Source: Nemertoderma westbladi (lineage: Eukaryota; Animalia; Xenacoelomorpha). Taken from it: a stretch of 53,538 nucleotides of DNA. Of the stretch, positions 1-53,538 are shown one piece after another (the first letter of the stretch is position 1; the number at the start of each line of letters is the position of its first letter). The stretch covers positions 1 through 53,538 of the forward strand of contig JAUCBJ010000457.1 in the NCBI GenBank assembly GCA_032718475.1, in the 5' to 3' direction. Both the position numbers and the translations under genes were made by a program. A model generated the notes under the pieces. The model had not been told where the DNA came from. It did not search any database and saw only the letters and a program-made list of their open reading frames with translations.

Positions 1-1279
1 TTGCACTTACTTATTGTATACCGGTACTACTGGTACCGGTACCGTTACCATAACCCATAATGAAATTGATAGTTTTTACTTTCTGTATACAAATGATATG
101 TAGGCAAGGCATACCTACCTATTTCGCTTAAACAGTCAGGATTTTTTTATTGCAATTAATTGAATAATTGATTTTGAGTACCTCAATTATTCAATTAATT
201 GATTGGCAGCTCAACCAATTGCAATTAATTGATTGGTGCCATGCAATTAAATTGCAATCGAGGGTAATCGGGGTAGACGACTCGGAAATTTTTTTTCGAG
301 TTTTCGTTGGTTTCATGTGAAAGAGCATGTGAAAAAACCCCAGAGAGCAATTAGACTTCAAAAAAATTAATATTGGCCGAGTTATAGCGATTTTAAAACG
401 CAAAATTAGCAACATCGAAAAATCAGGCCGTTTCAGAAAACTGCACGAGTGACGTCAGCCATAACACAGCAACAGTTGTCAAGTGCAGTTGATTGGCTAA
501 TATAAAGTATAATATTACAGTATCTAAAATAAAACAAATAATAAATGTAGCTAAGTATTTATTTGGATGTGTATTTATGTTGTGTTAAGAATCGATTATA
601 GGGTAGCGGTATGGAGGCAAATTATTCATATCAAGTTAATTATTCTAGAATAATATTTATTTCGCCCATACCTGTATCGTAGAGCTGTAGCTAAAAATAA
701 ATATAGCTAGCTAAATACTGCCAGACGTTTCATTAATCTATTTTTTAATTGTTTTTACAGCGAACAATGCGGGATGGGTAGATTAGCACTAGATGGAAAT
801 TATTTAGTTTTTTTTTGTACAGTTCACTGTAAAGTGTTACTGGTACTAGTGTTGCACGTGTCACCATTATTCTGCCTTTCTTAATAGCTGTTTTTGGTTT
901 GACATCCAAAACTATAAAAATACCAAAACATATTGTTTTGGGCTATTAATTTGTCATATTTGACATATTTTGGCGAGTTACATGTGAAAAAAAATGTTTT
1001 AAAGAAAATAAAAACAAATGTTTGTGGTAGCTATTGTTTTCAATGGTATGTACTGTTTTAATAATGTAGAGTGTTTTTATAAAATACCACAAAATCTTAT
1101 TTTTGGATGCCATTTCAGATGCCATTACACCAACGCATGTGGTAGAAGTAAAATGTCCAACATCAAAACTAATTAATAACTAATAACTAATTAATATAGG
1201 TATAATTAATAAACTATAAACATTGCAGCATTATCTCAATTTGTACACGAAATTTCCATTGCGAAATGTATTCCTTCAC

Positions 1280-1731
1280 GGGACATTACCTTTACTGCAG
1301 CTGGGACAGTACCTTTACTGCAGCTGGGACAGTACCTTTACTGCAGCTGGGACAGTACCTTTACTGCAGCTGGGACAGTACCTTTACTGCAGCTGGGACA
1401 TTACCTTTACTGCAGCTGGGACATTACCTTTACTGCAGTTGGGACAGTACCTTTACTGCAGCTGGGACAGTACCTTTACTGCAGCTGGGACATTACCTTT
1501 ACTGCAGCTGGGACATTACCTTTACTGCAGTTGGGACAGTACCTTTACTGCAGCTGGGACAGTACCTTTACTGCAGCTGGGACATTACCTTTACTGCAGC
1601 TGGGACATTACCTTTACTGCAGCTGGGACATTACCATTACTGCAGCTGGGATATGACCTTTATTAGCTGGGACATTACCATTACTGCAGCTGGGATATGA
1701 CCTTTATTAGCTGGGACATTACCATTACTGC
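1280..1731. repeat. 23-bp minisatellite (GGGACAKTACCTTTACTGCAGCT), ~20 copies, in VPS52 intron 10
   Basis: Direct tandem repeats, degenerating towards the right end. Confidence 0.97.
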
Positions 1732-2006
1732 TACATATTGAGTTATTCCAATATACATTTTGATTATATACGGCAATTTTTGGTGAAATTCAAAACTGTT
1801 TTGAGATTTGGAATCTGCAGACGAAGGCGGCTTAATGATATCTAGATCACATTTAAAATGGGAAGAATAAAGCCGGCGTAGGAGGTAAAGTATTGCTCCA
1901 TAGACATTTTTATCGACTTTGCATTGCAGCTAAATAATTTGAAAATAGAAAAATCCGGCCAGGACCATAAATAAAATCGGGTCATAACGCCGAAAACGTG
2001 TGAGGA

Positions 2007-2202
2007 AAAGTGTGTTGGGCGAGCCACAAAAATAAGCGAGCTCAGCATACGGGTACCAGTATCACAATCGGTATGTCTGTCGTTCTGTCGTGTCCAATTT
2101 TAAACGTTAATAACTTGGCCAATCCTCGATGAAATCTAACCAAACTTGGTATCACATGTTATTTGGCAAAAGTTGAGAAATTTTCCAAGTTGCATTTGCG
2201 TG
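2007..2202 (+). mobile_element. Dispersed repeat fragment, Helentron-associated/DINE-1-like; sister copy at 53083-53343
   Basis: Clear similarity to 53083-53343 (GGGCGAGCCAC...CTGTCGTTCTGTCG...TTTTAAACGTTAATAACTYGGCCAATCCT...CCAAACTTGGTA). Family assignment is inferred from the GTCT-type microrepeat and layout. Confidence 0.6.
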
Positions 2203-2735
2203 TTTTCGAGAAGTTAAGATAAATTCAGTTAATTAAGTTGATTGCGGTTAAAACAGCATTTTTCCGCCTATTCTTTCCACGGAAATTAATTAATTTCTAG
2301 TATAAAATTTAAATAATTATACTTAAAAATTATACAGCTGTAATCCCCATACCCCATTCCATTATAGTTTTTAATAAGTTCAAGTGATTTGCTTTAAATT
2401 AAAAAAATGTGTTTTAATTGATCTAAACGTAATTAATTTATTACAATGCCCCTTCTCTCCACGCTACTTCCATCTCCCCATAGAATTCTGTAGGGATCAT
2501 GCCATGGCGTACTTGCTATTGTCTGGCTATGGCTGGTAACCAATCTCAACTTAAATGTGACTGGGGGGGGGGGGGGGGTAATTAAATTTGTATTAGGACA
2601 GGCAGTGTAAGGAGCCAGACTAATAAGACAGCTTGCTTATTGTTTATCTCGCAAAATGATTGGCTGAGTATTTAATGGTGATTCTTTAGAATTACCATTC
2701 TAAAGAATCACCAGTCTTCTTAATTACCAATTCTT

Positions 2736-3477
2736 AACTCCAGCTGAACTTGGACCACCTACCATTAGCACTGACAGCATTAGATCGTAACTCCAGCTGA
2801 ACTTGGACCACCTACCATTAGCACTGACAGCATTAGATCGTAACTCCAGCTGAACTTGGACCACCTACCATTAGCACTGACAGCATTAGATCGTAACTCC
2901 AGCTGAACTTGGACCACCTACCATTAGCACTGACAGCATTAGATCGTAACTCCAGCTGAACTTGGACCACCTACCATTAGCACTGACAGCATTAGATCGT
3001 AACTCCAGCTGAACTTGGACCACCTACCATTAGCACTGACAGCATTAGATCGTAACTCCAGCTGAACTTGGACCACCTACCATTAGCACTGACAGCATTA
3101 GATCGTAACTCCAGCTGAACTTGGACCACCTACCATTAGCACTGACAGCATTAGATCGTAACTCCAGCTGAACTTGGACCACCTACCATTAGCACTGACA
3201 GCATTAGATCGTAACTCCAGCTGAACTTGGACCACCTACCATTAGCACTGACAGCATTAGATCGTAACTCCAGCTGAACTTGGACCACCTACCATTAGCA
3301 CTGACAGCATTAGATCGTAACTCCAGCTGAACTTGGACCACCTACCATTAGCACTGACAGCATTAGATCGTAACTCCAGCTGAACTTGGACCACCTACCA
3401 TTAGCACTGACAGCATTAGATCGTAACTCCAGCTGAACTTGGACCACCTACCATTAGCACTGACAGCATTAGATCGT
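2736..3477 (-). repeat. 53-bp tandem array, 14 apparently identical copies of the VPS52 exon-10 3' end plus donor site
   Basis: Minus-strand unit ACGATCTAATGCTGTCAGTGCTAATG|GTAGGTGGTCCAAGTTCAGCTGGAGTT; 742 bp = 14 x 53. Confidence 0.98.
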
Positions 3478-3655
3478 AGTTGTTGATAAGGAACACGAGT
3501 TGCTCTTTCCGGTACTGGAACTCGGCAGCCATCCGCAGTATGAATCCCTCCACCTCCAACTGTAACTCCGCCAAGGCCTTGTGGACTCTTTCGTCCGGGT
3601 AGCTTTCGTTGATACCAACAACAGCCCCCGAGAACTCTGCGTATCTACGGGTTAC
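3452..3655 (-). CDS. VPS52: VPS52 coding exon 10 (gene continues beyond window start)
   Basis: GCAG acceptor; VTRRYAEFSGAVVGINESYPDERVHKALAELQLEVEGFILRMAAEFQYRKEQLVFLINNYDLMLSVLM; ATG|GTAGGT donor; 204 nt. Confidence 0.96.
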
Positions 3656-4087
3656 CTGCGGTAAACGGAAGTTTCTTACGTTTATTAATAATTGTAAAAA
3701 TTAGAAAATCAAAACCAAGCCTTCTTACTCAGAAGATATTATTATTATTACAAACTCAAATATTATACATGTGAGATGAAGTTATGAAAAGTTTCAACTT
3801 GAAAGGATTATAAACGAAATATGAGCAGACTTGCCATGATAAATGTTGCCCTCTTGCGGCAGACAAATTAACTGCAGACGGCCTAAAAGGTTTCAAAAAT
3901 ATCTGCTGGCCGGAATAAGTTCGAAATGATCTTAAACACAATAATGGGGGTAAGTTTTCACTTTCAGACAATTATACCCTTTACGGACAGACGGTGGAGG
4001 ACGGCAAATGGATTATCGTCCTCGAGAAGCGCAAGACGCAGACTTAATTTTATGGCGGTTGCTATACAGGTTAACTTCTATACTCAC

Positions 4088-4211
4088 GTAATGGGGTCTC
4101 ACGTCAATGGAACCCAGTTTCATTGCATCCGTATCTCTTATACTTTTGATATTTAGTTCCAGAATATATTGAAATCGCGGCCACAACAATTCTAGAAGTC
4201 CTTCCCAGTAT
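4088..4211 (-). CDS. VPS52: VPS52 coding exon 9
   Basis: CCTTAG acceptor; YWEGLLELLWPRFQYILELNIKSIRDTDAMKLGSIDVRPHY; GTGAGT donor. Confidence 0.96.
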
Positions 4212-4311
4212 CTAAGGACAAACAAACGATGACGTAACATTAGATAACTTAGAGGATCTTTGATAAAGATTGTCTTTATGGCAGCCGGAACTAACAGATA
4301 AGGTCACTTAC

Positions 4312-4430
4312 TTGTCAAGAGCGGGAACCTGTCGTTTGTGCATCAATACGCGATACCGGTTAATAATGTGAATCGAGAGGAGTAGTGCTATAGAATCGAA
4401 GCAATCGTTAGTGTACACCTCCATGTGTTT
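4312..4430 (-). CDS. VPS52: VPS52 coding exon 8 (its first 29 nt are the last unit of the 45-bp satellite)
   Basis: TTTTTATTCCTTTTAG acceptor; KHMEVYTNDCFDSIALLLSIHIINRYRVLMHKRQVPALD matches VPS52 KHLDSYLADCYDAIAVFLCIHIV...VPALD; AA|GTAAGT donor; phases fit exons 7 and 9. Confidence 0.93.
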
Positions 4431-7400
4431 CTAAAAGGAATAAAAACAATCGTTAGTGTACACCCCCATGTGTTTCTAAAAGGAATAAAAACAATCGTTA
4501 GTGTACACCTCCATGTGTTTCTAAAAGGAATAAAAACAATCGTTAGTGTGCACCTCCATGTGTTTCTAAAAAAGAAATAAAAACAATCGTTAGTGTACAC
4601 CACCATGTGTTTCTAAAAGGAATAAAAACAATCGTTAGTGTACACCTCCATGTGTTTCTAAAAGGAATAAAAACAATCGTTAGTGTACACCTCCATGTGT
4701 TTCTAAAAGGAATAAAAACAATCGTTAGTGTGCACCTCCATGTGTTTCTAAAAGGAATAAAAACAATCGTTAGTGTACACCTCCATGTGTTTCTAAAAAA
4801 GAAATAAAAACAATCGTTAGTGTACACCACCATGTGTTTCTAAAAGGAATAAAAACAATCGTTAGTGTACACCTCCATGTGTTTCTAAAAGAAATAAAAA
4901 CAATCACACCTCCATGTGTTTCTAAAAGGAATAAAAACAATCGTTAGTGTACACCTCCATGTGTTTCTAAAAGGAATAAAAACAATCGTTAGTGTGCACC
5001 TCCATGTGTTTCTAAAAGGAATAAAAACAATCGTTAGTGTACACCTCCATGTGTTTCTAAAAAAGAAATAAAAACAATCGTTAGTGTACACCACCATGTG
5101 TTTCTAAAAGGAATAAAAACAATCGTTAGTGTACACCTCCATGTGTTTCTAAAAGAAATAAAAACAATCGTTAGTGTACACCTCCATGTGTTTCTAAAAG
5201 GAATAAAAACAACATTGCTAATGTACAGTACACCTCCATGTGTTTCTAAAAGGAATAAAAACAATCGTTAGTGTACACCCCCATGTGTTTCTAAAAGGAA
5301 TAAAAACAATCGTTAGTGTACACCTCCATGTGTTTCTAAAAGGAATAAAAACAATCGTTAGTGTGCACCTCCATGTGTTTCTAAAAGGAATAAAAACAAT
5401 CGTTAGTGTACACCTCCATGTGTTTCTAAAAGGAATAAAAACAATCGTTAGTGTGCACCTCCATGTGTTTCTAAAAGGAATAAAAACAATCGTTAGTGTA
5501 CACCTCCATGTGTTTCTAAAAAAGAAATAAAAACAATCGTTAGTGTACACCACCATGTGTTTCTAAAAGGAATAAAAACAATCGTTAGTGTACACCTCCA
5601 TGTGTTTCTAAAAGAAATAAAAACAATCACACCTCCATGTGTTTCTAAAAGGAATAAAAACAATCGTTAGTGTACACCTCCATGTGTTTCTAAAAGGAAT
5701 AAAAACAATCGTTAGTGTGCACCTCCATGTGTTTCTAAAAGGAATAAAAACAATCGTTAGTGTACACCTCCATGTGTTTCTAAAAAAGAAATAAAAACAA
5801 TCGTTAGTGTACACCACCATGTGTTTCTAAAAGGAATAAAAACAATCGTTAGTGTACACCTCCATGTGTTTCTAAAAGAAATAAAAACAATCGTTAGTGT
5901 ACACCTCCATGTGTTTCTAAAAGGAATAAAAACAATCGTTAGTGTACACCCCCATGTGTTTCTAAAAGGAATAAAAACAATCGTTAGTGTACACCTCCAT
6001 GTGTTTCTAAAAGGAATAAAAACAATCGTTAGTGTACACCCCCATGTGTTTCTAAAAGGAATAAAAACAATCGTTAGTGTACACCTCCATGTGTTTCTAA
6101 AAGGAATAAAAACAATCGTTAGTGTGCACCTCCATGTGTTTCTAAAAGGAATAAAAACAATCGTTAGTGTACACCTCCATGTGTTTCTAAAAGGAATAAA
6201 AACAATCGTTAGTGTGCACCTCCATGTGTTTCTAAAAGGAATAAAAACAATCGTTAGTGTACACCTCCATGTGTTTCTAAAAAAGAAATAAAAACAATCG
6301 TTAGTGTACACCACCATGTGTTTCTAAAAGGAATAAAAACAATCGTTAGTGTACACCTCCATGTGTTTCTAAAAGAAATAAAAACAATCACACCTCCATG
6401 TGTTTCTAAAAGGAATAAAAACAATCGTTAGTGTACACCTCCATGTGTTTCTAAAAGGAATAAAAACAATCGTTAGTGTGCACCTCCATGTGTTTCTAAA
6501 AGGAATAAAAACAATCGTTAGTGTACACCTCCATGTGTTTCTAAAAAAGAAATAAAAACAATCGTTAGTGTACACCACCATGTGTTTCTAAAAGGAATAA
6601 AAACAATCGTTAGTGTACACCTCCATGTGTTTCTAAAAGAAATAAAAACAATCGTTAGTGTACACCTCCATGTGTTTCTAAAAGGAATAAAAACAACATT
6701 GCTAATGTACAGTACACCTCCATGTGTTTCTAAAAGGAATATTAGTGTACACCCCCATGAGTGTTTCTAAAAGGAATAAAACAATCGTTAGTGTACACCT
6801 CCATGTGTTTCTAAAAGGAATAAAAACAATCGTTAGTGTGCACCTCCATGTGTTTCTAAAAGGAATAAAAACAATCGTTAGTGTACACCTCCATGTGTTT
6901 CTAAAAGGAATAAAAACAATATTGCTAATGTACAGTACACCTCCATGTGTTTCTAAAAGGAATATTAGTGTACACCCCCATGAGTGTTTCTAAAAGGAAT
7001 AAAACAATCGTTAGTGTACACCTCCATGTGTTTCTAAAAGGAATAAAAACAATCGTTAGTGTACACCACCATGTGTATCTAAAAGAAATAAAAACAATCG
7101 TTAGTGTACACCTCCATGTGTTTCTAAAAGGAATAAAAACAATATTGCTAATGTACAGTACACCTCCATGTGTTTCTAAAAGGAATATTAGTGTACACCC
7201 CCATGAGTGTTTCTAAAAGGAATAAAACAATCGTTAGTGTACACCTCCATGTGTTTCTAAAAGGAATAAAAACAATCGTTAGTGTGCACCTCCATGTGTT
7301 TCTAAAAGGAATAAAAACAATCGTTAGTGTACACCTCCATGTGTTTCTAAAAGGAATAAAAACAATATTGCTAATGTACAGTACACCTCCATGTGTTTCT

Positions 7401-10400
7401 AAAAGGAATATTAGTGTACACCCCCATGAGTGTTTCTAAAAGGAATAAAACAATCGTTAGTGTACACCTCCATGTGTTTCTAAAAGGAATAAAAACAATC
7501 GTTAGTGTGCACCTCCATGTGTTTCTAACAGGAATAAAAACAATCGTTAGTGTACACCTCCATGTGTTTCTAAAAGGAATAAAAACAATATTGCTAATGT
7601 ACAGTACACCTCCATGTGTTTCTAAAAGAAATAAAAACTTAGTGTACACCTCCATGAGTGTTTCTAAAAGGAATAAAACAATCGTTAGTGTACACCTCCA
7701 TGTGTTTCTAAAAGGAATAAAAACAATCGTTAGTGTGCACCTCCATGTGTTTCTAAAAGAAATAAAAACAATCGTTAGTGTACACCTCCATGTGTTTCTA
7801 AAAGGAATAAAAACAATCGTTAGTGTACACCACCATGTGTTTCTAAAAGGAATAAAAACAATATTGCTAATGTACAGTACACCTCCATGTGTTTCTAAAA
7901 GAAATAAAAACAATATTGCTAATGTACAGTACACCTCCATGTGTTTCTAAAAGGAATAAAAACAATATTGCTAATGTACAGTACACCTCCATGTGTTTCT
8001 AAAAGAAATAAAAACTTAGTGTACACCTCCATGAGTGTTTCTAAAAGGAATAAAACAATCGTTAGTGTACACCTCCATGTGTTTCTAAAAGGAATAAAAA
8101 CAATCGTTAGTGTGCACCTCCATGTGTTTCTAAAAGGAATAAAAACAATCGTTAGTGTACACCTCCATGTGTTTCTAAAAGGAATAAAAACAATATTGCT
8201 AATGTACAGTACACCTCCATGTGTTTCTAAAAGAAATAAAAACGTAGTGTACACCTCCATGAGTGTTTCTAAAAGGAATAAAACAATCGTTAGTGTACAC
8301 CTCCATGTGTTTCTAAAAGGAATAAAAACAATCGTTAGTGTGCACCTCCATGTGTTTCTAAAAGGAATAAAAACAATCGTTAGTGTACACCTCCATGTGT
8401 TTCTAAAAGGAATAAAAACAATATTGCTAATGTACAGTACACCTCCATGTGTTTCTAAAAGAAATAAAAACTTAGTGTACACCTCCATGAGTGTTTCTAA
8501 AAGGAATAAAACAATCGTTAGTGTACACCTCCATGTGTTTCTAAAAGGAATAAAAACAATCGTTAGTGTGCACCTCCATGTGTTTCTAAAAGGAATAAAA
8601 ACAATCGTTAGTGTACACCACCATGTGTTTCTAAAAGGAATAAAAACAATATTGCTAATGTACAGTACACTACACCTCCATGTGTTTCTAAAAGAAATAA
8701 AAACAATCGTTAGTGTACACCTCCATGAGTGTTTCTAAAAGGAATAAAACAATCGTTAGTGTACACCCCCATGTGTTTCTAAAAGGAATAAAAACAATCG
8801 TTAGTGTGCACCTCCATGTGTTTCTAAAAGGAATTAAAACAATCGTTAGTGTGCACCTCCATGTGTTTCTAAAAGGAATAAAAACAATCGTTAGTGTACA
8901 CCTCCATGTGTTTCTAAAAGGAATAAAAGCAATCGTTAGTGTGCACCTCCATGTGTTTCTAAAAGGAATAAAAACAATCGTTAGTGTACACCTCCATGTG
9001 TTTCTAAAAGGAATAAAAACAATCGTTAATGTGCACCTCCATGTGTTTCTAAAAGGAATAAAAACAATCGTTAGTGTACACCTCCATGTGTTTCTAAAAG
9101 GAATAAAAACAACCGTTAGTGTACACCTCCATGTGTTTCTAAAAGAAATAAAAACAATCGTTAGTGTACACCTCCATGTGTTTCTAAAAGGAATAAAAAC
9201 AATCGTCAGTGTACACCTCCATGTGTTTCTAAAAGGAATAAAAACAATCGTCAGTGTACACCCCCATGTGTTTCTAAAAGGAATAAAAACAATCGTTAGT
9301 GTGCACCTCCATGTGTTTCTAAAAGGAATTAAAACAATCGTTAGTGTGCACCTCCATGTGTTTCTAAAAGGAATAAAAACAATCGTTAGTGTACACCTCC
9401 ATGTGTTTCTAAAAGGAATAAAAGCAATCGTTAGTGTGCACCTCCATGTGTTTCTAAAAGGAATAAAAACAATCGTTAGTGTACACCTCCATGGGTTTCT
9501 AAAAGGAATAAAAACAATCGTTAGTGTACACCTCCATGTGTTTCTAAAAGGAATAAAAACAATCGTTAGTGTACACCTCCATGTGTTTCTAAAAGGAATA
9601 AAAACAATATTGCTAATGTACAGTACACCTCCATGTGTTTCTAAAAGGAATAAAAACAATCGTTAGTGTACACCTCCATGTGTTTCTAAAAGAAATAAAA
9701 ACTTAGTGTACACCTCCATGAGTGTTTCTAAAAGGAATAAAACAATCGTTAGTGTACACCTCCATGTGTTTCTAAAAGGAATAAAAACAATCGTTAGTGT
9801 GCACCTCCATGTGTTTCTAAAAGGAATAAAAACAATCGTCAGTGTACACCTCCATGTGTTTCTAAAAGGAATAAAAACAATCGTTAGTGTACACCTCCAT
9901 GGGTTTCTAAAAGGAATAAAAACAATCGTTAGTGTACACCTCCATGTGTTTCTAATTGGAATAAAAACAATCGTTAGTGTACACCTCCATGGGTTTCTAA
10001 AAGGAATAAAAACAATCGTTAGTGTACACCACCATGTTTTCTAAAAGGAATAAAAACAATCGTTAGTGTACACCTCCATGAGTGTTTCTAAAAGGAATAA
10101 AACAATCGTTAGTGTACACCTCCATGTGTTTCTAAAAGGAATAAAAACAATCGTTAGTGTACACCTCCATGTGTTTCTAAAAGGAATAAAAACAATCGTC
10201 AGTGTACACCTCCATGTGTTTCTAAAAGGAATAAAAACAATCGTTAGTGTACACCTCCATGAGTGTTTCTAAAAGGAATAAAACAATCGTTAGCGTACAC
10301 CTCCATGGGTTTCTAAAAGGAATAAAAACAATCGTTAGTGTACACCTCCATGTGTTTCTAAAAGGAATAAAAACAATCGTCAGTGTACACCTCCATGTGT

Positions 10401-13400
10401 TTCTAAAAAAGAAATAAAAACAATCGTTAGTGTACACAACCATGTGTTTCTAAAAAAAGAAATAAAAACAATCGTTAGTGTACACCACCATGTTTTCTAA
10501 AAGGAATAAAAACAATCGTTAGTGTACACCTCCATGAGTGTTTCTAAAAGGAATAAAAACAATCGTTAGTGTACACCTCCATGGGTTTCTAAAATGAATA
10601 AAAACAATCGTTAGTGTACACCTCCATGTGTTTCTAAAAGGAATAAAAACAATCGTTAGTGTACACCTCCATGTGTTTCTAAAAGGAATAAAAACAATCG
10701 TTAGTGTACACCTCCATGTGTTTCTAAAAGGAATAAAACAATGGCTAATGTACACCTCCATGTGTTTCTAAAAGGAATAAAAACAATGACTATAATGTAC
10801 ACATCGATGTGTTTCTAAAAGGAATAAAAACAATATTGCTAATGTACAGTACACCTCCATTTGTTTCTAAAAGAAATAAGAACAATCGTTAGTGTACACC
10901 ACCATGTGTCTCTAAAAGGAATACAAACAATCGTTAGTGTACACCTCCATGTGTTTCTAAAAGGAATAAAAACAATCGTTAGTGTGCACCTCCATGTGTT
11001 TCTAAAAGGAATAAAAACAATATTGCTAATGTACAGTACACCTCCATGTGTTTCTAAAAGAAATAAAAACAATCGTTAGTGTACACCTCCATGGTGTTTC
11101 TAAGAGGAATAAAACAATCGTTAGTGTACACCCCCATGTGTTTCTAAAAGGAATAAAAACAATGGCTAATGTACACATCGATGTGTTTCTAAAAGGAATA
11201 AAAACAATGGCTAATGTACACCACCATGTGTTTCTAAAAGGAATAAAAACAATCGTTAGTGTACACCTCCATGTGTTTCTAGAAGGAATAAAAACAATGG
11301 CTAATGTACACCACCCCACCATGTGTTTCTAAAAGGAATAAAAACAATGGCTAATGTACACCACCATGTGTCTCTAAAAGGAATAAAAACAATCGTTAGT
11401 GTACACCTCCATGTGTTTTTAAAAGGAATAAAAACAATGGCTAATGTACACCACCATGTGTCTCTAAAAGGAATAAAAACAATCGTTAGTGTACACCTCC
11501 ATGTGTTTTTAAAAGGAATAAAAACAATGGCTAATGTACACCACCATGTGTCTCTAAAAGGAATAAAAACAATCGTTAGTGTACACCTCCATGGTGTTTC
11601 TAAGAGGAATAAAACAATCGTTAGTGTACACCCCCATGTGTTTCTAAAAGGAATAAAAACAATGGCTAATGTACACATCGATGTGTTTCTAAAAGGAATA
11701 AAAACAATGGCTAATACACCTCCATGTGTTTCTAAAAGGAATAAAAACAATCGTTAGTGTACACCTCCATGTGTTTCTAGAAGGAATAAAAACAATGGCT
11801 AATGTACACCACCCCACCATGTGTTTCTAAAAGGAATAAAAACAATGGCTAATGTACACCACCATGTGTCTCTAAAAGGAATAAAAACAATCGTTAGTGT
11901 ACACCTCCATGGTGTTTCTAAGAGGAATAAAACAATCGTTAGTGTACACCCCCATGTGTTTCTAAAAGGAATAAAAACAATGGCTAATGTACACATCGAT
12001 GTGTTTCTAAAAGGAATAAAAACAATGGCTAATACACCTCCATGTGTTTCTAAAAGGAATAAAAACAATCGTTAGTGTACACCTCCATGTGTTTCTAGAA
12101 GGAATAAAAACAATGGCTAATGTACACCACCCCACCATGTGTTTCTAAAAGGAATAAAAACAATGGCTAATGTACACCACCATGTGTCTCTAAAAGGAAT
12201 AAAAACAATCGTTAGTGTACACCTCCATGTGTTTTTAAAAGGAATAAAAACAATGGCTAATGTACACCACCATGTGTCTCTAAAAGGAATAAAAACAATC
12301 GTTAGTGTACACCTCCATGTGTTTCTAAAAGGAATAAAAACAATGACTAATGTACATCTCCATGTGTTTCTAAAAGGAATAAAAACAATGGCTAATGTAC
12401 AACTCCATGTGTTTCTAAAAGGAATAAAAACAATGGCTAATATACACCTCCACCTCCATGAGTTTCTAAAAGGAATAAAAACAATGGCTAATATACACCT
12501 CAATGTGTTTCTAAAAGGAATAAAAACAATGGCTCATGTACACCTCCATGTGTTTCTAAAAGGAATAAAAACAATGGCTAATATACACCTCCACCTCCAT
12601 GTGTTTCTAAAAGGAATAAAAACAATGGCTAATGTACACCTCCATGTGTTTCTAAAAGGAATAAAAACAATGGCTAATATACACCTCCACCTCCATGTGT
12701 TTCTAAAAGGAATAAAAACAATGGCTAATGTACACCTCCATGTGTTTCTAAAAGGAATAAAGACAATGGCTAATATACACCTCCACCTCCATGTGTTTCT
12801 AAAAGGAATAAAAACAATGGCTAATGTACACCCCAATGTGTTTCTAAAAGGAATAAAAACAATGGCTCATGTACACCTCCATGTGTTTCTAAAAGGAATA
12901 AAAACAATGGCTAATATACACCTCCACCTCCATGTGTTTCTAAAAGGAATACAAACAATCGTTAGTGTACACCTCCATGTGTTTCTAAAAGGAATAAAAG
13001 CAATCGTTAGTGTGCACCTCCATGTGTTTCTAAAAGGAATAAAAACAATCGTTAGTGTACACCTCCATGTGTTTCTAAAAGGAATAAAAACAATCGTTAA
13101 TGTGCACCTCCATGTGTTTCTAAAAGGAATAAAAACAATCGTTAGTGTACACCTCCATGTGTTTCTAAAAGGAATAAAAACAACCGTTAGTGTACACCTC
13201 CATGTGTTTCTAAAAGAAATAAAAACAATCGTTAGTGTACACCTCCATGTGTTTCTAAAAGGAATAAAAACAATCGTCAGTGTACACCTCCATGTGTTTC
13301 TAAAAGGAATAAAAACAATCGTCAGTGTACACCCCCATGTGTTTCTAAAAGGAATAAAAACAATCGTTAGTGTGCACCTCCATGTGTTTCTAAAAGGAAT

Positions 13401-16400
13401 TAAAACAATCGTTAGTGTGCACCTCCATGTGTTTCTAAAAGGAATAAAAACAATCGTTAGTGTACACCTCCATGTGTTTCTAAAAGGAATAAAAGCAATC
13501 GTTAGTGTGCACCGCACCTCCATGTGTTTCTAAAAGGAATAAAAACAATCGTTAGTGTACACCTCCATGGGTTTCTAAAAGGAATAAAAACAATCGTTAG
13601 TGTACACCTCCATGTGTTTCTAAAAGGAATAAAAACAATCGTCAGTGTACACCTCCATGTGTTTCTAAAAGGAATAAAAACAATATTGCTAATGTACAGT
13701 ACACCTCCATGTGTTTCTAAAAGGAATAAAAACAATCGTTAGTGTACACCTCCATGTGTTTCTAAAAGAAATAAAAACTTAGTGTACACCTCCATGAGTG
13801 TTTCTAAAAGGAATAAAACAATCGTTAGTGTACACCTCCATGTGTTTCTAAAAGGAATAAAAACAATCGTTAGTGTGCACCTCCATGTGTTTCTAAAAGG
13901 AATAAAAACAATCGTCAGTGTACACCTCCATGTGTTTCTAAAAGGAATAAAAACAATCGTTAGTGTACACCTCCATGGGTTTCTAAAAGGAATAAAAACA
14001 ATCGTTAGTGTACACCTCCATGTGTTTCTAATTGGAATAAAAACAATCGTTAGTGTACACCTCCATGGGTTTCTAAAAGGAATAAAAACAATCGTTAGTG
14101 TACACCACCATGTTTTCTAAAAGGAATAAAAACAATCGTTAGTGTACACCTCCATGAGTGTTTCTAAAAGGAATAAAACAATCGTTAGTGTACACCTCCA
14201 TGTGTTTCTAAAAGGAATAAAAACAATCGTTAGTGTACACCTCCATGTGTTTCTAAAAGGAATAAAAACAATCGTCAGTGTACACCTCCATGTGTTTCTA
14301 AAAGGAATAAAAACAATCGTTAGTGTACACCTCCATGAGTGTTTCTAAAAGGAATAAAACAATCGTTAGCGTACACCTCCATGGGTTTCTAAAAGGAATA
14401 AAAACAATCGTTAGTGTACACCTCCATGTGTTTCTAAAAGGAATAAAAACAATCGTCAGTGTACACCTCCATGTGTTTCTAAAAAAGAAATAAAAACAAT
14501 CGTTAGTGTACACAACCATGTGTTTCTAAAAAAAGAAATAAAAACAATCGTTAGTGTACACCACCATGTTTTCTAAAAGGAATAAAAACAATCGTTAGTG
14601 TACACCTCCATGAGTGTTTCTAAAAGGAATAAAAACAATCGTTAGTGTACACCTCCATGGGTTTCTAAAATGAATAAAAACAATCGTTAGTGTACACCTC
14701 CATGTGTTTCTAAAAGGAATAAAAACAATCGTTAGTGTACACCTCCATGTGTTTCTAAAAGGAATAAAAACAATCGTTAGTGTACACCTCCATGTGTTTC
14801 TAAAAGGAATAAAACAATGGCTAATGTACACCTCCATGTGTTTCTAAAAGGAATAAAAACAATGACTATAATGTACACATCGATGTGTTTCTAAAAGGAA
14901 TAAAAACAATATTGCTAATGTACAGTACACCTCCATTTGTTTCTAAAAGAAATAAGAACAATCGTTAGTGTACACCACCATGTGTCTCTAAAAGGAATAC
15001 AAACAATCGTTAGTGTACACCTCCATGTGTTTCTAAAAGGAATAAAAACAATCGTTAGTGTGCACCTCCATGTGTTTCTAAAAGGAATAAAAACAATATT
15101 GCTAATGTACAGTACACCTCCATGTGTTTCTAAAAGAAATAAAAACAATCGTTAGTGTACACCTCCATGGTGTTTCTAAGAGGAATAAAACAATCGTTAG
15201 TGTACACCCCCATGTGTTTCTAAAAGGAATAAAAACAATGGCTAATGTACACATCGATGTGTTTCTAAAAGGAATAAAAACAATGGCTAATGTACACCAC
15301 CATGTGTTTCTAAAAGGAATAAAAACAATCGTTAGTGTACACCTCCATGTGTTTCTAGAAGGAATAAAAACAATGGCTAATGTACACCACCCCACCATGT
15401 GTTTCTAAAAGGAATAAAAACAATGGCTAATGTACACCACCATGTGTCTCTAAAAGGAATAAAAACAATCGTTAGTGTACACCTCCATGTGTTTTTAAAA
15501 GGAATAAAAACAATGGCTAATGTACACCACCATGTGTCTCTAAAAGGAATAAAAACAATCGTTAGTGTACACCTCCATGTGTTTTTAAAAGGAATAAAAA
15601 CAATGGCTAATGTACACCACCATGTGTCTCTAAAAGGAATAAAAACAATCGTTAGTGTACACCTCCATGGTGTTTCTAAGAGGAATAAAACAATCGTTAG
15701 TGTACACCCCCATGTGTTTCTAAAAGGAATAAAAACAATGGCTAATGTACACATCGATGTGTTTCTAAAAGGAATAAAAACAATGGCTAATACACCTCCA
15801 TGTGTTTCTAAAAGGAATAAAAACAATCGTTAGTGTACACCTCCATGTGTTTCTAGAAGGAATAAAAACAATGGCTAATGTACACCACCCCACCATGTGT
15901 TTCTAAAAGGAATAAAAACAATGGCTAATGTACACCACCATGTGTCTCTAAAAGGAATAAAAACAATCGTTAGTGTACACCTCCATGGTGTTTCTAAGAG
16001 GAATAAAACAATCGTTAGTGTACACCCCCATGTGTTTCTAAAAGGAATAAAAACAATGGCTAATGTACACATCGATGTGTTTCTAAAAGGAATAAAAACA
16101 ATGGCTAATACACCTCCATGTGTTTCTAAAAGGAATAAAAACAATCGTTAGTGTACACCTCCATGTGTTTCTAGAAGGAATAAAAACAATGGCTAATGTA
16201 CACCACCCCACCATGTGTTTCTAAAAGGAATAAAAACAATGGCTAATGTACACCACCATGTGTCTCTAAAAGGAATAAAAACAATCGTTAGTGTACACCT
16301 CCATGTGTTTTTAAAAGGAATAAAAACAATGGCTAATGTACACCACCATGTGTCTCTAAAAGGAATAAAAACAATCGTTAGTGTACACCTCCATGTGTTT

Positions 16401-19400
16401 CTAAAAGGAATAAAAACAATCGTTAGTGTACACCTCCATGTGTTTCTAGAAGGAATAAAAACAATGGCTAATGTACACCACCCCACCATGTGTTTCTAAA
16501 AGGAATAAAAACAATGGCTAATGTACACCACCATGTGTCTCTAAAAGGAATAAAAACAATCGTTAGTGTACACCTCCATGTGTTTTTAAAAGGAATAAAA
16601 ACAATGGCTAATGTACACCTCCATGTGTTTCTAAAAGGAATAAAAACAATGACTAATGTACATCTCCATGTGTTTCTAAAAGGAATAAAAACAATGGCTA
16701 ATGTACAACTCCATGTGTTTCTAAAAGGAATAAAAACAATGGCTAATATACACCTCCACCTCCATGAGTTTCTAAAAGGAATAAAAACAATGGCTAATAT
16801 ACACCTCAATGTGTTTCTAAAAGGAATAAAAACAATGGCTCATGTACACCTCCATGTGTTTCTAAAAGGAATAAAAACAATGGCTAATATACACCTCCAC
16901 CTCCATGTGTTTCTAAAAGGAATAAAAACAATGGCTAATGTACACCTCCATGTGTTTCTAAAAGGAATAAAAACAATGGCTAATATACACCTCCACCTCC
17001 ATGTGTTTCTAAAAGGAATAAAAACAATGGCTAATGTACACCTCCATGTGTTTCTAAAAGGAATAAAGACAATGGCTAATATACACCTCCACCTCCATGT
17101 GTTTCTAAAAGGAATAAAAACAATGGCTAATGTACACCCCAATGTGTTTCTAAAAGGAATAAAAACAATGGCTCATGTACACCTCCATGTGTTTCTAAAA
17201 GGAATAAAAACAATGGCTAATATACACCTCCACCTCCATGTGTTTCTAAAAGGAATACAAACAATCGTTAGTGTACACCTCCATGTGTTTCTAAAACGAA
17301 TAAAAACAATCGTTAGTGTACACCTCCATGGTGTTTCTAAGAGGAATAAAACAATCGTTAGTGTACACCCCCATGTGTTTCTAAAAGGAATAAAAACAAT
17401 GGCTAATGTACACATCGATGTGTTTCTAAAAGGAATAAAAACAATGGCTAATACACCTCCATGTGTTTCTAAAAGGAATAAAAACAATCGTTAGTGTACA
17501 CCTCCATGTGTTTCTAGAAGGAATAAAAACAATGGCTAATGTACACCACCCCACCATGTGTTTCTAAAAGGAATAAAAACAATGGCTAATGTACACCACC
17601 ATGTGTCTCTAAAAGGAATAAAAACAATCGTTAGTGTACACCTCCATGTGTTTTTAAAAGGAATAAAAACAATGGCTAATGTACACCACCATGTGTCTCT
17701 AAAAGGAATAAAAACAATCGTTAGTGTACACCTCCATGGTGTTTCTAAGAGGAATAAAACAATCGTTAGTGTACACCCCCATGTGTTTCTAAAAGGAATA
17801 AAAACAATGGCTAATGTACACATCGATGTGTTTCTAAAAGGAATAAAAACAATGGCTAATACACCTCCATGTGTTTCTAAAAGGAATAAAAACAATCGTT
17901 AGTGTACACCTCCATGTGTTTCTAGAAGGAATAAAAACAATGGCTAATGTACACCACCCCACCATGTGTTTCTAAAAGGAATAAAAACAATGGCTAATGT
18001 ACACCACCATGTGTCTCTAAAAGGAATAAAAACAATCGTTAGTGTACACCTCCATGTGTTTTTAAAAGGAATAAAAACAATGGCTAATGTACACCACCAT
18101 GTGTCTCTAAAAGGAATAAAAACAATCGTTAGTGTACACCTCCATGTGTTTCTAAAAGGAATAAAAACAATGACTAATGTACATCTCCATGTGTTTCTAA
18201 AAGGAATAAAAACAATGGCTAATGTACATCTCCATGTGTTTCTAAAAGGAATAAAAACAATGGCTAATGTACACCACCATGTGTCTCTAAAAGGAATAAA
18301 AACAATCGTTAGTGTACACCTCCATGTGTTTTTAAAAGGAATAAAAACAATGGCTAATGTACACCACCATGTGTCTCTAAAAGGAATAAAAACAATCGTT
18401 AGTGTACACCTCCATGGTGTTTCTAAGAGGAATAAAACAATCGTTAGTGTACTGTACACCCCCATGTGTTTCTAAAAGGAATAAAAACAATGGCTAATGT
18501 ACACATCGATGTGTTTCTAAAAGGAATAAAAACAATGGCTAATACACCTCCATGTGTTTCTAAAAGGAATAAAAACAATCGTTAGTGTACACCTCCATGT
18601 GTTTCTAGAAGGAATAAAAACAATGGCTAATGTACACCACCCCACCATGTGTTTCTAAAAGGAATAAAAACAATGGCTAATGTACACCACCATGTGTCTC
18701 TAAAAGGAATAAAAACAATCGTTAGTGTACACCTCCATGTGTTTTTAAAAGGAATAAAAACAATGGCTAATGTACACCACCATGTGTCTCTAAAAGGAAT
18801 AAAAACAATCGTTAGTGTACACCTCCATGTGTTTCTAAAAGAAATAAAAACAATCGTTAGTGTACACCTCCATGTGTTTCTAAAAGGAATAAAAACAATG
18901 ACTAATGTACATCTCCATGTGTTTCTAAAAGGAATAAAAACAATGGCTAATATACACCTCCACCTCCATGAGTTTCTAAAAGGAATAAAAACAATGGCTA
19001 ATATACACCTCAATGTGTTTCTAAAAGGAATAAAAACAATGGCTCATGTACACCTCCATGTGTTTCTAAAAGGAATAAAAACAATGGCTAATATACACCT
19101 CCACCTCCATGAGTTTCTAAAAGGAATAAAAACAATGGCTAATATACACCTCAATGTGTTTCTAAAAGGAATAAAAACAATGGCTCATGTACACCTCCAT
19201 GTGTTTCTAAAAGGAATAAAAACAATGGCTAATATACACCTCCACCTCCATGTGTTTCTAAAAGGAATAAAAACAATGGCTAATGTACACCTCCATGTGT
19301 TTCTAAAAGGAATAAAAACAATGGCTAATATACACCTCCACCTCCATGTGTTTCTAAAAGGAATAAAAACAATGGCTCATGTACACCTCCATGTGTTTCT

Positions 19401-20284
19401 AAAAGGAATAAAAACAATGGCTAATATACACCTCCACCTCCATGTGTTTCTAAAAGGAATACAAACAATCGTTAGTGTACACCTCCATGTGTTTCTAAAA
19501 CGAATAAAAACAATGGCTAATGTACACCTCCATGTGTTTCTAAAAGGAATAAAAACAATGGCTAATGTACACCTCCATGTGTCTCTAAAAGGAATAAAAA
19601 CAATCGTAAGTGTACACCACCATGTGTTTCTAAAAGGAATAAAAACAATGGCTAATATACACCTCCACCTCCATGTGTTTCTAAAAGGAATAAAAACAAT
19701 GGCTAATGTACACCTCAATGTGTTTCTAAAAGGAATAAAAACAATGGCTCATGTACACCTCCATGTGTTTCTAAAAGGAATAAAAACAATGGCTAATATA
19801 CACCTCCACCTCCATGTGTTTCTAAAAGGAATACAAACAATCGTTAGTGTACACCTCCATGTGTTTCTAAAACGAATAAAAACAATGGCTAATGTACACC
19901 TCCATGTGTTTCTAAAAGGAATAAAAACAATGGCTAATGTACACCTCCATGTGTCTCTAAAAGGAATAAAAACAATCGTAAGTGTACACCACCATGTGTT
20001 TCTAAAAGGAATAAAAACAATGGCTCATGTACACCTCCATGTGTTTCTAAAAGGAATAAAAACAATGGCTAATATACACCTCCACCTCCATGTGTTTCTA
20101 AAAGGAATAAAAACAATGGCTAATATACACCTCTATGTGTTTCTTAACGGAATAAATACAACCGTTAGTGTACACCACCATGTGTTTCTAAAAGGAATAA
20201 AAACAATGGCTAATATACACCTCTATGTGTTTCTTAACGGAATAAATACAACCGTTAGTGTACGCCACCATGTGTTTCTAAAAA
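4402..20284 (-). repeat. 45-bp satellite, ~350 copies of the VPS52 intron-7 acceptor plus exon-8 start, with higher-order repeats
   Basis: Minus-strand unit TTTTTATTCCTTTTAG|AAACACATGGAGGTGTACACTAACGATTG; ~15.9 kb; the last copy runs into unique exon-8 sequence. Confidence 0.98.
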
Positions 20285-20573
20285 TCTAACACCACAATCC
20301 GTCCTTTCTGTTTGACCCCGGAACTAAAAGTAAGAAAATTAGTAAATTATGAATCAATAAGATAACGTTATATTATTAGAATAAAACGAATCAAAGTCCA
20401 AAGTCTATTATGAATTGGCATTGTTTTATAATTTAAGGTTGATCTATAAAATTAAATTATTAATTAAAATGATTTCAAAATAATTATCAGTTGGCCAAAA
20501 CTTAAAAACAAAACGTTAAAGATTTAATAAATTTGTTCGCATAAGGAAATTTATCCAAGAGAGAGAGAATAAT

Positions 20574-21041
20574 ATGGAGGGGAATTTCGATGAGTCAACA
20601 GAAAGTAAAAGTTGCGTCAAAAACAAAAGACAACCAAGTGAATCCTATAGACTGTCTGGTAGAGCAAAGTTATCTATCTTCGGGGGTTTTATAATCCACA
20701 CAACCTTGGGAGTCATCTACACATTCGGTAACATCAGCCCCTATATGGTTTCCTACATGAGAGCACGAACTTATTCGAAGTTACTTAACGATGAAACCAT
20801 GGTTTGGTCTTCCGGTTTAACCTCAATAGCGTACAGCATCGGGTGTCCGCTAGGGGGCGTTATGGCGTCCCGTTGGGGGAGCCGTGCGCCCGTGGCTCTT
20901 GGCTCCGTTATTATGAGTCTATCTCTGTCCGCCACGTATCTCACCATCCAACACGGAGTCGCCCCGACGCTGTTAACTTACGGTTTCCTCGCGGGTATCG
21001 GTTCCGGGATCATGTACGTGCCGCCATTCGTGATGGCCCAG
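20574..21041 (+). CDS. Nested MFS transporter (oxalate:formate antiporter / monocarboxylate-like), exon 1
   Basis: GGFIIHTTLGVIYTFGNISPYMVSYM, GGVMASRWGSR and YGFLAGIGSGIMY are typical of N-half MFS helices; 156 codons ending CAG|GT. Confidence 0.88.
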
Positions 21042-21044
21042 GTC

Positions 21045-21371
21045 ACCTGTCCCCAATCCTTACACTACTAGAAATAAAGTTAAGTAAATGGTTATTCGGA
21101 TTGGTTAATGAGCTCTACGTTGATTGGATGCTGAAATCGTATAAATAATATTGGGACGGTAGAACTAACAGTAGGGCGTGCTTTCACACCGTTGGCATAA
21201 AAAATACTCCAAAAGCTGTAAAGTCAAAGCCGCGGTGCATTTGAAATACCGACAGTGCAGGTTTTTTTAGACTTTGTAAGGAAAGTAAGTGAGGTACAGC
21301 CCAACAACCAATTCCAGACTCAGATTCAATAGCTGTGTTTCTAGTATATAGAGTAAGGATTGGGAATATGC
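21045..21371. mobile_element. Introner-like TIR element forming MFS intron 1 (intron 21042-21377)
   Basis: 9-bp direct repeat GCCCAGGTC at 21036-21044 and 21372-21380; ~37-41-bp imperfect inverted repeats immediately inside (CCCAATCCTTACACTACTAGAAA / TTTCTAGTATATAGAGTAAGGATTGGG). Confidence 0.85.
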
Positions 21372-21377
21372 GCCCAG

Positions 21378-21608
21378 GTCTGGATGAGTCGACGCAAGGG
21401 ATTGGCCAGCGGGTTGGTGCTGAGCGGGTTCGGAGTCGGTGGGTTCGTATTCGACCAGATCCAGACGTACTTCGTGAACCCGGGGAATCTGTCGCCCGAT
21501 CTCCGGGATCCGGTGGATCCCGGTTCGGTTTACTTCGGACAGCCAGAGATCCTCGACCGAGTTCCCTACTGCTTTCTACTCTTAGGCGGATGTTACGCAG
21601 TGTTACAG
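21378..21608 (+). CDS. Nested MFS transporter, exon 2
   Basis: VWMSRRKGLASGLVLSGFGVGGFVFDQIQTYFVNP...DRVPYCFLLLGGCYAVLQ; the RKGLASG...GFG motif fits the family; 77 codons. The 3' boundary depends on a non-canonical donor. Confidence 0.85.
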
Positions 21609-21958
21609 GGCCGTTACTGAATGTTAACGATGTTACCGAACACAAAGCGAATGTTGCCAAGTCAAAAAATAATAGGTTGCTTTGCTACTAAAAACAAACA
21701 TTTTAAGAAAAAATTTACAAACATCTAATGTAAACAAACAGGAGTTTGAGTTAACAAAACAATTATCTGTTTGGCTATGAAACAAACCATCACTAGCATT
21801 CCCATCGTCTCACTATGTTGTTTTTTGTTATGAAAATTACACATTACTTTGAAATAAATATGTAACCTTTTATCCTTTTGAATCATCACAACTGGCACTC
21901 AATTAATTCGCGTCGGTTAGGTGTCCCTCGTTATCAATCAGTAAACGCGAATAATCAG
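21609..21958 (+). other. MFS intron 2 with terminal inverted repeats and probable non-canonical GG donor
   Basis: Joining LQ|IIGICL requires CAG|GGCCGT...AATCAG|ATA; arms ~21611-21652 and ~21906-21950 are imperfectly reverse-complementary (CGTTACTGAATGTTAACGA / TCGTTATCAATCAGTAAACG). Confidence 0.65.
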
Positions 21959-22675
21959 ATAATCGGTATCTGTTTAATAAAAGATCGATACCCGATATCG
22001 AAAAGTGATGAGACAACGAGATTAATCGAAAACCACGACGATATTAAACCGAAAGCCATGTTAAAAACATCCTTCTTCTACCAAACCTACTATATCAGCA
22101 TGATGTTCCATCTAGTCAGCGGCTTCCTTAACTCGTTGTACAAAACTTACGGAGAGACTTTCGTCCGGGACGACCACTTCTTGGCGATCATGGGATCCGC
22201 TAGTTGTGCGGCAAACTGTCTCGGGCGGATTACTTTCGGACACATCGGCGACAAGTTTGGTATGAAATCGACCCTGGTGTCCCTCCTAGCGGCCTACTCC
22301 GTCTTCTCTACCACGATGTATTTGACCCCGTATGGCGGCCGGTGGATGCTCCTCGTATGGGTTTGGGTCACCTCGCTGACTATGACCGGAATGACCGCCA
22401 TACTGCCGCCCATGATAACGGCCCAATACGGGTCCGCCCACGCTAATATCAACTACAGTCTGGTTTGTAACGCGGTTCTGCTCTCTGGGATTCTGTCTCC
22501 CTTGTTGTCCACCACAATCCAGCTACATCTGGGGTGGCCGCCCTCGTTTATCACGTGCGGAGCCTTACTCGCAATATGCATGCCCGTTGCCATGGCAATG
22601 AGATACAGAGGCGACGTCATACCATCACCATTGGTTATAAATACTATTCCAGAAACCGATATAGAGCCCATATAG
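21959..22675 (+). CDS. Nested MFS transporter, exon 3 (spliced protein ~471 aa)
   Basis: KPKAMLKTSFFY, YKTYGETFVRDDHFLAIMGS, GRITFGHIGDKFG (MFS motif A-like), YGSAHANINYS; TAG stop at 22675. Confidence 0.9.
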   Translation: MIGICLIKDRYPISKSDETTRLIENHDDIKPKAMLKTSFFYQTYYISMMFHLVSGFLNSLYKTYGETFVRDDHFLAIMGSASCAANCLGRITFGHIGDKFGMKSTLVSLLAAYSVFSTTMYLTPYGGRWMLLVWVWVTSLTMTGMTAILPPMITAQYGSAHANINYSLVCNAVLLSGILSPLLSTTIQLHLGWPPSFITCGALLAICMPVAMAMRYRGDVIPSPLVINTIPETDIEPI

Positions 22676-22701
22676 ACAGCGGGATGACGCATTGTGCAAT
22701 C

Positions 22702-22707
22702 AATAAA
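22702..22707 (+). terminator. Putative polyadenylation signal of the nested MFS gene
   Basis: AATAAA 27 nt after the stop codon. Confidence 0.5.
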
Positions 22708-22741
22708 CGTATTAATGGACCCTATTAATGGTACAACAGGT

Positions 22742-23047
22742 ACTTAAATTATAACTTTTGTTGGGCACAGCTTTCAATGTTGGCAATGACGTCCAGGTGG
22801 GATCGAACTTGTGACATCCGAGTTGGAAGTCTGACGCTCTAACCATTCAGCTAGCGGCTCAGGTAAAATATAGACCTGGACATACTATCTGATACCTTGT
22901 ATGTCCGCAATTTACCTCCTTATGGCCTCCCATCTGCCAACACCATCATCTCCTGCAACTGTGCTCAACCCTACAGTACTTGGCCGTCTTGGTGGGATCA
23001 CAATGCCGACTTTGCCAAGCTGTGCCAAACAAAGTTATAATAAAAGT
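22742..23047. mobile_element. ~306-bp fold-back/MITE-like element
   Basis: ~50-bp imperfect inverted ends (ACTTAAATTATAACTTTTGTTGGGCACAGCTT... / ...AAGCTGTGCCAAACAAAGTTATAATAAAAGT); no clean TSD. Confidence 0.6.
22791..22860 (-). pseudogene. tRNA-derived sequence (tRNA-Gly(TCC)-like SINE head or pseudo-tRNA)
   Basis: GAGCCGCTAGCTGAATGGTTAGAGCGTCAGACTTCCAACTCGGATGTCACAAGTTCGATCC: A box, CT-TCC-AA loop and B box present; the acceptor stem does not pair. Confidence 0.65.
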
Positions 23048-23213
23048 TAAACAATCTATTGGATTAGTTTTTTGTGGGGGCGGTGGGATATTGATCTATG
23101 GATTGTCTAGATAAATCCTAACGAAGTAACAACCGAACTATAGGCACAGCTAAATGGTAGATTGTCATTAAAACCCAAAAAAATATTTAATCCACTCAAC
23201 ATAATATACTTAC

Positions 23214-23369
23214 AATGAGCATGGTTAGGGTCTTCCCCATAACAGCGTTGAATAGATCCTGGGCTCCCTTCCCGTGAACGAGGAAGAAGTCCGAGAGAAA
23301 GAGATACTCGCGGCAAGAGTTGTCGAGGAGAGCGTAATGTTGGCTGCGGAATAGTTGTTCCAACGTGTA
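23214..23369 (-). CDS. VPS52: VPS52 coding exon 7
   Basis: CCTTTTAG acceptor; YTLEQLFRSQHYALLDNSCREYLFLSDFFLVHGKGAQDLFNAVMGKTLTMLI (conserved FRSQHYALLDNSCREYLF motif); GTAAGT donor; 156 nt. Confidence 0.96.
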
Positions 23370-23585
23370 CTAAAAGGATGAGAAATTCTATTGTCTTTAT
23401 TTACGATGGTACGACATAACGATGGTCAGAAACCGACTAAACTCAAGTACCTTACTTAATTTCAGATTACACTAACGGTCATTATTGAAAAACACAATTT
23501 GATAGTTGTAAGCTAATGATTTAAGCAATAAATTATTGATTGATACGGATGCAGTCGTAGAATGTAATTACAAAGAAACATATGA

Positions 23586-26500
23586 GGTTGAATAGGTGAC
23601 ACACAGACAATCAGTAATCACTAAGGGTTGAGTAGGTGACACACATACAATCAGTAATCACTAAGGGTTGAATAGGTGACACACAGACAATCAGTAATCA
23701 CTAAGGGTTGAGTAGGTGACACACATACAATCAGTAATCACTAAGGGTTGAGTAGGTGACACACAGACAATCAGTAATCACTAAGGGTTGAGTAGGTGAC
23801 CCACAGACAATCAGTAATCACTATGGGTTGAATAGGTGACACACAGACAATCAGTAATCACTAAGGGTTGAATAGGTGACACACAGACAATCAGTAATCA
23901 CTAAGGGTTGAGTAGGTGACACACATACAATCAGTAATCACTAAGGGTTGAATAGGTGACACACAGACAATCAGTAATCACTAAGGGTTGAATAGGTGAC
24001 ACACATACAATCAGTAATCACTAAGGGTTGAATAGGTGACACACAGACAATCAGTAATCACTAAGGGTTGAATAGGTGACACACAGACAATCAGTAATCA
24101 CTAAGGGTTGAATAGGTGACACACAGACAATCAGTAATCACTAAGGATTAGGTGACACACAGACAATCAGTAATCACTAAGGGTTGAATAGGTGACACAC
24201 AGACAATCAGTAATCACTAAGGGTTGAATAGGTGACACACAGACAATCAGTAATCACTAAGGGTTGAATAGGTGACACACAGACAATCAGTAATCACTAA
24301 GGGTTGAATAGGTGACACACAGACAATCAGTAATCACTAAGGGTTGAATAGGTGACACAAAGACAATCAGTAATCACTAAGGGTTGAATAGGTGACACAC
24401 AGACAATCAGTAATCACTAAGGGTTGAATAGGTGACACACAGACAATCAGTAATCACTAAGGGTTGAATAGGTGACACACATACAATCAGTAATCACTAA
24501 GGGTTGAATAGGTGACACACAGACAATCAGTAATCACTAAGGGTTGAATAGGTGACACACAGACAATCAGTAATCACTAAGGATTAGGTGACACACAGAC
24601 AATCAGTAATCACTAAGGGTTGAATAGGTGACACACAGACAATCAGTAATCACTAAGGGTTGAATAGGTGACACACAGACAATCAGTAATCACTAAGGGT
24701 TGAATAGGTGACACACAGACAATCAGTAATCACTAAGGGTTGAATAGGTGACACACAGACAATCAGTAATCACTAAGGGTTGAATAGGTGACACACTGAC
24801 AATCAGTAATCACTAAGGATTAGGTGACACACAGACAATCAGTAATCACTATGGGTTGAATAGGTGACACACATACAATCAGTAATCACTAAGGGTTGAA
24901 TAGGTGACACATAGACAATCAGTAATCACTAAGGGTTGAATAGGTGACACACAGACAATCAGTAATCACTAAGGGTTGAATAGGTGACACACAGACAATC
25001 AGTAATCACTAAGGATTAGGTGACACACAGACAATCAGTAATCACTAAGGGTTGAATAGGTGACACACAGACAATCAGTAATCACTAAGGGTTGAATAGG
25101 TGACACACAGACAATCAGTAATCACTAAGGATTAGGTGACACACAGACAATCAGTAATCACTAAGGGTTGAATAGGTGACACACATACAATCAGTAATCA
25201 CTAAGGGTTGAGTAGGTGACACACATACAATCAGTAATCACTAAGGGTTGAATAGGTGACACACAGACAATCAGTAATCACTAAGGGTTGAATAGATGAC
25301 ACACAGACAATCAGTAATCACTAAGGGTTGAATAGGTGACACACAGACAATCAGTAATCACTAAGGGTTGAATAGGTGACACACAGACAATCAGTAATCA
25401 CTAAGGGTTGAATAGGTGACACACAGACAATCAGTAATCACTAAGGATTAGGTGACACACAGACAATCAGTAATCACTAAGGGTTGAATAGGTGGAACAC
25501 ATACAATCAGTAATCACTAAGGGTTGAGTAGGTGACACACAGACAATCAGTAATCACTAAGGGTTGAGTAGGTGACACACTGACAATCAGTAATCACTAA
25601 GGGTTGAGTAGGTGACACACAGACAATCAGTAATCATTAAGGGTTGAATAGGTGACACACAGACAATCAGTAATCACTAAGGGTTGAATAGGTGACACAC
25701 AGACAATCAGTAATCACTAAGGGTTGAATAGGTGACACACAGACAATCAGTAATCACTAAGGGTTGAGTAGGTGACACACAGACAATTAGTAATCACTAA
25801 GGGTTGAATAGGTGACAAACATACAATCAGTAATCACTAAGGGTTGAATAGGTGACACACAGACAATCAGTAATCACTAAGGGTTGAGTAGGTGACACAC
25901 AGACAATCAGTAATCACTAAGGGTTGAGTAGGTGACACACAGACAATTAGTAATCACTAAGGGTTAAATAGGTGACAAACATACAATCAGTAATCACTAA
26001 GGGTTGAATAGGTGACACACAGACAATCAGTAATCACTAAGGGTTGAATAGGTGACACACAGACAATCAGTAATCACTAAGGGTTGAGTAGGTGACACAC
26101 ATACAATCAGTAATCACTAAGGGTTGAGTAGGTGACACACAGACAATCAGTAATCACTAAGGGTTGAATAGGTGACACACAGACAACCAGTAATCACTAA
26201 GGGTTGAGTAGGTGACACACAGACAATCAGTAATCACTAAGGGTTGAGTAGGTGACACACATACAATCAGTAATCACTAAGGGTTGAGTAGGTGACACAC
26301 AGACGATCAGTAATCACTAAGGGTTGAGTAGGTGACACACAGACAATCAGTAATCACTAAGGGTTGAATAGGTGACACACAGACAATCAGTAATCACTAA
26401 GGGTTGAATAGGTGACACACAGACAATCAGTAATCACTAAGGGTTGAATAGGTGACACACAGACAATCAGTAATCACTATGGGTTGAATAGGTGACACAC

Positions 26501-29500
26501 AGACAATCAGTAATCACTAAGGGTTGAATAGGTGACACACAGACAATCAGTAATCACTAAGGGTTGAATAGGTGACACACTGACAATCAGTAATCACTAA
26601 GGGTTGAATAGGTGACACACAGACAATCAGTAATCACTAAGGGTTGAATAGGTGACACACAGACAATCAGTAATCACTAAGGGTTGAATAGGTGACACAC
26701 AGACAATCAGTAATCACTAAGGGTTGAATAGGTGACACACAGACAATCAGTAATCACTAAGGGTTGAATAGGTGACACACAGACAATCAGTAATCACTAA
26801 GGGTTGAATAGGCGACACACAGACAATCAGTAATCACTAAGGGTTGAGTAGGTGACACACAGACAATCAGTAATCACTAAGGGTTGAATAGGTGACACAC
26901 AGACAATCAGTAATCACTAAGGGTTGAATAGGTGACACACAGACAATCAGTAATCACTAAGGGTTGAATAGGTGACACACAGACAATCAGTAATCACTAT
27001 GGGTTGAATAGGTGACACACAGACAATCACTAAGGATTAGGTGACACACAGACAATCAGTAATCACTATGGGTTGAATAGGTGACACACAGACAATCAGT
27101 AATCACTAAGGGTTGAATAGGTGACACACAGACAATCAGTAATCACTAAGGGTTGAATAGGTGACACACAGACAATCAGTAATCACTAAGGGTTGAATAG
27201 GTGACACACAGACAATCAGTAATCACTAAGGGTTGAGTAGGTGACACACAGACAATCAGTAATCACTAAGGGTTGAATAGGTGACACACAGACAATCAGT
27301 AATCACTAAGGGTTGAGAAGGTGACACACAGACAATCAGTAACCACTAAAGGTTGAATAGGTGACACACAGACAATCAGTAATCACTAAGGGTTAGGTGA
27401 CACACAGACAATCAGTAATCACTAAGGGTTGAATAGGTGACACACAGACAATCAGTAATCACTAAGGGTTGAGTAGGTGACACACAGACCATCAGTACTC
27501 ACTAAGGATTAGGTGACACACAGACAATCAGTAATCACTAAGGGTTGAATAGGTGACACACATACAATCAGTAATCACTAAGGGTTGAATAGGTGACACA
27601 CATACAATCAGTAATCACTAAGGGTTGAATAGGTGGAACACATACAATCAGTAATCACTAAGGGTTGAGTAGGTGACACACAGACAATCAGTAATCACTA
27701 AGGGTTGAATAGGTGACACACATACAATCAGTAATCACTAAGGGTTGAGTAGGTGACACACATACAATCAGTAATCACTGAGGGTTGAATAGGTGACACA
27801 CAGACAATCAGTAATCACTAAGGGTTGAATAGGTGACACACAGACAATCAGTAATCACTAAGGGTTGAGTAGGTGACACACAGACAATCAGTAATCACTA
27901 AGGGTTGAGTATGTGACAAAAATACAATCAGTAATCACTAAGGGTTGAATAGGTGACACACAGACAATCAGTAATCACTAAGGGTTGAGTAGGTGACACA
28001 CAGACAATCAGTAATCACTAAGGGTTGAATAGGTGACACACAGACAATCAGTAATCACTAAGGGTTGAGTAGGTGACACACAGACAATCAGTAATCACTA
28101 AGGGTTGAATAGGTGACACACAGACAATCAGTAATCACTATGGGTTGAATAGGTGACACACAGACAATCAGTAATCACTAAGGGTTGAGTAGGTGACACA
28201 CAGACAATCAGTAATCACTAAGGGTTGAATAGGTGACACACAGACAATCAGTAATCACTAAGGGTTGAATAGGTGACACACAGACAATCAGTAATCACTA
28301 TGGGTTGAATAGGTGACACACAGACAATCAGTAATCACTAAGGGTTGAATAGGTGACACACAGACAATCAGTAATCACTAAGGGTTGAATAGGTGACACA
28401 CAGACAATCAGTAATCACTAAGGGTTGAGTAGGTGACACACAGACAATCAGTAATCACTAAGGGTTGAATAGGTGACACACATACAATCAGTAATCACTA
28501 AGGGTTGAATAGGTGACACACAGACAATCAGTAATCACTAAGGGTTGAATAGGTGACACACAGACAATCAGTAATCACTAAGGGTTGAATAGGTGACACA
28601 CAGACAATCAGTAATCACTAAGGGTTGAATAGGTGACACACAGACAATCAGTAATCACTAAGGGTTGAATAGGTGACACACAGACAATCAGTAATCACTA
28701 AGGGTTGAATAGGTGACACACAGACAATCAGTAATCACTAAGGGTTGAATAGGTGACACACAGACAATCAGTAATCACTATGGGTTGAGTAGGTGACACA
28801 CAGACAATCAGTAATCACTAAGGGTTGAGTAGGTGACACACAGGCAATCAGTAATCACTAAGGGTTGAATAGGTGACACACAGACAATCAGTAATCACTA
28901 AGGGTTGAATAGGTGACACACATACAATCAGTAATCACTAAGGGTTGAATAGGTGGAACACATACAATCAGTAATCACTAAGGGTTGAGTAGGTGACACA
29001 CAGACAATCAGTAATCACTAAGGGTTGAGTAGGTGACACACATACAATCAGTAATCACTAAGGGTTGAATAGGTGACACACAGACAATCAGTAATCACTA
29101 AGGGTTGAATAGGTGACACACATACAATCAGTAATCACTAACGGTTGAATAGGTGACACACATACAATCAGTAATCACTATGGGTTGAGTAGGTGACACA
29201 CAGACAATCAGTAATCACTAAGGGTTGAGTAGGTGACACACAGGCAATCAGTAATCACTAAGGGTTGAATAGGTGACACACAGACAATCAGTAATCACTA
29301 AGGGTTGAATAGGTGACACACATACAATCAGTAATCACTAAGGGTTGAATAGGTGGAACACATACAATCAGTAATCACTAAGGGTTGAGTAGGTGACACA
29401 CAGACAATCAGTAATCACTAAGGGTTGAGTAGGTGACACACATACAATCAGTAATCACTAAGGGTTGAATAGGTGACACACAGACAATCAGTAATCACTA

Positions 29501-32500
29501 AGGGTTGAATAGGTGACACACATACAATCAGTAATCACTAACGGTTGAATAGGTGACACACATACAATCAGTAATCACTGAGGGTTGAATAGGTGACACA
29601 CAGACAATCAGTAATCACTAAGGGTTGAATAGGTGACACACATACAATCAGTAATCACTAAGGGTTGAATAGGTGACACACAGACAATCAGTAATCACTA
29701 AGGGTTGAGTAGGTGACACACAGACAATCAGTAATCACTAAGGGTTGAGTAGGTGACAAACATACAATCAGTAATCACTAAGGGTTGAATAGGTGACACA
29801 CAGACAATCAGTAATCACTAAGGGTTGAATAGGTGACACACAGACAATCAGTAATCACTAAGGGTTGAGTAGGTGACACACAGACAATCAGTAATCACTA
29901 AGGGTTGAATAGGTGACACACAGACAATCAGTAATCACTAAGGGTTGAGTAGGTGACAAACATACAATCAGTAATCACTAAGGGTTGAATAGGTGACACA
30001 CAGACAATCAGTAATCACTAAGGGTTGAATAGGTGACACACAGACAATCAGTAATCACTAAGGGTTGAGTAGGTGACACACAGACAATCAGTAATCACTA
30101 AGGGTTGAATAGGTGACACACAGACAATCAGTAATCACTAAGGGTTGAGTAGGTGACACACAGACAATCAGTAATCACTAAGGGTTGAGTAGGTGACAAA
30201 CATACAATCAGTAATCACTAAGGGTTGAATAGGTGACACACAGACAATCAGTAATCACTAAGGGTTGAGTAGGTGACACACAGACAATCAGTAATCACTA
30301 AGGGTTGAATAGGTGACACACAGACAATCAGTAATCACTAAGGGTTGAATAGGTGACACACAGACAATCAGTAATCACTAAGGATTAGGTGACACACAGA
30401 CAATCAGTAATCACTAAGGGTTGAATAGGTGACACACAGACAATCAGTAATCACTAAGGGTTGAATAGGTGACACACAGACAATCAGTAATCACTAAGGG
30501 TTGAATAGGTGACACACAGACAATCAGTAATCACTAAGGGTTGAATAGGTGACACACAGACAATCAGTAATCACTAAGGGTTGAATAGGTGACACACAGA
30601 CAATCAGTAATCACTAAGGGTTGAATAGGTGACACACAGACAATCAGTAATCACTAAGGGTAGAATAGGTGACACACAGACAATCAGTAATCATTAAGGG
30701 TTGAATAGGTGACACACATACAATCAGTAATCACTAAGGGTTGAATAGGTGACACACAGACAATCAGTAATCACTAAGGGTTGAATAGGTGACACACAGA
30801 CAATCAGTAATCACTAAGGGTTGAATAGGTGACACACTGACAATCAGTAATCACTAAGGATTAGGTGACACACAGACAATCAGTAATCACTATGGGTTGA
30901 ATAGGTGACACACATACAATCAGTAATCACTAAGGGTTGAATAGGTGACACACAGACAATCAGTAATCACTAAGGGTTGAATAGGTGACACACATACAAT
31001 CAGTAATCACTAAGGGTTGAATAGGTGACACACAGACAATCAGTAATCACTAAGGGTTGAATAGGTGACACACAGACAATCAGTAATCACTAAGGGTTGA
31101 ATAGGTGACACACTGACAATCAGTAATCACTAAGGATTAGGTGACACACAGACAATCAGTAATCACTATGGGTTGAATAGGTGACACACATACAATCAGT
31201 AATCACTAAGGGTTGAATAGGTGACACACAGACAATCAGTAATCACTAAGGGTTGAATAGGTGACACACAGACAATCAGTAATCACTAAGGGTTGAATAG
31301 GTGACACACAGACAATCAGTAATTACTAAGGGTTGAATAGGTGACACACAGACAATCAGTAATCACTAAGGGTTGAATAGGTGACACACAGACAATCAGT
31401 AATCACTAAGGGTTGAATAGGTGACACACAGACAATCAGTAATCACTAAGGGTTGAATAGGTGACACACATACAATCAGTAATCACTAAGGGTTGAATAG
31501 GTGACACACTGACAATCAGTAATCACTAAGGATTAGGTGACACACAGACAATCAGTAATCACTAAGGGTTGAATAGGTGACACACAGACAATCAGTAATC
31601 ACTAAGGGTTGAATAGGTGACACACAGACAATCAGTAATCACTAAGGGTTGAATAGGTGACACACATACAATCAGTAATCACTAAGGGTTGAATAGGTGA
31701 CACACAGACAATCAGTAATCACTAAGGGTTGAATAGGTGACACACATACAATCAGTAATCACTAAGGGTTGAATAGGTGACACACAGACAATCAGTAATC
31801 ACTAAGGGTTGAATAGGTGACACACAGACAATCAGTAATCACTATGGGTTGAATAGGTGACACACATACAATCAGTAATCACTAAGGGTTGAATAGGTGA
31901 CACACATACAATCAGTAATCACTAAGGGTTGAATAGGTGACACACATACAATCAGTAATCACTAAGGGTTGAATAGGTGACACACATACAATCAGTAATC
32001 ACTAAGGGTTGAATAGGTGACACACATACAATCAGTAATCACTAAGGGTTGAATAGGTGACACACTGACAATCAGTAATCACTAAGGATTAGGTGACACA
32101 CAGACAATCAGTAATCACTATGGGTTGAATAGGTGACACACATACAATCAGTAATCACTAAGGGTTGAATAGGTGACACACAGACAATCAGTAATCACTA
32201 AGGGTTGAATAGGTGACACACATACAATCAGTAATCACTAAGGGTTGAATAGGTGACACACAGACAATCAGTAATCACTAAGGGTTGAATAGGTGACACA
32301 CAGACAATCAGTAATCACTAAGGGTTGAATAGGTGACACACTGACAATCAGTAATCACTAAGGATTAGGTGACACACAGACAATCAGTAATCACTATGGG
32401 TTGAATAGGTGACACACATACAATCAGTAATCACTAAGGGTTGAATAGGTGACACACAGACAATCAGTAATCACTAAGGGTTGAATAGGTGACACACAGA

Positions 32501-33113
32501 CAATCAGTAATCACTAAGGGTTGAATAGGTGACACACAGACAATCAGTAATCACTAAGGGTTGAATAGGTGACACACAGACAATCAGTAATCACTAAGGG
32601 TTGAATAGGTGACACACAGACAATCAGTAATCACTAAGGGTTGAATAGGTGACACACAGACAATCAGTAATCACTAAGGGTTGAATAGGTGACACACATA
32701 CAATCAGTAATCACTAAGGGTTGAATAGGTGACACACAGACAATCAGTAGTAATCACTAAGGGTTGAATAGGTGACACACATACAATCAGTAATCACTAA
32801 GGGTTGAGTAGGTGACACACAGACAATCAGTAATCACTAAGGGTTGAGTAGGTGACACACAGACAATCAGTAATCACTAAGGGTTGAATAGGTGACACAC
32901 AGACAATCAGTAGTAATCACTAAGGGTTGAATAGGTGACACACATACAATCAGTAATCACTAAGGGTTGAGTAGGTGACACACAGACAATCAGTAATCAC
33001 TAAGGGTTGAATAGGTGACACACATACAATCAGTAATCACTAAGGGTTGAATAGGTGACACACAGACAATCAGTAATCACTATGGGTTGAATAGGCGACA
33101 CACATACAATCAG
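23586..33113. repeat. 40-bp satellite (AGGGTTGAATAGGTGACACACAGACAATCAGTAATCACTA), ~240 copies, in VPS52 intron 6
   Basis: Homogeneous 9.5-kb array with a recurrent 35-bp deletion variant (AGGATTAGGTG) and a few point variants. Confidence 0.99.
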
Positions 33114-33839
33114 ACCTTATATGACTAAATATCCTAAACTTCCAAGGAAGCTTAAATACCTCACTTCATCTGTACACAAGTAAAAATAATAATCTAAAAC
33201 AGTGACAGGCGTCATTTTAGACTCCAAACAATTTTCCAGCAACTGCAAAACTGTATAGAACTGCAAAAAAGCGTTTAGAGAGTAGAGAGTTACGCACATC
33301 ATGAATATGGACAGCCACTTAAAGTTCTCAGTTAGTTATGAGTGCAAGACATGAAAAAACATAGAGTAACAAAAACCCGCATTCTAATTATTGATATACC
33401 TAATTTTGAATTCTATTTAATTGTTTTTAATATTTCTCCAATGTTTTTCATATGTTACGTATTGGGATGGGATGTGTGTCAGGAAATGTTAGGAAATATC
33501 CAAGACATTTATTTCCCCGCAAATTTCCTATTTTATTAATTTATTATAAAGTTTACTTTTATTAATATAAAATATTTTCAGAAACAGCTGCTTAGTGGCA
33601 TAAAATAGTAGATTCAAGATGTGATTCAAGACTATTTAGTTGTGTTGAAGTGGTTCGGTGTCTTGGCTCTTGTGGTCGTAATTACAACGGATGAAGTATT
33701 CTTTTCAGGAAATTCCCTTGTAAAAAAAAAACATATACTTCAGGAAAATTTACATCCCTGTGGTGGAGAGTAAAGATGAGTTAAATGTGACATCATTCCT
33801 ATAATAACCTCGTATACCTTACGTCTCCACGCAACGTAC

Positions 33840-34006
33840 CTTAACTTCGGTCTTCTGGGCCGCATGGGGTACTATGATTGGCGCTTCTAAGTCTTTAGTT
33901 ATGACGTCACCTCTGTTCCCCAGAGTAAATATTGTTCCTTTATTTTTTAACGACGGTTTATAAAACACACTTCTCCGAGACGAATCCTCTTCTCCCATCA
34001 AATCGT
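33840..34006 (-). CDS. VPS52: VPS52 coding exon 6
   Basis: TTAG acceptor; DLMGEEDSSRRSVFYKPSLKNKGTIFTLGNRGDVITKDLEAPIIVPHAAQKTEVK; AAG|GTACGT donor. Confidence 0.95.
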
Positions 34007-34216
34007 CTAATTAAAAAAATCAACGCGAAATAATTACTTTATAGTGTTCTATATTCCACGCCGTGAATATAGCAAATTCAATTCAGAACTTATGAGTACG
34101 ATATTCAAACTGTGTAAAACTTGTTTAGAAGAACGTGCCACTGTAACCTGCTCCTTTCCCTAAATTTATAATCTAAAATTGAGACGGGATATTAATTAGC
34201 TGACTAATAAACAAAC

Positions 34217-34371
34217 CTTTATCGGCCACTTCCTCGTATTGTAATTTCATTAAACGACTTGTGTAGGCCCGGAAGTAACTGTAATACATCTTACTAGTTG
34301 TGTCCATGTAAACGTCGCGAATTTCTTTAGCGATAACGCGCTCGTGAGCCAAGAGAAATTCATAGAAAAAT
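34217..34371 (-). CDS. VPS52: VPS52 coding exon 5
   Basis: TTTTAG acceptor; FFYEFLLAHERVIAKEIRDVYMDTTSKMYYSYFRAYTSRLMKLQYEEVADK; G|GTTTGT donor. Confidence 0.95.
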
Positions 34372-35096
34372 CTAAAACAAACGGGGCGATGCATGCAGTG
34401 GATTTAAATATATAAAATATTTTAAATATTAAATTTGAATTAAATATATTATATTTGATTTTGGTTGTTGTTTGTTTTGATTGTGTCCTTTGATGGCCCT
34501 ACGGTTTGAGTGCTACTGTTGGCTTAATGTCCTGATTCTACATTTTTTGTAGTGTGTGGTATTGTTGGGGGTTGTGCTTACCCTTCAGTTGATTTAAATA
34601 TTGTCAGTTTATTGTCACCGCTATTTAAACTTTTAATTGAGAGTTGAGACTTACCACAAACGATGCGATGCATTTTTTCTCGACCGCTCCAAACAACTAT
34701 CTCCTCTGTGACGTAAGAGGACTAAGAAATTGCACGCTAGCTTCCCTTACGGAAGTAGGGTGACGTAGGCATATATTAGTGTAAGTGATGTCAGCAAAAC
34801 TGCTCTCAGTTACCTTCACGGAGCAATCAACATCCCCAGGGGTAAAGACAAAAACAACACAAGTAAAATACCGGAGATATAAAATGGAGTTGTCGAGATA
34901 TTTGTAAGTCGCACACTGTTGCTATAACTCCGATATTAAGGATTACTCAACATAGGTTGTTGACCTTCATTCGATTTATATTCCAAAAATTAGAAAATTC
35001 ATTAGATAATGGTAAACTCTTAAACGCTCTGTGAAATTATTTATAAGCCGATTAGTTATCTAAGTTTAATTTCAAAAATAGGTATAATGACAACTC

Positions 35097-38000
35097 GATG
35101 ATAGAGGATGTTTTTTAACCGCCGCAAGGCGGAAAAGGGCTTTAGCCCTCACTAACCACTACCACCGCCTCACCCAATTCAATAAACGGGGAACTATATA
35201 CGGAAAAGGGTATACTTGGGCGAGTTAGGGTATAAGGGAGCGCTTAGGGGGGAAGCCGACTATCCCAGTAGGTGGATAGACCCCCTATTAACTTTCTAAA
35301 TTTTGATTTCGAGCGAATCCGACCGACGGTTTTCGAGTTGGGCCCAATGGAACGTTTTAGAAATTTGAATTTCCCGCCAAAAGCTACAGCCGAGCTACAG
35401 CCAAACTGGCTATAGATGGAGACTAGCGGCCAACGGGATCGCGTAGGGGGTATAGATGTTAGTCCAGCTCATTCTTTTTTTGGAACGACTCGACCTATAG
35501 GGGCCGATCGGTAGCTGATCGAACACGATCTTTACGATCTTTGGCGAAATACGACCGGAAGGAGTGGGAATTTGAGAAAAGTTTGAAAGTAGAAAATGTT
35601 CCTCATCCCCGAATTATGCTAGACGGACCCGATAAAAATATGAAAAAAATTAATTCTAGGGGGTCTACGGGGCCAACGAAGCTTTCCGATTGGACGATAT
35701 TATTTTCGCCTATTACTACGGGAAGGAACGGTTTTAAGTTAAAACATGTACAAGAGATATGGTCGGGAAGCTCGAGCTCTATCCAACGGAAGCGGTCCCG
35801 GGATCGTAAATTAACAAGTTCTCGAGATATAGAGGAAAATTAACGAGTCGTTAAAAAATGCAGCAATTAGCAATTAGCGCTAATTAAGAGCGAATTAATT
35901 AATCGAATCTCGAAATTAACGGTGCCAATCGATGGGAAACAACGAGAGGAGCTCGCCAATTTTTTAAATTTTCAAAAAGACCCAGCGGAAGCCGAGATAA
36001 ATGGATTTTCGTGAAATCGGGGTCCCAACCGCCAAGTCGAATATCAGCATCGAATCGCCACCTTTGGGAAGTAGGCGAAAATATACCGAAAAAGCAAAAC
36101 GAGCGATATTGATTTAAAATTCGAAACTTTTTGGTCGACACGGGCTCGCTAGTGGATGATATACACTATTTTAGTCAATTTGTCCAAAAGGGTCATTTTT
36201 ATTATCTTTGATCATGATCTTTATGATCTTTGGCCTAAAGCATGGAATATGAGTATTTTCATATTTTATATTAATTCATACATTGTACGCAAAGTCTATG
36301 GGGACATTTCCAGACATACTTTCATATTTATCTTTGAAATTTAAATCATTTGTTCACCCAGCCATGCAATGGCTGGGTGAACCACCAAAATATTAAGAGA
36401 TGAAATCCGCAAAGCCTTTAAATACATTATAGGGTGGTGGGTGGGGCTAGTGGTTAGTGTTTATACATAGTTAGGTAATGATTGTATATATAGCGAGTTG
36501 TTAAAAAAGGGAATGGATATAACTTTATGTTACAAAAGACTATGAATTTAGATCTATCGAGTTACGAATATACTCTATCGCCACCTTTTAGCGTAGCGTA
36601 GGGGAGGAATACAATTAGTTGGAATCTATGTGTGGGGAATATAGCGGAACAACTATGTACGAGATACTTCTTCGACTTCTACAGTAGAACAATTAGTATA
36701 GTTCTTTAAACTAATTTTAGAACTCCGTTTACCTACTAAAAAACAAATAAATATAATTAAATTTATAATAATAATAATAATAATAACAAGGTCTACTAAA
36801 ATATACAAGCTATACTGATCAAGAATAAATGATAAAAAAACTCACATCACTGGATGATAGAGGATGTTTTTTAATCGCCGTAAGGCGGAAAAGGGCTTTA
36901 GCCCTCACTAACCGCTACCACCTCCTCACCCAATGCTAAAATCCGGGAATATTGTACCGAAGGGGGTATACTTGGGCGAGTTAGGGTATAAGGGGGCGCT
37001 TAGGGGGGAAGCCGACCATCCCAGTAGGTGGATAGACCCCCTATTAACTTTCTAAATTTTGATTTCGAGCGAATCCGACCGACGGTTTTCGAGTTGGGCC
37101 CAATGGAACGTTTTAGAAATTTGAATTTCCCGCCAAACGCTACAGCCAAACTGGCAATAGATGGAGACTAGCGGCCAACGGGATCGCGTAGGGGGTATAG
37201 ATGTTAGTCCAGCTCATTCTTTTTTTGGAACGACTCGACCTATAGGGGCCGATCGGTAGCTGATCGAACACGATCTTTACGATCTTTGGCGAAATACGAC
37301 CGGAAGGAGTGGGAATTTGGGAAAAGTTTGAAAGTAGAAAATGTTCCTCACCCCCGAATTATGCTAGACGGACCCGATAAAAATTTGAAAAAAATTAATT
37401 CTAGGGGGTCTACGGGGCCAACGAAGCTTTCCGATTGGACGATATTATTTTCGCCTATTACTACGGGAAGGAACGGTTTTAAGTTAAAACATGTACAAGA
37501 GATATGGTCGGGAAGCTCGAGCTCTATCCAACGGAAGCGGTCCCGGGATCGTAAATTAACAAGTTCTAGAGATATAGAGGAAAATTAACGAGTCGTTAAA
37601 AAATGCAGTAATTAGCAATTAGCGCTAATTAAGAGCGAATTAATTAATCGAATCTCGAAATTAACGGTGCCAATCGATGGGAAACAACGAGAGGAGCTCG
37701 CCAATTTTTTACATTTTCGAAAAGACCCAGCGGAAGCCGAGATAAATGGATTTTCGTAAAATCGGGGTCCCGACCACCAAGTCGAATATCGGAGGCGAAT
37801 CACCACCTTTGGGAAATAGGCGAAAATATACCGAAAAAGCAAAACGAGCGATATTGATTTAAAATTCGAAACTTTTTGGTCGATATGGGTTCGCTAGTAG
37901 ACGATATACACTATTTTAGTCAATTTATCCAAAAGGGTCATTTTTATGATATTTGATCATGATCTTTATGATCTTTGGCCTAAAGCATGGAATAAGAGTA

Positions 38001-41000
38001 TTTTTATATTAAATTGTAATTCGTACATTATAAGCAAAGTCTATGGGGACATTGTCAGACATACTTTAAAATTTATCTTTGAAATTTAAATCATTTGTTC
38101 ACCCAGCCATGCAATGGCTGGGTGAACCACCAAAATATTAAGAGATGAAATCCGCAAAGCCTTTAAATACATTATAGGGTGGTGGGCGGGGCTAGTGGTT
38201 AGTGTTTATACATAGTTAGTTAATGATTGTATATGATTGTATATGTATATGATTGTATATATAGCGAGTTGTTAAAAAAGGGAATGGATATAACTATATG
38301 TTACAAAAGACTATGAATTTAGATCTATCGAGTTACGAATATACACTATCGCCACCTTTTAGCGTAGCGTAGGGGAGGAATACAATTAGTTGGAATCTAT
38401 GTATGGGGAATATAGCGGAACAACTATGTACGAGATACTTCTTCGACTAATAGAACAATAACTATAGCTCTTTAAACTAATTCTAGAACTACATTTACCT
38501 ACTAAAAAAACAATTAAATATAAATATAATAATAATAATAATAATAATAATACAAATTAATAATACTAATTAATGAAAAATAAATGATAAAAAAACTATC
38601 ATCACTGGATGATAGAGGATGTTTTTTAATCGCCGCAAGGCGAAAAAGGGCTTTAGCCCTCACTAACCACTACCAATTCCTCACCCAATACTAAAATCCG
38701 GGAATGTGATAGAAAGGGGGTATACTTGGGCGAGTTAGGGTATAAGGGGGCGCTTAGGGGGGAAGCCGACCATCCCAGTAGGTGGATAGACCCCCTATTA
38801 ACTTTCTAAATTTTGATTTCGAGCGAATCCGACCGACGGTTTTCGAGTTGGGCCCAATGGAACGTTTTAGAAATTTGAATTTCCCGCCAAACGCTACAGC
38901 CAAACTGGCAATAGATGGAGACTAGCGGCCAACGGGATCGCGTAGGGGGTATAGATGTTAGTCCAGCTCATTCTTTTTTTGGAACGACTCGACCTATAGG
39001 GGCCGATCGGTAGCTGATCGAACACGATCTTTACGATCTTTGGCGAAATACGACCGGAAGGAGTGGGAATTTGAGAAAAGTTTGAAAGTAGAAAATGTTC
39101 CTCACCCCCGAATTATGCTAGACGGACCCGATAAAAATTTGAAAAAAATTAATTCTAGGGGGTCTACGGGGCCAACGAAGCTTTCCGATTGGACGATATT
39201 ATTTTCGCCTATTACTACGGGAAGGAACGGTTTTAAGTTAAAACATGTACAAGAGATATGGTCGGGAGGCTCGAGCTCTATCCAACGGAAGCGGTCCCGG
39301 AATCGTAAATTAAGAAGTTCTCGAGATATAGAGGATAATTAACGAGTCGTTAAAAAATGCAGTAATTAGCAATTAGCGCTAATTAAGAGCGAATTAATTA
39401 ATCGAATCTCGAAATTAACGGTGCCAATCGATGGGAAACAACGAGAGGAGCTCGCCAATTTTTTAAATTTTCGAAAAGACCCAGCGGAAGCCGAGATAAA
39501 TGGATTTTCGTAAAATCGGGGTCCCGACCACCAAGTCGAATATCGGCGTCGAATCGCCAACTTTGGGAAGTAGGCGAAAATATACCGAAAAAGCAAAACG
39601 AGCGATATTGATTTAAAATTCGAAACTTTTTGGTCGATACGGGTTCGCTAGTGGACGATATACACTATTTTAGTCAATTTATCCAAAAGGGTCATTTTTA
39701 TGATCTTTGATCATGATCTTTATGATCTTTGGCCTAAAGCATGGAATAAGAGTATTTTTATATTAAATTGTAATTCGTACATTATAAGCAAAGTCTATGG
39801 GGACATTTTCAGACATACTTTAAAGTTTATCTTTGAAATTTAAATCATTTGTTCACCCAGCCATGCAATGGCTGGGTGAACCACCAAAATATTAAGCGAT
39901 GAAATCCGCAAAGCCTTTAAATACGTTATAGGGTGGTGGGTGGGGCTAGTGGTTAGTGTTTATACATAGTTAGGTAATGATTGTATATATAGCGAGTTGT
40001 TAAGAAAGGGAATGGGATATAATTTTATGTTACAAAAGACTATGAATTTAGATCTATAGAGTTGTTAAAAAAGGGAATGGGATATAATTTTATGTTACAA
40101 AAGACTATGAATTTAGATCTATAGAGTTACGAATATACACTAACGCCACCTTTTAGCGTAGCGTAGGGGAGGAATACAATTAGTTGGAATCTATGTATGG
40201 GGAATATAGCGGAACAACTATGTACGAGATACTTCTTCGACTAATAGAACAATAACTATAGCTCTTTAAACTAATTCTAGAACTGCATTTACCTACTAAA
40301 AAAAACAATTAAATACTAATTAATGAAAAATAAATGATAAAAAAACTATCATCACTGGATGATAGAGGATGTTTTTTAACCGCCGCAAGGCGGAAAAGGG
40401 CTTTAGCCCTCACTAACCACTACCACCGCCTCACCCAATTCAATAAACGGGGAACTATATACGGAAAAGGGTATACTTGGGCGAGTTAGGGTATAAGGGA
40501 GCGCTTAGGGGGGAAGCCGACTATCCCAGTAGGTGGATAGACCCCCTATTAACTTTCTAAATTTTGATTTCGAGCGAATCCGACCGACGGTTTTCGAGTT
40601 GGGCCCAATGGAACGTTTTAGAAATTTGAATTTCCCGCCAAAAGCTACAGCCGAGCTACAGCCAAACTGGCTATAGATGGAGACTAGCGGCCAACGGGAT
40701 CGCGTAGGGGGTATAGATGTTAGTCCAGCTCATTCTTTTTTTGGAACGACTCGACCTATAGGGGCCGATCGGTAGCTGATCGAACACGATCTTTACGATC
40801 TTTGGCGAAATACGACCGGAAGGAGTGGGAATTTGAGAAAAGTTTGAAAGTAGAAAATGTTCCTCATCCCCGAATTATGCTAGACGGACCCGATAAAAAT
40901 ATGAAAAAAATTAATTCTAGGGGGTCTACGGGGCCAACGAAGCTTTCCGATTGGACGATATTATTTTCGCCTATTACTACGGGAAGGAACGGTTTTAAGT

Positions 41001-44000
41001 TAAAACATGTACAAGAGATATGGTCGGGAAGCTCGAGCTCTATCCAACGGAAGCGGTCCCGGGATCGTAAATTAAGAAGTTCTCGAGATATAGAGGAAAA
41101 TTAACGAGTCGTTAAAAAATGCAGCAATTAGCAATTAGCGCTAATTAAGAGCGAATTAATTAATCGAATCTCGAAATTAACGGTGCCAATCGATGGGAAA
41201 CAACGAGAGGAGCTCGCCAATTTTTTAAATTTTCAAAAAGACCCAGCGGAAGCCGAGATAAATGGATTTTCGTGAAATCGGGGTCCCAACCGCCAAGTCG
41301 AATATCAGCATCGAATCGCCACCTTTGGGAAGTAGGCGAAAATATACCGAAAAAGCAAAACGAGCGATATTGATTTAAAATTCGAAACTTTTTGGTCGAC
41401 ACGGGCTCGCTAGTGGATGATATACACTATTTTAGTCAATTTGTCCAAAAGGGTCATTTTTATTATCTTTGATCATGATCTTTATGATCTTTGGCCTAAA
41501 GCATGGAATATGAGTATTTTCATATTTTATATTAATTCATACATTGTACGCAAAGTCTATGGGGACATTTCCAGACATACTTTCATATTTATCTTTGAAA
41601 TTTAAATCATTTGTTCACCCAGCCATGCAATGGCTGGGTGAACCACCAAAATATTAAGAGATGAAATCCGCAAAGCCTTTAAATACATTATAGGGTGGTG
41701 GGTGGGGCTAGTGGTTAGTGTTTATACATAGTTAGGTAATGATTGTATATATAGCGAGTTGTTAAAAAAGGGAATGGATATAACTTTATGTTACAAAAGA
41801 CTATGAATTTAGATCTATCGAGTTACGAATATACTCTATCGCCACCTTTTAGCGTAGCGTAGGGGAGGAATACAATTAGTTGGAATCTATGTGTGGGGAA
41901 TATAGCGGAACAACTATGTACGAGATACTTCTTCGACTTCTACAGTAGAACAATTAGTATAGTTCTTTAAACTAATTTTAGAACTCCGTTTACCTACTAA
42001 AAAACAAATAAATATAATTAAATTTATAATAATAATAATAATAATAACAAGGTCTACTAAAATATACAAGCTATACTGATCAAGAATAAATGATAAAAAA
42101 ACGATATCACTGGATGATAGAGGATGTTTTTTAATCGCCGCAAGGCGAAAAAGGGCTTTAGCCCTTACTAACCACTACCAATTCCTCACCCAATACTAAA
42201 ATCCGGGAATGTGATAGAAAGGGGGTATACTTGGGCGAGTTAGGGTATAAGGGGGCGCTTAGGGGGGAAGCCGACCATCCCAGTAGGAGGATAGACCCCC
42301 TATTAACTTTCTAAATTTTGATTTCGAGCGAATCCGACCGACGGTTTTCGAGTTGGGCCCAATGGAACGTTTTAGAAATTTGAATTTCCCGCCAAACGCT
42401 ACAGCCAAACTGGCAATAGATGGAGACTAGCGGCCAACGGGATCGCGTAGAGGGTATAGATGTTAGTCCAGCTCATTCTTTTTTTGGAACGACTCGACCT
42501 ATAGGGGCCGATCGGTAGCTGATCGAACACGATCTTTACGATCTTTGGCGAAATACGACCGGAAGGAGTGGGAATTTGGGAAAAGTTTGAAAGTAGAAAA
42601 TGTTCCTCACCCCCGAATTATGCTAGACGGACCCGATAAAAATTTGAAAAAAATTAATTCTAGGGGGTCTACGGGGCCAACGAAGCTTTCCGATTGGACG
42701 ATATTATTTTCGCCTATTACTACGGGAAGGAACGGTTTTAAGTTAAAACATGTACAAGAGATATGGTCGGCAAGCTCGAGCTCTATCCAACGGAAGCGGT
42801 CCCGGAATCGTAAATTAAGAAGTTCTCGAGATATAGAGGAAAATTAACGAGTCGTTAAAAAATGCAGTAATTAGCAATTAGCGCTAATTAAGAGCGAATT
42901 AATTAATCGAATCTCAAAATTAACGGTGCCAATCGATGGGAAACAACGAGAGGAGCTCGCCAATTTTTTAAATTTTCGAAAAGACCCAGCGGAAGCCGAG
43001 ATAAATGGATTTCCGTAAAATTGGGGTCCCGACCACCTAGTCGAATATCGGAGGCGAATCACCACCTTTGGGAAGTAGGCGAAAATATACCGAAAAAGCA
43101 AAATGAGCGATATTGATTTAAAATTCGAAACTTTTTGGTCGATACGGGTTCGCTAGTGGACGATAAACACAATTTTAGTCAATTTATCCAAAAGGGTCAT
43201 TTTTATGATCTTTGATCATGATCTTTGTGATCTTTGGCCTAAAGCATGGAATAAGAGTATTTTTATATTAAATTGTAATTCGTACATTATAAGCAAAGTC
43301 TATGGGGACATTTTCAGACATACTTTAAAGTTTATCTTTGAAATTTAAATCATTTGTTCACCCAGCCATGCAATGGCTGGGTGAACCACCAAAATATTAA
43401 GCGATGAAATCCGCAAAGCCTTTAAATACGTTATAGGGTGGTGGGTGGGGCTAGTGGTTAGTGTTTATACATAGTTAGGTAATGATTGTATATATAGCGA
43501 GTTGTTAAAAAAGGGAATGGGATATAATTTTATGTTACAAAAGACTATGAATTTAGATCTATAGAGTTACGAATATACACTAACGCCACCTTTTAGCGTA
43601 GCGTAGGGGAGGAATACAATTAGTTGGAATCTATGTATGGGGAATATAGCGGAACAACTATGTACGAGATACTTCTTCGACTAATAGAACAATAACAAAC
43701 TATAGCTCTTTAAACTAATTCTAGAACTGCATTTACCTACTAAAAAAAACAATTAAATACTAATTAATGAAAAATAAATGATAAAAAAACTATCATCACT
43801 GGATGACAGAGGTTGTTTTTTAACCGCCGCAAGGCGGAAAAGGGCTTTAGCCCTCACTAACAACTATGGATTCCTCACCACGTATAATAATCCATGTTGT
43901 TTAGTCAGAAAAGGGTATAGTTGGGCGAGTTAGGGTATAAGGGGACGCTTAGGGGGGAAGCCAACCATCCCAGTAGGTGGATAGACCCCCTATTAACTTT

Positions 44001-45535
44001 CTAAATTTTGATTTCGAGCGAATCCGACCGACAGTTTTCGAGTTGGGGCCAATTGAACGTTTTTGAAATTTGAATTTCCCGCCAAACGCTACAGCCAAAC
44101 TGGCTATAGATGGAGACTAGCGGCCAACGGGATCGCGTAGGGGGTATAGATGTTAGTCCAGCTCATTCTTTTTTTGGAACGACTCGACCTATAGGGGCCG
44201 ATCGGTAGCTGATCGAACACGATCTTTACGATCTTTGGCGAAATACGACCGGAAGGAGTGGGAATTTGAGAAAAGTTTGAAAGTAGAAAATGTTCCTCAC
44301 CCCCGAATTATGCTAGACGGACCCGATAAAAATTTGAAAAAAATTAATTCTAGGGGGTCTACGGGGCCAACGAAGCTTTCCGATTGGACGATATTATTTT
44401 CGCCTATTACTACGGGAAGGAACGGTTTTAAGTTAAAACATGTACAAGAGATATGGTCGGGAAGCTCGAGCTCTATCCAACGGAAGCGGTCCCGGGATCG
44501 TAAATTAAGAAGTTCTCGAGATATAGAGGAAAATTAACGAGTCGTTAAAAAATGCAGTAATTAGCAATTAGCGCTAATTAAGAGCGAATTAATTAATCGA
44601 ATCTCGAAATTAACGGTGCCAATCGATGGGAAATAACGAGAGGAGCTCGCCAATTTTTTAAATTTTCGAAAAGACCCAGCGGAAGCCGAGATAAATGGAT
44701 TTTCGTAAAATCGGGGTCCCGACCACCAAGTCGAATATCAGCGTCGAATCATCACCTTTGGGAAGTAGGCGAAAATATACCGAAAAAGCAAAATGAGCGA
44801 TATTGATTTAAAATTCGAAACTTTTTGGTCGATACGGGTTCGCTAGTGGACGATAAACACAATTTTAGTCAATTTGCCCAAAAGGGTCATTTTTATGATC
44901 TTTGATCATGATCTTTATGATCTTTGGCCTAAAGCATGGAATATGAGTATTTTCATATTTTATATTAATTAATACAATGTACGCAAAGTCTATGGGGACA
45001 TTTCCAGACATACTTTCACATTTATCTTTGAAATTTAAATCATTTGTTCACCCAGCCATGCAATGGCTGGGTGAACCACCCAAATATTAAGCGATGAAAT
45101 CCACAAAGCCTTTAAATACATTATAGGGTGGTGGGTGGGGCTAGTGGTTAGTGTTTATACATAGTTAGGTAATGATTGTATATATAGCAATTTGTTAAAA
45201 AAGGGAATGGATATAGCTTTATGTTACATAAGACAGTAAATTTTGATTTTCCGAGTCACGAATATACACCATGGTCACCATTTAGAATAGGCGAGAATAC
45301 AACTAATTCGAATCCATGTGTTGGGAATATAGTGGAACAACTACATACAAGATACTTCTTCGACTACTAGAACCATTAACTATAGCTCTTCAAACTAATT
45401 CTAGAACAACTTTTACCTACTAAAAAAACCAATAAAATATAATTAAACCTATATAATAATAAAAATATAATAATAATAAGGCCAATTAAGCTACACTGAT
45501 CAAGAATAAATGATAAAAAAACGATATCACTGGAT
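35097..45535. repeat. Macrosatellite: six head-to-tail copies of a ~1.75-kb non-coding unit, probably TE-derived, in VPS52 intron 4
   Basis: Unit starts (GATGAYAGAGG) at ~35097, 36853, 38608, 40358, 42113 and 43802; the array ends at ATATCACTGGAT ~45535. Confidence 0.97.
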
Positions 45536-46169
45536 TTCTGACAAAAGACTCGCATCTACCTACAACGAATTAAAAATAACTGAATCGGTCTGTACGAATG
45601 TATTGAGTATATAGAGTTGAGTGGTACTAGCTTTGCTATTAGCTGCACTCCTTTCCCTTAACCCGTATTTCTGTTTGGATAGGCCATATTTGGTGTATTT
45701 TTTATAATTCGTAGTATTTGAAATTATTATTTTGTTTTATGAATTAAAAATAATTAATGTTTGAATGTCATTCACAAATAATAATGTGTAATCAAATCAT
45801 ATCAATAAATGGCGGCGCATGTTCAACGAATCCGACTAAAGACTGTAGAAATTTCGCTCTTTAAAATTGGGTCCCTTAGTAGTATTGTATTTAAATCACT
45901 CCTATTCTAGCCAATCATTAGCGAGAGGCCAATCACATTAGAGATTAGTGCCTACGACAACCCAGCGGTATAATGCTATGGGAACTTCTGCTGGGACAGT
46001 CAAGTCTGCAGGCCTCTCTGCCTTATAGGTAACAGCCAAGAGAGAGAAGGTTTCGGGTTGGCGCCGGTGTTTCGTGTTTCAAACATTCACCGATAATTTT
46101 ACTTTTATCAAACAATAAATTCCATAATTTCCAACATTAGCACTATATTACTAGAGAATTATAACTTAC

Positions 46170-46421
46170 CGAACTTTAAGCAACGATTGTTGTGGCATCT
46201 GGTAATTGGCCATCGGTTTCTTAAACTTCATAATATTTGACAACAAATAGTCCCGTATCTTGGACAATGCTTTAATTTTGAGTTTCTCTATAACATCCTT
46301 AACATCCTGCGAGCTGGCGGCTTCCTTGAAGGATTGCTCTTTAACGAAGTTTATCTTGTGATTGAGTTCGTGGAGTTGTTCCAGAAAGTATCGATCAGTT
46401 ACTGGAGTGTCTAAAATGTGT
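46170..46421 (-). CDS. VPS52: VPS52 coding exon 4
   Basis: TTTCAG acceptor; HILDTPVTDRYFLEQLHEL...FKKPMANYQMPQQSLLKV; CG|GTAAGT donor; 252 nt, phase 2-2. Confidence 0.95.
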
Positions 46422-46661
46422 CTGAAATAGGCGGAAACAATCAATTTATATTTCGATGTGATCAAGCGCACACGGATTTGAGATCAGTTGTAACACCGAC
46501 TCAGCGATTTATTAATGTAATCGGTATTATAGTACCGAAGCTAGTGGAGTGCTTCAAACCGTTACCTCAAAAATCATTTGAACTTTATTTCTTAACAAAA
46601 TTGGAAATTGGAACGGTTTGCCTAATGAAATAAAAAAACATAGATAATAAACATTATATTA

Positions 46662-48280
46662 AAAGTGTCCACTGTCCGGGGTGCATCTGGACAGTGTCCA
46701 CTGTCCGGGGTGCATCTGGACAGTGTCCACTGTCCGGGGTGCATCTGGACAGTGTCCACTGTTCGGGGTGCATCTGGACAGTGGCCACTGTCCGGGGTGC
46801 ATCTGGAAAGTGTCCACTGTCCGGGGTGCATCTGGACAGTGGCCACTGTCCGGGGTGCATCTGGACAGTGGCCACTGTCCGGGGTGCATCTGGACAGTGG
46901 CCACTGTCCGGGGTGCATCTGGAAAGTGTCCACTGTCCGGGGTGCATCTGGACAGTGTCCACTGTCCGGGGTGCATCTGGACAGTGTCCACTGTCCGGGG
47001 TGCATCTGGACAGTGGCCACTGTCCGGGGTGCTTCTGGACAGTGGCCACTGTCCGGGGTGCATCTGGACAGTGGCCACTGTCCGGGTTGCATCTGGACAG
47101 TGGCCACTGTCCGGGGTGCATCTGGACAGTGGCCACTGTCCGGGGTGCTTCTGGACAGTGGCCACTGTCCGGGGTGCATCTGGAAAGTGTCCACTGTCCG
47201 GGGTGCATCTGGACAGTGGCCACTGTCCGGGGTGCATCTGGACAGTGGCCACTGTCCGGGGTGCATCTGGAAAGTGTCCACTGTCCGGGGTGCATCTGGA
47301 CAGTGTCCACTGTCCGGGGTGCATCTGGACAGTGTCCACTGTCCGGGGTGCATCTGGACAGTGGCCACTGTCCGGGGTGCATCTGGACAGTGGCCACTGT
47401 CCGGGGTGCATCTGGAAAGTGTCCACTGTCCGGGGTGCATCTGGACAGTGGCCACTGTCCGGGGTGCATCTGGACAGTGGCCACTGTCCGGGGTGCATCT
47501 GGACAGTGTCCACTGTCCGGGGTGCATCTGGACAGTGGCCACTGTCCGGGGTGCATCTGGACAGTGTCCACTGTCCGGGGTGCATCTGGACAGTGGCCAC
47601 TGTCCGGGGTGCATCTGGACAGTGGCCACTGTCCGGGGTGCATCTGGACAGTGGCCACTGTCCGGGGTGCATCTGGAAAGTGTCCACTGTCCGGGGTGCA
47701 TCTGGACAGTGTCCACTGTCCGGGGTGCATCTGGACAGTGTCCACTGTCCGGGGAGCATCTGGACAGTGGCCACTGTCCGGGGTGCATCTGGACAGTGGC
47801 CACTGTCCGGGGTGCATCTGGAAAGTGTCCACTGTCCGGGGTGCATCTGGACAGTGGCCACTGTCCGGGGTGCATCTGGACAGTGGCCACTGTCCGGGCT
47901 GCATCTGGAAAGTGTCCACTGTCCGGGGTGCATCTGGACAGTGTCCACTGTCCGGGGTGCATCTGGACAGTGTCCACTGTCCGGGGTGCATCTGGACAGT
48001 GTCCACTGTCCGGGGTGCATCTGGACAGTGGCCACTGTCCGGGGTGCATCTGGAAAGTGTCCACTGTCCGGGGTGCATCTGGACAGTGGCCACTGTCCGG
48101 GGTGCATCTGGACAGTGGCCACTGTCCGGGGTGCATCGGGACAGTGGCCACTGTCCGGGGTGCATCTGGACGGTGGCCACTGTCCGGGGTGCATCTGGAC
48201 AGTGGCCACTGTCCGGGGTGCATCTGGACAGTGGCCACTGTCCGGGGTGCATCTGGACGGTGGCCACTGTCCGGGGTGCA
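46662..48280. repeat. 29-bp GC-rich palindromic minisatellite, ~56 copies, in VPS52 intron 3
   Basis: Unit GTGKCCACTGTCCGGGGTGCATCTGGACA; the G variant creates the perfect 18-bp palindrome GGACAGTGGCCACTGTCC. Confidence 0.98.
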
Positions 48281-48316
48281 ATAGGATATTGGACACTGTC
48301 CTGTTGCACCCCGGAG

Positions 48317-48989
48317 TCAGTTACACTCACAACTCACAGTATCATGAACTCAGTTACGTTCACAACTTACAGTATCATGAGCTCAGTTACACTCACAACT
48401 TACAGTATCATGAGCTCAGTTACGCTCACAACTTACAGTATCATGAGCTCAGTTACACTCACAACTTACAGTATCATGAGCTCAGTTACACTCACAACTT
48501 ACAGTATCATGAGCTCAGTTACACTCACAACTTACAGTATCATGAGCTCAGTTACGCTCACAACTTACAGTATCATGAGCTCAGTTACACTCACAACTTA
48601 CAGTATCATGAGCTCAGTTACACTCACAACTTACAGTATCATGAGCTCAGTTACACTCACAACTTACAGTATCATGAGCTCAGTTACGCTCACAACTTAC
48701 AGTATCATGAGCTCAGTTACACTCACAACTTACAGTATCATGAGCTCAGTTACACTCACAACTTACAGTATCATGAGCTCAGTTACGCTCACAACTTACA
48801 GTATCATGAGCTCAGTTACACTCACAACTTACAGTATCATGAGCTCAGTTACGCTCACAACTTACAGTATCATGAGCTCAGTTACACTCACAACTTACAG
48901 TATCATGAGCTCAGTTACACTCACAACTTACAGTATCATGAGCTCAGTTACACTCACAACTTACAGTATCATGAGCTCAGTTACACTCA
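48317..48989 (-). repeat. 33-bp tandem array, 20 copies of the VPS52 exon-3 3' end plus donor site
   Basis: Minus-strand unit GAGTGTAACTGAGCTCATGATACT|GTAAGTTGT; donors from 48964 to 48337 at 33-bp spacing. Confidence 0.98.
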
Positions 48990-49140
48990 TCTCATCAACG
49001 AACTGGCTGAGATTGCCACGAACAGCCTGTCTGTTTTTTAGCTTCACATTCATGGTTATCGACTGATCTTGTAGAGATCGGATCTCGCCACTGATGGAGG
49101 AGAGTTTATCCTGGAAACCGCACAACATATCCTCCATGCG
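48965..49140 (-). CDS. VPS52: VPS52 coding exon 3
   Basis: CAG acceptor; RMEDMLCGFQDKLSSISGEIRSLQDQSITMNVKLKNRQAVRGNLSQFVDEMSVTELMI; CT|GTAAGT donor (phase 2). Not in the ORF track; read manually. Confidence 0.95.
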
Positions 49141-49305
49141 CTGTACGGAAGGGGGAAAGTGTAAAATTTATAAAAAAATATGGGCTGTATCAGATCAGTC
49201 GATCACACTTTACACTACAGACAGGCTCCACTTAGGGTGAGTACAAAACAAAGACCCAATTATAATGACCTGCATAATCTTGTAACATGTGTTAACTTTC
49301 GTTTA

Positions 49306-50278
49306 GGGGCCAATCATAAATGACGTCACGTTTTTTAAAGAAATTTTTGACCCCCCCCCCCCCCTCCCCCCCTTTCGTCACAAATCGTCACGAAATGGCT
49401 ACCCCCCCCCCCCCCCTCCCCAATGTCACGTCACACTATATATAATTAAATGATTACTCTTATATTATTAGAACAATAAATCTGGAATAAATTTGTCAAC
49501 TATAAAATATAGATATATACTAACATTACAAATTACAGTAATACGAGTTTTTCAGACATGCTCCCATGGGCACGACAGGTGGTCTGTCATGCTTATAATG
49601 GCCATTGGTGATACATCAGCTACTGGGTGTGAGTTCGCAGGGGATTGGCCTCCGCTTTGCAGGACATTGCTTTCGCCGTGAGGACCAGCCAGTGCATAAT
49701 CTTGTACTTTGGCAGCCTCATGGAGTGAATAGGCATGGTGGACAGCCCATGACTTTGTTGAGACGCATCTTAGAGGACACTGGCCTAGAAGATGCGGATG
49801 ATCCAGCAAATGTCATTGGCGATAGGGAATTGTGGCGGCGCAATTTTGTCGACAAGCCGGCACAGCATTCTTAAAAATGCAGCTGCAATGCAGCTGCCGA
49901 TCATAGCCGATTGATAATCAAAACGAGTTTTGGAACTACCGCTACCATGAAAGGATGTAAGATTTTTAGTAAAACTTTCGATGCAAAGTAAAGATAACAT
50001 TCTTTACAAACACGCTCTCTAATTTTACCAATTATGGAAGGGCAGTAGAGTTCGTAAGGTAAGATTTTAATGGTTATCATTGGAAGAGGTAATAGTTTAA
50101 TAGTAAACACGTTAATAGTATACACGTTATGTATTTAATATACAGTAATTTAATCGGAAACTTATAATGTGACGTCACGATATTGCGGACACCCCCCACC
50201 CCCTCGTCACAAATCGTCACGAAATACCAAACCCCCTCCCCCCCCCTGTCCAGCGTGACGTCATTTATGGATGGCCCC
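49306..50278. mobile_element. Non-autonomous DNA transposon with TTA TSD (Zator- or PIF/Harbinger-like) in VPS52 intron 2
   Basis: TIRs GGGGCCAATCATAAATGACGTCACG / CGTGACGTCATTTATGGATGGCCCC; TTA on both sides (49303-49305, 50279-50281); subterminal C-tracts with TCGTCACAAATCGTCACGAAAT. Confidence 0.88.
49640..49874 (+). mobile_element. 3'-terminal fragment of a non-LTR retrotransposon ORF (RTE-like LINE)
   Basis: LRFAGHCFRREDQPVHNLVLWQPHG...GGQP...EDTGL...DRELWR resembles the conserved C-terminal tail of RTE-type reverse-transcriptase ORFs. Boundaries approximate. Confidence 0.7.
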
Positions 50279-50806
50279 TTATTGTTTTGGTTCCCCCAAC
50301 ACGCCTAATTAAATGGCAATGGGACCTAACGCAACGTTACCCCTTTGTTTTGTATTAACCGCTCCACTTATTATATATATATGGAAAACTTTATTGGAAC
50401 TCAATGATTGCTGGATTGGGGTGATTTGTAGTTAGTTACTGAGTTGGATATTGGTTTGCCAATAACGCTTTATGTTTGCTCCTGTAGTGCGATAGAGCCT
50501 TATTGGGGATTGTTACTTTGGTGACCGACCTTTTCAACTTGTCATTCTACAGCTGCGTACCGGTACCTATTGCTTGACTGCCAGATTTTTTTGGGTTACA
50601 GAATGACTACTGACTGTCTGACCATATGGTTTCCCTCAATTGGTAAATTGATCGTTTATTGTTTTGTTAGAAAAGCCCACCTCTGTAACCTGCTCCTTTC
50701 CCTCAATTGGTTTATGATGTGTGCTACTTATTTATGAAAAAAATGTTTATGAAAAATATTATTAAAAGTGTTTCATACAATAAGTGGTACCGGTATACAA
50801 ACTTAC

Positions 50807-51003
50807 AGCCAGGATAGAATCGCACCCCTTGATCTGTTTGTGGAGTCCGGCTATGACCTTGGCCTCGGCAATGTAATCCTGTATGCTCTCAGACTCCACC
50901 TGGTTGAGTTCGGCGTCGATCTGCTTGGAGTAGGCCCTGAGATCCACGCCGGACTTCAACGCAGTCGACACCAGTTCGTCGTCCAGGTTGTCCTGGATAC
51001 ATT
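50807..51003 (-). CDS. VPS52: VPS52 coding exon 2
   Basis: TTTTAG acceptor; ECIQDNLDDELVSTALKSGVDLRAYSKQIDAEL...GCDSILA matches the VPS52 N-terminal coiled coil; GTAAGT donor; phase consistent with exon 1. Confidence 0.95.
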
Positions 51004-51149
51004 CTAAAATAGAACAATCGGGAAGAACTTGAATAGAATAATAAAAATTAGCGGTACGGACCGCGTTCATATGGCAGACTTATCATAAGTCTTATGGCTA
51101 TGGCATATGGATGAAAGAATATGGAATGAATTGAAAATATTAATCTCAC

Positions 51150-51348
51150 CTTCTAAGTTATCTAATATATGATCGTCAGCCACGTCGGATTCTATGTTAA
51201 TATCTAACCCCAGAGGTTCGGACATAGCGTCCAAATCGTCAACTTCCGCATCTGTTTCTGAGTCCGGTTCGTTACTCGTAAAAGGATTGTTGTTTCCGCT
51301 GTCACTAAAGCTATCCTGGCCATCGCACTCGAATGGATTTGTCGACAT
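51150..51348 (-). CDS. VPS52: VPS52 coding exon 1 (MSTNPFECDG...HILDNLE), phase-1 end
   Basis: ATG at 51348; acidic N-terminus ending in LDINIESDVADDHILDNLE, which resembles the VPS52 LDITSDEFILDEVD region; donor G|GTGAGA; 199 nt. Start codon is inferred. Confidence 0.85.
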
Positions 51349-51631
51349 CGTCCTATTATTCAGATATCTGTAGTTTTTGCACTTGTGTTCACTGTCTGGT
51401 AGATTTTGGAGCTCTTTCACACCAGGTGCCAGGCGGGCACTGGCCTGCTGGCAGTCTAACACTCTAATACTGATAATATTGTAATACTGCCAACTGCAGT
51501 ACTGATGTTATACTGACTGACTGACTGATGTTAGCTATAGGCATAACTGTTTAGTATTTACTCTCTGTCTGTCTGTACTGTAGCCTACTTGATCATTGAT
51601 GTTACACTGTTACAGTTTACACTGTTACAGT

Positions 51632-52572
51632 GGGTGCATGTAAAGAGCGGACTGCGGACTCGGCTCGGATTGTCAATTAAAAGCCCAAATATGCGCGGTC
51701 AATTTGAATTATAGCATTATAATGTAAGAATCCGCTCTTTGTTGTCTGGACAAACGGCGGACTGAAGCCAGAAAATTGTAACCTGATTGGCTCAATCATT
51801 TACATAGGCCCAAAGGGAACTTTCCTGAATCCTCTTATTGGCTTAAATGTTTTCATTGTGACACATAGCAGCATAGAGATGGAAACACAAACAATATTCC
51901 AACATTGCTACAGTATAATTATACTGCAAGTAATTAAGTAGGACTACCGGTGCGGTATCAATTAAGCTGCCGTCAGCAGGCATGTACTGTTGGCCTACCG
52001 GCTACTGCAACTGGTCAGCCGGTTGAAGTTTTCGATTAATTCAAACTAAAACTAAGTAGCCTATAATAAGTAACGCAATCGATGGCGGCCGTATTGCACG
52101 TGTAGTAGGCCTATTCTTAAACGTCCAAAACTAAACTTACTATAATACATCCAGGCTTACGTAAGATGAGAGTGCGAGTGCCTTGATGTGAAAGTTTAGG
52201 AAAATATTACCTGATTAGCCTACTACTGTATTTACAGTAGAGGTATAGGTTCGCCACTAGTAGTAGCCCCTTAATCAACAGTCCACCGTCCACGTAATTA
52301 CTGTATAGGATAATTATTTCCTGTATTACAGTGTTGCACAATGGTAAACATTTAAAAGCCAATGCTGCAATGGGATGATTCATTCTTTAAGTTCCCTTTC
52401 AGCCTATGTAAATGATTGAGCCAATCAGGTTACAATTTACCGGCTTCAGTTCGCCATTTGTCCAGACAACAAAGAACGGATTCTTAGTTTGGAAGTCGAT
52501 AATTTAAATTGACCGCGTGGATTTTGGCAATCCGCAGTCCGCCAGTCCGCAGTCCGCTCTTTACATGCACCC
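51632..52572. mobile_element. Mutator-like (MULE) non-autonomous element ~280 bp upstream of the VPS52 ATG
   Basis: ~190-bp TIRs starting GGGTGCATGTAAAGAGCGGACTGCGGACT (51632-51822 / 52389-52572); perfect 9-bp TSD TGTTACAGT at 51623-51631 and 52573-52581. Confidence 0.92.
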
Positions 52573-53082
52573 TGTTACAGTTAGTGTTATAAACTTATAT
52601 AGTGGTTCCCGGGATCTTATATTGTTATATTATATTGTGTTACAGTCTGATAGTTACACATACAGTTATACGCCTATATGCTGATATGTCAGTATGTGTT
52701 TCCTTTGCGACGGTAACAACTGCAACTTTACATTCCGTATTGAAACGCCAGTTGCGCCGCATTTTCTGGCTGTGTCCTGTCGGGGGGGGGGGGGTGCTTT
52801 TGCGACTAATAAACTACAGTTTCAGAATCAGAGTTTGTGGTGTTCGTTGGAAACTGTTCCCGATCAAAGCGGGTGAATCAATAGCGTATTTACTGTTACT
52901 CTATACGCTAATACAGTAATACGTAAGTACCGGTACTGTAAATACGCTATTAAGGAACCCCAAGACCCCCTTGTTGCCTGGCTGCAGGTTTCTATGTCCT
53001 GCTGTCCTTCTAATATTTACGGGGACGATTTATTATCTTGCAGTATTGGCCACCGTTCAGACCGTTGGCTACAAATAGTTCT

Positions 53083-53343
53083 AAAGTGTGGGGCGAGCCA
53101 CGAAGTGAGTGAGCCTTAGCGTAGTGGTACCATTAATCAACCTGTGGGGCGAGCCACGAAGTGAGAGAGCCTTAGCGTAGTGGTACCATTAATCAACCTG
53201 TCGTTCTGTCGTTCTGTCGCGTTTTTTTTCAGTATTTTATTTTAAACGTTAATAACTCGGCCAATCCTTGATGAAATCTATCCAAACTTGGTACACATGT
53301 TGTTTGGCAAAAGTTTGAAAATTTTCCAAGTAGAATTTGCGTG
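53083..53343 (+). mobile_element. Second copy of the Helentron-associated-like repeat, with a 56-bp tandem duplication of its head
   Basis: Similar to 2007-2202; TGTGGGGCGAGCCACGAAG...TTAATCAACC is repeated at 53087 and 53143. Confidence 0.6.
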
Positions 53344-53538
53344 GGGCCTTCGTGCAGCATCAGTGTAACTGTTATTGTAGTTATAATATATTTATTTATC
53401 CAAAATTAACATGCGTTAAATTATTATTACTGTAGGATAAATCAGCTGGTTTTCTGACAAATTTTGCAAAACATAGGGGCTGTCTGCCAATCTGCATGTA
53501 CCATTTGTACCGGTACTGTCAGGCTGTAATACAGGTCA

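Follow-up and report, generated by a model that had tools for sequence, protein, structure and literature searches.

The VPS52 gene of the xenacoelomorph Nemertoderma westbladi, carried by a 53,538-nt stretch of contig JAUCBJ010000457.1 (assembly GCA_032718475.1; hereafter the window), is interrupted by tandem arrays, three of which are built from units that run across an exon-intron junction. This raises the question of whether such arrays are born at junctions more often than chance would place them there, and of how a gene is spliced correctly next to hundreds of copies of its own splice sites. The arrays are likely harmless, and they belong to a type of repeat that lancelets and humans also have, being exceptionally large for that type.

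The VPS52 gene model

The minus-strand VPS52 model comprises 10 exons with 9 GT-AG introns between them and reads through 583 codons without a stop (Table 1). Exon numbering is that of an earlier, sequence-only reading of the window. Exons 2–10 each matched full-length homologues in tblastn searches, and five of the six exons scanned against Pfam matched Vps52_CC or Vps52_C, exon 2 being the one scanned without a match. When aligned with 71 homologues, eight of the nine junctions show no insertion in any of them, and junction 4 coincides with an insertion in one of the 71. Exon 11 lies outside the window, within which no homologue match was found beyond exon 10. The encoded protein is 69% identical to that of Branchiostoma and was placed in no supported group in a quick tree of 33 rows, built with 32 of the 120 homologues listed. 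Four of the introns are short (100–432 nt), and a nested gene is part of the unrelated unique DNA that introns 3, 7 and 10 also contain.

Table 1. Positions of VPS52 exons and large tandem arrays in the window.
Feature	Positions	Strand	Description
23-bp array	1280..1731	.	x19.8; intron 10; no known junction spanned
53-bp donor array	2735..3478	-	x14.0; 25 nt exon 10 + 28 nt intron 10; 13 decoy GT donors
Exon 10	3452..3655	-	Vps52_C E 3.4e-23; spliced contig; last 25 nt = exon part of 53-bp unit
Exon 9	4088..4211	-	exon model; spliced contig skips of 100 and 432 nt
Exon 8	4312..4430	-	exon model; Vps52_C E 4.6e-11; spliced contig
45-bp acceptor array	4402..20283	-	x347.8 (Tandem Repeats Finder), about 340 units; 16 nt intron 7 + 29 nt exon 8
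Exon 7	23214..23369	-	exon model; Pfam match; joined directly to exon 8 in spliced contig
40-bp array	23586..33113	.	x239.7; intron 6; no junction spanned
Exon 6	33840..34006	-	exon model; homologue matches
Exon 5	34217..34371	-	exon model; homologue matches
Tandem array of six units, each about 1.75 kb	35097..45525	.	90–95% alike; intron 4; no junction
Exon 4	46170..46421	-	exon model; Vps52_CC E 9.9e-24
29-bp array	46664..48301	.	x56.5; intron 3; abuts far edge of 33-bp array; no junction spanned
33-bp donor array	48317..48989	-	x20.4; 24 nt exon 3 + 9 nt intron 3
Exon 3	48965..49140	-	exon model; Vps52_CC E 3e-17; last 24 nt = exon part of 33-bp unit
Exon 2	50807..51003	-	exon model; tblastn 60–70% identity to homologues
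Exon 1, coding part	51150..51348	-	exon model; ATG at 51348; weakest exon, no homologue match, not among exons scanned against Pfam

Tandem arrays and splice junctions

Tandem Repeats Finder detected six arrays in the window with a copy number above 10, and tandem DNA accounts for 77% of the VPS52 gene span. The sequence-only reading had held that three of the six straddle real splice sites, namely the exon-3 donor, the exon-10 donor and the exon-8 acceptor, and that their units combine an exon part with an intron part. Both claims were borne out by the exon model and by the measured anatomy of the units (Table 1), the division of the 53-bp unit becoming 27 + 26 if its 2 shared nucleotides are counted as exon. 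Four of the seven large arrays miss junctions. Each junction unit reproduces a genuine junction, and its exon part encodes conserved Vps52 residues (for example Y575 and D576, found in all 71 homologues, and K435, found in 64 of the 71), so that the exon was the source of the repeated sequence. None of the six array units, when searched across the window, matched outside its own array, which indicates that the three junction arrays were born independently of each other and rules out a common mobile source of the units in the window. Smaller echoes of the junctions were also looked for, and none of nine two-copy tandem duplications (period 10–150, arrays masked) fell on a VPS52 junction.

The true exon-3 donor, at 48964, is followed downstream by 19 decoy GT donors in the 33-bp array. 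GT is kept by all 19 of these and by all 13 decoys of the 53-bp array, the copies of which are 100% identical. The true exon-8 acceptor, at 4430, is preceded by 306 decoy AG acceptors over 16 kb, AG being kept at 307 of the 339 acceptor sites of the 45-bp array with the true site included. The units of this array fall into 69 different types that form a gradient, mismatches to the genuine junction increasing with distance from 0.44 to 3.67 (226 of 338 units, those of 45 nt; Spearman 0.45), and the array contains an exact internal duplication of 2,777 nt.

Use of any of the 19 exon-3 or 13 exon-10 decoy donors results in a stop inside the first unit. For the 306 exon-8 decoy acceptors that keep AG a stop is met within one unit in 221 and eventually in all. 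These premature stops are no sign of selection, as they follow automatically from the geometry of the units, that is from the GTAA of the donors and the in-frame TAG of the acceptor.

The arrays in sequencing runs

The 45-bp and 53-bp arrays were checked in sequencing reads, and both were present in three DNA runs from two studies (X1, X2 and X3). X1 is independent of the assembly, since 6 flank positions differ from the window. In all three runs the 53-bp array appeared as a cyclic contig of 83 nt with a depth relative to the flank of 8.1 in X1, 1.3–2.4 in X2 and 12.8 in X3, where the window predicts 13.5. Judged by depth, and for this array only, array length thus differs between alleles. 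The depth of the 45-bp array was hundreds of times that of its flank in X1 and X2, in which unit variants of the window recur, and the summed depth in X3 was only 34 times that of the flank.

None of the runs listed for the locus is recorded as RNA. A fourth run, X4, which is recorded as 'DNA?', contains a spliced contig of 2,731 nt that joins exons 7-8-9-10, leaves at 3452 and has a loose end identical to positions 23214–23243 in exon 7. Of the repeated sites, this contig uses only the exon-8 acceptor and the exon-10 donor that adjoin their exons, which confirms two of the three array-spanned boundaries (exons 8 and 10). The one contig examined is canonical for exons 7–10 and shows no decoy form, it being understood that X4 is another sample and that contigs drop rare forms.

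Comparison with known systems

The type of repeat encountered here goes by the name of 'mirage' minisatellites, the original description of which is reportedly that of Canestro in 2002. The VPS52 arrays share with mirages a unit across an exon-intron boundary and duplicated AG or GT signals. In amphioxus, mirages are described in Adh3, in the globins BflGb6 and BflGb9, in troponin C and in PGBD5 (PMC3087553, PMC3902484). Their units of tens of bases likewise span exon-intron boundaries on both the donor and the acceptor side, their splice signals are repeated and their copy number varies as in VPS52, and the amphioxus mRNA is described as normal; somatic instability is reported for the Adh3 mirage (PMC3087553). 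VPS52 differs in belonging to another animal lineage and in scale, with about 340 acceptor units over 16 kb compared to 3–6 units for BflGb6.

Two human repeats are similarly built. By its name, the 31-bp CBS VNTR c.1444_1467+7(16_21) contains 24 nt of exon and 7 nt of intron in 16–21 copies (PMC2630376), an anatomy almost that of the 33-bp array, whereas CBS 844ins68 is made up of two copies and, unlike the VPS52 arrays, is not an array (PMC2630376). In the 37-bp VNTR of F7 intron 7 the first unit spans the donor and is followed by 5–9 identical donors, yet the most upstream donor alone is used by a scanning mechanism that was demonstrated in mammalian cells (PMC1557585). Unlike VPS52, F7 has a single such array, on the donor side only and with few copies. 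The amphioxus mirages (PMC3087553, PMC3902484) and the CBS VNTR (PMC2630376) precede the present locus, and the sequence-only reading was therefore mistaken in knowing of no described system of this kind. The VPS52 arrays are a known kind of repeat, and what is distinctive is their scale of 306 decoy acceptors over 16 kb.

Two related phenomena were considered and set aside. In the Rogers model an intron is gained by tandem duplication of a proto-splice site (PMC3087553, PMC2891723, PMC2812944), and as in VPS52 AG/GT signals are copied in tandem and repeats become intronic. There, a new intron arises from exon sequence, whereas in VPS52 the edge of an existing intron was copied and the exon-intron structure was left unchanged; part of every unit is intronic, and unrelated unique DNA is present in introns 3, 7 and 10. 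Recursive splice sites consist of an AG immediately followed by GT. In most 45-bp units the acceptor is followed by AA, and in the donor arrays no acceptor lies directly against the GT.

For a repeat type that has been described but little studied, the VPS52 arrays provide a clean example of very large size. The choice of 3' splice sites and the strictness of exon definition could be tested naturally on the 16-kb acceptor array in particular, with about 300 near-identical acceptors before the real one, compared to 3–21 copies in the cases considered above. Junction-spanning arrays can moreover mislead splice prediction and read mapping in annotation.

Origin and tolerance of the arrays

In our judgement the arrays are probably mirage minisatellites of ordinary birth, tolerated because the spliceosome picks the copy that touches unique exon sequence. 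The sequence-only reading considered their placement non-random. Assuming uniform placement on the repeat-collapsed locus of 13,975 nt, the probability that at least 3 of 6 arrays fall on junctions is 0.0017–0.0056, and 0.0003–0.0005 under a requirement of 9 nt on each side of the junction, both values applying to a window that was chosen after the fact. Given such low values on the present collapsed locus, chance placement needs introns that were shorter when the arrays were born, or a window selected among many. By an approximate formula the probability rises to 0.045, 0.09 and 0.21 for 4, 3 and 2 kb of total intron DNA at array birth, respectively. The single-locus statistic depends strongly on intron length at birth and is fragile, reaching about 0.05–0.2 with introns of 2–4 kb in total; the claim of non-randomness is the weaker part of the earlier reading.

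An excess at junctions could also be real. In repeat-prone invertebrate genomes small duplications might arise preferentially at exon edges; the arrays would still be neutral, their placement would reflect a mutational bias and the VPS52 locus would be an extreme product of it. Between divergent homologues, recombination or repair initiated within a conserved exon could stall where it meets the divergent intron and re-prime at the edge of homology, or DNA lesions linked to transcription or splicing could form at junctions. We consider this unlikely, although the low probabilities on the collapsed locus and the occurrence of amphioxus mirages in several genes, the generation of which is called unclear in the accessible text (PMC3087553), speak for it. 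Against it, the statistic weakens with shorter introns and four present introns measure only 100–432 nt, the window was selected for the pattern, and more than half of the large arrays miss junctions. Nor do the three junction units form an unusual DNA hairpin (z -0.41 to 1.13), and birth driven by hairpins is ruled out for all six units, the dimers of which fold no better than shuffled sequences (z -1.13 to 1.13). No literature testing for genome-wide enrichment of repeats at junctions was found in a weak search, with most subscription journals outside its reach. The same unlikely reading would have many of the 306 decoy acceptors equipped with a branch point from the copied exon and the spliceosome picking the last one purely by its distance to the next donor. 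A genome-wide junction excess, if shown against an adequate null, would suggest that mutation is biased towards exon edges, with consequences for how introns grow and are gained.

That the arrays regulate the gene, with decoys diverting transcripts to nonsense-mediated decay or slowing splicing and copy number tuning VPS52 output, is very improbable. The decoys are identical or nearly identical to the true sites and all lead to premature stops, and the depth of the 53-bp array varies between runs, which provides variation to act on. However, those stops are automatic, the branch-like motif is progressively lost with distance from exon 8, the single X4 contig is of the canonical form and nothing in the data suggests that decoys are used. 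The pseudo-sites of F7 are moreover silent (PMC1557585), and no aberrant mRNAs are reported for amphioxus mirages in the accessible text (PMC3902484, PMC3087553). We give still less credence to the arrays, or most of their length, being assembly artefacts. The 2,777-nt duplication could be a mis-join, and the perfect identity of the 53-bp copies and the low summed depth of the 45-bp array in X3 would fit an artefact; yet the 45-bp and 53-bp arrays recur in three DNA runs of two studies, one of these runs independent of the assembly, the 53-bp depth in X3 agrees with the assembly, and the depth and recurring variants of the 45-bp array in X1 and X2, together with its graded unit types, argue for real sequence.

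Under the favoured reading of ordinary mirages, the three junction arrays would have been born by slippage or unequal exchange, the same process as for the four non-junction arrays, and would have grown by unequal exchange. What speaks against this reading is that no long microhomology was clear at the births, with 2 nt at the 53-bp array and the far edges of the 33-bp and 45-bp arrays rearranged. Splice sites would be chosen by position, via exon definition or scanning, and rare splicing errors could be cleared by nonsense-mediated decay. The earlier suggestion that exon definition plus such decay makes the arrays tolerable fits splicing of the X4 contig at exon-adjacent sites, the stop met by every decoy and the position-based choice in human F7 (PMC1557585). 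Survival of the acceptor array may have been helped by the exon-derived part of the preceding unit, in which a branch-point-like motif lies some 23 nt from the following AG. This help from the copied exon is proposed since no more than 16 nt of the 45-bp unit are native intron. Judged by AG and the branch-like motif along the 45-bp array, no selection against decoys near exon 8 was seen. The motif decays with distance from exon 8, and among the 35 acceptor sites nearest the exon, true one included, AG is present in all 35 and the motif in 32.

Gene model and anatomy of the arrays

An animal VPS52 gene runs along the minus strand, and the window covers its exons 1-10. All nine introns of the model are GT-AG and the joined frame runs for 583 codons without a stop. 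Five of the six exons scanned matched Pfam Vps52_CC or Vps52_C, exon 2 being the one without a Pfam match. A search with exon 4 found 124 proteins at no more than 78% identity; most of those with names are animal VPS52 homologues. As no homologue match was found past exon 10 within the window, exon 11 is placed outside it. Identity to the window protein was highest for Branchiostoma VPS52 (69%), and in a quick tree of 33 rows the protein fell in no supported group.

Features of the VPS52 locus in the window
Feature	Position	Strand	Remark
VPS52 exon 1	51348-51150	-	exon model
VPS52 exon 2	51003-50807	-	exon model; matches full-length homologues, as do exons 3-10
VPS52 exon 3	49140-48965	-	exon model
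VPS52 exon 4	46421-46170	-	exon model
VPS52 exon 5	34371-34217	-	exon model
VPS52 exon 6	34006-33840	-	exon model
VPS52 exon 7	23369-23214	-	exon model
VPS52 exon 8	4430-4312	-	exon model
VPS52 exon 9	4211-4088	-	exon model
VPS52 exon 10	3655-3452	-	exon model
33-bp array	48317-48989		exon-3 donor
45-bp array	4402-20283		exon-8 acceptor
53-bp array	2735-3478		exon-10 donor
23-bp array	1280-1731
40-bp array	23586-33113
MFS_1 (major-facilitator) transporter gene	20574-22675	+	nested, antisense in VPS52 intron 7
Six head-to-tail ~1.75 kb units	35097-45525		fill VPS52 intron 4; 90-95% alike
Two inverted-repeat-bounded elements, one dispersed 200-nt repeat	49359-50263, 51621-52581, 2013-2202, 53143-53343		76-nt and 202-nt arms, 80-83% alike

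Six tandem arrays with more than 10 copies were found, which together with the additional units in intron 4 make up 77% of the VPS52 span seen. Three of the six copy a splice junction, and the anatomy of their units agrees with the straddling of splice sites described in the sequence-only reading: the 33-bp unit joins the terminal 24 nt of exon 3 to 9 intronic nt, the 45-bp unit the terminal 16 nt of intron 7 to the opening 29 nt of exon 8, and the 53-bp unit the terminal 25 nt of exon 10 to 28 intronic nt. Since the exon parts encode conserved residues (Y575 and D576 in 71/71 homologues, K435 and M183 each in 64/71), copying went from exon to array rather than from array to exon. Within the window, array units had no matches outside their own array.

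Genuine and decoy splice sites

Every decoy donor, that is, every repeated donor other than the exon-adjacent one, keeps its GT (19/19 at exon 3, 13/13 at exon 10). In the 45-bp array AG is kept at 307 of the 339 acceptor sites parsed, including all 35 nearest to exon 8, where purging of decoys was thus not seen. The earlier claim that decoys meet an in-frame stop was borne out: all 19 exon-3 and all 13 exon-10 decoy donors do so inside the first unit, and all 306 decoy acceptors with AG eventually, 221 of them within one unit. No further AG in this array opens a frame.

Four of the six listed sequencing runs were compared with the window over 3390-4480. The run listed as 'DNA?' (X4) gave one spliced contig of 2,731 nt with the 100-nt and 432-nt introns removed precisely as modelled. 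In this contig exon 8, at 4430, directly follows a stretch that matches the exon 7 end (window 23214-23243) base for base, and exon 10 is left at its first donor for sequence that gives ERTADESKES by hand reading, in agreement with homologues there. The exon-adjacent copies are therefore used at the exon-8 acceptor and exon-10 donor. No contig using decoys was found in X4, a single run from another sample with alleles unseen and with contigs that drop rare forms.

The 53-bp unit was recovered as an 83-nt cyclic contig in the DNA runs, with a depth relative to flank of 8.1 in X1, 1.3-2.4 in X2 and 12.8 in X3; the window predicts 13.5. Summed depth of the 45-bp unit relative to flank was 936, 841 and 34 in the same order, sums that over- or undercount and indicate many copies but nothing finer. 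Over 983 nt X3 matched the window without a difference, which makes it a possible source of the window sequence, and X1, a run of another study, had six differences. X2 and X3 are recorded as one sample; over 3449-4431 their alleles differ (at least four differences in X2, none in X3), as does their 53-bp depth, so that two or more individuals may stand behind the record.

Probable growth of the 45-bp array

Among the 226 of 338 units that are exactly 45 nt long, mismatches to the genuine junction number 0.44 per unit close to exon 8 and 3.67 at the distant end of the array (divergence against distance, Spearman 0.45), and the array holds an exact internal duplication of 2,777 nt at a lag of 4,076. 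Both are consistent with expansion through unequal exchange, the founding copy staying fixed beside the exon. The units fall into two subtypes, told apart by three positions that vary together; two of these split the units 159 to 67, with 2 intermediates, and the second subtype prevails at the far end. This second subtype may preserve the ancestral intron, and the first duplication would then have been seeded by an imperfect repeat with a spacing of 45 nt; later mutation would account for it as well.

In the main subtype the exon-derived part matches the branch-point consensus YNYTRAY, its A lying ~23 nt upstream of the next AG. The motif is present at the true exon-8 acceptor and, with AG, at 178 of the 339 sites. 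Native intron accounts for just 16 nt of the unit, so that the branch point serving the genuine acceptor today is probably this putative one, contributed by copied exon.

Placement of the arrays and known systems

Collapsing each array to one unit left a locus of 13,975 nt with 19 junctions, on which uniform placement gave P = 0.0017 for at least three of six arrays spanning a junction. This became 0.0023 with exon-internal duplications removed, up to 0.0056 counting the nested gene, and 0.0003-0.0005 if at least 9 nt were demanded on each side, all values presupposing present-day intron DNA. Four VPS52 introns are only 100-432 nt and others hold inverted-repeat or dispersed elements. Taking the intron DNA at the time of array birth as 4, 3 or 2 kb, an approximate formula gave P of ~0.045, 0.09 or 0.21. 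The claim that three hits are non-random draws on today's collapsed locus and weakens with shorter introns. Because P depends on intron length at birth, and the window was selected for its junction pattern, the three arrays are suggestive but no evidence of targeting.

The sequence-only reading knew of no described system; the arrays belong to a described class, the 'mirage' minisatellites, whose units span exon-intron boundaries. In the amphioxus globin paper of Ebner and colleagues, tandem repeats span exon-intron boundaries, and the name is traced to the Adh3 locus; the repeats have units of 10-160 bp, on donor and acceptor sides, with unstable length and normal splicing, and how they are generated is unclear to the authors (PMC3087553). 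Other papers add amphioxus troponin C and PGBD5 (PMC3902484), human F7, where an exon is followed by 5-9 identical donors of which an oriented scanning process uses the most upstream alone (PMC1557585), the human CBS VNTR, by name, with 24 nt of exon and 7 nt of intron in 16-21 copies, and CBS 844ins68, a duplicated intron-exon junction of which the distal copy wins (PMC2630376), and a survey of exon-intron boundary repeats in human segmental duplications (PMC2812944). The VPS52 arrays share the testable features of the amphioxus mirages, known second-hand on the mirage side; support for undisturbed splicing at VPS52 comes from a single contig and covers only two of the three arrays.

Neutral minisatellites in a repeat-prone VPS52, tolerated through positional splice-site choice, are the best reading and a probable one. 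A real bias of array placement toward exon edges would draw on the low P values of the present locus; given their dependence on intron length, we consider it unlikely. The decoy stops are a consequence of geometry, through the GTAA of the donor itself and the in-frame TAG of the acceptor, and give no sign of design; a regulatory role of the junction arrays appears very improbable. That the arrays are artefacts is barely credible, with read support that is confined to the 45-bp and 53-bp arrays. What a splicing specialist would notice is the scale of the acceptor array.

Neighbouring elements

The nested MFS_1 gene has the 45-bp array on one side and exon 7 on the other. Its first intron has an identical 9 nt at both ends, a feature that commonly goes with recent intron gain; for its second intron a clear GT donor was not seen. 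Just past it, at ~22790-22860, lies a candidate tRNA-derived short repeat, picked out by eye. The intron-4 units possibly derive from a mobile element, and the inverted-repeat elements and dispersed repeat are likely non-autonomous DNA transposons.

Read along the gene strand, the 23-bp unit shows CAG, resembling an acceptor, and five bases away AAG/GTA, resembling a donor, at no known exon. These signals probably arose by chance; a lost exon or a poison exon is a less likely source. The 40-bp unit has, by eye, a branch-like motif ~30 nt upstream of TAG on the gene strand, the nearest real junction being 217 nt from the array. Many units of the 29-bp array region (46664-48330) contain an 18-bp palindrome, and this array joins the far edge of the 33-bp array via a short inverted copy, which indicates that this edge was rearranged.

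Follow-up and report, generated by a model that had tools for sequence, protein, structure and literature searches.

Introns can be gained when a transposon lands on an AG|GT motif and the target-site duplication provides both splice sites. This route is already covered by a review (PMC3443670), and a single case of a transposon-insertion intron has been described in Drosophila (PMC3296678); the duplication gives both sites, the coding sequence is unchanged and the event is a single one. Introners are short non-autonomous elements with inverted ends and a duplication, and in the Florenciella type both splice sites are co-opted. Both Introner surveys demand at least four similar introns (10.1101/2022.06.06.494994, PMC12130899). 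The survey of 2022 recorded transposon-born introns in two groups of animals (10.1101/2022.06.06.494994), to which a sea urchin was added in 2025 (PMC12130899). Singular transposon-derived introns have been reported from many eukaryotes, according to a further review (PMC11282704).

Three other bodies of work bear on the locus described here. Mutator-like elements (MULEs)/Rehavkus have 8–11-bp duplications and long arms of 14–500 bp (PMC6446971). Near-intron pairs of Drosophila combine novel and ancient positions 3 nt apart; no foreign insertion was noted among 31 pairs, and such pairs are usually read as sliding (PMC2891723). GA and GG donors are described from a copepod, Eurytemora affinis, outside of which GG donors are exceedingly rare (PMC5714493). 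A search by title and abstract, with most subscription journals lying outside it, returned no paper in which a transposon takes the place of an ancestral intron.

We analysed a 53,538-nt stretch of Nemertoderma westbladi DNA, hereafter the window, in which an MFS transporter gene carries two inserts. Insert 1 is probably an old transposon, and its sequence predicts removal as an intron. It would follow the AG|GT route; unlike the described cases, it is a decayed TIR element that has no known relatives and lies one codon away from where an ancient intron probably stood. Its build is Introner-like, whereas it was seen in one copy, has decayed arms and is present in all haplotypes seen. Its duplication (9 bp) and arms (about 76 nt) lie within the MULE ranges, but there is no transposase and no autonomous partner, and the termini are imperfect. 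It resembles the Drosophila near-intron pairs in spacing, and differs in that the novel intron bears the hallmarks of a transposon. Insert 2 is best fitted by a GG donor preceded by AG, as in E. affinis; there, position +3 is almost always A, whereas it is C in insert 2, which is one predicted case beside the nine canonical introns of VPS52.

Results

An MFS transporter gene nested in VPS52

On the minus strand of the window, ten VPS52 exons join into one open frame, and 9/9 introns are canonical GT-AG. One VPS52 exon matched VPS52 of molluscs, echinoderms, brachiopods and others at up to 78%, and a quick tree placed the gene loosely beside lancelet and echinoderms (SH-aLRT 94), without strong support. 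The MFS transporter gene lies on the plus strand within a VPS52 intron, comprises three exons and contains Pfam MFS_1 (Table 1). Its homologues, named oxalate:formate antiporter-like or apicoplast pyruvate carrier-like, were obtained by a HMMER library search, and none is close. Word-index protein searches with exon 1 gave no match at near or longer lengths; exon 2 alone as query gave one 18-residue match (L001).

The spliced MFS frame has 472 codons (1,416 nt), is free of stops and shows no frameshift. The protein agrees with 92% of 52 conserved family columns (set median 90%). An alternative haplotype of exon 3 (22190-22591) carries five nonsynonymous changes and one synonymous change, which in this small sample are more compatible with neutrality (P 0.58) than with strong constraint (omega 0.15, P 0.017). 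At residue 311, the Met of the window is found in none of 74 homologues, and the Val of the alternative haplotype in 48. SNP density did not differ significantly between the inserts (7/686) and the exons (6/1416; P 0.14), and both indels placed inside the MFS gene by contigs of public DNA runs fall within the inserts.

Table 1. Coordinates of the features of the MFS gene and its two inserts (positions in the window)
Feature	Position	Strand	Description
VPS52 intron hosting the MFS gene on the opposite strand	4431..23213	-	18.8 kb
MFS exon 1	20574..21041	+	156 codons; oxalate:formate antiporter-like / apicoplast pyruvate carrier-like family
MFS exon 2	21378..21608	+	77 codons
MFS exon 3	21959..22675	+	238 codons and stop
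Predicted intron 1	21042..21377	+	336 nt, GT-AG, phase 0; ranked first among 15 open options on the homologue profile
Left copy of 9-nt direct repeat	21036..21044	+	codons A155-Q156 and GT donor
Insert 1	21045..21371	.	327 nt, AT-rich; likely decayed non-autonomous TIR element
Left inverted arm	21045..21120	+	about 76 nt
Inner motif	21098..21138	.	41 nt; about 85-90% to another genomic repeat with unlike flanks
Right inverted arm	21292..21371	-	about 80 nt
Right copy of 9-nt direct repeat	21372..21380	+	CAG acceptor and codon V157; end = likely ancestral intron position 157|158
Predicted intron 2	21609..21958	+	350 nt; inverted arms; best fit = GG donor
Inverted arms of insert 2	21609-21652 / 21905-21949	.	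about 44 nt, z 6.3

Anatomy of insert 1

The exact 9-bp duplication around a 327-nt insert, on which the initial annotation was built, was confirmed with both of its copies. GCCCAGGTC occurs only at 21036 and 21372 in the 53.5-kb window, 336 nt apart, and the repeat extends in neither direction. Since CAG|GT (5 of the 9 bases) is favoured by splicing itself, the free part of the repeat amounts to 4 bases, for which the chance is about 0.001. The GC content of the insert is 39%, versus 59% in the flanking exons.

Aligned to each other, the arms share 56 identities over 74 aligned columns with 8 gap columns (z 8.4 versus shuffles), that is, they are 24% diverged. The score for end-to-end pairing over 60 nt was reached by none of 2000 dinucleotide shuffles, and none of 206 control windows (330 nt, sliding, folded half on half at their own midpoints) rose above z 2.3. 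Among the nine VPS52 introns, none had paired ends, and junction repeats measured 0–2 nt. The arms of insert 1 abut both repeat copies and run from intron base 4 to 6 bases before the acceptor, so the element spans the whole predicted intron, as it does in Introners. The terminal stem described in the initial annotation is real, but it is longer and more decayed than had been stated. Matches are seen at only 3 of its 7 outermost bases, although the 9-nt duplication is perfect, so that uninterrupted pairing sets in about 10 nt into the intron. Palindromy over the full length was considered for both inserts and ruled out, because their inner halves do not pair (z 1.0 for insert 1 and 0.8 for insert 2).

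In having an 8–11-bp duplication directly outside the arms and long inverted repeats, insert 1 resembles a MULE-type MITE. The length of its duplication is in agreement with the Mutator-type transposase suggested at the outset, but 9 bp alone are no proof of a superfamily.

At the RNA level, folding of the whole inserts was not unusual (z -1.7 and -0.8), and neither stem showed a G-U bias that would be a sign of selection. The mismatch spectrum of the insert 1 stem (3 G-U-type versus 5 A-C-type) lends no support to the idea that the stem juxtaposes the splice sites. No Rfam match was obtained at E 0.1.

Splicing of insert 1 as predicted from the coding frame

We scored the 15 open GT/GC-AG combinations for insert 1 against a profile of 80 homologues. 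The option 21042-21377 ranked highest with 284.9 bits (runner-up 277.0), and 72 of the 75 full-length homologues have no indel across the predicted junction. Its removal in silico leaves ...MAQ-VWMSRRKG in frame, as originally proposed. The splice sites were rated with a matrix built from the nine VPS52 introns, for which leave-one-out ranges were obtained. Both sites fell below these ranges, the donor at -1.5 (VPS52 4.4 to 10.2) and the acceptor at -6.9 (VPS52 -1.7 to 12.8), which bears out their earlier description as weak. Inside the insert lie a strong GT donor at 21285 and two better AG acceptors at 21270 and 21351. The good acceptor at 21270 and the donor at 21285, the strongest of the region, enclose a frame-shifting pseudo-exon of 14 nt (21271-21284).

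When exon drift like that of the arms was simulated, on the premise of originally identical arms and of exons that diverged to the same extent, the frame was stop-free in 3/500 (10%) and 2/500 (13%) of the cases. As drifted frames are so rarely free of stops, the MFS gene likely stayed functional while insert 1 decayed.

A likely intron position one codon away in homologues

Homologues were compared at the protein level, in a register anchored on Tyr at residue 148; a Trp ten residues after Tyr148 is found in the window's register in 125 of 146 homologues. The initial annotation had named an intron at the same position in distant orthologues as the observation that would speak against its reading, and the homologues come close to this. 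Eight of the 146 break into Val right after residue 157, one codon downstream, and continue in unrelated sequence, whereas none does so after residue 156, the window's donor position. These eight stem from a hemichordate, a brachiopod, an ostracod, a horseshoe crab, an acoel and three others. The five named ones are Saccoglossus, Cyprideis, Tachypleus, Convolutriloba and Lingula, and as a set they have the accessions XP_077864687.1, XP_013384216.1, CAG0906459.1, XP_076315108.1 and XP_075241600.1; the other three rows are two clusters and P0083. The Val break likely represents read-through into the phase-0 GT donor of an old bilaterian intron at 157|158, and it is because eight homologues break there into Val that the intron is likely old in bilaterians.

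The 9-nt repeat corresponds exactly to codons 155–157 and thus ends at 157|158. AG|GT at codons 156–157 is its single occurrence in the 1,416-nt coding sequence. None of 152 homologue rows has Val157, and 6 of 154 have Gln156; further on, the window has Ser160 versus Pro in 138 of 146 homologues. If 5–10 ancestral sites are assumed, the chance of being at most 3 nt from one of them is 2.5–5%.

A search for sister copies and empty alleles

We used contigs from three public DNA runs (X1, X2 and X3), which represent two samples that are both possibly the source of the window. Placement on 20900-22100 at at least 80% identity retained 6, 7 and 4 records, respectively, and contigs that singly span this entire stretch are present in X1 and X3. 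A fourth run (X4) covers only 21995-22679 within the MFS gene and was therefore excluded from the evidence on the inserts.

In X1–X3, no contig from outside the locus matched either end of insert 1 at at least 80% identity, so that the sister copies of 21045-21371 anticipated by the initial annotation did not appear among the contigs of these runs. Nor was a joint across insert 1, as expected from an empty allele, present in X1, X2 or X3. A second allele in X2 retains the insert and carries 5 substitutions and 1 indel within it. The sole part of insert 1 that recurs in the three runs is the 41-nt inner motif 21098-21138. The same contig method, applied to a stretch that includes the neighbouring SINE-like repeat, gave over a thousand contigs in each of the three runs. 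Because contigs drop rare variants and the filter omits some records, rare empty alleles or copies below 80% identity are possible. The paired-arm pattern had 0 matches in metagenome contigs, the inner motif had 0 matches in viral contigs, and no similarity was detected between insert 1 and other elements of the window.

The three runs thus yielded one copy of insert 1 where an Introner family calls for at least four similar introns that lie in unrelated genes and resemble each other up to both ends, and neither the multiple dispersed copies nor the empty site by which a MITE is recognized were seen in X1–X3. An undescribed animal Introner family, initially considered possible, is not supported by these runs. 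With no second copy found in them and a likely ancient intron site just one codon away, insert 1 looks like a lone relic rather than a spreading new Introner family.

The second insert of the MFS gene

Insert 2 is unrelated in sequence to insert 1. Its arms start at the first base and stop 9 nt before the exon, and only CAG is repeated at the junction. Among 44 open splice options, a GG donor scored best (458.0 bits; best GT 446.6), and with it 72 of 73 homologues show no indel. One homologue (P0060) out of 120 rows breaks at the same codon. Since Val is an ordinary residue at this codon in 12 others of the 120, the case for an ancestral intron at this site is weak.

Other repeats and elements of the window

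At 4402-20283, a 45-nt unit that consists of the VPS52 acceptor and exon start is repeated 348 times over 15.9 kb. The acceptor-side 13-mer is kept in 250 copies, and a copy translated beside the VPS52 exon ends in an in-frame stop. The array is of the same kind as the 'mirage' minisatellites of amphioxus, but it is very long here (PMC3087553). Arrays at 48317-48989 (33 nt, 20 copies) and 2735-3478 (53 nt, 14 copies) derive from VPS52 exon ends and donors, and the 53-nt copies are 100% identical. A 23-nt array at 1280-1731 has a donor-like motif on the minus strand and is not tied to an exon. Within VPS52 intron 4 (35100-45540), recurrent spacing of short matches points to a unit of about 1.75 kb in apparently about six tandem repeats, which escaped the tandem finder because the period exceeds 500.

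Upstream of the VPS52 start codon, positions 51623-52581 comprise a 941-nt TIR element (51632-52572) with long arms and an exact 9-bp duplication; judged by the length of the duplication, it is a putative Mutator-like element. A TIR element at 49306-50278 in VPS52 intron 2, which starts with GGGGCC and has TTA on both flanks, is presumably PIF/Harbinger-like. Just past the MFS stop codon, a very high-copy short repeat (22750-22990) reaches a summed depth of thousands of times single-copy; it resembles a tRNA-derived SINE.

Discussion

We consider it probable that insert 1 is of transposon origin and is spliced as predicted, by whatever route it arose. As to the route, our tentative preference, which we regard as plausible though short of probable, is an old single-copy non-autonomous Mutator-like MITE that serves as an intron where an older intron had left its scar. 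Several steps would lead from the old intron to the new one, and we infer them all. The family's phase-0 intron at 157|158 may have shifted by one codon, or may have left a CAG|GT footprint at codons 156–157. The element would have inserted at this CAG|GT once the old intron was gone, or else into the donor of the old intron, the remainder of which was deleted afterwards. The 9-bp target-site duplication would have copied CAG|GT, with the left copy becoming the donor and the right copy the acceptor, so that removal is scarless; later, the element would have decayed while the exons remained under selection. The better-preserved element with a 9-bp duplication in the same window (51632-52572) supports the assignment to Mutator-like MITEs. 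Together with the anatomy and the restored frame, this second 9-bp MITE also favours the original view that the duplication supplied both splice sites, while the term 'Introner family' attached to that view is not supported by the three runs. Several observations argue against our preferred reading: both splice sites are far below those of the VPS52 introns, with better sites inside the insert; the alternative exon 3 haplotype fits neutrality better than strong constraint; the outer 7 bases are poorly matched despite the perfect duplication; and neither a transposase nor a sister copy links the insert to MULEs.

All of the transposon evidence (repeat, arms and frame) applies equally to an independent de novo gain, in which a transposon would have hit an exonic AG|GT in an intron-less gene copy and its nearness to the ancestral site would be chance. 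A gene with two introns nested in a VPS52 intron is what a processed copy would give, as is the lack of the family's break clusters near 195–200, 295, 335 and 405, and other rare residues such as Ser160 (Pro in 138/146) are present too. Yet such a gain demands a 2.5–5% coincidence, and insert 2 also coincides with a homologue break (P0060, 1/120 rows); we think it unlikely. The conserved position one codon away would also follow if an ordinary ancestral intron had slid by one codon, with a repeat that combines splice consensus and chance, and with paired ends that either formed within the intron or are retained as an RNA stem that assists weak sites. Near-intron pairs 3 nt apart are typical of sliding (PMC2891723) and flanking repeats of at least 5 bp accompany 26% of conserved Drosophila introns (PMC3443670), and weak sites and paired ends are common to both introns of the MFS gene. 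The 4 free repeat bases, with a chance of about 0.001, the arms flush with the repeat, the missing G-U bias in both stems and the inconspicuous folding of the whole introns (z -1.7, -0.8) nevertheless make plain sliding quite improbable.

A further reading concerns the gene rather than the element: the inserts may be inefficiently spliced, and the MFS gene would then be a recent pseudogene or under relaxed selection. The weak sites and internal competitors of insert 1 point in this direction, as do the GG donor required for the best fit of insert 2, next to VPS52 introns that are 9/9 GT-AG, and the exon 3 haplotypes, in which 5/6 differences are nonsynonymous. Against it, 472 codons are intact and normally conserved whereas the arms differ by 24%, both inserts excise to the exact residue when compared with homologues, and both indels within the gene sit in the inserts, which is why we hold it to be improbable. 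Membership in an active or recent multi-copy Introner family of this animal would be in line with the Introner-like anatomy of insert 1, with two inserts of similar size and build in one gene, and with known families in which the insertion site supplies both splice sites (Gozashti 2022, 10.1101/2022.06.06.494994). It appears very unlikely, given that no other contig in 3 runs matched either end at 80% identity and no empty allele was seen, whereas the neighbouring SINE-like repeat drew over a thousand contigs per run by the same method; moreover, the arms are 24% diverged and the two inserts are unrelated.

A broader speculation, to which we give little credence, is that unrelated MITEs are overwriting old intron positions in this lineage. 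Both introns of the MFS gene would then be hairpin-ended inserts at or next to ancestral positions, one of them with a GG donor, and their terminal stems would help to remove introns with very weak or non-canonical sites. If true, this would be a way in which transposons replace and shift introns, and Introner surveys would miss it since each element exists in a single copy. A GG donor, if verified in intron 2, would be a rare non-canonical example from beyond the copepods.

The scarless case of insert 1 is no new mechanism; it is a useful example because clear transposon-born introns are uncommon in animals. Should genomic alignments confirm the ancient intron one codon away, the locus would be a near-intron pair in which the transposon origin of the new intron is still visible, and it would show concretely how what looks like intron sliding can come about.

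Follow-up and report, generated by a model that had tools for sequence, protein, structure and literature searches.

The DNA analysed, referred to here as the window, was the whole 53,538-nucleotide stretch of contig JAUCBJ010000457.1 of Nemertoderma westbladi, and its sequence consisted mostly of tandem arrays. On the minus strand, nine introns of Vps52 were mapped, leaving a joined and stop-free frame of 583 residues. An MFS transporter gene was found antisense to Vps52, nested in one of its introns with a satellite array on each side (20574-22675). The features on which the analysis draws were as follows.

4431 to 23213, minus strand: Vps52 intron 7, which encloses the entire MFS gene; its 3′ end lies within a tandem array of acceptor copies, and the end used is uncertain.
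20574 (ATG) to 22675 (stop), plus strand: MFS transporter gene, three exons, 471 codons, frame open after both predicted splices.
20574 to 21041, plus strand: MFS exon 1, 156 codons, assigned by Pfam MFS_1 (E 2.2e-7, below the curated cut-off), homologue names and alignment.
21042 to 21377, plus strand: intron 1, GT-AG, 336 nt; 99 of 106 homologues colinear at its join.
21378 to 21608, plus strand: MFS exon 2, 77 codons, ending in GGCYAVLQ; the final 9 nt, 21600-21608, are taken to be the left copy of the target site.
21609 to 21958, plus strand: intron 2, predicted GG-AG, 350 nt, phase 0, 33% GC, without a pyrimidine tract, best of 35 joins.
21609 to 21652, plus strand: left inverted-repeat arm of intron 2, its first two bases being the predicted GG donor.
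21906 to 21949, minus strand: right inverted-repeat arm of intron 2, including the competing AG sites 21920 and 21941, which are predicted to be paired.
21950 to 21958, plus strand: inferred right target-site copy of intron 2, decayed save for the acceptor CAG (3/9 match), placed by the register test described below.
21959 to 22675, plus strand: MFS exon 3, 238 codons plus stop (Pfam MFS_1, E 1.1e-12).
51632 to 52572, no strand assigned: comparison element outside the gene, 941 nt, with inverted ends of ~190 nt (84% alike), termini GGG...CCC and a perfect 9-nt duplication.

The named homologues of the MFS gene were oxalate:formate antiporter-like or apicoplast pyruvate carrier-like. The closest were 31-37% identical, with no close orthologue found, and the Atlas matches for the protein were bacterial MFS clusters only, and generic. 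Used as a homologue query, exon 1 matched none of 814 candidates, and exon 2 gave a single weak match of 18 residues, which was set aside, among 597 pattern hits in the metagenomes (36 of 64 parts scanned). Rfam returned no match over 20300-23500 at E values up to 1, and ARAGORN predicted no tRNA across the window. All nine mapped Vps52 introns were GT-AG, and a tenth donor was also GT. In the Vps52 tree the host sequence grouped with amphioxus and echinoderms (SH-aLRT 97), a larger tree was unresolved, and a grouping with arthropods was not rejected by the AU test (p-AU 0.14); these were quick trees that held no named copepod, tunicate, cnidarian or xenacoelomorph sequences. Neither a ctenophore nor a copepod affinity of the host was favoured by these trees or by the named Vps52 matches. 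On this evidence the host is characterised only as a deuterostome-like invertebrate. The MFS gene may have begun intron-poor, as a copy nested in Vps52, both of its present introns being of the fold-back type.

Exon 2 closes with CAG (21606-21608), and the insert that follows begins GGCCGT at 21609 and finishes AATCAG at 21958. An earlier note, made from the sequence alone, had proposed a 350-nt GG-AG intron at this position, joining GGCYAVLQ to IIGICLI. Its coordinates were correct; the splice junction itself is a prediction. In-frame joins were enumerated between donors starting with G at 21570-21639 and acceptors ending with AG at 21900-22029, yielding 35 products. Each was scored with a profile from which the query was left out; it was built from the 106 of 154 homologues that were 380-700 residues long. 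The 21609/21958 GG-AG join was top of the 35 at 470.6 bits, with the runner-up at 461.5. Two alternatives listed in the earlier note exist as it described them: the GC donor at 21610 with the AG at 21941 adds VNANNQ (459.0 bits), and the GT donor at 21600 with the AG at 21958 drops VLQ (455.7 bits). An option missing from that note, GT 21592 with AG 21941 (460.1 bits), is canonical, also removes 350 nt, and replaces CYAVL with LNANN.

When the query was aligned together with the 106 homologues, 99 of them showed zero length difference across 20 residues round the GG-AG join. The family consensus at the join was G-G-x-Y-A-V-L-Q-L-I-G, and the V, L and Q that precede it were each the commonest family residue (Q in 76/106). 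The hydropathy of the helix was 2.36 for the GG-AG join versus 1.5-2.1 for the four alternatives scored. Based on the profile score, the colinearity and the family consensus, the ancestral protein appears to have read YAVLQ-IIG, which is restored only by removing 350 nt at these borders or at borders slid along the shared CAG. The slid borders (GG..CA, AG..TC and CA..AT) would give an identical mRNA; they were not preferred, as every other intron observed ends in AG. Counting in the structure-assisted route weighed below, splicing most likely follows the GG-AG join, with the odds clearly in its favour.

The GG donor matched the U1-complementary donor consensus at 6 of 11 positions, the best of 10 nearby candidates (2-5 for the others). 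The intron 1 donor also matched at 6 of 11 and the Vps52 donors at 6-8. The exonic CAG and the +5G/+6T that the earlier note had pointed out are among the positions kept. At acceptor positions -20 to -5, pyrimidines made up 31% in intron 2 and 38% in intron 1, compared with 62-88% in the nine Vps52 introns (n=9), in keeping with the lack of a polypyrimidine tract noted previously. Pooling of the donors gave GG or GA in 0/10 for Vps52 and in 1/12 with the MFS gene included, a small sample.

The earlier note had allowed that base 21610 might be a sequencing error. No letter other than G was present at this position in the contigs (not raw reads) of the three runs covering it, X1, X2 and X3; a fourth run, X4, reaches exon 3 only. 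That this G stands for a misassembled T is very improbable. The agreement is one of contigs, and two of the three covering runs, X1 and X2, are possibly the source of the window DNA; however, X2 and X3 both read G, X3 representing another haplotype of the sample that X1 comes from, with three other differences over the stretch. Furthermore, opposite the +2 G the right arm has C21948, and the two are predicted to pair in three of five folds (probability 0.42-0.73). Because this complementary C is present, the +2 G looks like the original terminal base rather than a lone T>G change.

The imperfect inverted repeats of ~42 nt claimed for the ends of intron 2 were recovered as arms of 44 nt, matching in 32 of 45 aligned columns. 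Their alignment score was reached by 1/1000 dinucleotide shuffles of the terminal 50 nt, and their duplex energy (-28.9 versus -19.7 +/- 3.8 kcal/mol) by 17/1000, so that the complementarity was better than in shuffled sequence, the comparison suggested in the earlier note. The fold of the whole intron gave a z of -2.43, with 1/100 shuffles as good. For the arms of intron 1, 0/1000 shuffles were equal on either alignment score or duplex energy, and 0/9 Vps52 introns departed from their shuffles for end arms. All of these shuffle tests are uncorrected, and the region was picked after the repeat had been seen. The arms of the two introns were unrelated to each other by blastn, as had been claimed.

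At the competing AG sites, positions 21920, 21940 and 21941 were predicted to be paired with a probability of at least 0.98 in all five flank sizes. The GG was predicted to be mostly paired once flanks were included, and neither it nor the final AG was reliably free. A stem leaving the GG and the final AG unpaired was considered and dropped; with flanks, both often pair with exon sequence. The 11 substitutions between the arms comprised nine transversions, one G-U and one A-C, with no enrichment of wobble pairs. Since only one of the 11 mismatches is G-U, the pattern is unlike that left by selection for RNA pairing, of which it shows no sign.

Intron 1 is bordered by a perfect 9-nt duplication (21036-21044 and 21372-21380), and both its GT and its AG fall within the copies. 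The inferred element between them (21045-21371) has inverted ends of about 46-50 nt that lie in register with the inner edges of the duplication; it begins with AC on the left and ends with GC on the right. At 21039-21044 the protein has Q-V where the family mostly has M-K, and the codons give CAG|GT. This Q-V is as expected of an insertion that was tolerated for a site offering both splice signals. A 41-nt piece within intron 1 (21098-21138) recurs in the genome at ~85-90% identity with a constant downstream neighbour.

For intron 2, the earlier note had found no intact target-site duplication, and the borders indeed share only CAG. The register of such a duplication is nevertheless restricted, as the 350-nt offset together with the pairing permits only odd lengths. 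Nine nucleotides is the shortest odd length that places CAG in both copies, and the element then starts exactly with GG. The resulting 9-nt slot is in the same register as that of intron 1, but keeps 3/9 positions where intron 1 keeps 9/9. The left copy codes for VLQ, which is family-like, and the termini of the element are GG on the left and CG on the right. The left 9-mers of both introns are quasi-palindromic (3/4 pairs, against a background of 5-7%), a feature noticed post hoc.

The comparison element at 51632-52572 lies thirty kilobases from intron 2. By its geometry it is likely to be a young Mutator-like miniature transposon, younger than the introns, and its presence in the window indicates that elements of such geometry occur in the genome. 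In the unmasked window, the 8-mer immediately left of intron 2 was found only there and at or beside the duplication of this element, with a one-base offset. A target preference shared by the two elements is a possible cause of the coincidence.

Because of the 9-nt geometry, and of the young element with GGG...CCC ends and a 9-nt duplication, both MFS introns were read as likely old Mutator-like miniature transposons that have become introns. For intron 2 specifically, the reading we favour, at a probability of roughly 0.57, is that of a decayed Mutator-like MITE turned intron and spliced GG...AG. A 341-nt element (21609-21949) would have inserted with a 9-nt duplication ending in CAG. Splicing out everything between the element's first base and the last base of the right copy, both included, would then remove the element and exactly one copy, restoring the frame. 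The ordinary spliceosome would take its donor from the first two bases of the element, GG, and its acceptor from the CAG that ends the right copy, with U1 holding the site through the exonic CAG, +1G, +5G and +6T; the intron 1 donor would likewise lean on its exonic CAG. The stem would have arisen incidentally, from the ends of the transposon. We propose that it might still assist splicing, both by masking the rival AG sites at 21920 and 21941 and by drawing the two ends of the intron closer. Intron 1 would be an event of the same kind, probably younger, with GT and AG both derived from the duplication.

The weakest link in the transposon-relic reading is the right copy, which has decayed beyond the arms: it differs at 6/6 positions outside CAG, compared with 13/45 columns for the arms. 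Alternatively, this mismatch may stem from filler DNA or from a tandem duplication of ATAATC at the site. Two further points count against the same reading, namely the right end of intron 2, which is CG and not CC, and the left end of intron 1, which is AC. In the contigs of the four runs, no further copies of either intron's arms or of intron 2 were found at 80% identity or above, a cut-off that would miss older, more diverged copies. Contig joints skipping the insert, as expected of an empty site, were absent among the contigs examined.

The same transposon origin could be combined with splicing at nearby GT or GC donors (21600/21958, 21610 or 21613/21941, 21592/21941), the scar in the helix being tolerated. 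Every one of these joins is in frame, GC and GT outrank GG in human reporter assays (the part of PMC6280755 consulted, which places GG near the bottom among non-canonical donors in human cells), and introners that add residues are known (10.1101/2022.06.06.494994, in the text available). The Vps52 donors are GT in 10/10 and so lend no backing to a tolerance of GG in this animal. We nevertheless regard splicing at these sites as unlikely. The alternative joins score 10-15 bits lower at a position where 99/106 homologues permit no indel, their donors match the consensus at 2-4 of 11 positions versus 6 for GG, and the AG at 21941 is predicted to be paired. Moreover, VLQ is still the family consensus although its intronic copy has decayed. 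A different possibility is that the stem itself is under selection and defines the splice sites in place of a pyrimidine tract and a +2 U, possibly in many introns. Stems accompany low pyrimidine contents (38% and 31%) in 2/2 MFS introns and occur in 0/9 of Vps52. The stem hides the competing AG sites in 5/5 folds, the arms are better preserved than the duplication, and all nine listed variants of intron 2 fall between the arms, a weak indication as they form only ~4 independent clusters. Transposon ends, however, are a sufficient account of the stems and of the lack of tracts alike, needing no extra assumption, and the mismatches described above are not enriched in wobble pairs. Selection on the stem is accordingly rated as improbable. 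The earlier note had hinted at such a structure-assisted class coexisting with ordinary introns; fold-back and GT-AG introns do coexist here, whereas for the class itself the duplication geometry points to transposon relics instead. It is similarly doubtful, though conceivable, that several Mutator-like MITE families gave introns genome-wide in an animal whose introns are otherwise canonical, with GG termini accepted as donors without a pyrimidine tract and the paired ends assisting. That would amount to structure-assisted intron birth beside ordinary U2 splicing, in which paired ends hide AG sites and unite donor and acceptor.

The insert might also be poorly spliced, and the gene a recent pseudogene or under relaxed selection. 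The exon 3 haplotype variants comprised five non-synonymous and one synonymous change, a ratio expected under neutrality (P 0.58) and unlikely at an omega of 0.15 (P 0.017). A proline present in 95/106 homologues is serine in the MFS protein, and the gene lies antisense within a Vps52 intron, beside a satellite array. On the other hand, the frame is uninterrupted across all 471 codons, the protein retains 59 of the 67 covered conserved columns, which equals the homologue median, and no variants are listed in exons 1 and 2. When neutral decay was simulated at 15% per site, half of the divergence between the arms, an open frame survived in 0/1000 runs. At 5% it stayed open in 64/1000; low divergence can thus spare a frame, and very recent decay would be compatible with the data. 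Taken with the retained columns, loss of function seems a distinctly improbable explanation.

The transposon-relic reading was compared with known systems. Introners derived from TIR DNA transposons have inverted ends and a target duplication, and their splice sites are carried or co-opted (10.1101/2022.06.06.494994; PMC12130899; PMC11282704, each as far as its available text goes). Similarly, intron 1 co-opts both splice sites, and intron 2 would carry its donor and co-opt its acceptor. TIR introners form multi-copy families, whereas the MFS introns are single at an identity of at least 80% and are mutually unrelated. A Mutator introner with 8-9-bp duplications and GG/CC termini is recorded in the accessible portion of PMC12130899 (supplement file 8, row 590), and the only Mutator-class row found in the family table of that survey is from a dinoflagellate. 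Mu itself makes 9-bp duplications (PMC2774946, seen in part). The combination of an 8-9-nt duplication with GG/CC is complete in the element at 51632-52572. Intron 2 has GG on the left, CG on the right and a decayed 9-nt slot, and intron 1 has a perfect 9 nt with ends AC/GC. The usual introner donors in the 2025 survey are GT, GC, GA and AT, with GG not among them in the part that was available (PMC12130899).

The precedent for GA and GG donors that the earlier note had cited in a copepod and in larvaceans is sound for Eurytemora affinis, in which GG donors are established, and fits the present case loosely. In the portion of Robertson 2017 (PMC5714493) that was accessible, GG donors are reported for 5/297 and 10/623 introns, with an obligate exonic AG; GA and GG donors together account for 10-12% of introns and nearly always have A at +3. 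Intron 2 resembles these in having a non-GY donor behind an exon-final AG, a canonical AG acceptor and an apparently recently gained position. It differs in having C at +3, and in a host whose Vps52 donors are 10/10 GT. Transposon ends are not described for the Eurytemora introns in the text available (PMC5714493), whereas intron 2 has inverted ends. The host was not grouped with arthropods, to which Eurytemora belongs, in the best Vps52 tree, though the AU test did not reject such a grouping (the p-AU of 0.14 given above). In Oikopleura dioica, GA-AG introns are frequent (PMC7072748, partial text). The available passages of a Xenoturbella genome paper make no mention of non-canonical donors. 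Fritillaria borealis has MITE-derived introns in which the terminal repeat forms a splice site (PMC11282704; 10.1101/2025.08.15.670264, both in the sections available), and intron 2 would likewise combine a splice site from a transposon terminal repeat with inverted ends and a duplication. According to those sections, the Fritillaria introns have mostly AG-AC or AG-AT ends and predominate genome-wide, whereas intron 2 has a canonical acceptor, in a host with mainly GT-AG introns among those observed. The nonconventional introns of euglenids are similar in their paired ends, lack of a pyrimidine tract, border repeats and probable MITE origin (PMC11282704). The euglenid introns have no GT-AG ends and come out as circles through a pathway yet to be established (PMC11282704), whereas the present introns retain G...AG and belong to an animal. 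In the literature covered, which was partial and left some supplements outside, no GG donor contributed by a Mutator-like terminus was found described for an animal whose introns are canonical.

Few animal groups have yielded records of transposon-derived intron gain, the 2022 survey counting two of them (10.1101/2022.06.06.494994), and the animals validated for introners in 2025 include a sea urchin and Styela (PMC12130899), both according to the parts of these sources that were available. Such surveys depend on families with many copies and would overlook decayed singletons such as the two introns described here. The present case is a single predicted junction in one gene. If it is confirmed, GG donors and transposon-born introns, so far described apart, become linked through one simple principle, whereby insertion directly behind CAG of an element that has GG ends and duplicates 9 nt yields a seamless GG-AG intron. 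Confirmation would also mean that the gene models of this genome are likely broken at such sites.

Several other repeats were observed in the window. The intronic minisatellites of Vps52 (4402-20283, 48317-48989 and 2735-3478) are amplified splice junctions. The 45-nt unit, in about 348 copies, holds an acceptor plus the first codons of the following exon, and the 33-nt (20 copies) and 53-nt (14 copies) units each hold an exon end plus donor. In Vps52 intron 2, an element of 973 nt at 49306-50278 has GGGGCC...GGCCCC ends and a TTA duplication; by these hallmarks we take it to be PIF/Harbinger-like. A fold-back element of 306 nt with 47-nt arms (81%) lies just beyond the MFS poly(A) signal, at 22742-23047. 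Its left two thirds are very high in copy number, with a summed depth thousands of times that of single-copy sequence, and include a putative tRNA-like A/B-box stretch on the minus strand, for which both ARAGORN and Rfam were negative. Finally, Vps52 intron 4 contains six tandem copies of a 1754-nt unit at 35097-45467, each with an open stretch of 126 codons.
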